This document shows positions 1 to 64,000 of a stretch of 64,000 nucleotides of DNA, one piece after another. Each line of letters begins with the position of its first letter. The first letter of the stretch is position 1. Location: the NCBI GenBank assembly GCA_964036045.1, contig OZ038378.1, positions 17,112,001 through 17,176,000 on the forward strand. Direction: 5' to 3'. Made by a program: the position numbers and the translations under genes. The DNA is from Eutreptiella sp. 'Long Island Sound 2002'. Its lineage: Eukaryota > Protista > Euglenida. Below the pieces are notes generated by a model. It ran no database searches. It saw only the letters and a program-made list of their open reading frames with translations, and had not been told where the DNA came from.

Positions 1-387
1 CACTCCAAGAATGCTGAAACTGTTGCTTTTTTGTCTTTGGCCGAGTCGGATCGTTGTACCCTTCGACAGAAGCATTCTGATTGTGCTGAAGATTGGGTTA
101 TTTGTGAGCTGTGTGTCCGCCAAGCCCGCCCAAACCCTTTTTTTGGGTCAACGTCTAGTCGGTCCGCTACTTCAACCAGTACTACTACTGCTGCTACTAA
201 CGCTACTGATACTGCAACAAGTTCAGCCACTACTACTGCCACACGTGCTGTACCAGTGAAACCAGTGAAACCTTTACGCAAGGCAAAGAAAGAGAAGACA
301 TTGAAGACCATCACCGTGGATGACCGTGTGCCTCAGGGTACATTACCCAGCCGGCGAGTGGCTGGATTCAAAGATTTGTGGTCCCCA

Positions 388-612
388 GCTTTTTTGTTGT
401 TGTTTGTGATTGTGTTCAATGCATGTCATGTGCACTTGTAATGCTGAAAAAGCGCCAGAAAAAGCGCCAGAAGCGCCAGAAAAAGCGCCAGCAAAAGCGC
501 CAGAAGCGCCAGAAAAGTACCAAGCTTTTTTCTTGTTGTTTGTGATTGTGTTCAATGCATGTCATGTGCACCTGTACTGCTGAAAAAGCGCCAGAAAAAG
601 CACCAGAAAAAA
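388..612. repeat. Tandem duplication with (AAAAAGCGCCAG)n subrepeats
   Basis: agcttttt.ttgttgtttgtgattgtgttcaatgcatgtcatgtgcac.tgta.tgctgaaaaagcgccag occurs twice (~388, ~524). Confidence 0.85.
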
Positions 613-690
613 GTGCCTGTAGCGGGAATCGAACTCAGGACTCCCCGGTTGTGAGCGCATGCATCTACCAACTTGGGTATGACATGTCTG
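613..690 (-). pseudogene. tRNA-Val(CAC)-like pseudogene or SINE head
   Basis: Minus strand: A-box-like TACCCAAGTTGG (679-668), loop CTCACAA (655-649), B-box GAGTTCGATTCC (636-625) at tRNA-like spacing; acceptor and anticodon stems are poorly paired. Confidence 0.55.
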
Positions 691-1611
691 TGGTACCTTG
701 TGGGTTCTTGGTGGTATAGACTCTGAACATATTTTGGTGATTGGGGTTACCAGGCAGTGCCCTGCTGAGGGTTTTTACCAAAAAAGGTCCGCCCCGCACA
801 GTGGCCCGTACAGTGGAAAAATTTTGCCCCGAACAGGGGGCGGGTTGCTACAAGAGCAAAGAATTGGACGAGAGAGGGCAAGTGGATTGGAACCATCATA
901 AGGAACTGGCAGAGGGGCAAACAAGAGACAGAGGGACAAAAAGCCCAGACACCCAAGAGGCGCATCGCACTGGGGATGGTGCAGAGCAGGAGCAGGGAGA
1001 GAGGACTGAAACATGACGCCGAAAATGCATGATCACTCCACTCTTTTCCATGTTGTGCCTGCTATTTTCCTCCTGCGCACATATAGTTGGCCAGAATCGC
1101 CAATTGTCTGGCACAAAGTCGCAAATGAGAGTGCTGAGAGCCGCAGTTCCAGCAAGTTGCCAGGTTGTCGCCTGAAGAAAAATGCTCGGATGTGTGCATG
1201 CGTCCTGTGAATCCTCTCTTTCCTGCCCCTGGAACAGTTGATGTGATGATGACCCCTTGATGTGTTTTAGGAGATTTAGGCGATTCAAGTTTTCGGCTTG
1301 AGGCCAGCAGTGCAGTTTGGCCCTGCTGGCGCAAAAATGCAGGAGATGTGTATCCCAGGCTTTCTTTTAGCTGTAAACCCCAGGTGACCACAAAGTACCG
1401 AAGACGAACAACACCAGCTGAGGACAACAACCGAGGATAAAGACAGTGGCCAAGGACGAGAGCGAGATGGACCTGGCGCAATGGTACATGGCAAAAGGAG
1501 CCATGGATGACGTTCAGAGCCCAATAGTAAACCATCGCGACAAAATTCCACAAACGGAACACAAACTTCGTCGATCAATGTTGTTTTGGCAATACACATT
1601 TTTTTTTGCAG

Positions 1612-1795
1612 TCGAACAAAGCCGCTGTGTCACCCTGGCCGTGCACCCTTTGATCCTGAAGATGTTCATCCTTTTCATTCAACCACCTCGCCGTCACATC
1701 GTTCCTTCAACTCGGCTCTTGATGTGGCACCACAAAATTCACCGGGACCCAAGCACCCATCCCCTGCAAGTGTGCAGTCGGATGTGAAGGCAGAG
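1612..1795 (+). CDS. Putative exon of an unknown Ser/Pro-rich protein with repeated DP..VHPF motif
   Basis: Acceptor ttttttttgcag|T (phase 2), donor GAG|GTATGG; encodes RTKPLCHPGRAPFDPEDVHPFHSTTSP...QNSPGPKHPSP. Confidence 0.5.
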
Positions 1796-3149
1796 GTATG
1801 GGCGACGAGGCCCCTCAGCATTCTACTTCTGTCCCACTCCTGCCTGAGACCCCAGACTGAAGCAGATCTACAGCAATCTCTGCACACCAATTCATCAATT
1901 GGGGTTTGCGAAAACAGCTGGCCGCCTCTACACTGCCTGAGAAGCTTCTCCAACAAGGCCCGTGTGACGCCTGTTGTGACTGGCATCATGGTCTATGCCC
2001 AAAAAGTATTCATGGAGAATAAAATGTGAACCTGACAATCCTGCACAAATTTTGTGTGCATGTTTATCTGGCAGTACAGGCACGCATCCCTTCTCTGCCA
2101 TTCAGCCATCGGAATCATCTTTTTTTTTTAACCATGAAGCACATGCGTCTAGTTTTTCATTGTTTATTCTTTCAATCTTTAGTGTGTGACCAGTATCTCC
2201 TCTCCAGAATGAAGCTACAGAGGGCGCTTCCCATGCAGCGTGCATTGCGGCAAGTTGGAAGAGAATCCTACCAGTATTAGGAGTGTAGATTCTTCTAGCA
2301 ATTTGACACCGAATTTTGTGCTCTGTGTAGGTTACAATAGGAGGAACAGTGGTTATTGTTGAATTTTACCCCTGGACATTGTTTTTACAAGAATATTTGC
2401 AAATGAAATTTGTCATTGTAGGGTTTCCTGGGGGGCGTATGACTTGGTGGGTGCTTTTTCACCACATGGAATGTATGAAAGGCACTTCACAATGAACATC
2501 GCTGGAGAGATGAGACATGATGTGTCACTCTCCCCTCATCGTTTCCGAACCCTACTATAATTGCTGCTTATGCTCACGCTCATGACGTCCCTCCTCTTTA
2601 CCAAAGTAGAAGCATGTGATTCCCTACCACAGTTTGCACGTTGAGTTGGCACGTCTGTGGAGAGCAATGGTGTCAATAGACCACCGTGGATCATCTTGAG
2701 GAAAAAGGTTGAAATCAATTAATTTGGCTTTGAGACCAACAAATAGAGTATTTTGCCCCCCCACTTTGTCTGAAAAAGGGATTCCCGTCTGACCATGGTT
2801 TTCCTTGATTTTGGTTTTGCCCCTACAAGGGGGGAGGACTGGTCTAAATTTTTTTTGCACCACTCAAGGGGTGGAGGTTGTGGGGGAGCGGGAGTGTTGG
2901 GCAATGGGCATGATCTTATGATCAATGGGCATGCTATGAAATTTGCAAGCCCAAAAATATCATCACAACATGGCTTTTTGATGGAGTTCACCTTGTCCCC
3001 ACCTATTGCAACACACCAGTTGTTCCTTGCATATAGCTTGTACCCAAGGGTGACGAATGAGGCTAGATGTCTGCATTGTACCACATGCGTCACTGGGTCT
3101 ATGTCCTATTTGCATTTGCCGTGTTGCTTGCATTCGCGTCCGTGTCAGC

Positions 3150-3452
3150 CGTGTAAGTCGCTTATTTTTTTTTTGGTTGTAGGCCAAGTATACCCTTTTT
3201 TTTTTTTGGCGTAAGTGGCGTGTGGAAAAAAAACTTGAAAATGCTATGGGTACGGGACCTATGCTTAAAAAAAAAGTACGCAATGTACACTTTTTTTTAC
3301 GCGACCTGCATGAACAAAAGTGCACACAACCTACAACCAAAAAAAGGTGCACGTGATTTACGCTTTTTTTTGTGCAACTTACACCAAAAACAAAGTGCAC
3401 GCGACCTACATCCAAAAAAAAGTGAACCCGATTTATGCCAAAAAAAATGAAT
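3150..3452. repeat. Poly-A-punctuated interspersed repeat (second copy 5228-5375)
   Basis: Shared aaaaaaagtgca(c/t)gcga(c/t)ttac(a/g)cc subunits in both orientations. Confidence 0.7.
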
Positions 3453-3529
3453 GCCGCCTCCCTTTCTCTATTTTGAGAGGGCTATGCGGCCACTTTGAAT
3501 CCTCCCTGCTACAAGGACGCCGAGACAGC

Positions 3530-3985
3530 ACAGGTCATGTAGCCATTTTGCCCACACTTCGGCCCCCAGGACGGCAGGGTTATGCACTCCCTTTTGATTT
3601 TGTCCCCACAATGGGGACCCCCAAGCGCAGGGTTAATGTAGCCATTTTGCCCACATGTGGGCCCCTAAGATGGCACAAGTTATGTAGCCCCCCTTTGATT
3701 TTGTCCAAGCATTGGGGACCCCCAAGACGGCATGGGTTATGTAGCCATTTTGCCCACACCTCGGCCCCCAAGATGGTAGGGTTTATGCAACCACTTTTCA
3801 TTTTGTCCCCACATTGGGGACCCCCAAGATGGCAAGGGTCATGTAGCTATTTTACCCACACCTTGGGCCCCAAGACGGCAGGGGTTATGTAGCCAATTCT
3901 GGTTTTGTCCCCACATTGAGGACCCCCAGAATGGTAGGGGTTATGTAACCCCTTGTGATTTTCTCCCCGCACTGGGGATTCCCAA
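3530..3985. repeat. ~100-bp dimeric tandem repeat, ~4.5 copies
   Basis: Alternating atgtagc(c/t)attttgcccac... (3537, 3636, 3739, 3841) and ttgattttgtcccca...ggggacccccaag subunits; related copy at ~46900-47030. Confidence 0.85.
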
Positions 3986-6619
3986 GATAGCAAGTCCATG
4001 CCCGTGGCTCACTGACTTCATTGTGATACAACTTGTTGGTAAGCCATGTTGCAATATCCTTGTCACTCAACCAATCTCCCTCCACAACAGGTGTTGTGTC
4101 AACCACACATGACCTGCAAGTATGCCTCCATGCTACTGGGATGGACACAACCGTATCTTCCCAATGTAGGGGCATAATGAGAAATGGCCATGGCGTTATA
4201 GATCAACCTCCAACAAAACGGGGTCTCCACACATGCGCAGACTGGGGTGTGGTTTCAAAGGGATGGTTGGTCGTGTGGCGACCAATCCTTGCATATTTGC
4301 GATGAGGCGATTGCCCATTAGGGAAGATTGGAGGTTATCTATACACTTTTGCCACAATGATTCATCCGAAAGGCCATGCGCATATCAACGCCGATCGCTT
4401 TGCCTGACTCCCTCCGCTATCCTAGAAAATGGATGCGAGGAGGATGCAATTTGCGAGAAAGCCGGAGAACGTGGTTCTGCACCAGCCTCCAACTATGAGT
4501 CCCCCGCCCCCATCCACTTCGCCCCCCATTGTCGAAGGTAAGGATCCTCTTTTGGAGCCCAAGGACAATAAGCTTGCCACCCCTACTTGGAGCCAAAAGT
4601 TGGAGAATCTCCTACCTCACTAGCCTCCAACTCCAAGGCCCCGCCTCCGTCTCGGGTGCACCAACACCCTACTGGGAGCCAAAGGTCGGGGATTCTCCTT
4701 CCTCCCCAGCCTCCAGCCCAGAGGACCGCCCCAGATCGGCGGTCGCTGAAAGGCAATGTTGATGCCCCCACACCAACCCCGCACTCCTCTACCTCCTTTG
4801 ACCCCACCAAAGATGATAACACCTGCCAATACGTGTTCATATGTGGGCAGCAAGTCTAGGTCCCCAAGGGGTATCCAAAGGACGCACAAGGTCAATTGGT
4901 GCGCGACTAAATGTTTATTGATGACGTGGCCAAGGACCGCAAACAGAATCTCTATCAAGCTTGTGCGTGGAACACCAATCTGCGTGCAAAGCCTAACTCA
5001 TTAGTCTCATTTGATCTTCAAACATGTGTTCACCATCTTCTTATCCATCATCTAGTTGGTGCACGTTTTGTAGCACATTCTCCTCCTCTCTTCTCTCATC
5101 TCCTGTTCTCTCCTCTCCCCTCAAGTCACCCTCCATGCCACAGCTCCAGTGCCTTACCAGGGGTACCCAAAATGTCCGAGGGGGCTATATTCTGGTAGCA
5201 CTGGTGGTTGTTGGGTGGTGGTTGTTGTTTTTTTTTTAATAAAAAAAGTGCATGCGACTTACACCAAACAAAAAGAAGTGCATACGATTTATGCCATGAA
5301 AAAAATTGTTACTTATTTCCACACGCGATTTACGCCAAAAAAAAATACGCGATTTGCGTTTTTTGCGCACTCGACCCACACTTTCCTCTTAGCGTCCTCC
5401 CTATCATCCTATGGTGCAGAGTGGTCAATCTCAACCCTGTAACCCATTGTATCAGCTCTCTGCAATGGCTCAGTTGGCCCCCGGCCCGGATGCATTTAAT
5501 TGGGGCTTGGAATGTACAGGTCTAAGGGCACCCGTATGACATGTTTGGTCAGTCTTGGGCGGCCATTCCTCTTTGGGGGAAGCCCTGACAAGACAGGGGA
5601 CAGGTCAAGACCACCAAGTATGCATTGCCTGAAGGAGCAGTTTGTCATGAACATCAGGAACAACCACTCATGGAGTGATATCAGTGTCTCCCTTTGAAGC
5701 AATTTTAACTGATTCCTCGACATCCAGTGGCAGTGCTTCAGTTGGTAAGACCAGTAGTAGTGACATTTGACTGTAACAATTCTAGCTGAAAGATTGGCTT
5801 CTGTCGCAATTTCTGCAGGTCAATCAGCCCCATTTTGTTTTGCTGTGTCTTTTGTTTGCCACACCAGAATGGGTATGCTAATGTGAGTGGTTGGGTTCGG
5901 GCATTGTGTGTCACTTTTTTTGTCGCAAATATTGTTGCATTTTTTGTTGCAAAAGGCAACCCGGGGGTCCAGCCTGGACGTACCCCTGCAGTTACATCCG
6001 TGCCTGCAAGGCGGGTGGGTGGGGATGCATGGTTTGAGATGAGAAAGACAAGATGATATGGTAAGCATGACTACTCATCCAGTTCCTGTTTCTATTTGCA
6101 CTAACCGTGCCCTAAGTGCACAATGTTCTCTCCAACATCCCCAAGAAAATCCGCCAGCATGGCCAGTTAGTGCTCAGAGGGAGCTTTGGCACCAGTGCAG
6201 TAGTCAGTGGCCTCCACCATGGAAGATGGTGTAGCGAGTCACAATGCAGAGGTAACAGATGATGAACAGGAAATTGTTGCCAATGCTGGAGTGCTTCACC
6301 CATTCGTGTCACCAATGGCAATCTAAAAAATAATGTTTGCTGTCACTATGATCTAAGATCTTGATCCGAAAAAAAGTAATGTGTCCAAAGGTTGTGGCTC
6401 CGGTGGAATTGGGGAAAATGTGCCCAGAATCGGATAACCTTGAATCAAAAGCGCGAATTTCAACTTGAAGTCCAGTGATTTGGACAAACTGGCCCAAGTT
6501 GCAGTGGCCAATTGCAGTTAGCACAATCATATGCACACCATGCGGGATGGGGGTTTCCCACTCCATGTGCATTGGACAGCAGCAATTCCCCACATCTTTC
6601 CCCTCTTCCATGGTTCCAG

Positions 6620-6835
6620 GTCAGCAAAGATCGCCTCTGTCCTCCCGTCAACCCTGACAGTGTACACCCATTCCATGGCCAGTCACCACCCAGCCCTGTG
6701 GTCCCTTCCCAGCGGTCATGCAAGCCCCCATTCCACAAGGATTCGGACACCTTGGTTGAGTCTGACACTGATGCAGAGAGCCCAGACCGTGATCAACAGG
6801 AGTCGGTGTCGTCCCACTCCAACACAAGTCCTGAG
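6620..6835 (+). CDS. Putative exon of the DP..VHPF-motif protein
   Basis: Acceptor tcttccatggttccag|GTC, donor GAG|GTCAGT; 216 nt, phase 0-0; VSKDRLCPPVNPDSVHPFHGQSPPSP...ESPDRDQQESVSSHSNTSPE. Confidence 0.58.
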
Positions 6836-6904
6836 GTCAGTCCTCCAAAGCCCAGGACACATTTCCTGAATAATTTCTCCATCTCACCCTACAAAAAGTT
6901 GCAG

Positions 6905-7671
6905 GCCCGGCGGAGCAGTGCAGATGTCTCTGCAGCACCTGTGGCATGGTCGTGCCTTGAATCCTTCCGCCGCCGAGCCAGTGCTGGGGACATCCAAATA
7001 CGGCGGTGTGCATGTCTGTGTGCGTCTGGTTGTCCAACCCGAGCTACAGGGAGGTAGGGATCCCTAAACAATGACATCGGCTTTGGTACCAAGCACCTCT
7101 GGTATGAGGGGGCACCAAATTATTCGGGGGAGATAAGACCCTAATATCCCGAGTGGGCAAGTATCTGCCGGGATGCACGCGTTGTGACGGTATTTCGGAG
7201 CACGACGGGGTTGTAGTGGTGGGGCTCTCGAGGGAGCCCTTGTTTCGCAGTAATATGACATTTTTCCTGAAGCCACCGGTCAGAAATTGGCCGGTGCATG
7301 AGGTAAGTGCAGACCCTCCGGAGATAGCGGCATATCGACAAGGCGGGCCGCTGGACTTCCACACTTCGCGTGACATAGCTCTCTCCCTTCTCCAGCACGC
7401 GCCCCAGTGCCCCGCAGAAATCCCTTACACACCGGTACCTCCTGTACTTTGGCAAGAGTACACTACCTACCTCTCCCACTCCATACCTACCAAAACCAAG
7501 GGGCGCCAACAAACGCACGTGCGATCAGCTTGTGCGCCACCGCGTCCTTTTAAGAGGGTTTGGCAGAAGATGTTGTCAACTGCCCGGGCATCGGTGGTGC
7601 GCTTTGCCGGGTTGTCAGGGTCCGCCAGGGGTGAAGCTTGGTGTTCCACTGGTCAGATGGCTTCGGCCAAG
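6905..7671 (+). CDS. Putative exon chain 6905-7053 / 7251-7302 / 7396-7671 of the same gene
   Basis: Phase-compatible chain 0-2, 2-0, 0-0, with donors GTAGGG (7054), GTAAGT (7303) and GTGCGG (7672), and acceptors ttgcag, tgtttcgcag and cccttctccag. No homology support. Confidence 0.33.
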
Positions 7672-8504
7672 GTGCGGTGAGACGTGCCGAATTTGGATTG
7701 TCATGGGACAAACCGGAAGAATGAGGGAAATGAGGAAAACAGCAGAGAACCGGAGGGGCTTCGCAGTAAACGCAGCAAACAGGCGAAAAGGTCAGCAAGC
7801 TGAGAAAATTAGGAAAATGGGGCCTGGACGCGGCTATGAATGGGCATTGCAGCCCGCTGGGGCCGAGCAGAGCTGTTACGGGCTGTTGGTCTGGTGACAC
7901 CCGTAGATTCGAGCCGTCATGGATTCAAGTTAACGCCGCCGTGATGAGGGGTGCCCCAATGAGGGATGGAGAGATGGGAAGGCTCTCGAGGTCATTGCAT
8001 CCCCCCTTTTCCCTCCATTTTGATTTTCGGAACATCCCCTCTGCTTGCGCACACTCTCCCTGGTGTCGACCATCCCCCCGCTTCCCCCTGTGGCAAACTA
8101 TATCCATGCCTGTATCCATGCAGGATCAATGACTGGAATGGCATGAAAGGAGTGCTGGGCTATTAAGCGCCTGTTGCCGAACCTCAATGCCACCCTCAAA
8201 CCCATTCCTCTTGTCAGTTTTCACCCATGGCCTCCAAGGTGCTACAGGACCACGTCACTTGAGGCCGCTTTTTCGCACACACCACTGTGCATGGGCTGTG
8301 ACAACATCCCCTCATGTGAAGGTGCAATCGCTCTTTTTGCATGAGCAAGTGAACTTCTTGGGTTCCTCCTGCAGAAGAATGTCATTTCAGAACACCCAAA
8401 GAGCTCACTGCACTGGAATCTGGGTGGTAGTCAATTAGAGATTTCGCTCCTTTGCACTTCCCTCAAACCATGCTGGACTCAAATTACTGTTCATGCTGAA
8501 TTAG

Positions 8505-8925
8505 TCAAACGGCATGGAGAATTGCACTGCAGAGAGCCTGCAGGACTGGCAATGCCGAATGCTGCAGCGGGGTAATGGGGGGGAAAGGTTTGGTCTGGTG
8601 TGATCCCCTCTGTTTGCGTTACGCCCCTGAATGCCAGCCCTGGACATGGTGTGTTTGGTGCTCTGCATTCCACAAGCTCACACGTGAGGATGATCGTGGC
8701 CGTGCACATCAACGGTGCTGCAGTCTGACAGCATTCATGGTCTCATCCCATTCATCCATTTGCAGTTTGTGCCGCACGGTCAATTGTGTTCTGAAGGAAT
8801 GTGGCCCCAGGGGTTGAGCTGTATGGGCGACCCAGCATCACGAATGGAACATTTTGTTCCAGCACTCAATGGAACAGGGATGTGTGCCCCTACGGGACGG
8901 CTCATGTGCTGCAGGATGCAGAGGG
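8505..8925 (+). CDS. Putative exons 8505-8571 and 8811-8925 of the same gene
   Basis: Phases 0-1 and 1-2 link in frame to exon 9094; donors GTAATG (8572) and GTTTGT (8926). Splice-signal inference only. Confidence 0.28.
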
Positions 8926-9093
8926 GTTTGTGAGTTTGGTTGGCTCCAACAAACAAGCGATCAAATGCTGGCTGGGTAGATCCCTAGAGATCTGCCCCAG
9001 TCACACACTCTGTGTGACTGGTGTTGAACAATTTGCATGTGCTAATGCCTCCACCTCCAGAAAATCCTCTGCATCTCTGTACCCTTGTTTCAG

Positions 9094-9343
9094 GTTGCCT
9101 GTGGAGACCATCCCGAACCTCAATCTTCCAATCAACCTTGACAATGTTGACCCTCTTGGGGCAGAAAAGCCCGCTGGTTCCCCAGTATCCCCAGAACGCC
9201 CCTTAAGCCCTGGGGTTGTTGCATTACCACCCAGCCCGGAGCCCCGCCGTAAACGGATGCCCCCCATGCCTTTGGACCCCGATGAAATCTTTCCGTTTGT
9301 GTCCCCACCGCGAACCCCGAACAAGTCACCGGTGTATCCTGAG
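9094..9343 (+). CDS. Putative exon of the DP..VHPF-motif protein
   Basis: Acceptor tacccttgtttcag|G (phase 2), donor GAG|GTGTGC; LPINLDNVDPL...GSPVSPERPLSPG...PMPLDPDEIFPFVSPPRTPNKSPVYPE. Confidence 0.58.
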
Positions 9344-9508
9344 GTGTGCCCAAGACAATCAGTTTACGGTCAGTTTCTGCCCGTGTTTTGTACTATCAGA
9401 AAGAGAGAGAGAAAGAGAGAGAGAGAGTGCATCTCGATTCCGCTGCTCCAGGGGAGGGTTATCTTTCGCAGGATCACATTTTGATTGTCGGCTTATGCAA
9501 ACTGTCAG

Positions 9509-9883
9509 TCCAGTCAAAGCAGTAGTAGGAAGCACTCACAATGCTCAACTCAACACCACGTTGAATCTTCTTGCACCACGCTTGCCAAGAAGGCTTCGCA
9601 CTCTGGGAGTCTGGTCGGATCCTGTGCGATCTGGTCATGTTCATGTGCACATCTATTTCATGGTAGATGCCAGCAATTCCCACGGTGGTATTGGGTCAGA
9701 AGAATGAAGTCGACTGATGGGCCTTCATTACAGGGGGGGTATGATTGCAATTCAACATGGTGTGTGACTGGGGTCATGGCAAGGAAGGCATGCGCAACGT
9801 TGCAGTGGCACGGCGTTCACAATGGTTTGTCTGGGGGGGCCCAAGTGTCACCAGGCCCATGTGTCACCAACCCATACACACAG
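9509..9883 (+). CDS. Possible further exon of the same gene
   Basis: Open 125 codons between aactgtcag| and CAG|GTCAAC, phase 0-0; no motif and no homology. Confidence 0.22.
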
Positions 9884-11249
9884 GTCAACATGGCTTTCCC
9901 ATCAAATTTTATCAAAAAATCAGACTTTTTGAATGGGTCTAGAATGTGGTTTTCATATGCAATAAATTTGCACATTGTAAACCATCCTATAAAGATTGCA
10001 TGAATTGGCTTGTCCTAACAGAACATCCGGCACAGGGAAGAAAGATATCATATGCAACACCTCAGTGGCTGCATCCAATTGAGGTATGAAAATGGTTTGT
10101 GAAAACCATTATCAACAAGCCTCATTCCGCCTTTTCAGTGAACATTCAATAATGTTCCACCTTGGCTGGTTCAGGCCAAGATGAATGTGCTTCATTTACC
10201 CAAAGCCTCAAGTCACAAGTTCGTTGCTTTCTAAGGCTTGAATGGATCGAGGACACATGGCTTCATGGTTATGCTTGGCCTGCATCGGCTCTCATGCTTT
10301 GGCCGGTATCGGCCATCGAAAATGCGATCAATGTTAATTTGAAAATGATGCATCAAATTGCACTATTGAATGCATGTATTTTGAAGTATTTTAGTTACAC
10401 AAGTTGACAGATCTTGGCCGATGCCGGCCAAAGGTTGATTCCGTTGTTGCGCTGCCGCAACTGCAGAAAATGAACAATTTCTGATTTTTCTAAACATAAA
10501 AATTGCAAACAACATGCTGCAAACAAATTTATGAATTATTTGATTGAGCTGAATAACCCAAAAAATCGCCGGCACATTTTTCGGTGGTACCATATTTGGG
10601 TGCCACCTTCAAGGATGCACAGCCATCGCATCGTGCACTATGTCATTGGACAATGCTATTTGGACATACCGGAACAAGCAGACAAAGGTTGTTAGATGCA
10701 ACTCTAATGTCCTAACCCTGAGTGAGCTGTCAAGGTGAAATGATCCAAATTTTGATGCCTACAACTTGGCCTATCTTGGTCGGTTTGAGACACTTGCACC
10801 TTGTGACACTTGGGCCCCCCAAGATTGTCATGCCACCAATCAAACTGCATGCTGCCCATGCCAATGGGTGCCCCAATAGAAGCAATAGCAACAAATCAAA
10901 GAGATGCATCATGTGTACAGCCCACCCTGCAGATTGCAACGACAGGATGTGGAGCTCAGGAACACAAAGGGCCAAACCCAATGCTTTCCATTGTCCGATT
11001 GTGGATACGTGGTGTTTGATCTACTTCATTTGATTCTAGTGGGATGAAGCTTGATTGGCCAATTCGACTCTCCATATGGCAGGTAGACCCCACCCAACAC
11101 TCCAATAGGTCCCAGATTATGCAGGGGCGATGTCTGGGAAAGGCCCACGGAGAGCGGATTCCCATAATAACACGCAAGGATCTATGCAACCCTCCACAAC
11201 CATCAACCCCACGCAACCTACAACCCCCCTCACACTCTCTTAGGCTCTC

Positions 11250-11254
11250 CCTCT

Positions 11255-11300
<46 letters not shown>

Positions 11301-11353
11301 ACACACACACACACACACACGTACACACACACACACACATACACACACACACA
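11250..11353. repeat. (CT)n(CA)n compound microsatellite
   Basis: Direct reading. Confidence 0.97.
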
Positions 11354-11359
11354 TCTCCT

Positions 11360-13508
11360 GTCCGACCGCCGGGCCATTGCTCGCGAGCTGGTTGGGTATT
11401 GGTCGAGGGTTATGGTCGGGGGGGCCAAGTCCGAGGCAGAGCGTTATGTATGGCTGCAGCGTCGGGGCTTGCCGGCACAATGGCGCACGTTGGTACCTTT
11501 GCTGTGGAAGCCCTGCACTCTGGAACCCGTGCAAGCAGTGTTGCAGCAGATGGACCCTTCCTCTTCCCTAGGGGAGGATGGGGTCTAGGCGGGAGTGTAT
11601 CAACGGTTCAGTGGCTTTTTTGCACCACACATGCGTATTCTGAAATTGAGTCCAATGGCCTGCCCAGTACCCGGGTAGTGGCCTTAGTCCGTAGTCTGGC
11701 TAAAGAGCCAGGATCCGCCGCAGTAGAGGCGCAACGGCCGATAGCGCCGCAACAGGCACGTCTGAAGTGGCTAACTAGCATCTTGCTTCTCTAGTTACAG
11801 GGTGCGCTTTTTCAAATTGTGCCACAGGGCCAGAAAGCATATCTCAAGGGCCGCCACATTGGGTCCGTCCAGCAGCGTTGGGACTCGGGCCCAGGTGATT
11901 CCTGTGCCTGTTGGGTAGCAGTCGATTACTCCAAGGTATATGACTCGGTGAGTCACTCAATGCTTCGCGCTTTGTTTCGCTACGTTTGCATCCCAGCGGC
12001 GTGGGTGCATGTGTTGTGTCAAATTTTGTGTGGTCCGGTGTTTTTAGTGGGGGGGGGGATGCAGTTCGGGAGGAAGAGCTACGCCCCTAGTTTGGGATTC
12101 GTCATGGTGACCCACTGTCCCCGATTTTGTTTTCCCTCATCTTATCTACATGATGGCGCCGTTGGGCGCAATAATATGGCTTTACTCTGATGACGCGCTA
12201 CCGCGTTTCCCTTGTGCCTCAGATAAGGCTGAGGACCGATTGCATGCTGTGCGTGCCGTTTTCGATGAGTTTGGGGAGTACACGGGTTTGAGTTTGAACC
12301 TATTTAAGACCAAAATCCTCATGCAGGGCGTCGGGCCGTGGCCTTCACAGCTTGCTGGCATGTCTGTCGTACCTTGGGTCAAGTATTTGGGGGCCCTTTT
12401 TGGGGGCGTTGCGGCAACGGAGGCTTATGAAAAGGGGCTGACCGTCTTTGAGAGTCGCTGTGTGCTCATCTCTTGCATGCCTTTGTCCCGCCAGGAGAAG
12501 GTCCAGCTGGTTCACACCTGGTGCTATCCTGTCTTGCAAGTGTTGGCAGTGGCCTACTACCCCCCCCCCCCCCGTTGGTGGTAGTGCGCTTGCGTGCAGC
12601 GTTGCGTGTGGCGTTTGGAGTCGTTGGCACATGGAATGTGACGCTGGACATTCTGCTTTTGCCTCTGACCAAAGGGAGGTACGGTCTGTGGATGCCGGAT
12701 GTGTATCTACTTACGGCGCATGCCTCAAGTTTCTGGCGCTATCTTTAGCAGCCCACACGCTTTGGGCTCCACCAAAGGACGGTGCTCCGAGATTGGCTGG
12801 AGTATAAAGGGGTTGTTCACACAGTGCAGCAGCTTCCACTGATGCAGCTCTCCCTCTGCGCGGTCCGGGGTGCACCATGGTTGGTGTATAGTGTCAAGGC
12901 CGTTTCGGAGCTTAATAAGCTCAGGTCGGGGTTGTCTCTAGAGTGGAACTCCATTGCCTCTGCTCCGCTTCGGAATAGCCGTCTATTGACCGTCAAAAAC
13001 CAAATGGTCACGTGTCGATACTTCATTTTGCGCTCTGTTTTGCGTGTTCGTGACTTGGTGGACACGGGTTCATCGTCACACCTCTTGACTACAGAGAGTC
13101 GGGGCCATCGTAAACTCCGCCTCTCCTTCTAGGACAAACTGTCTACTGTTTTTACCCGCGCTAGTTCGGTCTTGGGAGTCCCATTTGCCTGTCAATGGGC
13201 CGTCGGAGCCACATGATATGGAAGGGGGTCTAAGCCTCTCTGCCTTGTCGCAGGGCGTTGCTTGTTCGCTGCGCGCGGACCGGCGTCAAGATCCTGCCAC
13301 ATGGCGAGCCTTTCATCGCCTGCGGCTGCCGCCGCAAGATTTAGATTTTATCCATACAGCGCTTTGGAAAAAGCTGGCTGTTGGGGTGCGGCTTCATTCC
13401 ATTTTTCCTAGCATTCCGCCCACCCGCTCTGTCTGTGGGGCGTGGGAGGACGTGTATCATCGTGTGAAAGCGTGCTCCTAGTTAGTTATTCCGGTTTGGG
13501 TACTGGAT
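11360..13508 (+). mobile_element. 5'-truncated decayed L1/Tx1-like LINE, 5' part (RT plus zf-RVT-like region)
   Basis: RT motifs across frameshifts and stops: RPIAPQQARLKWLTSILL, QKAYLKGRHI, VDYSKVYDSVSH, GIRHGDPLSPILF (12094), LYSDD (12183), TGLSLNLFKT, KYLG; zinc region LWKKLAVG...SVCGAWEDVYHRVKAC. No endonuclease seen; preceded by (CT)n(CA)n. Confidence 0.9.
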
Positions 13509-13997
13509 CAGCTATGTGTATAGCGACCTAGTCGGCTATCAGACATCAGACATCAGACTTTTATGGACCATCACTCCCAACCCCCCCCCCCCCCACCCCA
13601 ACACCCTTTTTACCCCCCCCCCCCCGTGTCAGACTTCGCCCCCCCCCGTGTCCCCCCCAATATCAGACTTGTCCCATTGTCACCACACCCTTGAGGTGTA
13701 GAAGTGGGTTGTGGTCTCGACCCTAGCGTCTGAAACCCAACCAGTGCTTGCAACCCCTTCAATGATGGTACGTGCCCCCCCCCCCCCCCCCACCCCACCC
13801 CACCCCACCCCATCTCTCTCACTCAAACCGATCAGGGGGCTCATATGTGATTGAAGACAAGTGGGAACAGAATCCTGATGTCTGGCCCAAGCAACCTCAC
13901 CTGAGCTAATCGGGTCAGTTTTGCTGGTGGGGTGGGTGGGTGGGGGTTCATCGGGTTGAGCCGGAACTGTGGAGAGGGGGGGTAGTGGGTTTCGAGC

Positions 13998-14182
13998 ACG
14001 GCACAGCACAGCACGGCACAGCACAGCACATCACAGCACATCACAGCATACCACAGCACAGCACAACATACAGCATAGCACAGCATATTACAGCACAACA
14101 CAGCACAACACAGCCCCTACGGCCGCCCAAGAGAGCCTCCCTCCCTCCCTCCCTCCCTCCCTCCCCTCCCTCCCTCCCTCCC
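13998..14182. repeat. (CAGCA)n followed by (CCCT)n microsatellites
   Basis: cacggcacagcacagcac... to ~14112, then ctccctccctccc... Confidence 0.9.
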
Positions 14183-14211
14183 ACCCTGTCATTTCCCTGC
14201 TTGTGTGGTTG

Positions 14212-14832
14212 AGGTTAGGGAGGGTATGCCTGTTTTTCTTTTTCAGGTTTGAACCATGACGATTGATCATATGCCGTTTCTTTATGGGTTGCCGGTGACA
14301 GCGTGTCACGGCACTGATCGAACGGTGGACCGTAGTTGCCCCCACATTTGCAAGTTTCTTTGTCCGTTTTTGAATCATGACGATTGATCATATGCCGTTT
14401 CTTTATGAGGTGCCACTGACAGCGTGTCACGGCACTGATCAAATGGTGGACCGTAGTTGCCCCCACATTTGCAAGTTTCTTTGTCCATTTTCGAACCATG
14501 GTTAGGGAGGGTATGCCTGTTTTTCTTTTTCAGGTTTGAACGATGACGATTGATCATATGCCGTTTCTTTATGGGTTGCCGCTGACAGCGTGTCATGGTG
14601 GATGTGGTGGATCATGGTGGGGTCATGGTGGACCGTAGTTGCCCCCACATTTGCAAGTTTCTTTGTCCGTTTTTGAAACATGACAATTGATCATATGCCG
14701 TTTCTTTATGAGGTGCCGGTGACAGCGTGTCACGGCACTGATCGAACGGTGGACCGTAGTTGCCCGCACATTTGCAAGTTTCTTTTTCCGTTTTTGAACC
14801 ACGACAATTGATCGTATGCCGTTTCTTTATGA
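14212..14832. repeat. ~120-bp tandem repeat, ~5 copies
   Basis: Recurrent catgac(g/a)attgatc...gccgtttctttatg...gacagcgtgtcacggcactgatc...ggaccgtagttgccc...catttgcaagtttcttt. Confidence 0.9.
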
Positions 14833-14834
14833 GA

Positions 14835-16006
14835 CCCCCCATATATATGACGGAACCCCATCCGTGAAATATTTGGGGGCTGTAGACCCCCCAGATATTT
14901 GACGGAACCCCATCCGTCAAATATTTTTGGGGTGTACAGCCCCCAAATATTTGACGGAACCCCATCCGTGAAATATTTTGGGGGTCTACACCCCCAAAAT
15001 ATTTCACGGATGTGGTTCCGTGAAATATTTGGGGGGTGTACAGCCCCCAAATATTTGACGGAACCCCATCCGTGAAATATTTTGGGGGTCTACACCCCCA
15101 AAATATTTCACGGATGTGGTTCCGTGAAATATTTTGGGGGTCTACAGCCCCCAAATATTTGACGGAACCCCATCCGTCAAATATTTTGGGGGTGTACAGC
15201 CCTCAAATATTTGACGGAACCCCATCCGTCAAATATTTGGGGGCTGTAGACCCCCCAAATATTTGACGGAACCCCTTCCGTGAAATATTTGGGGGCTGTA
15301 GACCCCCCAAATATTTGACGGATGGGGTTCCGTCAAATATTTTTGGGGTGTACAGCCCCCAAATATTTGACGGAACCCCATCCGTCAAATATTTTGGGGG
15401 TGTACAGCCCCCAAATATTTGACGGAACCCCTTCCGTCAAATATTTTGGGGGTCTACACCCCCAAAATATTTCACGGATGTGGTTCCGTGAAATATTTTG
15501 GGGGTCTACAGCCCCCAAATATTTGACGGAACCCCATCCGTCAAATATTTTGGGGGTCTACAGCCCCCAAATATTTGACGGGACCCCATCCGTCAAAGAT
15601 TTTGGGGGTGTACCGCCCCCAAATATTTGACGGAACCCCATCCGTGAAATATTTTGGGGGTCTACACCCCAAAAATATTTCACGGATGTGGTTCCGTGAA
15701 ATATTTTGGGGGTGTACAGCCCCCAAATATTTGACGGAACCCCATCCGTCAAATATTTTTGGGGTCTACAGCCCCCAAATATTTGACGGAACCCCATCCG
15801 TGAAATATTTTGGGGGCTGTACACCCCAAATATTTGACGGAACCCCATCCGTCAAATATTTTGGGGGTCTACAGCCCCCAAATATTTGACGGAACCCCAT
15901 CCGTCAAATATTTTGGGGGTGTAGACCCCCCAAATATTTGACGGAACCCCATCTGTCAAATATTTTTGGGGTGTACAGCCCCCAAATATTTGACGGAACC
16001 CCATCC
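14835..16006. repeat. ~52-bp palindromic satellite, ~22-23 units
   Basis: Unit CCCCAAATATTTGACGGA-ACCCCA-TCCGTCAAATATTTTGGGG plus an 8-nt linker (GTGTACAG/GTCTACAG/CTGTAGAC). Confidence 0.95.
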
Positions 16007-17735
16007 GGGGCCTATGGGGACCTTTGGGGGCCTATGGGGGCCTATGGGGCCCTATGGGGGCCTATGGGGCTCTATGGGGACCTATGGGGGCCTATGGGGG
16101 CCTATGGGGACCTATGGGGACCTTTGGCGACCTTTGTGGACCTATGGGGGCCTATGGGGACCTATGGGGGCCTATGGGGACCTATAGGGGCCTATGCGGG
16201 TCTATGGGGGCCTATGGGGACCTTTGGGGGTCTATGGGGACCTATGGGGACCTATGGGGGCCTATGGCGGCCTATGGGGACCTATAGGGGCCTATGGGGA
16301 CTTTTGGGGGCCTATGGGGACCTTTGGGGACCTTTGGGGGTCTATGGGGAACTATGGGGACCTATGGGGACCTATGGGGACCAATGGGGGCCTATGGGGG
16401 CCTATGGGGGTCTATGGGGACCTATGGGGGCCTATGGGGGCCTATGGGGGCCTATGGGGGCCTATGGGGGCCTATGGGGACCTATGGGGGCCTTTGGGGA
16501 CCTATGGGGGCCTATGGGGACCTTTGGGGACCCTTGGGGACCTTTGGGGACCTATGGGGGTCTATGGGGACCTATGGGGTTCTATGGGGGCCTATGGGGA
16601 CCTATGGGGGCCTATGGGGGCCCATGGGGTTCTACGGGGACCTTTGGGGACCTATGGGGACCTTTGGGCACCTTTGGGGACCTTTGGGCACCTTTGGGGA
16701 CCTATGGGCACCTTTGGGGACCTATGGGCACCTATGGGGATGGGGGCCGATGGGGACTCATCGGCATCTAGGGGGACCTATGGGGGCCTGTGGGGGCCTA
16801 TGGGGGCCTATGGGGGCCTATGGGGACCTTTGGGGGTCTATGGGGACCTATTGGGGCCTATGGGGGCCTATGGGCACCTTTTGGGGGCCTATGGGGGCCT
16901 ATTGGGGCCTATGGGGGCCTATGGGGGTCTATGGGGACCGATGGGGGCCTATTGGCACCATTGGGGACCTATGGGGGCCTATGGGGACCTTTGGGGGCCT
17001 GTGGGCGCCTATGGGGGCCTATGAGGGCCTATGGGGGCCTATTGGCACCTTTGGGGACCTATGGGCATCTTTGGGCACCTTTGGGGGTCTATGGGGACCT
17101 TTGGGGACCTATGGGGACCTTTGGGCACCTTTGGGGACCTATGGGGGTCTATGGGGACCTATCGGGACCTATGGGGGTCTATGGGGACCTATGGGGGCCT
17201 ATGGGGGTCTACGGGGACCTTTGGGGACCTATGGGGACCTTTGGGCACCTTTGGGGACCTATGGGCACCTATGGGGATGGGGGCCGATGGGGACTCATCG
17301 GCATCTAGGGGGACCTATGGGGGCCTATGGGGGCCTATGGGGGCCTATGGGGACCTTTGGGGGTCTATGGGGACCTATTGGGGCCTATGGGGGCCTATGG
17401 GCACCTTTGGGGGTCTATGGGGGCCTATTGGGGCCTATGGGGGCCTATGGGGACCTATGGGGACCTATGGGGGCTTGTGGAGGCCTATGGGGGCCTGTGG
17501 GGACCTACAGGGACCTATGGGCACCTTTGGGGACCTATGGGGACCTATGGGGGCTGATGGGGACTCATTGGCATCTAGGGGGACCTTTGGGGACCTATGG
17601 GCACCTCTGGGGACCCATGGGCACCTTTGGGGGCCTATGGGGCCCTATGGGGCCCTATGGGGACCTATTGGCACCTTTGGGGACCTATGGGCACCTTTGG
17701 GGGCCCATGGGGGCCTATGGGGGCCTATGGGCACC
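16007..17735. repeat. 10-bp G-rich minisatellite (GGGGCCTATG/GGGACCTATG variants)
   Basis: Direct reading; produces spurious MGAYGGLWGP ORFs in all three + frames. Confidence 0.97.
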
Positions 17736-18060
17736 TTTTTGTTTGCCACTTTCCTTGCTCACACATTTTCCCCATTTTCCCATTTTGGTGTTCAAAGTCT
17801 TTTTTACTTTTGTACTGCCATGTTTCTGATTGTCCAAGGTGGTTCCCCAATGATTTTTCAATTGTGTCCTCCCTTTTTGTTTTTTTCATTTGGGGGGGGG
17901 GGTTGATTTAGATTTAGGCATAGTTTCTCCCAATTTCCTCAGGGCATTAGACCCCTAGACCCACCTCCAGTAGATAAGAATATCAGACATCTTCTTGGAC
18001 AGACCGCACACACAACATCCCTTATCAGACATCAGACATCAGACTTTATACACATAGCTG

Positions 18061-19315
18061 TACTGGATTGTACCTTTCCGGCAGTGCAATCGGCCTCTGG
18101 CTGTGCGTCTACCAGTTGGTTGTGCTCTGACTACCTGAAGTTGTCGCTTGAACGAGCACCGGGTCTTCTGCTATGGAAGACGATTCGTGTGCTTTGGCAG
18201 TATCGTTGTGATGTGCGCTTTCGTGGCACTATGCCTGACATTTCAGCTTTTCTTAGGCTGCTGCACTCAGAGGTCGCCAAGTGGCTCGAAATGCCCTTGG
18301 CGCACCAGGCTATACACTTGTATATGGAGGGGCTTCAGGGATGGTTGTCTGATCGCAACATCCCAGTGCGTGATGGTTGAGCAATGGGCGTGCAAAATCG
18401 CCACCCCCCCCACCCCCCCCAGGGGGGGGGGTGAGCAACGGTCTCTCATGATGCGGCCCCTCCGCTGCGAAAGGGCCAGCCAGAAACGGGCGCGTGCGGC
18501 GGCAGCGGAGCCTCGAGAGATGGCTCCTGGTGTACATGTGCCGGACGTCTATACAGATGGGTCTTTTGCGCCTGAGGCGCCTGGGGTGAGCTTTGCTAGC
18601 TTTGGTGTATGGTTCAGCCCCCGAGACCTCCGTAATATCTCCTGACATCTGGATGGCATAGAACAGACCAACAATAGGGCTGAGCTATCGGCGGTCATTG
18701 CGGCGCTACGTGCTGTGCCGACGATGCAGCCACTGCGAGTTATCACAGATAGTAGGTATGTTTATGACGGGGCGACAGTACACCTGCAGCGGTGGTTCAC
18801 CCTGGACCGCCAGGTGTCTAATCTAGACCTGCGGCAGCAGTTGCGTGAGGTAATGCTATCCCGGAAAGCGTTGACGGCGTTTAGGCATGTGTACAGCCAC
18901 GTGGGCATTGTAGGCAACGAGCGTGCAGATGATCTGGCCAACGCGGGCCGCTTGGGGCACCCTGAGCGCCTGCAATTTCTAAGGGATCGCAGCATCAGGC
19001 AGTTGGCCCCACCCATTGTCCTGCGACCCTAACGTTGCTACTCTGCGGCTGTCTGGTTTGTTCGTTGCGGTGTTTCCACGCCTAACTGGTTCCCGCAAGT
19101 TTGCTGTGGGGGTGGGAACACCCGACCACCACGCGGTAGATGTTAGTGAGGTGGTAGTGCAAGCCTGTATTGTCCCTGTAGATGAATGGTATGCGGCGGG
19201 TCGCGCATGCCGTAGGCGGTGGTTTGAACCCCGGGGAGGGTTGGGATACACCAAACAGCGCGGCGGCCCCACCTATTCTGCCTGTGGGGCAGGTATTCGG
19301 ACCTCGTCGGTATAG
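18061..19315 (+). mobile_element. Same LINE, 3' part with RNase H domain
   Basis: Reading frame rejoins the 5' part exactly after removing 13509-18068 (IPVWVLD|CTFPAVQ...LWQYRCDVRF). RNase H motifs VYTDGS (18547-18564), QTNNRAEL, VITDSRYV, NLDL, HVYSHVGIVGNERADDLA; one in-frame stop at 18643-18645. Confidence 0.9.
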
Positions 19316-19372
19316 CATAGTGGCTTAAGGGGTCGCTAGCCAGGGGGGCCGGGTTCGATTCCGGGGGGGGGG
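19308..19372 (+). pseudogene. tRNA-derived (Pol III) SINE-like head
   Basis: A-box TAGCATAGTGG (19313-19323) and B-box GGTTCGATTCC (19352-19362); no intact cloverleaf. Confidence 0.5.
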
Positions 19373-19741
19373 GGGTCGAAATGCGTAGATTTCGTGATGT
19401 GATCGATAATAATATTTACCTATCATCAAGGTTTTCCCTTTACTTGGCGCCTAGCACAGCGACCAGCCCCGCCCCCCCCTGAGTCTCCAGGGATGCATGG
19501 GGCTGGGATTTGGGGAGCGGTAGGGCACACGAGCATGCAATGTGTGTCTTGCTGCTACGTGGTATATGGTTCAAAGGGCAGGAGTCGCGGTGCGTTGGCG
19601 ACACTTGTCAATATGGAGCAACGAGCTCGTTAGGGCGGCCCCCCCTGCAGGGCTGGACAATGAACTCATGGTTTGCAGTAGTGCTAGGTCTGTAGGATTG
19701 TTGAACCTCGCAGTTTGAGCATGATTGGAATTGTTACCTTG

Positions 19742-19779
<38 letters not shown>

Positions 19780-19879
19780 GCGCACACGCACACGCACACG
19801 CACACGCACACGCACACGCACACGCACGCGCACACGCACACGCACACACACACACATACGCACACGCACACACACACGC

Positions 19880-19916
<37 letters not shown>
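19742..19916. repeat. (CA)n/(CACGCA)n compound microsatellite
   Basis: Direct reading. Confidence 0.97.
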
Positions 19917-19918
<2 letters not shown>

Positions 19919-20039
19919 ACAATTTGTTGCCAAACGTGTCGCCCTCAGGCGTCCATGGGCACGAAAGGCACCTGATGCTCCATGGACACCACGGGTGCCC
20001 TAAGGAAAATTTTGTCCACTTTGCACCCCAACACGATCC

Positions 20040-20365
20040 TTAAACCCAACCTTGACTCTAACGCCCTCCTCCAACCCTCAGCCTACTCCTAACCCTACAC
20101 CTAACCCTAAGCCTAATCCTAGCCCTAACCCTAGCCCTAGCTCTCACCCTAGGCTAGGGTCAAAGTGAGTGTTGGGGTCGAAAATGGAGAGCAATAATAT
20201 GGCAAAAGCAGCCATGAACCAAATCTGGGGGATCTTGTTCAGCCCAATCAACATGGCTGGCATGGCCAGACCAGCTGGCTGCAAAGGTTAGGGTTAGGTT
20301 TATGGCGATGGTATGGTTAGAGGGAGGGCAAGGGGAGGTAAGGGGAGCCTGTGCCCCCCCCCACC
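20040..20365. repeat. Telomere-repeat-bracketed interspersed element, copy 1
   Basis: Degenerate (CCCTAA/CCCTAG)n, then ~130-bp core, then GGTTAGGGTTAG; highly similar to 21520-21810. Confidence 0.85.
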
Positions 20366-20534
20366 CCCACCCCAAATCGCCCCACTTGGACCCCCCCCAC
20401 CCCCCACCCCAAACAATTTGACAATCACCCCGGGGAAGGCCCACTCCCCAAGCCCACCTGTCCAAGGAGCGCCTGATTGGTGGCGTGGGTCTCCAAAAAG
20501 GCCAGAGTGCCTGCCTCCTGCCTCGACCAGAGTT

Positions 20535-20815
20535 TTGCTTAACAACTCAGCATCTCCTGGGGGGGGGGGTCTGACATCACCCACCCACCCCCCTTGGACC
20601 CCCCCCCCCCTTAAGTGACTGGGCAAATTTTTCTCCAGGTCTTCAGCCAATCAAAAATTTTCTCTGGCGCCTTCGGTGCAAGTCAGTTTAGGCCAAAAAA
20701 TTTCTTCGGCGCCTTTGGCGCCTCTAACAACTCAGGGTCTCCTGGGGGGGGGGTTTCCCCCCCACAGCCCCACCCACCCACCCCCCTTGGACCCCCCCCC
20801 CTTAAGCAAAATTCT
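20535..20815. repeat. Interspersed element with internal direct repeat
   Basis: aacaactcag..tctcctggggggggg...cccacccaccccccttggaccccccccc.ttaag occurs twice, around a ggcgcctt(c/t)gg core. Confidence 0.65.
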
Positions 20816-21070
20816 GCCCTCAACCCATTTTCCATCACCCCTTGTGTTGCTGTATTTTTCTCGCCTCTTTTTTTTCAATTGCCATTTGCATTTGGACATT
20901 TGGACAAAACCCTCACTGGACCCTCTGCCTCTCCCACCACGTCCTGCAACTACTCAAGAACCCCTCCACCATGGAACAATATGTACTGATCTCTGTGGGT
21001 GACACCATAGTAAACCACGCTCTGCCCGTGCTCCACAGCAGATGAACAGTGCATTGCCCCTGTTACACAG

Positions 21071-21364
21071 GCCGTGCTGCGCCCACTGCCGAATTCCGAC
21101 AACAACAAACCAGTAACAGCTGGCGCTGTCAAATGCAAGCTTCCAAACGTGCCTTTTAACCCGGATAAAGTGTTTCCATTTGGAGCCACATCCCCGAGCA
21201 TGGCACAAGGAGCTACATCGCCCAGCGTAGCGCAGGGTTCGACGTCCCCAGTAGCTCAGGGTACACCATCGAAGCGATGCTCTCATCCAAAAGCCCCAAT
21301 GGACCCCAACACACTGCACCCTTTCCATGCTACCAGTCCCCAAGTCAACCAACGACAGCAGCAG
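21071..21364 (+). CDS. Putative exon with two copies of the motif
   Basis: Acceptor ccctgttacacag|GCC, donor CAG|GTATCA; 294 nt, phase 0-0; VPFNPDKVFPFGATSP...APMDPNTLHPFHATSP. Confidence 0.68.
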
Positions 21365-21519
21365 GTATCAGCGCCAGCATAGGGTCGGGTGCCCAAGTGT
21401 GGGTGAAGGTGGAAGTTGTGGTTTCTGGCAGGTGTCTGTCAGGCTTGTCCATTGCTGCATTGCTGTTTTGGGACTTTTGCCTGCCGTGGTGACTCTCTAC
21501 CACCTTAATAACTATACCT

Positions 21520-21810
21520 GGTCCTAATCCTATCCGTACCCCTAACCCTAACCCTAACCCTAACCCTAGCCCTAGCCCTAGCCCTAGCTCTAACCCCAGG
21601 CTGGGATCAGAGTTAGTGTGGGGGTCCACAATGGAGAGCAATGGTGTGGCAACAGCAGCCATGAATGAAATTTTGGGGATCTTGTTCAGCCCAATCAACA
21701 TGGCTAGCATGGCTGAACCAACTGGCTGCAAAGGTTTGGGTTAGGTTTATGGTGATGCTATGGTTAGAGGGAGGGCAAGTGGAGGTAAGGGGAGCCTGTG
21801 CCCCCCCCCC
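21520..21810. repeat. Telomere-repeat-bracketed interspersed element, copy 2
   Basis: (CCCTAA)4(CCCTAG)4, then core gggatcttgttcagcccaatcaacatggct, then GGTTTGGGTTAGG. Confidence 0.85.
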
Positions 21811-23882
21811 CCCCCTTCCACCCCAAAATTCCTCACCTGGACCCCCCCCCCCAACCTCCAAGGCCTTGTGCCAAACCCCCCCAACCGACCCTCCCGGACC
21901 CCCCCCCCCTCAAAGCCCCTCCCAGAACCGCCCCTCCCAGCGGCTGCCCCCCAGGGGGCCTTTGGCCAACGGTTAGTTGGGGGGGTCAGTCGGCGTCCAG
22001 GACCGAGGAGTCGCCCCCCCCCCCCCCCTGGGGGGGATCAAACCTGTGCACAGAACATTGAGTCGGAGGTACAATCCCGCTATCTACAATCCAGACAGAT
22101 CATGGTTCCATGAGCAATAGAGTAAGAGGCATCATACCACAGTCCTGCACCAAAGCTGTCCAAACTGGAACCTGGCATCATATTGTGTGAAAGGTACAAG
22201 CCAAGAAATTGCACACCTGCAGGCTCCGCCACTTGCCACCCTGCGGACCCATTTGCTGTAAGCACAATCCAGGTAAGGAAGGGGTGGAGCACAAGGGTCG
22301 AATGATATCTATGATGTCTATTTGGAACAGGCTTTCCTTGCCTTCATACGTATTTTTTGGCCTACGAGCCAAAGGCTTCTTGAAGCAAGCCCAAGTCCTA
22401 TCATCGTGTTGTCTTGTCGGTCCTGCCATCCGTCCGTCCGCTCGTCGCTCGTTCTGCAACCTTGCAGTGACAATGAAGCCCCTTGTCGAAATCATGCTTG
22501 CCCCATTCGGCTATTTCTCCCCCCTATCACCTGTTGTGCTGTTCGGAGACATCGCGGTTCGACCTCTTTTCGAATGAAATGCACTGGAAAGTCAGTGTAC
22601 AAACAAACCCCCTCAACCACCTTCACTGATCAAGTCTACCAAATAAGTCATGTAGCACCACTCTTTCTACAGCTGTCATCATACTCACCATGACATTCTG
22701 TGGCACGTTTTGTGGTTGGCAGCCTGCTTATGCCTCCATTTAGCTCATCGCTCTCTACAATGCTGAGCAGGGCCACACCTAGAGTGAGTGTGGATTGTGG
22801 TGAAATTTTGAAAAAAACTGCTCATCCCAATTGGCGTATGTTTGGGGGGTCGGGGGTCCAGCCATACACATAACCACTGTGGCACACCTGGTGGTGGTGG
22901 TGTGGGGTGGAAGCGGTGTGGAGGGTTCTGCTGGCTTGCCTTGCCTGCCGAGGGGATAACATCCTTCCTCCTTACCATGAATATGATCAGATCACCAGAG
23001 GTCAGATCACCACGCTTGGCATGTTGAGTATAGTGTTTTCCTTAAAATCGTGCATCTCGTTACACGAGGCGCAAACCGTCCCTGGGCATGCGCCTCGTGC
23101 GCGCCAGCCGTCCCTACATGCCTCGTGAGGCAGAACTATGGGTGTGTAGCTGGATTTCCACTCATGGTGAATGGGGAATGGGTTTTGTAACCCACGTGCT
23201 TACATTCCGGGTGAGGATATCACGAGGGGGGGTGCTGTTGGGGTCGTTATCTGAACAGGCGGCCCCCCATGCTCTGGGCTGTTCCATTCCCACAGCAATG
23301 GCAGTAAACGGCATGGATGGGCGAGCGGTGAGGAAACTCAGGTCCTCATATTCATCATTCTAGTGCCTCTACATATCGGACTGCACGTGCGTATCAGCTC
23401 CGGAACCCAACTCATACCGGGGGAGGGAGGAGATTTCGGGGCTCTGGGCCATCTTTTTCATTCCTTCTTTTGAAGAAACTATGGCAGTAGTGCCATTTCA
23501 TATCTGTGTGATGTGGTGAGTAGTGATTGTTGGGGTTTTGAGGATGTTGATTGCAGCTTGTCTGTCAATCAAGAGTAAGGTGAGCCGCCAACTCCGGCAT
23601 TTTCTGGTGAATTCATTCGAATCCAAGTCAGATAATTGTGCCGGGCCTCTCGCTACCACATAGGTCCTGATCATTGTTGGCCAGAACCTTGGCGCCAGAG
23701 GCACGGATTTTTGTTGTTGTTGAACCAATCCACTCCCTCCCTCCCTTCCTTCCTCCCTCCCTCCCTCCTTTTCTTTCCATTTGCTCCGAATTCACTCTGC
23801 TCCTTGCTCCCTTCTTTCGTGGCCCCCTTTCTGTTCTTGTTGTCTACATCCTCCTCACCCTCCACCCTCTTCTGCTCAACAG

Positions 23883-24092
23883 TGGACCATGGATGGTATG
23901 GTGCCACATCTTGTAGTCAGCCAGACTCAGTTTGACAAGGCACTGAGGAGCCCGCTGTCCCAAGAAGGGATGGCAAGGACCAGCCCCCTCTCCAGCCCTC
24001 CAAACAATCCGTACAGAAGTCCAAGCCGTCTGACAACACCTCCACAAGTCTGTGCATATGTTGCCCGCCAGGCACATGACGCAGATATGCAG
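23883..24092 (+). CDS. Putative Ser/Pro-rich exon of the same gene
   Basis: Long pyrimidine tract ending ctgctcaacag|TGG; RSPLSQEGMARTSPLSSPPNNPYRSPSRLTTPPQ; donor CAG|GTGTGC (or CAA|GTCTGT at 24048); phase 0-0. Confidence 0.5.
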
Positions 24093-24529
24093 GTGTGCTC
24101 TTAGCGTATGGACCCAGGGCTATGTCTGCTCGAACATCAGATGTCTAGGACACATCCTGTTGCCACAATTCCCTGCTCAAAGCATTGTTTAACAACATAT
24201 GTGCCATTCAAGCCAAGCACCAGAAACATACTGCTAGTCGCAATGTTGGACAAGCTGCAGGGAAGTCACACACTCAGTTCCGAGGTGAGATGAATGGGCT
24301 GTTCACGTAGCCAAATGTTGATGAGCTGTGGTGTCTAAGATTGTGAGCGCAGTGACGTTTTGCAAGTTCTTCTCCAGCCAACAATCACTGTCCCTTCTAG
24401 GGAGAGGATTTTCTCTTGGAGTCGGAGCAAGTCTGGAAAGGCGTGACCAGCCTTGCTGTGCGCTTATCCCCTACAACCCACTCATTGCTTCAGACCCTCA
24501 AGGCCCAGAAGCGGAACGTTACCGGAACA

Positions 24530-25030
24530 CTGTGTAGGATAATGGCAAAAAAAAAGGGAAAATGGGGGGAAATGGGGGGAAATTTTTTTTTGCATTCTTG
24601 GTGGAAAAATGGGACATTTGTCAGCCAAAACCCCCCAAATTGCACCTTTTGTTGGTGAACCTCAGGGGAGGGGCCGGCAGTTCCCATTTCCCCCCATTTT
24701 GTCACAAGGAAAAATGGGGGAAATGGGGGAAAATGGGGGTGAATGGGAATTTTCATCGTCCTTTCTGCCCCACAATACAGTTTGTGCCCCCTCCCTCCCA
24801 TCCTCTTGATTGCACACATATCTCTTGGGGACATTCAGAATGTGCCAACTTTGTGGGGTTTGGCACTTTTTGGGATTTTTTGACAAGTTTTGCTTCCATG
24901 TGCAAACATGTCATCGCATAGGGGGGGGGTATGTGTATACTTTTTGAAATCTGTGAGAAAAGGCCGTTTCAGAAATGTATGGGTTGGGGGGGGGGTAGGT
25001 GGTCACATTTTTCAGCACAGCACAACACAT
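24530..25030. repeat. Interspersed repeat family (related copies 46260-46440, 58200-58300)
   Basis: Shared catatctcttggggacatt, atgtgta(t/c)actttttgaaatctgtgagaaaaggcc and (aaatggggg)n blocks. Confidence 0.8.
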
Positions 25031-25073
25031 TGGACGGTGCACACAAACATGGCACTGCACCGTTGAATCATTT

Positions 25074-25560
25074 TTATTCTGGATCATCGTCATTATCAGC
25101 ATCCCCTTTTTCAGGCAGGGCTGGGGTGCCATTGGGGCAGACATCCCCCTGTTTGTGGACAGGGATATATTTCTTCAATTTTTCCCAATCCTGCAACTTC
25201 CGTGCCTTCACTGGCACCCACCCTTCGGAAAGAGGCATCATCGGTTGTGAGGTCCACATTTCGTTGTTTGGTCAACCCGACCTTGCGCCAGGGCAGGTGG
25301 CTGTGAACGGGAGGTACGGGGCTGTTTTGCCTGGCTACCAGGCTCATGCCGTTGCACCCACACCCAGGTTGCTCCCCCAGAGCGAGCCCTTTTGCGCACC
25401 AAAGGCTTTTGTGGTGCATCGGGGGAAGCAACAGCCCGTGGAGTGAATTTGTATGTTGACATGGTGGCTGCCTGTTGACAAAAAGAGGCAGCAAGTAACA
25501 CAGGCACCGGCCAAAACGGACGAAAATATCAAACATGTTGTCAGCATGCAGACCCAGGGT
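25074..25560 (-). pseudogene. Possible decayed Sola-like DDE transposase C-terminal fragment
   Basis: LHADN, AFGAQK and PVKARKLQDWEKLKKYIPVHKQGDVCP in different frames; resemblance recalled by eye, not searched. Confidence 0.28.
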
Positions 25561-25935
25561 GTTCCAAATAGCCATTTTCAAGGGCTCTCCGGATATACCC
25601 CACATACCCCCCCCTCCGGAACACTCAGTGGCACAAATGAGGCAACAAGGGCACCAACCCACGAAAACCCACAAAGTTGGCACAAACGGTGTCGTCCCCG
25701 AGAGAATATGGAAGAAGTCGGTCCGACTGGCGACCCCTTGGTGAAATGTGATGTCATCTAGTCTCACAGGACTTGTTTGGTATTCCGCCTGAGGAAACAT
25801 TGCTGCACAAGACACCACTTTTGCCCCCAACTCCCAACACCCACCCCTCCTCGCCCTCCGAAGGTCCAGGCACTCCCAGGCACCCCACTGGTTTGGGCAG
25901 TCCCATCCTTTGATGCCCCTGTTGTGCTTTCGTAG

Positions 25936-26274
25936 GCCTTCCGTCAGAGCCAGTTCCGCCCTCCGCCGCTAGACCCTGCCTGGTTCCGTGGTTTGGGGTA
26001 TCGGTCCGACAGCTCACGCAGCCCCTCACTCAGCCCTCTTAGCCCTCCTTCTCCCTTCTATGCCACCCCACTGTCTGGACCAGACAGCCCCCAGCCCTGG
26101 CGCCCCCCAAGCCCCCTGGCACGCTCGCAACTGTCCTTGGGAGTCTCCACAGCCATCAGCTCTGCCTCCACAACCACAACCATACCTGCAGTTCCCAAGG
26201 GCATCCCCAAGCATTTACTGACAAGTCTGCCAGTGGACACCCACAATGTGCACCCTTTTAAGCCGTGTGCTTAG
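25936..26274 (+). CDS. Putative terminal exon of the DP..VHPF-motif protein
   Basis: Acceptor tgtgctttcgtag|GCC, phase 0; ...PPPLDPAWF...RSPSLSPLSPPSP...LPVDTHNVHPFKPCA then TAG. Confidence 0.62.
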   Translation, partial: AFRQSQFRPPPLDPAWFRGLGYRSDSSRSPSLSPLSPPSPFYATPLSGPDSPQPWRPPSPLARSQLSLGVSTAISSASTTTTIPAVPKGIPKHLLTSLPVDTHNVHPFKPCA

Positions 26275-29200
26275 CCTGTGAGCAGTGCAACTGGCCTGCT
26301 CTCTTGGATTTGGCATGCACCTCAACGTGCATGGGCGCTGGCGGCACAAAGGGTTTGGGGGCCCCTGCAACATCCTCTCCAAGTTCCTTTCAATCACCCC
26401 TCTTCTGTCCCTTAACCACCCCACTTCTTACCTTAACCTGCTAAGTCCCCGTTCACGCACCGTGCCCTTCTACTGGGTATTGAGGAGAGCACAGGAGGGC
26501 AAAGTGCAGTAGTGCAAACGGTCGAGCACACCTGCTGGGCCCATCAAAGGCTGACGAGAAGAGCGCGCCGAAGGCGCTGCAGTGTAATTTTGTTTGGGAG
26601 CGGCTCAATTGATTGGGCCCATTCACTCACAATCCTCCCACCCATTCACCCTAAATCCCCCCCTTCCTCCTTCTCCAATCGAATCTAATTGGATCCCCTT
26701 GCCCCCCCCACCCCCCCTCCTTGTGCCAAACTCCACCCCCCCTCCTATCTGATCCAACCCAAAATGATTGACTTCCCTTCCTTCCCCTCCCACGCTTGGT
26801 GTAGGCCCCTGCCACCAGTACACACACCGCACTCCCAATAAAGCCGCACCCCCAACGGGGCAGAGGCACCACTGCCATCGCAACTGCCCCCCACAGTTGT
26901 GCTGTATGCAGATGTTCCTCCTTCCCAGCCCCTTTTGAAGTTATGTGCCGTTCAGTGGTTGCAATCCGGTAGCTCTTGGTAGGTGGCTATGTTAAACAAG
27001 GGAAATCTACATGAGCTTACCTTAGCTCACCTTAGTCGGGACCCCCCCCCCCCCCGCACCCCGCAGTCCCCGACCAACACCATCCTGTCTCTTCTCCAGG
27101 AAATCACCGGAGAAGGATAGAATCAAAATACCGAGTAATGAAAGGAAGGAGACAAGATAATCAAACATTGGAAACAAAGGAAACAAGCATCCAAGACCCC
27201 CATACCAATCTAGTGCATGGTTATGCCCCTCATTGCACTAGGTGCCCCATGCCTACCAGGTCTTCTTGTGCATTGCACTTCATGGCTGTGCTTTACAGGG
27301 AAACACCCTGCCCACCCAACAAACAAGAAGGCCAAATGAACAGGACCATGCAGAAACTGAAAAGAGTCTTCTGTTGGAAAAATGTGCCAAAGGTCACCCA
27401 CCGAGAAGCACAACAACAAACAGCATGCTCTCCAAGGGATGGGCACCAAATGTTATCATCCCTTATGGGACATAATCCGCTATAAGGCAGGTGTTGGGAA
27501 AGGGGCAGTGAGGGTCCTGGGGCCCACCCCTGTCTGGGCGTCCCCCTGGATGCCGCGTGGTCAGGGATGGTGCGAAGGAGGTAGTCCCAGACCACCCAGG
27601 GAAGGACCTCTGTGTCCTTAGTGAGGAGTGGCACAACAAGAAGGGCGAAGTGGGAGGGGGTTGGAGGCCGGGCAAGTTTTTCAGCCCACTCATGCTGCTG
27701 CCCCAGGGCAGGATGCTGTGGTCCAGGGCAGGGGGCAGAGGCAAGTGGGGTGAAGGCAGCATTTGCGTGGCCCACCAATGTGGCGACCTGGAAGGCCATC
27801 ATGTCTCCCCGAGGTATTCCCAGAGCCGAACCATTGGCTGTAATTCCAATTCCAATTACCTCCCTCCCTCCCTGCCTCCCTGCCTTCCTCCCTGCCTCCC
27901 TGCCTGCCTCCCTCCCTGCCTCTCTCCCTCCACCATTCTCCACACCATGGCTGGAGAGCTGCAGCTCTGGGTGGCATTGGAACGGCTCATGGTGGTGACC
28001 AAATCAAGGCAGTGCATCCCAAGTTAAGGGCTTGGTTAGTGACCAATGTCCTGAGCCTTCCCTATGTAGGAGGACATATTTCTCAAGTGAAGTGATGTCA
28101 TGGAAGGGTGGTGCCTTGTACTTGCGCAATGATGTCCTCCTGTGTTCGTGTTGATAGTGCCCAAGTTCATTTAATTGGAAAATGACCGTGGTGGGGGTTG
28201 TGGAAGAGTGGAGAGGTTGGATGGGGTTGGTGATTGTAGATTGTTGCAGATTGCTCTGAAGTGTCGAAGAGCATTCAAGGGCAGGAGGGATGGGGACAGG
28301 GGTGCAGAGGTGAATGTGTTGCAAGGCCCACAGGAACCTTGCTGCTGGGTATCCAGAGCAGACAAACAAATGCTTGCCGCATTGGCAATTAAACAGATCA
28401 TCAAGGGCGGTCAACCTGTGCATCTCAGAGCATCGCTGAATCGTTTGTGATCCATTGTGCAGCTGTCTGTGCGCAACTGCTCAAGTCAGGTTAGGTGCTT
28501 GCAGAACACACCTGATCCTCCCCCTTGCCTGCTCCTCAATATCCCCCGGGGCAATGTCCCGGGTATTCAATGAACTGCCATGTAACGCGACACGCAGGCC
28601 AGGGGACCCCCCAATGCTTGTTGGGTGAGTTTGGATTGCTGTTTTGTAAGATGCCGGTGTGACAGTCCACTGCTTGTGAATGTGTGAGAGCCATTGCTCT
28701 GAATCTTCTGACATCCCCAGAACTTTTGTATGCCTTCAAACCAATATGAGTGACAATGATGGAGCTCCACTGTTTCACAAAGAGGAATATTTTAATGATG
28801 GGGGTGGCTATGAAGAAGACAGTGTTGAAATAGATGGGAACGATGAACCGCAGGATTATCACCCATTGAGTACTGATGGAATGATGCAGTTGATAACAAC
28901 GAAAGGGGGCAAGATGTTATTGAAGTGGAGCAGTTTTCTGATCTTTCTGATCCTAAAGACATTTTGGATGAAGATGTATCTTTGCATTCGCGCGGAGGAA
29001 GAGAAGAGGCAAAATACCACCTGCCTGCCACTAATTTTCTCTGGGGGCATAATGAAGGGGGGGGGATATTAAAAGGGGGCAGGTGCTTAACCATGTTCTT
29101 GCAGCAGCAATTTCTCTCTTGGAATACCTGTGCATTAATCCTGCAGTGTGGCCATTTCAGTGGTCCGATTCAGCAGTCTGAGTCTTAAGCCATTCCTTGA

Positions 29201-31060
29201 CCTCTGGGCATCTCTTTCGAACCTGCCACAAAGTATGCCCCGTTTTGGAGAATATGGTATTCCGCATCTGTTCCCGCCTTTCGACACCCCATTTTGGCCT
29301 GGCACAGGGCAGAGGCCCCCATTTTCTGTTTTGTGTCCGGAATCTGACTGCGTTCAGTTTGGTGCGCAAGATTTAATGGAGCACTCCAACAGATGTACAG
29401 CCCATTTACTTAAACCTCTGTTTTCTGGTGAACCAGTAATATGAAACATTGCACCTGTTGCTGTTCAACCATATCCTTCACACGGCCCATTGTATAAGAC
29501 GTTTCACCACCCTGTAACCCAAACGATGCACTCTTCCAGACAATCTCTTGTCTTCGTTTTGATGGTTTGAATCAGAGCATTGGCTGGAAACAGTTAAATG
29601 TATGAAGTGGCCGCATGCGTATCGCTGCGAGCTCTCATTGCTAGTTATCCTTGCTCAGTGCTTATATATAATGTTGCACACATAGCAATATTTTGGGTTA
29701 GGGTACACTGCCTGATGCAATTTGGCATGCATTGAGGCGATGGCTGCTCTGGTACAGCATTGGCAGCTAGTAACGCCGTGGCTATGTGGGCTATATGGAA
29801 CTGGCTGTGTGAGCCAAGGCTTGGTTTTGTTGGGAAGTTCCTGACTTTGGATAAGGTCTTGAGTGTGTTCGCAAGGCCCTGGCGGTGCTAACAAGTTGCT
29901 GGATGTGCGAACAAGGCTTTGGCTGTGCTGGTAAGACCTTGGCTTTGTCGGGATTCGCTGTAGGTGCTTTTTTTCCTTTTCAAACGTGGCTTTTGTGCGA
30001 AAGCTATCAGGCCTTGGAACTATTACTGAAGGGCTTGCCCACAATGGAAATACCCTGAGTGTCCATCCTGTTAGTTCCTGTACTCACGTGCTGGACAGCC
30101 TGTGGATGTGCACTGCCAGTGGCCGCCATTTGCGGAGTCATTTTATCGCACACACCATAGGGCTGGTTTCTCAAGATGAAGACCAATTCGGCGACACCTG
30201 CGATGTGCCCTGTATTACCTGCGGGCGGCTGGGGGGGGGGTCATGTTTGGGGGAGCGTTAGCGCGTCGGGCATCTTTTTTGGACCATTCCCCACTCGTGC
30301 CTGTTTTTGCCCCCACCTCAACAAACAATTTCTAGCACCTTCTCGCCGTGTCTAAGAATTTGGCCCATCCTTTGCACCCAGTTTATGACGATGGCAAGGG
30401 TGGTGGTTGCCCAGCGCGCGCCCGGCGCATGCCCGGCGCACTACCTTTGTATTAAGTATCTTCTCTCTAGCCCCAAGTTTGTCCTCACCTTGGAAAGTTC
30501 CCCAAGTAGACCGCACTAGACCGCAAACCTTCTCTGCAAGGCACCTTGTATAAGCCAAAATATGAGAATTCAACAACACAAAATGTCACTCCCACCACTT
30601 CGTTGCATGGGACTGCCCCCCTGCCGTTTCCAAAGCTGTGGACCAAAAGGGTCTGCAACGTATCATCACTGAGACCTGCTGGGTTTCGAATACCATGCTG
30701 CCGCTACCCTGACCCACCAGTGCACCAGGAATGACAACCCCCTCGCCCCACAATACATGCTGCAAGGGGGGGAATGTTTCTTCCCTAGCTGCATCATGTC
30801 AAATGTCCCGGTCTTGCAGTAGTTGTATTGGTGGCTGTTGCTGTAGCTGTATGGGCCTGATACTGCACTTTTGTGGGCTCTGCTACTGCTGTTGTATGGG
30901 CCTGGTGCTGTAGCTTTGTGGGACCTGGTTTTGTAGTTATATGGGCTGTGGTACTGCGGTTGTATGGCCCTTGGTGCTGTAGTTGTGGGTGGGCCATGGT
31001 ACCCCCCTGCCCCTTTCATCGTTCTCCCACACTGTCCCTGTGGGGATGAGGAAGGGGGCA

Positions 31061-31460
31061 GGGGCAGTAGGGCTTTCAACTGGGGGGGGGGAGGGTCAAT
31101 AGAGCCCCCCAAAAGTGGAGGGGGGGATCTGGGAAGAGGGCTCAATTGACAGAGCTATTAATCAGTTATCATGAACTCTGGCACCGAAGACGCCGAAATT
31201 TTTTTTGAACATTAAAAACGGTCAATTTTTTTCCCACCCAAATATATGGCAAATGATGGTTTTCTGAACCCCCTTGACGCGCTGATTCCCACAATCCCAT
31301 TTTCACTTTTTTGCCGATTTTGGGTCTGGGTCACCTCCGGGGCCCAGGGTCCGTCTCCGTAGGAGTTTGGGGGTCCCGTCAATTGAGCCCCTTTTGGGGG
31401 GGCGCTCTAGCCAGGGGGCTCTATCGACCCCCCCACCCCAATTGAAAGCCCGCCTACCCC
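31061..31460. mobile_element. MITE-like element with ~50-bp imperfect TIRs
   Basis: gggctttcaactgggg...ggtcaatagagccccc vs gggggctctatcgacc...ccccaattgaaagccc; inner IR ggggctcaattgac / gtcaattgagcccc. TSD not resolved. Confidence 0.7.
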
Positions 31461-34129
31461 AGGGGTACTTTCACCTCGGTGACCACCAAGAATGGTGACA
31501 GGGAAACCGCCAACGTGGAGGTTTAAGGGAGCCTGTTTTAGGTGTCTGCAACTGGGTAGGAGTTGAACGAGCACGTTTTTGGGAAGCATGAACCCCCCAT
31601 GCTTAGTAATGCCACCCTATATGGTTATGGATATGGTTGGGGTTCACTGAACGCGCCTCGCTGGCGCTTCCCCAAGGGGCGTGGGGTCTCCTCATTTCGC
31701 CCTTGGTGCCACATAGTGCAGCATGTGGCATGGATCTCCAAAATTTGCAGACCACTTGCTGACAACTGGAAATTTGCAATGCAACCACCTGTCTCCCTAC
31801 ATGATTCACATGGCTTCAGCCACGCCTTGTTTATGTTTTTGAGAGGGCACGCAGGTTACCTCATGTTCCTTTTCCTTCACAACTATGTTCACTTCGGGAA
31901 GGTGTGACAACATTACCCCGTTACATCAGTTCTTGAAGCTGGGGCCCAACAAATTGGTTTCTTTACTCCTTGGTCTGCTGCTACCGTGCTACCTGAAACA
32001 GCATGACTCGTCAACAGTAGTAGACACCACCTGTGTGCTTGCGCACGCAAGCATAACAGTGGGCCTGTGCCTTTGATGCACCATATCGACAACACAGCAA
32101 CAATGTCCATGAGCGCTACCGACCCCCAGGCAGCTCTACAAACAAACCCACACACTAACACAAATTGGTCACCCTAGATTGCTTTTGCCCCACAAACACA
32201 CACAGCACCACACACCGACAGACCCACGTCAGCACCAACACCAACTGCGTGTGTGGCAGTGGCGCATTGCGGTGTACATGCATGTGATCAACCAAACGAC
32301 AAACGAGTAACAGCAACCACCACATGGCAATGGTGGTATATCTGGTGAATTTGTCCATACAAATGTGCCAATATCCATTCATGTTTGAGCAGGACGAATT
32401 CGTCGACCAGAAAGCTATGGCAAATCCTCTCATGCAACAGCTATTTCGATCGCCTGCCAGTTGTAGTGGTGCATTGAGAAACCAGGGTTTTTTGCTTTGA
32501 ATTGCGGAGTTTGCGAGCAAGATGGAAGGCATTCGAAGGGATCATCTTAGAGACTAGGGGATTGGCTGGAGAACTCAGTGAGAATTTTTTTTTTACCAAG
32601 AGCACCTTGTTCTGGGTTAATTTTCAATTCATAAACCATACCCAGGGCCAGCACCTAGCATGCCAAACATCAAAGTTTCTGCTAAGTGCCAATTTGCCAT
32701 GGTGCACATGATTGGTTTCAGGGTGTGAATTCCAAAGGTATGCACATGTAAAACAAGGATTTCCCCTGGCAATGTGCTTGTGCATGCTGCACAGTGAATG
32801 GTGCTCTACATTACACCCATGTCATTCCCATATGGCCATAATTTCATTCACCAGTGCGCCCGACTTCAACCACAATGCGTTTTGGCTGTCTCCCTCATTC
32901 TGCAGTTCCATGCAGTCACCCATCTGCCATCAGGGATTCCGCCATTAGGTACACCATCCTGTAGCCAACACCGCCCCATCCACAGCCCATTCATTCAGTT
33001 CACCTGTACCATTTGGGTAAACACAACTCTGGACCGTACCATACCCTTCCTTCCCCCCCCAACCCCCCTCAACGGCCCCCCGCCCATCACGCGGCAGCAA
33101 CCTCAACCTGGCAGCAACCCACTCCTGTGTGGATGTGGTCCGTGGGGTCGCACCAAGAAGAGGGTTGCCAACCATGGCAATTGGCCCACCCTGCAGCTTC
33201 TACTTCAATGCACACCCCCGTGCACCAACCTACACCGCACAACACCCACCACCCCGGGTGGCACCAACCCATCCCCGCCCTTCACCCTACGCTACCCACC
33301 ACGCCATCCAACACTCACCACGCCATGCTGCCCCACATCCAGCGCACTGAGGAGGAGCCGCCCATCCCTGCCCAACAACCTTAGGTATCCCACTGATTCC
33401 ACTAACGGTGGCAATACAATTGTGCAAGAAAAAACACCAAACCACATCACCTGCAGCATCTTCAAGTTCTGGTGACAGCACCTTCATGCTACAAGAGACA
33501 TATGCATCCATGAATACAAATGATTATGCAAGGTGTTGGATGTGGGAAAAAAGGCCCATTTTTTGTGTGCCACCTGCACTTTCTGTGGGAGACTGGGCTA
33601 TACCTTGTTCTATCTCTCTCCAGCATCAAACGAACCACATTGCCCTATTCATGCTGTCATAGTTGCTCTTGCAGCACTGTCCCACAGTTGCCATTGGTTG
33701 TCTTGTTGTGCGTCTTGGTGCCCAGCCCACGGTGCATCCTTTTTCATCTTCCATGTGACGCATATATCCGTCTTCTTGCAACATTGCTATGGGGTGTAGG
33801 TCTGGGGTTTGGAGTTTGAAATACACCAAACCCTTGACACTGCGCATGCACTGCACCGCGCAGCAATTCCCCATGTGTCTGTGTGGGATGTGAAGTGTGT
33901 GTGGGTACCATGAAAAGTATGTGGGGTTCATTAAGTAAGTGTGTAGAAGGGAGGTTGTGGCATTTTTGTTTCTCATTCTCGCATGCAGCGCCTCTTTCAA
34001 AGTGCAAATTCTGGCGCTGCCGAAGTGTTTGCTCTGTGTTTTACTGCAAACCCCCGGCCAAATTCCTGCCAACTTTTCTCCGTGCAGCATCGGCCCATGG
34101 TGTCGCATGATGTGGTATATTCCCTGAAT

Positions 34130-34167
34130 GTGTTTTTGCCCTTTCGGCTTATGCAGTTTGACAACAG
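34130..34167 (+). promoter_or_regulatory. Pyrimidine tract plus AG acceptor(s) upstream of the PRPF31 ATG
   Basis: gtgtttttgccctttcggcttatgcAG (34156) and acaacAG (34167), 35-46 nt before the ATG at 34203. Confidence 0.35.
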
Positions 34168-34202
34168 ACCGTGGTCTGAGCGTCTGTTTGTGTGCCCACA
34201 CA

Positions 34203-34451
34203 ATGGCCGAGCCCATAGACACAGATATCGCAGATTTGGATGACTTGGAGGGGGACCTGGGGGACCTGGAGAGCGAGAGCTCTGGGGATGATGAGGAGAT
34301 TCAGCTGGAGGACATGCTCCGGTACAACAGCGTCAAAGAGGTGGCCAATTTGATGCGCAGCCAAAAGTTGGCAGACCATTTGGAGAAGCTGGATGCCATG
34401 ACGATGGATGAGGATGGCGCTGTTCGGGGCCTCACTGACGATGAGTACCAG
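34203..34451 (+). CDS. PRPF31: Prp31 (U4/U6.U5 tri-snRNP protein) exon 1 of 5
   Basis: ATG at 34203; MAEPIDTDIADLDDLEGDLGDLESES...VANLMRSQKLADHLEKL...DDEYQ; ends CAG|GTCTGG (phase 0). Matches the acidic Prp31 N-terminus and joins exon 2 to give the conserved EYQLIV(D/E). Confidence 0.9.
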
Positions 34452-35308
34452 GTCTGGCACCTGCTCGTTTCGATACCTGAGCCCTGCATGCAGTGACCTC
34501 CCACCTCGACTTGCGAACCACAGGGAGAACCGGACGTCCTACACGTGGCTTCTGCTGGTGACCACTTTGGGCGTGAAACTTCGCTTATTAATTTGGTTCT
34601 GAAACTTTCCTAAAATCGTCCTTTGCAGACTGGGGAGTTTTGGGGGTCACCTTGTTGCATGTCATCAAGAGTTTAGGAACACGCAAAATTGCATAGCCTG
34701 AGTTTGTATCGCAGGCCCATGGGTTTGTGATACTTATGTAGCAAACCTACGCACAATGCCAGTCTCCCAAGAAGACAGGCAGGAAATGTGGGTCATACAA
34801 AGTGAAGCCATGGCACAATTGGAGGGATCCGCATTGTAGGACTCAATGATCTACATCCAGCTGTTTGATGTTGAGGAACAGTCGGGAAGAAGTGCAAGCG
34901 ACTTTTCCATGGGACCTGTGATGACCATGCAGCGGAAGGCGTGCATAACATGGGCACACTTCATGCTGCAAATTGATCCAACAGGTCATCCGGCTGCACC
35001 GCCTTTTCATTAGCTTGCCACCAACACCGCATACCTGTCAACAGGCCGTTGGGGATACATTGTTGCGTCATGTTATGTCATTTCTGATTAGTAATCACCA
35101 GCCCCTCCACCGTTCCCCCATTCAAAAGCAACATTATAGTATCCACCCCTCGTTGTCCAGGCGATTGTTCGCCTACTGTGTACCGTCTGCATCTTTTGAC
35201 CATTTTTCACAGTTTCTTCTACAAGTTTACAAGTTTGTATTGATGAGCTTTTCTTCATGATCATTCCTCCATTTTTCTTTCCCCCACAGCACCTGCCCTT
35301 TCCTGCAG

Positions 35309-35656
35309 TTGATTGTGGAGTCCAACAGCCTCATCACGGAGATTGAGACAGAGATCCGCCGTGTGCACAAGTTCACAAAGGACCACTATAATCTGAAGTT
35401 TCCGGAGCTGGAGTCGCTGATTATGCAGCCCATCGACTACGCAAAGGTTGTTAAGTTGCTGGGCAACGAGATGGACAGTACTAATGTGAATCTGGACGGC
35501 ATCATTCCCCCGCACACCGTCATGGTGGTCAACGTCACCAACTCTACAACGTCTGGGAGGAAACTGGAGGACGACGAATTGGCACGCGTTATCGAGGCCT
35601 GCGATGAAATGATTGAATTGGATGAGGCCAAAACTACAATTTTGGAGTACGTACAG
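35309..35656 (+). CDS. PRPF31: Prp31 exon 2 (coiled-coil/NOSIC region)
   Basis: Acceptor ccctttcctgcag|TTG; LIVESNSLITEIETEIRRVHKFTKDHYNLKFPELESLI...EACDEMIELDEAKTTILEYVQ; donor CAG|GTCTCT; 348 nt, phase 0-0; FPELESL is a Prp31/Nop hallmark. Confidence 0.95.
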
Positions 35657-36984
35657 GTCTCTGGCATGCTGGCGTAACATCTGTGGTAACATCTGTGCCG
35701 CCTCCAATTTCCTGCAGTGCGGCGTACCCCCTTCAGCACCCTTCCCATAAACTAACATCACCCAACAACCCTAACCCTAACCTCTGAAGTACACTATTCA
35801 GCCCCCCCCGCCCCCGCATCCCGCATCTTTCTCGAACAGTTGGTAAGTCAGAGGGGGCGATTGTTTCGAAGTCTTTTTCAAGGAAATCTTTGGCAGACTG
35901 TCATGTATCGCTCCAAGGCCCCCGTGCTCCGCTCAACGACTTTGTTAACCAGGTCAGTGTTCGGAGGATCCGTCCACACTGTTCGTCTGCAGCCGGACAT
36001 TCTATTTTGACTTGAAAATGTGCGTGTGATTGTACCCAGGGTGTCCACCGCCCGCCCCCCCTCGTGCAAGACCAAAGGACAGCAATGCAGCTCAGACCAG
36101 ATGCACGGTGGGCAGTCCATACACTGTGCCACTCAGCATCAGCCACCAGCAGTGTGCAGGGTTCCTGCATCACGCTGTAAAGCTGGTTTATTGATACTTG
36201 TTGCATTTCATGGTGATTGCACGTGCACAGCAGGCGCACAGCACTGCATAGCTGTCACACAGCCAGTGCAGCAACACACCCCGGGCACAGTGGACGCAGG
36301 GTGTGCAGCAGGCGGCAGGGCCTTTGAAAAAAATTTTCTCTTTTTCTCCCACGTTCAAACGATAGCTTGAAACAGACTTGCCGTCTTGTTTTCATAATCC
36401 TATTTTGGTGGCCCCAGTACAGAGGGGGATGCGCAGCCAGTCGGCCCCTCCCACTTCGTGTGTGTGTGGGGGGGGGGGGATACAGCAGGTGCTATGTAGT
36501 CATATACTTTGCTCTTCTTTGGTGTGGCCCCAATACACAGGGGATCCGTAGCCAGTTGGTCCCTCCGCCTCAATTCCCCAATACATTTTCTGGCCTTCAG
36601 TGTCACGCAAAAAGTGTTGCCCACATGCAGAAACACAGCAACGAGCTAAAATTTGGTCCCCCCCCCCCGCTTCCAAGGCTCCAGGGTTCAACCCTCCCAC
36701 CCTCACGGGGGGGCGGTCGGGCCCGGTCCTTGTATGCGACACCCCTCAGCCCCCCCCCCCCCCCTGGGTTTTGAGAGATAGTGGTGTTGGGGCCATGGCA
36801 ACGGCGCGGAAGTTTTTATGTGCATGCTTCCCTTTCATCAAACCATCCATGTTTTGAGCACCACAATAGCAAGACAAGGCAAACGTCGTTTGTTGTAAAG
36901 TGAAAGATCACCACAACCACTGTGGACACACCTACCCATCTGCAGCCCCTGCTTCACAACAGCCACCAGCAGCTTCCCCAAACC

Positions 36985-37420
36985 CGCCCCAGACACACAT
37001 CCCCCCTGGAGGTATGCATTTGGTAGTAGTGGGTCGTGTGTAGGCCCCCCACCTTGGGACCCCCCCCCCCATGGGCGAACCCCCTCCCCACACCCTCCGG
37101 CCGACCCCCCCCCCCCAGACCCTCCAGTCGACCCCCCCCCCCCCACACCCTCCAGCCGACCCCCCCGTCGTGACCCCCTGGCCCGGCTAACGCAGACCGG
37201 CCACAGCCGGGCCGGGGCGGGTCCTGCAGCCTCCCACCGCCTTCCGCCCCGTGCCGAGGAGGCCCTGCAGGGGGGGCGGGTGTCGTGATCCCTGGCCCGG
37301 CTAACGCAGACCGGCCACAGCCAGGTCGGGGTGGGTCTTGCTGCCTCCCACCGCCTTCCCCCCCCTGCCACGGAGCGCCCTGCGGGGGGGGGGGGGGGGG
37401 CGGAAGTCGTGACCCCCAGG
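36985..37420. repeat. Interspersed GC-rich repeat with ~114-bp internal duplication
   Basis: cctggcccggctaacgcagaccggccacagcc.gg.cgggg.gggtc.tgc.gcctcccaccgccttcc occurs twice; the block gagg(t/c)atgcat..ggtagtagtgggtcgtg is shared with ~53635. Confidence 0.75.
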
Positions 37421-39362
37421 CAGTGCAGCACAGCACGCACAATGCAGTGCAGCACAGCACGCACAGTGCACTGCGGCACAACCCAGCACACACAGTGCAG
37501 TGAGGCACAGCACACATGTGCAGTGCGGCACGACACACACAGAACAGGGCTGCGCAGCACGCACAGTGCAGTATAGCACAGCACCACAGTGCAGAGCAGT
37601 GCGCAGCACAGAGCAGAGCAGTGTAGCACAGCACACACAGCGCAGTGCAGTGCACAGCACGATGCAGTGCAGCACAACACACACACTGCAGTGCAGTGTG
37701 CAGTGCAGCACAGCTCAGCACAGCTCACGCAGTGGAGTGTGGCACAGCACACACCGTGCGGTGCAGCACGGCACACACGGTGTCGTGCAGCACAGCGCAC
37801 AGTGCAGCACAGCTCAGCACAGCTCACACAGTGGAGTGTGGCACAGCACACACCGTGTGCGGTGTAGCACAGCACACAGAGTGCCGTACAGCACATCATG
37901 CACAGTGCAGTGCTGCGTGGCCTGCACCGTGCGGGGCAACGAAGAGCGCAGTCCCGTGTCGTGCGGTGCAGCACCACACGCACAGTGCAGCGCAGCACAG
38001 CTCGCACAGTGCAGTGCAGTGCGCAGCACAGTGCGCTGCTGCACAACATAGCACACGCAGTGCAGGGCGGCACAAAACACACGTGCGGTGCGGCACAACG
38101 CACACAGTGCAGAACAGCACACCATGCACAGTGCAGTGCGGTGCGCAGCACAGTGCAGTGCGGCACGGCACGCACAGTGCAGTGCAGTGCGCAGCACAGA
38201 GCAGTGCAGCGCAACACGCACAGCGCAGTGCAGTGTACAGCACAGTGCAGTGCAGCGCAGCGCGCACAGGGCAATGCTGCACGGCACAGCGCACACAGTG
38301 CAGTGCAGCATAGCTCACGCGTGCAGTGCGGCACCGCACACACAGTGCCGTGCAGCACAGCATGCACAGTGCGGTGCCGCAAAGCCAGCACTGTGCAGTG
38401 CCACGGGGTGTGCAGTCCTATGCCATGCAGTGCAGCACAACACACACAGTACAGGACAGCGCAGCTCACGCAGTGCATTGCAGTGCAGCACAACACACAC
38501 AGTGCAGTGCAGCACGGCGGGCACAGTGCAACACATCACAGCACAACACACATAGTGCAGTGTAGCACAGCACACGCAATGTAGTGCAACACAGCACACA
38601 CGTGCAGTGCGGCACATCACGCCCAGTGCCGTGTAGCACAGCATGCACAGTGCAGTGCTACACAGCCAGCACCGCGTAGAGCAACATAGCGTGCGGTCCC
38701 ATGCCGTGTAGTGCAGCGCGGCACACAGAGTGCAGCGCAGCACGGCTCGCACAGTGCAGTGCAGTGCACGGCACACTGCAGTCCAGCACAGGACACACAG
38801 CGCAGTGCAGTGCACGGCACAGTGCACTGCAGCAAAGCTCACAGAGTGCAGTGCAGTACAGCACACACAGTGCAGTGCAGTGCAGTGCGCACCACAGTGC
38901 AGTGCAGTACGGCACACACAGCGCAGTGCGACACGGCACGCACAGTGCAGTGCAGCATTGCATGCACAGTGCGGCACAGCGCAATGCTGCACAGCACAGC
39001 ACACACAGTACGGTGTGGCACAGCACACACAGGGCAGTGCAGCACGGGGCGCACAGTGCAGTGCGGTGCGGCACAACACGCAAGGTGGGGTGCAGCGCGC
39101 ACAGTGCAGTGCAGCACAGCACGACACACATAGTGAGGTGCGGCACAGCACGCACAGAGGAGCACGGCGCGCATAGAGCAGCACAGCACAGCTCAGCACA
39201 CACAGTGCAAAACGGCACGGCACACACAGTGCGGTGCAGCACGGCGCACGCGGGCAGTGTAGTGGGCAGCACGGTGCAAGGCAGCACGGCACGCATAGTG
39301 CCATGCGGCACAGAGCAGTGCAGCACTGCACACACGGTGCAGTACAACGCAGCACACACGCA
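37421..39362. repeat. ~1.9-kb degenerate (CAGTG/CAGCA/CA) satellite in PRPF31 intron 2
   Basis: Direct reading; source of the Cys-rich and Gln/Ser-rich ORFs on both strands. Confidence 0.97.
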
Positions 39363-39532
39363 CGTGGGACCCCCCCACCCTACCCAGGGCACGGCGCTGC
39401 GGCCTGCCCCCCCCCCCCCCGGCCCGTGGACGCGGACGGGGTGTGCATCGCATGCATGGCCGGCTGATATGCAGAGTCGTCGGGAAAGCCATCGTGCGCC
39501 CCCCAGGCGGCCTGTGAGCCTCAAGATCAGCT

Positions 39533-40075
39533 GGTGGCGGTCGGCAGTGGTTGGCAGTTGGCGGTTGGTCGCCGCTGGCGGTTGGCGGCGGTTGGTGGTT
39601 GGCGGTTGGTGGCGGTTGGCGGTTGGCGGTTGGTGGCGGTTGGCAGTTGGCGGTTGGTGGCGGTTGGCAGTTGATGGGAGTTGGTGGTTGGCGGGTGGTC
39701 CCTTGGGGGGATCCTTAGCAAAAAAAAATATGGTCCCTGAAGGACTGCCCTGGCGCCACTGGACCGTGTTTCATTGGGGTTTACAGTGCGCAGAGAAAAA
39801 AGAAAAAAAAAGAAAGGGTGGGCACGGGGGGGCGACTACAACCGAGCCTGATGCGACACCCCTCCAGCTATCTGTTAAAACCTGTGGGGGGGGGGGCTGG
39901 TGGGCAGTTGGGGGGGGGGGGCTGATTTGATTTGATTTGATTTGATTTGATTTGAGGGCCACCAATCACTAACCACCAACCGCCGCCAACCACCACCAAC
40001 CGCCACCAACCGCCAGTTGCCAACTGCCAACCGCCAACCGCCGCCAACCACCAACCGCCAACCGCCACCAACCAT
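39533..40075. mobile_element. Foldback-like element with (GGCGGTT/GGTGG)n inverted arms and internal (ATTTG)n
   Basis: Left arm 39533-39700, reverse-complement arm 39961-40072; (ATTTG)6 near 39925-39954. Confidence 0.6.
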
Positions 40076-40811
40076 GGTTGAGCACAAGGAGTGCCCGTGG
40101 GCTTTTTTGGGAAAACTGGTACCGGAACACTTTTTTTTTTTCCGTTAAGGACCGCCCTGAGTGGCGCATTTCTGGCACGTGCCTCAGGTGCAGCATTTTG
40201 TGGCTGCCCTGGATAAGTGCCGGTGTGTAGATGGGAGCTTGAACTTCAGGGGCTAGATGGGCAGGAATGTGGAAATCTGTGTGCATGAGTGCTGCGCACT
40301 CCAGTCATAGGTCATTTTGGTGAGACAGTGGGCGATACTCTTGTTGCATTACAGAGTCCTAGTGCTCCAGCAAGTGGGCCCACCACTTCACAATCACATA
40401 AACACGTTCTGCCTTCGTACGATGCTGTTGCTGCTGCTCAAGGCAAGGTTTCGAATTCATTGCTCTTTATCTCGCCAAAGGCACAGTGTTGGGTGTGTAT
40501 GTTTGGTGTGTGCGTGTTTTTTTGGGGGGGCTCAGTGTGCTCTGCACTTTCAGAAACATCCGTCGTGCTCCAAGTGTTGCAGAAAGGCGCCGAGTGCATG
40601 TCCTGAACTGCTCCTCTGCCTGTCCTTCTTGACACGTACCTGATTAGGCCAAGTACATCTGGGCTGCTTTGACACAGTGCGTTTTTGTTGCGTATGTCGT
40701 ATGTGTGTGGGGGGGGGGTTGCGTACATGTGCGGTTTGTGCCGGTCGTGTGTGGGGACTGTGAAGTAGGCCTGCGGGGCTTGTGGAGCTCACGTTCCCTT
40801 CCCTGCCACAG

Positions 40812-41159
40812 AGCCGCATGAACGTCGTGGCGCCAAACCTGAGCGTCATCGTGGGCACGGCGATCGCTTCGCAGCTCATCGGCATTGCCGGGGGACTGCA
40901 CAAGTTGTCCAAACTGCCCGCAAACGTAATCCAGACGCTGGGCAAGGCGAGGAAGACGCTGGGGGGGTTCTCCGCCAGCACGAGTATCTTCCATGGCGGG
41001 TTCCTCTTGGCGTGTGATCTGGTGAAGAAGGAGGCAGACATCAAGATCCGGCGCCGCGCCCTCAGGCTGGTGGCTGGGAAGGTAGCCCTGGCGGCGCGAG
41101 TGGACGCTACCACCATTTACGTGCAGAAGACGGACACACACGGAATCAAGTACCGGGAG
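40812..41159 (+). CDS. PRPF31: Prp31 exon 3 (Nop domain)
   Basis: Acceptor ccctgccacag|AGC; SRMNVVAPNLSVIVGTAIASQLIGIAGGLHKLSKLPANVIQTLG...RRRALRLVAGKVALAARVD...GIKYRE; donor GAG|GTCCGA; 348 nt, phase 0-0. Confidence 0.95.
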
Positions 41160-41632
41160 GTCCGATTGGGAGGGAGGAGCTGTAAGGGGCCAGTCATGGC
41201 GAGGGCTGTGACATGCGAGGGCTGGTGCCATTGCTACACGGATTGCAGGCCTAGGGGTGATTTGAATTATGGCGATGGTCATGCTGACCTTAGGTGCAGT
41301 GGTATGTGTCGGTCATAATTGTGGCAATGATGTTTATGGTGGTATGACGTTGTGTATATGGCTCTGGTTGCGGATGTTGCAGTTGCGATTCTGGATGATT
41401 ACAATTGTTTTTGTTGTTTGGTGTGGGTTTGTGTTTGTGGTCGTGGCAGTAGGTGAGGAGTCTTAGTGTGGGTTTCCATATGTAAGGGTGTGGATGTGGG
41501 CTTCGGTATAGTGAGGGTGTGTGGGCGGGTGTAGGTATCGGTGAGGGTGTTTTTCGAACATGGGTCCACGCTACGAGACAGTGGCTTTGAATGTGACAAC
41601 ACTTGGAACCATGACCGTCACTTCTATTCCAG

Positions 41633-41821
41633 GAGATCGAACGGAAGATCCTGAAGTGGAAAGAGCCGCCACCCCCCAAACAGGAGAAGCCGCTGCCTGC
41701 TCCTGACGACCGCACCCGCAACAAGCGCGGCGGGAAGCGGGCGCGTCTGGCGAAGGAGCGGTACCGTGTGACGGAGATGGCGAAATACGCGAACCGCGTC
41801 GAGTTTGCTGGTGATGGCGAG
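41633..41821 (+). CDS. PRPF31: Prp31 exon 4
   Basis: Acceptor cttctattccag|GAG; EIERKILKWKEPPPPKQEKPLPAPDDRTRNKRGGKRARLAKERYRVTEMAKYANRVEF, matching the Prp31 EPPP..KPLPAP..KRGG.R motif; donor GAG|GTGCAA. Absent from the ORF track because it has no start codon. Confidence 0.95.
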
Positions 41822-42547
41822 GTGCAACGCCCCTGCGTTTCCTCATTCTGTGTAAACTTTGCTGTACCTGGGACATTGTGTTGACATATGCGGTTGGGGT
41901 AGGGGCTGGGCCAGCACAGCAAAACAACACATCATCCCCAGTGAGCAGTGCACACCAAACGTACGGCCTAGCGCGGCGCCACCAAGACATGGAACTGCCA
42001 GTTTCCATGGTTCGACAAAATGCGGAACGCTCGTGTTCTTTGGATGAGGTCATGTTTGTGCAAGGGGGGGCAGAGGGGTAGGGGGTTGCAGAACGGTGCA
42101 ATGGAAGCGGGTGGTACACAGTTGGGGGCACTGCAACGGGTTGTGCGGGATTGGACCAGGGTTAGATGCAACCAGCTGCACAGGGGTGATCGAGGAGCGG
42201 AGAGGGCTGCAGATGTTGTACAGGGGGGGGGGGGGGTTGTAGGTTGTCAAACAGAATGTGAGGTCCATCCCACCGCAGCCCTCCGCTCAACTACAAATCC
42301 TTCTACCTACTCAGGCTTTCGATCCATGCACAATCCCCAGACCACTGGAGCCCTTTTTCCATCTGCCACGGCTCTCTGATCTGATCCAGCCACTGCCGAT
42401 TCAATGGAACAGCGACTGTTACATCAACAGCATCACATAAGCCCACCAAAGGTTGCAGGAGACATGCCATGACTGCAAGCACATCCGTCCGCCACCCATA
42501 TGTTTTTATCTGCGACCCAGCCCTCATCCCTCCACAATTCTCCTCAG

Positions 42548-42856
42548 GTGGTGACACAGGATGGCAAGCAAACGAATATGTTAGGCAGAATGGGGTCAGG
42601 GATGCTGCGGCAGCGTGTGGAGACGCGCGTCAAGAGCAAGAAGGCCAAGCTGGCAGTGGAGGCAGCGAAGAAACCAGGGTCCGGGAGGGACGCCTCCGGC
42701 CTGTCCTCCTCCCTGGTGTTCACGCCCATTCAGGGCCTCGAGCTGCCGGCGCAGGCAGAGAAGAAGGTGGAGATTGGGGGTAGTAAGTACTTCTCTGCGA
42801 CTCAGGGCTTTAAGACCCCAGCTCCTCGCACCCCAAAGCCTACGTTTAATTTCTAA
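42548..42856 (+). CDS. PRPF31: Prp31 exon 5 (C-terminal, stop)
   Basis: Acceptor tcctcag|GTG; ...GRDASGLSSSLVFTPIQGLELPAQAEKKVEIGGSKYFS...TAA at 42854-42856, matching Prp31 SG.ASS..FTP.QGLE...KYFS. Spliced total 480 aa. Confidence 0.95.
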   Translation: MVTQDGKQTNMLGRMGSGMLRQRVETRVKSKKAKLAVEAAKKPGSGRDASGLSSSLVFTPIQGLELPAQAEKKVEIGGSKYFSATQGFKTPAPRTPKPTFNF

Positions 42857-45800
42857 GGGAATGTGATGGCACACAGTATTGAGGTGGTAACCCGCCCAGG
42901 GTGAACGTTGTGCCATAAGATACAATGACACTCTGGCCTGGAGCAGCCCTACCCTCAACACCTACACTCAACGCTGACACCCAATACCTGTGCCATCCAC
43001 CCTCCAATTTTCTTGCGCTGCCACAGGGACGTCTGGGGGTGTCAAGGCGCATGTCTGAGACCTTAATTGTGGGGTTGTGTGTGTGTTTCTGTGTTTGTGG
43101 GATGTGCCTGGTACAGGTATTGAAGGGACACGGCGGGCTAAGCAGGGCTGTGGAGACATGTAGAGGGATAAGGGCTGCAGAGGTATGTGGAAAGTCCACG
43201 TGTTGAGAGGTAAGGGACCTGCCGAGCTATTGGTTCAGCCGTGCGGGGCTGAGTGCCCTCGCGTGGGAGACGTTTGTCAACCGCCTCTGAGGACTGTGCA
43301 GATATGTGGAAGTTCACGGAGAGTTTTGGAGGGCCGTGGGGGTATGTTGAGGTGTGTAGGGTTGGGGATTGAGCTGCGAAGGAGGGCAGCGTTCGCCAAC
43401 AGCTCAGAAGGGCTGTGGAGGGTCATGGAGGATTTTCCGAATCCTCTACTTATGTTTTCCTGGGGTACAGACACCTACCCTCTCTGCATGCCCTGTTGCA
43501 TCACCTGGTGGGTGCAACACTGCGATGCTACCGCTGTGTTAGAGCCTGTAGGGCCCCGACTCAATAACCCGTTCGTTGCCTGGAACCATTTTGTGAACCT
43601 AACAACCTGTGTTCAAGTGCACCCCATTTGTGCTGGTACTTGAGACTCTTTCCATGCTCCCTTGGGGCTGGAAGGGCACAGCCCTTCGATCACAGCCCTC
43701 TGACCCCAGATTTGCACCAGAATGACCTCAATGTATGGGAGGAGCTCACACCCAAGAGCATGTGTGGGAACAGCTCTCAATGGCGCAATGCCCCCCTCAA
43801 AAGAAGGGGGAGGGGATCACAGATCAGACCGCACCCGCCGGCCCCCCGATGCATGTCAGCTTTGCAGGCACATGCCAGGGATTTCCGACCGTGGGGTGAC
43901 AGGGGCGCTCCCCTGCTTTACTGTCGGGCAGCCGGTGTGGCTATTGCACATTGGCAGGTTGGCTTAAGGACTAAGCAGCTGGTGTGCAGCCGCCAGTGCA
44001 AAAGGATCTCAGTGGACAGTCTGGCTGCTGAAAAGGATGCTGTGCCCCCCAAAGCGTCGCTGGTAGCAGACCCCATTTCAAACCCTCTGCTAATTATGCC
44101 ACCCTGACACAACAGTAAGTTGGAATTGTATGAGCTTGTGCCTCAAGATACCAGACCCCCAGCCCCCGATCATGTGATGTGCTGACGCATGGCGCATGCA
44201 TCATGGCACACGGCATATGGCACAACACGGGACAGCATCGGGTGCTGTTGTCCACACAACTACTCTCCACACGGCCCATGAAAGTACCCGGATCCACAAG
44301 CGTGAGCGTGCACCAAATCCAACCCGTTGCTCTGGCATGCAAAAGGCTGCAGTTTAACTGAAAGCCCCTGTGCTCCGGTGCACAGGGCTGCACTGGACCC
44401 GCAAGCCCTTGTGCATTGGAACACCGGGCTGTCACTGGGCTGCGAGCCAGCGTGCTCCTGTGCACACGAGTCCCAATCCAAGCCCTCTTGACCCTCTTGG
44501 GAGGATTGTTGATTAATGCAGGTATCAGTGCAAATGACAGATGCGCTTCGTATTTAATACTTCCCAAGGTTGTGTCTTTTGCTGTGGTAAGTGATCTGAC
44601 TAGCGCCGGGACTGCGTTTGGGGGATACTCTGGCACATGCAGTGCAACTGCGGTGGGATGCAGTGCCGCAGGCATCAAGGGGCCCACGGAAATTATATTC
44701 ATGGCAGGGGCATCAATGCCCCTTGCATTTAGTGCCTCCTGATGCTTCCAATGGACTCTGCGAGGAATGGGTGTGAAAGTGCAATTTCCAAATCCTTCCC
44801 TGAAACGATGGGTGTGTGCTCAGCATTTGCATCGAACCCAATGCAACTTCGTGCGCCATTTTAGAGCATGTGGATCCACCAAAAATGGCGCTGACCCCAA
44901 ATTGTTCCTCCACCAGCAACCAACGGCATTTGACCTCTAGATGATGGCTTACCCCAAGCAGAACCTCTCAGTAATGCTCAGCAACTGTCTCTACAATGGC
45001 GGTTCTGGAACAAGGAGCTTTCATGTCTCAGATCCAAAGTTTGTACCCGTCGCAGACGGACAAACGGCCTACATTGGGTCCCACAGGGCGTGCAGCCGAC
45101 ACGGGGGGCTTGGAGCTGTTGGACAAGGAGAGAGGGGTCCCCCCCCCCCCCCCGGCGCCTGAAACAACTGATTCTACACATTCGGACCACGTCATTCTAA
45201 CTCAACACAGTGTTTGACCAGCGGTTGTTGCGAAATGCACTGTCCACACCGCGACGCAACCGCCAGGGCGGGCAGCGGGAAACGAGGTTTGCAAGGGCGG
45301 GCGGTTGGGGGAGGGGGCGTTTGAGCAACCTTTCCAGACGGCCGCCCCTCTCTTTTTGATGTTGGGGGGCTCAAAAGGCCAGAAGGCGGGTTGGCAATGG
45401 GGGGTTGCAGGGGGTCTATGGTACCCCAACATATGCCCCACGTCGATGGTTTTGAGGGAAAGCCCCACCTCTTTTAACATCGCACGTCAGAAAGGTGTCA
45501 TTCGTTACAGTTTATCGTCTTGTGTGCTGTTTTGGGGTCAATGCCCCGTTCCATTGCATTCTGTGCCCTGAAAGCAGGTGGATGACCACTCCTTTACGCC
45601 CTGTCCAGGGGCAAAATATAGGTGGTCAAAACAATATCACGCGCATGATGATAAAAGGGCGAGGGGTTTAGGTATCATGCGGGGGAATTTTTGTCCACAG
45701 CTTTCCTCCGGGGCTGCAATGCAGCCCCGTCATCCCACGGCCCTGTCATTCAGGCTCGAGATTACCACCCAGTCCACAAGAATGAAGCAGGAGTTATACT

Positions 45801-48579
45801 TGCATTGCTGACCCAAGCCCAAGTCAACATCACTTGGCACAAGTCCCGTCAGTGCCTATTCCACAATGCTTTCAATATTGCAGGGCACACTAATGCCCCT
45901 TGCACATTTCGACGCCCTGCAGGGGCACGGGGACACAACAGTACGTCTTTCTGTCCTTGCCTGCATGTACGACTCTTGCATTTATCACCGTTCTGCACTA
46001 CCTATTGGTTGGGTTTCACGGTGGCTCCGGATTTAGAGAGGTGATTTCATTTTCTGATGGAGCTGTGGGCCGCACACTTGCAAGGGTATGTGCTGAAGGC
46101 ACATTCGGGAAATACCAATTTCTCGTGCATTTCTGCACAAGCGGACCCGCTTTAGCTCCGGTGACGCATCTGCCCGCCCAATGACACAAAACAACAGGAC
46201 AGAGTGACTGGGACAGATGCCTGCTGGGACCTGCCTGCACCGCAGCATACGCCAGTTGCATGCAGCATATCTCTTGGGGACATTTATTACATGCCAACGC
46301 GGAGCAAATTCAGACTTTTTCAGGGGTTTCTCAATTTCTGATCCTCCAAAATTTCGTTCCGTGTGGGGGTATGTGTACACTTTTTGAAATCTGTGAGAAA
46401 AGGCCATTTCAGAAACGTATGAGCTTGGTGCCCCCAATGTGCATTCAAGGGTGGACTATAGTACAGAGGAAGTCCATGCGTGGGATCAAAAGGGAGGAGT
46501 GCAGATGCTCATTCTTGTGACCAGAAATCAATCACAAAATTTAGCTATTCTTTTTACTGTAGTGTGGCCATTGTCTGCTCGATGCTCCAGTTGTGCAGTG
46601 CATGGATGGCAACAATCAGCCAGTTGTGCCCATGGTGTGGCTCATCATCCACATGGCAAGTGGCATGGAGTGGCACAGCCTCAAACGGTCGGCCGGAAGG
46701 TGCCACCGTGCTGTACCGCGTTGGTTGCCACCTGGCTGCGGCCATCAGCGGTGGACTGCCATGACGCGTCCAGCTGGAGTGTTAAGGCAACTGACTTGCC
46801 CATAGGTGCCAAAGGTGCCCGAGGGATGACTTCGTCCACGGCTGCCTTCAACTACATCATAGCTCTAGCTCTCCAATTTGGAGTCCTCCACTCCTGTTCG
46901 CTTTGGGGGCCCCCGAGACAGATGATTCCTCTCCATCTTGGGGACCCGTGAGACAGCAGGGCTTATGTAGCCATTTCTTCTCCCCAAGAAAGCAAAGGTC
47001 ATAACAACCATTTCACTTCTCCCCCAGATGGCAAAAAAGCCCGATGTCGCCTAACCATCATGGGCGCATATAGCTGCACAGATCAGGGTTAGAGGAAGGG
47101 CAAAGGGAGGAAACGGAACACGGCGCTTCGTGCATCGGCTCTACGATTGGGACCTGTGATGAGCCAACGTGTGGCTCAGGTGGGCACCTTCCCTTTTTGG
47201 GGAGGGCGGGGCATTGCACATTTACATGGGAGTGTATGACTTGGGTACACCCCCAAACCCACCGCTTCCATCCCCCCCCCCTTTGACCAAGGGGGGCCTC
47301 CGGCCATGGTTGGTTGGGAGGGATTCCGTGGCCTAACCAAGAAGCCCGCCCGTGGCCCCTGCGTTCTTTCTTGCGCCTTATGCAGCGACATGCATGGTGT
47401 TACAAAAAGCATGACACATTGATCACCACATCTTGTAAATCACTACTCTGGTGTCTCTCTTGACACATGCCCATTATGGTTGTTGTCAGTCCACATCAGT
47501 TAGAGCCAACGCTACACAACTTGCATCCCCGAACATGACTCACCAATGCTGTTGGCTGAAGAAGGGTTCTGGGGATGGATGGCTTGTGAAGTCAAAACAG
47601 GTATGTGGCCATGTGGCCCCGTTTGGGTAAGCTATAGCTGGGGTTGCACCGGGTGGTGGTGCACCGTGTGCTTGACACCTGCAAGTCCAAGGATGCAGAC
47701 CCCCCCCAGCGCAGCCCGGAAGGGGCAGTTTGAACTGGTTGATGTGATGAACGTACTGCTTGAGTCACATGGGCATAAGGTAGCTAAATAAGCTTCATTC
47801 TCCCACCCCCCACAGGGGAATGCGGCCATGGTGAGTTGCCAAGGGTACCACCCTAGCCAGGTACCCTTGGCAAGGGCACGTGAGTTCCGCTACTGACTTC
47901 TCAAAGGCTACGCCGAATGCTTCTTGTATTGGTGTTAGCTTCGACCAAAACTCCAAGGGGGTTCCAAGCAGTAGAAATGTCGCACGCTCAAATTACTATG
48001 CACAGTTTCTCCTTTTAGATCTGTTGCTTCGTTTCAGCTTCTGCAAATTACAGGTGCTGCATTGACAGCTGCACACAATTTGGACTCCAACGGAGGATAG
48101 CAAGTCCTAATGAATTCAATTCAATTGAATGAAATTAAAGTAAAGGGGACGTAGAATTGGCACAAAACGCTGCCCTTTCCCGCCACGTGCTCCGCGTGCT
48201 GCCCTAGGCTGACAGCATGCCTAGGGTCCTACTTGTTTCATGGTTTCTGCACGGGTGTGGGTTGTTTGTGCATCAATGTAGACTTTTTGCCCATGAAAAT
48301 AGATCTTGGGGCACCTTAGTTATCCTTTTGTCAGCCATTGTGATTGCCTGCATTCAAATTGTATTAGTCGGACACTCATTTCCAAGCCCTACACAGTCAG
48401 GTTAGCATCCCGCATCACCCAGTCACTCCCCAAGAATTGCATGATCCCACACACTGGTCAGATATCGCAGATGTGCCACATATAGCAGGAAAACTCTATG
48501 GCCGGACCTTGCCTTGCTGATGTCCCCCACGTGTAGTCAATCTCAGGGCTGGTGGGATGCATTTTGCTGCACAAAGCAG

Positions 48580-48612
48580 CCTCTTATCGTTTTTGCACAC
48601 TGCCTTGCCCAG
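48580..48612 (+). promoter_or_regulatory. Pyrimidine tract plus AG acceptor 10 nt upstream of the NCAPH2 ATG (5'UTR intron or trans-splice site)
   Basis: cctcttatcgtttttgcacactgccttgcccAG|tttctccgcaATG. Confidence 0.45.
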
Positions 48613-48622
48613 TTTCTCCGCA

Positions 48623-48832
48623 ATGACAGCTGCAGCGGCCGCCACGAAAGCCTGGGATAAATTTGTGCAGCCTCTGAAGGACCTTGCGGATCTATGGAGT
48701 GTCGACATCGAAAAGGACTTGACAGCATACCTGACTGACCTTCATCTTGCCCTCAATGCGGAAGGCCACAACGTGAACTTTGCAGAGGCTGCGTTTCTTG
48801 TCCAGAACTCGGCACAGTACTACAGCAAGAAG
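48623..48832 (+). CDS. NCAPH2: Condensin II kleisin CAP-H2 exon 1 of 7 (CNDH2_N)
   Basis: MTAAAAATKAWDKFVQPLKDLADLWSVDIEKDLTAYLTDL...NVNFAEAAFLVQNSAQYYSKK matches CAP-H2 QP.RDL..NW.VD...L..YL...NF.EAA..IQ.S...YSKKVE; donor AAG|GTACGC. Confidence 0.92.
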
Positions 48833-51821
48833 GTACGCATACCACCACAACCCGACAGCCCTCAACGGCCTTCGACAGCAACAGCCCTCAAGAATCCTCT
48901 GCAAGCCGTTCCATTACTCTCCCAAACCCGTGCCCCTGCCTGTGTTTCCGTGGCTCATACCAGGATTTCAAAACTTGCCATGGCCAAATGTTTGGAGTTT
49001 TTGGAATGTTTATTCTGCGCCTGATGACAGTAATGAGGGTGGACCTGCAACTGCCCCCCAGCAAGCCAAGGTACAGTTTGATGGGAACATGGTGATGCTG
49101 GATGTAGGGGGCGCCTAAGGAAGAGCAGCCGCTGCGTGTGCACCGTGAGCCAGCTGTGCGAACATTCTAGCTACTAGAACCCCCTGGCCTCACATGTGGC
49201 ACAGTGTTGCACCATGTGATGCCCTGTTTGCAGGTGCCCCCATGTTGGCTTGTGTGTCTTGGGGTCCATGAAAGGCAGTTTCTCGCCCAGCCATGGATGG
49301 CCTTTAAAGTGTGGTGGACCCCTCTGTTGCTCCTGTGCAGATATCTCACAACCATAGTGTCCATGGACTCAGTTGCGTGCCATGTGCTACATCTGCTTTG
49401 ATGGGCAAGAAGTGCTAGCCACTTTTGGCAGCTGTCTTGGCCCCGATGCTGAAGTGCCGAGTACCAAGGCCAAGATAATCCCATTCTTGGAAGTATACGT
49501 GGATGGTGATACAAAAACCCAGCATTGGGAGGCAGTGGGGGGAAACAGGGAACAAGAGGGAAATAGGAATTGGTTATTCTGGAAAACAAGAGAAATGTGG
49601 CAAATAAGGGTGGCGGATAGGGGGAGGGAGGAGAAAACGGGGAAATAGTTGTTGTTGTGTGTTGTGCAGTGCCTGGCAGCCTCTCACATTTTTTGGGCAT
49701 GAGGCTGTAGGACTATCTCTAATGCACATGCCGCACAATACCACGGTGCTGTGCGGTGCTATGGTGCTGATTCAACAATGGAATCATGGTCAAAGGAGTG
49801 TTAAGGGGACTGACTATAGACAACAAGCGCTCGCTCAAGAGGAGTGGTGTCATCTATCATTGGAGCCTCGTTCTACATGTATGATGCTTCGCACCTCGCT
49901 CAAGATGAGTTGTGGCATCTGTCATTAGAACCTCATTCTGCATGTATGATGCTTTGCACCTTGGCGTTAGGGCCAAGGCTACTAGCATCTGCACATACAT
50001 TTGCAACCTGTCATAAACCAACACCTGGCACACAAGGGCAACTTACTAGGTACCACCAAGGTCATATCTCGCAGGTGTTCTATTTCACTACAATGGTGTG
50101 GTGAATCTGTGATTTTTTTACTTGGGGTTTCCATGTTGTCTTATTTGTATGTTATCCGAGCTGTTGATTGTAATGAATGAAATTTGGACGGGCCGCTGCA
50201 AATAATGGTCCATAAAATATTGGCAAGCACAACCAAAATGGTCGTAGCCAGGGGTCTCAAATCCAGTGTGGCTGTGAATCCAGTTCAGTCACACAAACAG
50301 TGTCCTCCTCTTTGTGGAACCCGTTTGACCCTTTGGAAATGCAGACAGGAATAATTGATCTGATCCCATGTAGTTTTCCAATGTTGGCTGGGGTTTCTCA
50401 AGGAGTTGCCCCTTTACTTGCAGCGCTGCTTGGTTTTTGCTGCTGCAACCTGCACCATGGTTACAAGCAATTGTTGTGGCAGCGTTGATTGGAGAATGAT
50501 GCTGCCGCCCTCTGTTCACTAGGTGATATTGTTTGCCCAAATCCCAATGGAAATCTGAATTGATATACCTCCCTCGACCTCTCTGCTATGTCCCCCTTTT
50601 TCCATTGTGCCTTGCAAGTGCCCGAATGCATCTGCAAAATGTGCACACCCACACCACATGATGCACTGCACTTTGTCGTGGTGGGATCCAGCACAACATG
50701 ACCCCTGGAGTCACAGCTGACAACCCAAATCAATGATGTTGTGGATGTATGCAACTCAGCAGTAGGTATCTCATGACTAGCCATGAAGATGAAATGGCTG
50801 GGGCAGACATCCCACCCGGACAGGACATCCCCCCAGCAAACCCCTGACGCCCATCTGGCAAGCCCATCTTGCACTTTTCCCTGCAGTTGTCCAATTACAG
50901 TCTTCAGCTACATGTACCCTGCATGCAGATAGAAATGCTGCAAGACAATCACAGACAAAAACCGGGCCTCAACCCACTGCACATGGCAAAACTTGCCAAC
51001 AACAGCCTCCCAGCCCAGGAAGCCCGGGGTTTGGGGACTGATGAAGCGGTCCTGTGCATTGCTGACGGTGGATGGGGCAAACCTGGGCATCCTGGGAGGC
51101 AACACAAGGGGCCAATAGGTGTGTTCAGGCCAAACCCCTGCCATTTTAAGCTCTAAAGGGGGCAAAACAGGATGAACAGGGCACAACAACAGGACCAACG
51201 ATGACAGCGACAGGTTTTTCGGACACGAAATGCTAAAGATCCTGCGCCCCTGAGTAATCTGCCCCTGCCCGTACCCCTAGCTATGCCCCTGTCTCCACCC
51301 CTGCCCTTACTTTTCACAGGGAACACAGGGGGGCTTAGGTGGGTAGGGAAGGGAGATGTGACAGGGTGCAGGCAAATCACTACCCAAGGGGTGTGGAGAT
51401 GAATCAGTAGCTTGATCATCACCTGTACCACCACCGGACATGCCTACATACGTGTGACTGCATACTGCCTTTGTGCAGCCAAACACCCTGAGAACAACAG
51501 CGGATGGTGGACTTCAGTGAGACAAAGTCCAGCCTTGGAGGGATTTTCTCCAAGGCTGCCAAATCTGCCACATCTGCCGTACCTGACCAATGAGTGAGTA
51601 TCAAACACCTTCAGAGTGGCAAGTGGATGCGTGGTGTGCAATGCTAACCCGACCAGGATTATGCTGGACTGCAACCATTAAGGACGGCCGTTGACACCAA
51701 TCAAGATCCCTCTGACGTTTGTAGCACCTCTAGTCCGCCATAATCAACCTTGCTGTATCACCCTCTGCAGCCCTCCCCAACTCTCCACAGCCCTCCACAA
51801 CCCCCCACCACAAACCTCCAG

Positions 51822-52028
51822 GTGGAGCAGCTGGCGGTGCTGGTGTACACGGTACTGGAGCAAGTGACCGAGAGCAAAAGGCGGGAGATGCAGAAGGAGG
51901 GCAATGGGGACTTCCAAGATGCCGAGTTTAACGCATTTGAAGTGACCCTGCATGAATTGGACGAGATTATCAAGTCATTCATATCATCCCAGGTGACCGT
52001 TCTGCAAGATTATCTCCAAACGAGCCAG
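51822..52028 (+). CDS. NCAPH2: CAP-H2 exon 2
   Basis: Acceptor ctccag|GTG continues YSKK|VEQLAVLVYTVLEQV (cf. KVEYLY.LV); donor CAG|GTAAGC; 207 nt, phase 0-0. An alternative donor near 51983 cannot be excluded. Confidence 0.85.
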
Positions 52029-52656
52029 GTAAGCTTGCTGAGTCTGCTGTGACCGTGCTGACTGTGCTGAGCAACCCACAGCGGTCTCTGGAGTGCTTGT
52101 TTGCCCCAAGTCTTAGTGCATGTGTCTCAGTGCAGCAGTGGCTCACTAGTGGTTTTTGTGCCCCCCCATCCTTTATTGAGTGCATAAGACTTTGGACCAA
52201 GGGCAGAAAAGGAAGCCAGAAAATAGACCTGGCATGAGCACAAATAGGTTGCTTTAATGCCTGACAGGACAGTCCTTTTGCAGCATGGCATGCCTTGCAT
52301 ATTGTGTGCCCGAGTTTCCACTGCTCAGGACTCAGCTCAGTTGGGACATGGTCTACGGGCCACCAAAGCCCACTGAGTGTGCCCTGCAGACCTTGAGGGA
52401 GGATGTGAAAAAAACATCATGAAGCAGATTCGAAGAGTGGAACAGTGCATGGAATGCGCTAAGGGACATCAATGGCCGATTAATTGACCGCTGTTGGTGC
52501 TTGGCTGATGGCGGTTGGTGGTCAGTCGACAACAGTGAGTGGTCTATACTTCACCACTGGTACCAGGCGTTGTTGAAATACTGATCGTGGTCCACAGGAC
52601 CAAGATCCTTGTTAGGTCGACCCCCCAGGCTCCCCCTTCAAATCCACCCTCTACAG

Positions 52657-53013
52657 GGTCTGCGACAATCAGCTGCCGGCCGTGCAATGCTCGCAACATG
52701 CGACTGCATGCCCTTCGAGGATTTCGAGAGGGCGGAGAAGAATTTCCGCATGCGGGTCTGCGAGCTCTCCGAGCGCTGCCTTCTGCTCATCAATCCTGAC
52801 ACCCGCTTCCTCGTCAACAATCAAGGCTCCGCCACCTCCTTCTTCTCTCTCGACGTGTCACGCATCCCGTTTACGTCCTTCGACACCAGCGGCGAAATGC
52901 GCGACGTTCACCGGGAGTTGGATCTGCTGCTGCAGGAGGTTCGCGAGGAAGCGTCGGAGGCCGGGGCGCCTGCATCGCATGCGTCGCTGGACTTTCCGAA
53001 CCAGTCAGACCAC
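52657..53013 (+). CDS. NCAPH2: CAP-H2 exon 3
   Basis: Acceptor ccaccctctacag|GGT; GLRQSAAGRAMLATCDCMPFEDFERAEKNFRMRVCELSERCLLLINPD...; donor CAC|GTATGT; 357 nt, phase 0-0; GC3-rich codon usage like the other exons. Confidence 0.8.
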
Positions 53014-54841
53014 GTATGTGAGGGCGCCCCCCTGATCCCCATGTGGGGCGCTGCATCGCCACACGTGGCATTATGATGCCGCATGGAAAATCGATCGTAG
53101 ACGAATCGCAATGCATGTGTAGAGAGAGACTCTGTTGTGATGCACCCAAAATGACACAATCTATTTGGTGTGTATTGGGCACCAGCAGAGCCGTTTCCCT
53201 TGGTCCTCTGGAGGGATCTTGTGGACCAACGGCATTGTATCGTTGTAAATGGAAGGGCACATTGTGATATCGGCGTGCGTGCACCGCTTTCTACGGGCAG
53301 TGGGTACAATGTGGTGCACCGATGCCCTGGCCGCTGCAGAGGGTAATTGAGGCCAACCATCAATTTGCTTGGGATTCCAGCTGCAAGTCTTGACGGCTGT
53401 AGCCTCCGCCTTTCCACATGCCCCCCTGAGGGAGGTCTCCCGCCCCATTTGGGATTGGAGGGTACGTGGCTTTAAATGACTGGGCGAGAGGGTGGGGTGG
53501 GGGCCGTTCAAAAGATGGTGTCGCCTTCCATGCCTTTCTCCTCTCCCCTGTTTGTGACAGCGGCAAAGAGAGAGAGAGAGCGCGCTATTATTGCATACAT
53601 ACCTCCATACCCCCATACGCCCATACCCCCTCGAGGCATGCATGCGGTAGTAGTGGGTCGTGCGCAAGCCCCCTCCCCCCGCACCCGATTTTTCGACATA
53701 TAGCTGGGGGGTAGGTCGCATCGGGACCAGTTCCACCCGCCCCCCCCGGGATTGCAACACTTTGTTCCTGCGTTTTGTGGACCCGAACTCTAGAAATATG
53801 TGTCCAGTGTGTCTCCCACAATGCTTAGGTGTGTGCTCTGTGATCATCCTGCGTGTATGGCTGCTTTCCTACGTCTGTCCTCACGGTCTACCTCCCCCCC
53901 CCCATGTTGTTGAAGATTGGGGGCATCGGGCCTGTTTTCTGCATGGGTTTGCCGTCCAGATGACACCCAGACCTACAATTTGAGGTCCCGAATGGGTGTA
54001 TGCGCCACAAAAGCGTCCGGGGCACCGTCAGGGCAACATGGCGCCTTTTCCCACACGAAAACACAACCACACATGAGCCTGGAATGCTGTCTCCAGCCCC
54101 CCACCCCCCCCTGCCTTGTTTTACCTCTATGGGTTACCCCCCGTGAGTCCGCAGCAGCGGGCGCTGGGGGTCGGGAGGGGGAGAAGCGGAGTGCCTGGTG
54201 CTGGATGTCTTGGGTGGCCTGTGTTGTCTTGCACTTTCTTGCCCTACTCCCCAAAATGCCAGTGTGAGCTGTGGTGCTGGTCCACCCTTGCCCGCCCCCG
54301 CCATGCGCCTGCAAAGCGTGCAGCCCGCACGCGCTACAGCAAAGGCCGTCCTCCCCTAAATGACCCAACTCCCCCAAAATTCCGGGGCCAACTCCCCAAT
54401 TTGCCCCGATTTTTGTGCCCAAATTTGTTGGCCCTTTCGTATCCAGTCAATAAAGCAGTGTTCATGGTGTTGCCGTGTGTTTGTTCTTGTGCAGATAGGT
54501 TTGCTGTTACAACGGGTCTCGCATTTTGTACCTTCTGCCCAAGCCTTCAGTGTCTTCCACTATCCTGAATTGCCAACAGATGTACAATTCGTTCTGTTTG
54601 CTGTGTATACATTCAGCCTACACATTCTACCAAGGGTAGGGATGGGATCCCCCCCCCCAGAAACGGCCGAAAAAAGTCCCCGATTTGTTGCCCCGATTCG
54701 TCAGAAATGTTCCCCCGACTCGGCGCGCAATCGGAGTTGCAATACCAGTTAATGAATTCGATGTTTTCTCCAGCAATTTTGTCAGTTTGTGGACCGCCCC
54801 ATCCGTAAGCCCAAACAAATACCCACACGCACACGTCGCAG

Positions 54842-55135
54842 GGCCATGACCACGACGCTGCCAGCCTGGTCAGCGGGGCGCTGCCCTCGGAAGTGGACCC
54901 TGCTGCACAGCCCCTGGAGGCCATGCTGGATGAAGCAGCGACCGCTAACACCGTGATTGACCCGTGGCTGGAGAGTATTGGGGACCCGTACAGCACGTCC
55001 CAAAATGTCGAGCAGCCCTTCCAAAAAGGGCATCCCCAGCGGCAGGTGCTGGACAACCTCCCGCATTTGGAGCTGGAATACCTGGACGGTACTCCGCGGG
55101 CTGCTTTTCTGAACGGGTGCCTGCTCAGTGCACAG
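54842..55135 (+). CDS. NCAPH2: CAP-H2 exon 4 (middle domain)
   Basis: Acceptor cgtcgcag|GGC; contains DPWLESIGDPYSTSQNVEQPFQKG (CAP-H2 DPW..LDP....KPFKKG); donor CAG|GTTTGA; 294 nt. Confidence 0.85.
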
Positions 55136-55166
55136 GTTTGAGAAGTGCTGAAAGCTGGGCCATCCA

Positions 55167-55362
55167 GTGGTGGTGGTGGTGGTGGTGGTGGTGGTGGTGG
55201 TGGTGTCTGTGTGTGTGTGTGTGTGTTTGTGTGTGCATGTATGTGTGTGTCTGTGTGCGTGTGCTTGTGTGCTTGTGTGTGTGTGTGTGTGTGTGTGTGC
55301 GTTTGTCTGCGTGTGCGTGTGTGCGCGTGCGCGTGCGCGTGTGTGTCCGTGCGCGTGTCTGT
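55167..55362. repeat. (GGT)n-(GT)n-(GCGT)n compound microsatellite
   Basis: Direct reading; lies in NCAPH2 intron 4. Confidence 0.97.
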
Positions 55363-55918
55363 GTGGCTGTGGTGTGTTATTTGTGCATATGTCTCCTTCG
55401 CTTACACGCGCACGTGTGTGCTTTTCTTTGCCCTTCCATTGCTGGGTCGCAGTTCCATCACGTCTATGGCAGCAACAGGCATGGGCTGTTTGTTTTCTCG
55501 TTTTTTGGCGGGGGCACTTCGGACAGTACACTGGACGACATCGCAAGGCCCTGAGACAGCTCCTACCCACTGCCACTGCCGCATACCTGGATGGCCGTCG
55601 GAAGCAGCACGTGGGACACACACCAATCAGCAGCAACAACAGCCAGCAGCCTGTGTGCTGCACCGCTGCAGTATCCACCGCCAACAGTGTGTCTCCACAA
55701 CACTACATCCCCTCCCCTACACGATGGGGTCGGATGGACCATCTCTCATAAGCTGGCCTCCCATCCCATCAGCCCCCCGCCTGTCGTGGCTTCTGGGCTC
55801 ATGTCAGGGGCCTATTGCCTGCTTTGTCGTTTTCCCACATTGTCTACGCTGCATCGCTTTCGTCCCATCCCCCACCCCGTCCCTTCCCCCGGAGTGGCTC
55901 TGCAATTCTACGGCGCAG

Positions 55919-56266
55919 GTTCTCGGCAACAAGTGCGTCGGTTTTCACAAACCCATCGACGTCTCAAGCCTGACGGATGTGGCAAGGGAGGAGCAGCGGC
56001 GGCGGAAAGCGGAACTGCGAGAGCGGAACGAGCAGCGGCGGGAGGACGCACGGAAGATCGAGAGCCTGATCCCGGCAGACCCCGACCCCACGCTGCCCGA
56101 ACTGCATCTGCACGCGCTCGACGATGATCTGGACGCTGCAGACAATGATGGGGCCATGTCGGACAATGAGTTTGCTGCGCGCTCGCTGAACGACAGTGCC
56201 ATGTCGCTGGGGCGCGTCGACACGCCCACGCAGGCGGAGCGCTGGGTGCAGGAGGCGGTGCAGCAG
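55919..56266 (+). CDS. NCAPH2: CAP-H2 exon 5
   Basis: Acceptor cggcgcag|GTT; VLGNKCVGFHKPIDV...EEQRRRKAELRERNEQRREDARKIE...DDDLDAADNDG...WVQEAVQQ; donor CAG|GTTACC; 348 nt, phase 0-0. Confidence 0.8.
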
Positions 56267-56552
56267 GTTACCACTGGCGACAACTGTGTTTCGTCTCCAC
56301 AACCCTCTACAACCCTCCAAACCCCCACAACCTCCACAACCCTCGACAACTCCCAAGACTCTCCACAACCTGCAGTCTCGGAATGATGACGAATAACAAT
56401 GAATCGCACCGAAATCGTAAAAATGGAATGACGACGAGCGATGACGAACGATGACCAGTCACAGCCACCTTCCGTTTGTTCTGTGTTTCCATATTTCCGT
56501 TTTCCCCAGTCTTTCTGTCAAACAGGTTTGCGATCCAGACAGAACTCCCACA

Positions 56553-56634
56553 CCAGGAACCAGGAACCAGGAACCAGGAACCAAGAACCAGGAACCAGGA
56601 ACCAGGAACCAGGAACCAGGAACCAGGAACCAGG
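56553..56634. repeat. (CAGGAAC)n heptamer, ~11 copies
   Basis: Direct reading; one CAAGAAC variant. Confidence 0.95.
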
Positions 56635-57357
56635 AGGCCAGAAAGTTGTAGCCCGGGGGTTTGGTGGGGAGGAACCTCCGACGCCGGTCAAAACTGGGAC
56701 ATGGGCTCGCCCAAAACTTCGGTCAGTTTTGTAATAGTCTTTGAAAATGGTATACCACTTTTATGACGCCCGTTGACACGCTGAACGTCAGACACTCAAA
56801 GAAACACGGGGACACCCAGGCTGTAGCCGCGTCACAACCTTGTTATACGCAGGGCGTTGCTGTTTGAAGTAAGCTCTATTATCTGGCGGCTTTCAACAGG
56901 TGGTTTTTGACAGTCAACAGACGGGTTGCTTGAAACTTGACGTGGTGACCTGTGTGACGTGGGTGGAGTGAAAAAGGAAAGAGGTTCCAACCTGCGGTAC
57001 CCAGCTTCCAACATTCAGCCGTCAACTGCCTGACCCAGCACCGTCAGCACCGATGCAGGTCACCAGGCCTGTTCGAATATTGAGCCCCCAAAAGGGTGCG
57101 AAAACTTTTGGGGGTCTGGAGGGGGGGGGGGGGGTAGGTGGGTCGGCCGGTCAGCCGCTAGGGTCCCCAAGGGTGAGAGGTGGGTACCCCAACATACATC
57201 CCTCAAAAATGATCCCCATGGCGGCTGTAAGCAGGAGGGAAGGGGAGGGTGCTGTGAGCGAGAAGGGGGGTGTAGATTGTGCACAGGTCAGGCCATACAT
57301 CCCCGTGTACATCCCTGTGTACATCCCCGTGCCACACCCACTCCCTGTCTGTCGCAG

Positions 57358-57453
57358 ATTTCGCAGTTCCAGCAGATGTCTGAGGACGAGGCAGCGGTGC
57401 ACGAGCGGGTCAGTGCCTGGGCAGAGAAGCTGGAGCCTATCCTGCACTTGCAG
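57358..57453 (+). CDS. NCAPH2: CAP-H2 exon 6 (start of CNDH2_C)
   Basis: Acceptor ctgtctgtcgcag|ATT; ISQFQQMSEDEAAVHERVSAWAEKLEPILHLQ (cf. L..R...W...+.P.L..Q); donor CAG|GTCTGA. Confidence 0.88.
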
Positions 57454-59125
57454 GTCTGAGTGGTTTGCCTGACAGTTGGCCATGTGTCCCCTTTGGCGCA
57501 GTAGAGACCCCCAAGAAGGACCCGGGGCCCAGGCCTGTGCCCAAGTTCACAGTCACAGGGCGTCATGCAGCTGTATAAAGCCAAACAGCCCAGATGGCAC
57601 CTGTAGCGATGCACTTTTGCTGTCCAAAGCAGACTTTCCACCAGCCACTCCCAGAAAATGTTTGTGCCAACAAACATTCAGTCTCAGGGGAAGCAGCTCC
57701 ACCACATCCAGCATGACCCAGCGGGTGTGGACAATCTCGGCCTCCAGGGACTTGTCCAAAATCCTTGGCTCAGCACCCGAGCCCAAATGATTTGCATGCT
57801 GGGGACATGTTCCAAGAGGTTGCAGAAACCTTCAACTGCTTTGCCAGAGCTGGAGAGCAATGGAATGTCGCCCGGGCTCAACCTCGGGCTCAAATCCAAT
57901 GGGGCTGTTGATCCGAAGCTCTGAGGGCCATGAAGGCATTCGGTTTTTTGGGGGAGAGGGTGGGGCTACAGTACAGGAGTTCATTTGAGCGGTGGGCTCA
58001 TCCCCCCGCCCCTCAGCCCGAGTGCAAACAGCGCCTTGCCCAACCAACAGAAGGTGTCGTTTTCGCATTTTTTGGAGCCATGGAATGGGGATGCTGTTGT
58101 GTGGTTGGCTGTGCTTGTTCAGCCCTCCCCACCCCTTGTTTGCGCCAGAATAGGGCAGTACCCCAAATTCCCCGTTTTCAGGATGGTTGCTCCTAAGGTT
58201 CCCGAATAGAAATGGGAAGCCAAAAAAAAATGGGGGGAATGGGGGGAAATGGGGGGAAATGGGAGCAAATGGGCTGTGTTCTTTGGGATTGTTGAGTGCG
58301 CTAGGCTGCACTGGGTTGGGAGCAATGATGGGGTTGTCCGCACAGCCACCACAGAAACGTGCCATTGGAGCCCGCACATCCGTCACACCATCATCCATGC
58401 GTTGTGCCGAGGACGGCATACCTTGTGGATAGCACCTTCCCCAGAGTATGGTGGTCCCTGGTGGCCAGGGCTGCCTGTCCAGGCCCATCTGACTTAGCTA
58501 TTGGACGGGGGAGGCTGCAACTAGGCTCTAGGGCCTCACCGTCCCCCACCCACAAAATTCCATCCGTTACACCACCGATCAGAGACTCACAGCATGTGCA
58601 CGGCAATGCAGGAAAGTAGGAACCAAAGGAGGAAGCCCCGCCCACTCTATCGAGAATTGGAGGACCTCCTCTCCGGAAAGATGACATAACTGATCCAATT
58701 CGGATGTGTTTGCCGGCATCTGTCTTCCCTTTTATCCCCCCCTCCCCCCCCAAGAACAGTGCTCTGGAGAAATGCCAGGTCACGACATGAGGAGGCCTTC
58801 ACAACATATCGTGCAACAGCATGTTGCACAGAAGACAGTGCCATCTGAGTCCTAAAGGCTCCTGCGATCCCCCAGCCAACAGATCGGATGGAATGCTTGT
58901 CCCACTGCTCCTGCTGTCCCTGTGGTGTCCCCTCCACTGTGGGCAGGGAAGTATTAGAAGGGCCATCCACAATAGGAGGGGGGGTGTAACCCCCCCCCCC
59001 CTGACCCCCCCCCCCTCTTCCCTTCTAATGTGCAATATTTTCCTGGCTGTGGGTGTGGGTGTGTAGGGGGGGGGGTGCCGCTAACCCCCGAGGAGCGACT
59101 CACTGCACCGTCCTGTGCCCCGCAG

Positions 59126-59539
59126 GAGAAGGAGGAGCAGGAGAAGCCCTTTGACATCTACCACTACGCCGAGCACATTTTGAATCGCTTCACCCAAAAG
59201 GACAAGGCTGTGCTGGACTTCCCCCACGTCGTTGTGGGCGACCAATACTCCGACAGCCCCAAGATCCACACGGCGCGCTCATTCCTCGCGCTGCTGCAAT
59301 TGTGCAACAACGGCAACGTGGAGCTGCAGCACCAATCGGGGCTGGTCTCGGAGAAGGCGCCACTGACGGTGCGGCTGAAGAAGCGGGGCGCCGCCCCCGT
59401 TACAGCAAAGCGTAAGGCGCCCATCTCCGACGTATCGAACACGCAGCCGTCGTTTGATGCGCAGCCGGCGTCCAGCCCGCAGCAGCCCTCGGCCGTGCCC
59501 CCCCCACCTCCAACAAAACGCAGGAGGGGGATGGCGTAG
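59126..59539 (+). CDS. NCAPH2: CAP-H2 exon 7 (CNDH2_C, stop)
   Basis: Acceptor gccccgcag|GAG; EKPFDIYHYAEHILNRF...TARSFLALLQLCNNGNVEL (cf. PFDIH.YG...R.F.A.LQL.N..NV.+); basic NLS-like tail TKRRRGMA; TAG at 59537-59539. Spliced total 641 aa. Confidence 0.92.
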   Translation, partial: EKEEQEKPFDIYHYAEHILNRFTQKDKAVLDFPHVVVGDQYSDSPKIHTARSFLALLQLCNNGNVELQHQSGLVSEKAPLTVRLKKRGAAPVTAKRKAPISDVSNTQPSFDAQPASSPQQPSAVPPPPPTKRRRGMA

Positions 59540-62500
59540 TGAAGGCTGATGGGACCACTGCCCGATGGGTGGGAGCACGAGTCTGCCTCATGCCCTCGGC
59601 TGTAGTGCACTAGTGCACCTGCCTGCCACTAAAAGACAGGGGAATGGGCGCCCGCTGTGCCCAGAGCCAGGGACCGTGTGCTCTGGGCACTAAACACATG
59701 GGATGCACGAAACTGCCCCCCCCCCTTTTGTGGCCCTGTGTTACACTTCCCACCTGTCCCAAGCCACTGGCGGAAAAAAGCAACGTGAGGAGTGGGACCG
59801 TTGTCCCTCTGCTCACCATCACAATGTATCTGTGCTGGATGTGCATGCCGGCTTTCCCTTATGCCCTCGTGGACACACCCCGCCTATCTTCGAAAGACTC
59901 CCTGGGGCAATACAGGGGCGATGGGGAAGTGGCCGAAGATGAGATGCAGTGGTAGAGCCCCAGACAACATCTGGCTCACAACCCTCTCCTGCACGTCGCA
60001 GGCCAGTGCGGCGAGACGGCTGGTCCGCTGGTCACGGCCGGGATCCGGGTGTGTCACAGGGCGGAAACAACAGCATTGGACGGCTGGCCTGCCATGATGA
60101 ATCTTTGAGCAGATGAGTAGTCTAATTAGTGCTCTGTGCCCGTCAGTAGGGGGTCTTGCACAGTGCCAGTGAACACAATACGTTGCTGCGTTGTACCGAA
60201 TCTTTGTGTACGCCATCGTGGATTCCTCTGCTCGGCAGAAGCAGGCAACACCTGCGTCGACATGCCGGCCCGACTCAACACAAGAGGGACATGAGCGAGG
60301 CTGCGTCCGCACCGCCCTGCATCAGCAATGTCCTCCCAGTCCTTTTTGGCGGAAGGTGCGCAGTAGGATCTATCTCCGTCTGCAGAGCCTTCACCCCTCC
60401 ACCTTGCACAAGTCGTCCGTAATACAACCAGAGCCCTGTGATCTGCAACATTTAAGCAGTACATTGGTTCCAGCCCAAAACGGCCACACATTGCCATTGT
60501 GCAGGTTTGTGGCCGTGACGTCTCCGGAGGTTGACGGTTTTCACTGCCTTCCTGAGACGGGGCCCTGTCATGGGTAGCGCTCCATGACTGCGCAGTGTCT
60601 CTGTAGTGTGTGATCGACGCAATCGACGTAAATGAGTGGGAGGGGTGTACGTGTATTGGGGTTGAAGAGGTGCACGGGGTTGTCGGTTGTTGTAGGTCCT
60701 TGGGATTGTGGGTGTGTGGTGGTAACAGAGGCTGGGGGGTTACCCCCCGCCCCCCCCCTTTAAGGGAGTATGGAGGGGTGCAGGTGTAAAGGAGTGAGAC
60801 TGAGATGTGTAAGGGACTTCGAGAGATGGGTGTTCCGGAGCGTTATGGTCTTAATCCCTTTGGGGCGAAGGCTTCGGGCGTCCCCTTGAGACTATGCTTT
60901 GATTTGCTGGTTGGTCCATCCTAAAGGATTGCAGCGCCCATGCGCCTCAGGGGCTTCAACCAGCAGCTCAAACAAGCCTTTGGGGGTCATGGCCTACATA
61001 GTCATATGCATCTGCAACAGCCAAACGGTTGTAGGGCATAGCATGGTTGGCGGTAGGGGTGGTAGGCCTCAGGTGCTTGTTGCACCTCTACTCTGGACCA
61101 ATCTGCAAGTATTTGCTTGTTTTGATGGTACATTGCAAAAGGATTGGCCGGCCTGGATCGCCAAGTGACAACGTGCCTTAAACGGGTCCCATCCAAGGCA
61201 CGTTGTCATCTCTAGCGAAGCTGACCGGTGCACGTGTGGCTTCACATGTGCGGCCCACGCGGGGCTCAGATGCGTAGTAGGTTTTGTGTTCTTCTGGGTG
61301 TTATCCGCCCCCACCCCCAAGGGGGTGCAGGTTTGTCCAGGGGTCCTGGTGCTTGGATACCTAATGAAGCCTTCCCTGGCCCTGGTCTGAAACCGGCTTC
61401 TGCTGGATCTTACATTGATGTGTTCTTCCTGTACATAAATCCCTGTTGGGGTGCGTGTCCGGCCTTTTTTGGTTTTTCAACCGAAGGCCCCCGATCTAAA
61501 GCCATGAATGGGTACCTGTATTGCACGTGCCCAGCTTGGCTGACCCTTCACCATTTCCTCCAAGCCCCATGACCTCACAGCGTCCTAGTCGACTCAGCAG
61601 TCGATTGGGGTCAGCCAAATTGCAAGTTCAGTGGTTGGATTAGCCCCCCACCCTCCTCGATGAGCAGTGTGGAATAAGCATGGGATTGGTGACAGCATTG
61701 GCTCAGCAGGTGCTGTGGTGCTGTCTACGGCTTGCCTCGCATCAGCAGCCTTGTTGGCAGTTGGATGCTGGCGCTGCTTCACACGTGCAGGTCAATCAGA
61801 ACTGCCGACAGTTGGTAGGTTGCCAACAGCATGGCGTGCTGGAAGGACGCTGCCCGGAGGTGTGAATGTATTCTAGTAGGCCAATAGTTGTCCTCCTGAA
61901 TGAGCCTGGGGGTGAGGGGGCAGGTTGTCGTGCGCGTCAGGGTCAGAGTTAGGTGCATAGTCCCTTGGGGATGGAGGAGGGCTGCCATTTGGTAGTCACA
62001 CCATTCCCAGTCAAAAGTTGTCCAGACAACTCGCCGTTGCTCAAGTGTGTTGGTATCCCCATTTTCTCAGGTCAATGTTGTGTGGGCCACTGCTGAGCGT
62101 TGAGTTGTGTGCGTTGGTTTTTCTAGTCTAGACATCAAGGGCTCCTTCCATTATTGGTATCTGACACAGTGCTTTCTGCTGATCCTATTCCGAGTGGGGA
62201 CGATTTCTCTCTGTCTTCTGAAAATTACCATTCGAACGACTACCCCCAATCCCTTTGAATGGCTGAGCCTCGGTTTGGGCTCCTGCTCTCACACGTCACG
62301 ATGAGTGCTATGGTTGGGGAGAGCTTGAGCCTCACATAGCCGTTACATACTGGTCCATCAAATGTGTGTCCTTTGAGCAAGGCACCACAAACGGCATGGC
62401 ATTCATCGGTGTGCTTCCAGCAATGTCAACAACTGCATCATGTCCCCACCTATGCACCTCACAAATTCTGGTGAGCCCAGCATCCCTATGATACGGCAGG

Positions 62501-64000
62501 TTTTTTGATTGTGGGGGATTGGCTTCCACAGGAGCAGAGCCCACTGAGTTGCATGCTTCTTGCATTGGAATCAGACCTGGTTTTGAGGAATGGTCACACC
62601 GGGAAAAACGCCATCAAAATTTCACTGAAGTTGAGATTGTGACCAAGACCTCCGTGGTCCGCTGAGCCCACACTACGTGCGCTTCCGTTCCTTGGATGTT
62701 CCCTGGGCATTGGCAGTTGCTGATGCCTCACCCTGAGAATGTAGGACGTTCACCAGAATTTAGCACTGACAAACGGGAGTATGTTCTGGAATATGGGAGA
62801 ATAACGCTGATAGTAGGAAATAGAGCTTTGAAAGACACACATTTCTGGTACTCCAATTTTGAAACCCCCCATTCTCCACCTGAACCCCCCGCCGCCGCAC
62901 GGATGTAAGCCAATAAACATGCTTTTGGCCCCTGTGATTTTCCTGTCATTTGTGGAGTTAAGTGAAGGGGGGGGGGCGGCATTTTCGGGGGGGGACAAGT
63001 TTCAAAAGACTGGGGTTGGGGGCACCAGGTGCTCAAGGAGAAATACAAGTGCAGCAACTTCCCATCGTTTGCCGCACCCTCCAACATGTTTGCTGCTGTG
63101 AGCGAAGGTTTGTGAACCACAGCAGCTGACATGGCGACTGCGGTGCCCTTCCACACCCTTGCCACACACTGCATGTGCATGGTGCAACACCCAGCGAGGA
63201 TCAAACGCAGCCACGTTGTGCACAGCAGTGCTTCACACAATCGGTACAGTGTACAAGGGCTTCAGACAAGCAGTGCACTTTTGCAGACCAATGTGTGATT
63301 TGTCCGTGCTCTTTTGTTGATGGCATATGACAAAGTGGCTGCATCATGGCTGGGAACAGAATTGTTTTTGGTGTGGCAAAACATAAGTGACTCATGCAAC
63401 CAAATAGATTTCAAATGTTGGCCTATGTTTGCAGCGCCGCTGTTGATTGTTGTTTTCCAACACTGTGGAGTCTACAAAAATGATTTGGTGGAACTGTTCG
63501 TAACAAGTTGGGGTGAATCTTCTATCATTTAACATCAGTTTCATTCTGTCTGACCCATACCGCTTGCGGCTGCTGATGCGGACCGTTGTTTTTTGTTGCT
63601 TCTTAGACATTATGTTCTCCCTATACTTTTCAATAGTATTTGTACGATAGAAAATCCCTGTAGATGTGACCCCATGCTGAATGCAACTGCCGGATTGCGT
63701 TGCTTTGATCGTGCAATTATTGTGCAATTTGGTTTGCAGGTGGCATGGGTACGGACACAGTGTTGCCTGCTCCCTTTCCATGGTCTGTATGGGTATTGTT
63801 GTTTGCAAGGTCTGCGGTTCACATGGTTTGCATGGCCTAGTGTGGTGGGGGAAGGTTGCATAAGCTGTTTCTTTATGTGCAAACTGGGGATGATCCTTGC
63901 ACTGTGCACCACAGAGTGAATTAGGCGCACGTCCATTGGTTGTTGTTGGACATTAAAGTGCCACATTGCACGAGAAAGACATCTAATATTCGCCATAGCA

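Follow-up and report, generated by a model that had tools for sequence, protein, structure and literature searches.

An orphan euglenid gene candidate with eleven copies of a proline-framed peptide, possibly encoding a disordered multivalent scaffold

Why would one ten-residue peptide recur over tens of kilobases of a euglenid chromosome, and do its copies belong to a single gene? In the window, by which we mean the whole 64,000-nucleotide stretch analysed, a regular-expression search of the six-frame translation with the strict pattern P.[DN]P..[VIL][HF]PF revealed, on the + strand, the copies PFDPEDVHPF (1646-1675, exon E5), PVNPDSVHPF (6644-6673, exon E6), PLDPDEIFPF (9269-9298, exon E7), PFNPDKVFPF (21152-21181, exon E8), and PMDPNTLHPF (21296-21325, exon E8). 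Degenerate copies lie on the same strand in E7 (PINLDNVDPL, 9128-9157) and at the C terminus encoded by the last exon, E9 (PVDTHNVHPF, 26230-26259, followed by KPCA and the stop), and E9 also holds a truncated copy, PLDPAWF (+ strand, 25966-25986). The six copies and two weak copies reported by the original prediction were thus recovered at the places it had given. Within the 80 kb examined upstream of the window, four further strict copies were found on the + strand at -4347, -2019, -1815, and -539 relative to the window (contig positions 17107653, 17109981, 17110185, and 17111461), giving a total of 11 copies (nine strict and two degenerate), all on the + strand and inside 31 kb. The earlier proposal of a gene of about 25 kb with six plus two copies was therefore right about the repeated motif and wrong about the extent, as there are 11 copies and the gene would start at least 6 kb further upstream, outside the window.

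The window is rich in repeats, and the copies could accordingly be read as a chance pattern or as a DNA-level repeat such as a transposon or satellite. Over 144 kb, however, nine strict copies were found on the + strand and none on the - strand, compared with 0.004 expected by chance from the six-frame amino-acid composition, and 60 block shuffles yielded no strict copy, which bears out the expectation that the motif would be commoner here than in shuffled sequence. At the nucleotide level, all four proline codons are in use at the invariant prolines, and the third positions of these codons showed a pairwise identity of 0.25, in line with the earlier remark that codons differ among copies. Identity in the 60-nt flanks of the copies was 0.27-0.28, which equals random, against 0.64 inside the motif, and outside the motif the exons showed no similarity to one another. 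Exons E2, E3, E6, and E9 matched only themselves in the 2.28-Gb genome and are therefore single copy, so that these exons were rejected as a transposable element or dispersed repeat. The peptide has been conserved where silent sites and flanks have become random, so it is the peptide that is under selection, and the original view of the copies as parts of coding exons under peptide-level selection, not a DNA repeat, holds. A chance or DNA-repeat origin of the copies is already refuted.

The motif exons probably form one single-copy, multi-exon nuclear gene of about 30.7 kb from candidate ATG to stop, which we place on the + strand at contig positions 17107611-17138274 with eight inferred coding exons (E1-E2-E3-E5-E6-E7-E8-E9). 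E1 would begin at a candidate ATG at -4389 (+ strand), which is preceded by an in-frame stop; it is a motif exon with an upstream Met of its own, which the other seven of the eight exons lack. The donor of E3 at -346 (+ strand) matches E5 in phase. E5 (184 nt, 1612-1795, + strand) has the acceptor ttttttttgcag/T at 1612 and the donor GAG/gtatgg at 1795 (slashes mark predicted exon borders), agrees in phase with both the E3 donor and the E6 acceptor, and has flanks that are unique in the genome. E6 (434 nt, 6620-7053, + strand) is bounded by the acceptor ccatggttccag/G, with pyrimidines at 17 of 20 positions, and by the donor GAG/gtaggg, where the open frame ends. E7 (9094-9368, + strand) has the acceptor cccttgtttcag/G in phase 2, matching the E6 donor at 7053, and either a donor at 9368 (phase 1) or an alternative at 9343 (phase 0). 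E8 (21039-21364, + strand) has an alternative acceptor at 21071, and the pairs that keep the frame are 9368 with 21039 or 9343 with 21071. Its sole good donor, CAG/gtatca at 21364 (phase 0), matches the phase-0 acceptor gtgctttcgtag/G of E9 at 25936; E9 (25936-26274, + strand) ends with the stop codon at 26272-26274.

In silico, the top-ranked GT and AG sites were in frame at six junctions (E1-E2, E3-E5, E5-E6, E6-E7, E7-E8, and E8-E9), and at the E2-E3 junction E2 has several phase-0 donor options. Canonical sites thus join the exons in frame at six fixed junctions, as the AG-acceptor and GT-donor borders proposed at first implied. A vertebrate or human origin of the DNA was rejected: the 64 kb contain no Alu core, and a euglenid spliced-leader 24-mer was counted 5,458 times in the 2.28-Gb genome, with 0 for its reversed control. 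The organism is a euglenid, and in one Euglena species the majority of introns are reported to be non-GT-AG (PMC12501133). A GT-AG-only model is therefore not safe by itself and may err in detail. Euglenid nonconventional introns carry CAG at +4 to +6 and CTG at -8 to -6 and have base-paired ends (PMC12501133); CAG/CTG pairs consistent with the frame are present here, but they were unconvincing, as their paired runs do not exceed 7 nt even when the motif is counted in, and they are no better than the GT-AG alternatives.

The exons might instead come from two or more neighbouring genes, or from a gene that is decaying and unexpressed and in which erosion has yet to reach the motif copies. No transcript or protein match turned up in the collections searched, the predicted introns (2-12 kb) are heavily invaded by transposons, one copy of which is identical to members of its family, and the 5' end is a candidate only, with several options for the E2 donor, all of which would fit such an origin. 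Against it, splice sites that were ranked top independently of one another agree in phase at each tested junction, the motif exons contain no stop and no frameshift, and in seven of the eight no Met of the exon precedes the motif copies. Eleven copies have moreover stayed intact while silent sites became saturated, which needs long purifying selection. On balance we regard an origin outside one working gene as decidedly unlikely.

Homology searches and folding were run exon by exon throughout. Searches against Pfam-A revealed no family at E < 0.01 for E2, E3, E5, E6, E7, E8, and E9 (E1 was too short and was left out), a PDB search with the motif profile gave no match up to E = 10, no usable match came from the ESM Atlas, and Rfam gave none. 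Length-filtered word-index searches with E2, E6, and E9, and a full HMMER search with E2 at all lengths against 1.84 billion representatives, found neither a relative nor a transcript-derived protein; the sole HMMER match for E2 (P0001) was an ORF with tandem repeats on a single ENA contig and is unrelated. Metagenome matches to the back-translated motif plus His amounted to 43 loci, each single-copy and in a context not rich in S and P, and were dismissed as being at chance level. The peptides are also absent from the supplements of the Euglena gracilis transcriptome and proteome paper (PMC6366073).

Within the genome itself, a profile built from the 11 copies matched those 11 places only, with the next match at E = 1. 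A degenerate DNA pattern gave 195 genome matches against 99 for a control, its sole cluster being this locus, and none of the stray single matches encodes Asp, Glu, or Asn at position 5. The strict motif is private to the predicted gene and is therefore not a widely shared short linear motif (SLiM) in this genome. The initial impression that no known family is involved was borne out by Pfam, PDB, the ESM Atlas, word searches, HMMER, and the metagenome scan, none of which produced a relative. By sequence comparison, then, the predicted gene is an orphan, and its motif peptide occurs nowhere else among the collections searched.

The predicted product would comprise about 750-815 residues without a recognisable domain or confident fold. 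Its exons are rich in S, P, and T (P 15%, S 14%, T 7%), disorder-promoting residues make up 58-67% of each exon, and neither a membrane segment nor a signal peptide appeared in the predicted exons. [ST]P sites number 46 in about 940 residues, compared with 30 expected from composition, which agrees with the anticipated SP/TP-rich protein. AlphaFold2 modelling of exon E2 alone gave a pLDDT of 52 and a pTM of 0.16, values that, coming from a single-sequence model, are weak evidence for disorder; the only early secondary-structure element in that model was a 3-residue helical turn within the second motif. Taken together, these features suggest that the protein is probably disordered.

Alignment of the 11 copies revealed the consensus P-Phi-[DN]-P-[EDN]-x-[VIL]-[HF]-P-F, with three invariant prolines per copy and E, D, N, or H at position 5, directly after [DN]-P. 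The motif often has a Cys and a basic residue before it and a His after it: a Cys lies at most eight residues upstream in six of 11 copies (background 0.17, P = 0.005) and K or R upstream in 10 of 11 (P = 0.02), both by post hoc tests, and five of 11 contain H-P-F-H. Spacing between copies in the predicted product is roughly 45-120 residues, and in three exons it is regular (47, 48, and 68 residues). An SP site follows the motif in seven of 11 copies against a background of 0.47 (P = 0.21), so that the earlier suggestion of a frequent SP site after the motif was not supported: such sites are not above background.

The upstream Cys, the H-P-F-H tetrapeptide, and the regular spacing in three exons are what one would look for if the motif had a structural or metal-binding role in a repeat protein, with Cys, Asp/Asn, and the His residues at positions 8 and 11 as ligands, or if it gave a fibrous or cortical protein a rigid turn framed by prolines. 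We consider this very unlikely, given that in three strict copies position 8 is Phe instead of His and position 11 is not His, that five of 11 copies have no upstream Cys, that the sequence between copies shows no similarity (its flank identity being random), and that no fold was predicted.

Alternatively, an enzyme that modifies the protein may recognise the motif or dock onto it; candidates include a proline-directed kinase, a phosphatase, a prolyl isomerase, and a prolyl hydroxylase. The protein would then act as a multisite substrate or sensor and not as a scaffold. The excess of [ST]P sites, the basic residue upstream of nearly every copy, and the invariant prolines would all fit, and a basic residue with a hydrophobic motif loosely resembles basic-plus-hydrophobic kinase docking sites. 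However, [ST]P sites just after the motif are not above background, the motif matched none of the docking consensuses tried, and its presence in no other gene of the genome would be unusual for an enzyme's docking site. Overall, we judge an enzyme-docking role unlikely.

The reading that we favour, at a rough probability of 45%, is a single-copy euglenid gene for a disordered multivalent scaffold carrying 11 private docking peptides. Each copy would serve as one short docking peptide, in which the [DN]-P-[ED] segment, resembling a helix N-cap, may start a single helical turn and so turn the hydrophobic residues at positions 2, 7, 8, and 10 towards a single folded domain of the partner. Eleven such sites would make a multivalent scaffold that holds many partner copies by avidity, and the S/T-P sites crowded around the motifs might act as phosphorylation switches. 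A bolder version, in which the motif of 10-16 residues is a new SLiM class read by a dedicated euglenid domain and the 11-valent scaffold clusters or polymerises its partner under phospho-control, is doubtful. Against the favoured reading, the motif is in no other gene, so that the genome gives no independent sign of a reader domain.

Among known systems, the tails of endocytic adaptors (Eps15, epsin, and AP180) are disordered, rich in Pro and Ser, and carry arrays of DPF, DPW, and NPF motifs, NPF being the ligand of EH domains and DPF/DPW that of the AP-2 appendage. The predicted product resembles them in its Pro/Ser-rich composition and in its many short, [DN]-P-containing motifs that end in Phe. 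Here, however, [DN]-P is followed by E, D, or N, with the Phe six residues farther along behind H/F-P, in a motif of at least 10 residues and not 3; contiguous N-P-F, D-P-F, or D-P-W occurs in none of the 11 copies.

A second parallel is Drosophila ASCIZ, which has seven LC8 recognition motifs and in which multivalency itself is the functional property; the LC8 motif is a TQT-anchored 8-mer common to more than 100 client proteins (PMC5963919, PMC10046861). Like ASCIZ/ATMIN-type LC8 clients, the product would be a long disordered chain (here predicted) with many copies of a short motif and non-conserved linkers, but its motif is proline-framed, lacks TQT (none in or beside the 11 copies), and is confined to one gene of the genome. 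The kinetoplastid MKT1-binding motif, H(N/D/E/Q)PY, is present a single time in each of many RNA-binding proteins (PMC3985637). It shares with the present motif a Euglenozoan setting and the character of a short linear motif with His, Pro, and an aromatic residue in a disordered region, and differs in arrangement ([DN]-P-x-x-Phi-H-P-F versus H-[ND]-P-Y) and in number, with eleven here in one protein. H-(N/D/E/Q)-P-Y was found in none of the 11 copies, in which H or F directly precedes P and Phe stands in place of Tyr, with no H-x-P-Y.

The present value of this orphan gene is that of a lead. If real, it would be a clean natural case of a multivalent linear-motif array, in which 11 copies kept by selection while intervening and silent sites drifted define the essential positions of the motif without experiment. 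The motif could then serve as a peptide bait in the search for a new reader domain of euglenids, a group with a poorly mapped cell biology, and the locus would illustrate a euglenid gene that stays intact across about 31 kb of transposon-invaded introns.

Several mobile elements lie in and around the predicted gene. Positions 1-848 of the window (+ strand) are the 3' part of an intronic insertion of about 1,019 bp (-170 to 848), whose 172-aa ORF (-77 to 438) lies between two motif exons. This ORF has at least 153 matches in the genome, many of them 100% identical, with DNA copies ending at the same boundaries, and the element is a young high-copy transposon. A reading of the ORF as an exon with a zinc module was rejected, and the gene model leaves it out as part of this high-copy element of about 1 kb; the ORF carries a CxxC...CxxC pattern, NPFF (the only nearby NPF), a Thr-rich stretch, and a basic stretch. 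Large + strand ORFs at -34 to -19 kb, considered as N-terminal exons, were rejected as Ty3/gypsy-type retrotransposons. Inside the 11.7-kb E7-E8 intron, retroelement debris with LINE-like ORFs spans 11795-19029 (+ strand), with a weak RVT_1 match at 12111-12581 and an RNase H domain at 18646-19029 (Pfam, E = 4e-21 for the latter). These ORFs are interrupted at about 13.5-18.07 kb by a nested satellite-carrying element, in which arrays of 52-bp and 10-bp units occupy 14836-17736.

Searching the six-frame translation with the strict motif P.[DN]P..[VIL][HF]PF returned five copies in the window, all on the forward strand (1646, 6644, 9269, 21152, and 21296), together with two weaker forward-strand copies at 9128 and 26230, the latter followed directly by KPCA and a stop codon. 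Every copy listed in the original prediction was recovered in this way, and its second weak copy, PLDPAWF, lies at 25966 (+). With 80 kb added 5' of the window, four additional strict copies were found at -4347, -2019, -1815, and -539 (negative coordinates lie upstream of the window start), while the minus strand and the remaining ~110 kb of examined DNA contained none. Nine strict copies were counted where six-frame composition predicts 0.004, and the shuffle check proposed with the prediction gave none in 60 block shuffles. Among the copies, nucleotide identity was 0.64 inside the motif versus 0.27–0.28 in the 60-nt flanks; all four Pro codons were used at the three invariant Pro columns, and third-position identity was 0.25. 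The peptide rather than the DNA is therefore conserved, which bears out the earlier remark that the same amino acids are encoded by differing codons. Against these values, the view that the copies are a chance pattern or a DNA repeat is hardly credible.

All motif copies fall in open frames. Pyrimidine tracts served to rank AG acceptors, and fit to the consensus served to rank GT donors; the best-ranked sites were mutually in phase. We propose as a gene model a forward-strand chain of eight GT-AG exons bearing motif copies: E1 (-4389 to -4310), E2 (-2068 to a phase-0 donor somewhere in -1768 to -1588), E3 (-671 or -629 to -346), E5 (1612 to 1795), E6 (6620 to 7053), E7 (9094 to 9368 or 9343), E8 (21039 or 21071 to 21364), and E9 (25936 to 26271, with the stop at 26272–26274). 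The predicted gene would comprise ~750–815 codons across ~30.7 kb. A Met precedes the motif in the most upstream frame alone: this is the ATG at -4389, which comes right after an in-frame stop. Nonconventional introns with CAG/CTG signatures reportedly make up ~72% of introns in one Euglena species (PMC12501133); no convincing CAG/CTG pairs were found at the predicted gene.

All searches, like the fold prediction below, were run exon by exon. E2, E3, E6, and E9 matched only themselves in the 2.28-Gb genome, and a profile of the 11 aligned copies (nine strict and two degenerate) found only the 11 known places, the next match having E = 1. A back-translated degenerate motif pattern gave 195 genome matches versus 99 for its control, the excess being mostly C-rich repeat. 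The sole cluster of these matches was the present locus, and position 5 was E, D, or N in all nine strict copies and in none of the stray single matches. The C-rich 30-mer CCCCTGGACCCCCCCCCCCTCCTCCCCTTC and its variants, found on many chromosomes (e.g., C4:5644428 and C13:5023167), explain most chance matches to this pattern and are probably pieces of a dispersed repeat.

Pfam assigned no family to E2, E3, or any of E5 to E9, and neither word searches of protein collections with E2, E6, and E9 nor PDB and ESM Atlas searches gave a match. When E2 was run through HMMER against 1.84 billion representatives, the one match was a spurious tandem-repeat ORF, and the 43 metagenome matches, each single and out of context, were at chance level. 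Absence from collections of uncertain euglenid transcript coverage argues weakly for a silent gene. That the exons belong to two or more genes, or to a gene that is silent and decaying, seems unlikely.

Summed over the exon pieces, the predicted protein consists of 15% P, 14% S, 8% A, and 7% T and is poor in Trp, Tyr, and Ile, with 58–67% disorder-promoting residues in each exon. AlphaFold2 on E2 alone, weak evidence from a single sequence, gave a pLDDT of 52 and a pTM of 0.16; the only structure it placed was a three-residue helical turn within the second motif and one low-confidence helix near the query end, past the most upstream candidate donor. The motif consensus was P-Phi-[DN]-P-[EDN]-x-[VIL]-[HF]-P-F, with His as the next residue in 5 of 11 copies. 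Because [DN]-P-[ED] classically caps the N-terminal end of a helix, each motif would form one proline-framed turn displaying four hydrophobic side chains. In post hoc comparisons, 6 of the 11 copies had a Cys within 8 residues upstream (P = 0.005 against a background of 0.17), and 10 of 11 had a Lys or Arg upstream (P = 0.02). A structural or metal-binding repeat, a reading that the Cys excess would favour, seems quite improbable.

The best-supported reading, to which we assign a probability of roughly 0.45, is a disordered multivalent scaffold whose anatomy and peptide-level selection are observed and in which each of the 11 motif copies would dock one copy of a putative folded domain. The surrounding S/T-P sites, dense throughout the exon pieces (46 versus 30 expected), may act as phospho-switches. 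The original interpretation held for peptide-level conservation and open frames, but its SP site often following the motif did not stand out (7 of 11 versus a background of 0.47, P = 0.21). That the copies are instead recognition or docking sites for a modifying enzyme is a lesser possibility. The multivalent design resembles that of ASCIZ-type LC8 clients (PMC5963919) and endocytic adaptor tails; however, the euglenid motif lacks the TQT that defines the former and the contiguous NPF/DPF that defines the latter, as well as the H-(N/D)-P-Y of kinetoplastid MKT1 ligands (PMC3985637). The locus would encode an orphan protein with a multivalent motif array of an already known design type, whose motif does not match the compared systems.

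Between E3 and E5 lies an ORF (-77 to 438) that was ruled out as a Cys/His-module exon; it is intronic, because it belongs to a ~1,019-bp element (-170 to 848) with at least 153 ORF matches genome-wide, many of them 100% identical, which points to very recent activity. Its intact 172-aa ORF carries a CxxC...H..C...CxxC pattern, NPFF, a Thr-rich run, and a basic run, and has no Pfam family; a 26-nt direct subrepeat lies close to each end of the element. The E7–E8 intron contains LINE-like ORFs with an RNase H domain, interrupted by an element bearing a 52-bp array (22.6 copies) followed immediately by a 10-bp GGGACCTATG array (~174 copies) at 14836–17736, with long open frames in all three forward frames. 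Interstitial telomere-like (CCCTAA/AACCCT)n arrays flank E8, ~0.9 kb upstream (20073–20152) and 0.16 kb downstream (21523–21596). From -54000 to -18800, at least four Ty3/gypsy-type LTR retrotransposon copies are nested on both strands, with long open pol ORFs (up to 1,254 aa) containing RVT_1, RNase H, and integrase domains. Since this nest fills -54 to -19 kb, the gene probably begins somewhere in the -18.8 to -4.4 kb stretch. Further downstream, a ~1.8-kb GC-rich (0.62) block of degenerate GCAGTGCAGCACAGCACACACAGT-type minisatellites (37420–39230) is followed by inverted GGTTGGC/CCAACCG arrays (39530–39700 and 39971–40074). The DNA is not human; the 64-kb window contained no Alu core. A 24-mer taken as a candidate euglenid spliced leader is present 5,458 times on both strands of the genome, spread along chromosome 1, versus 0 for its reversed control.
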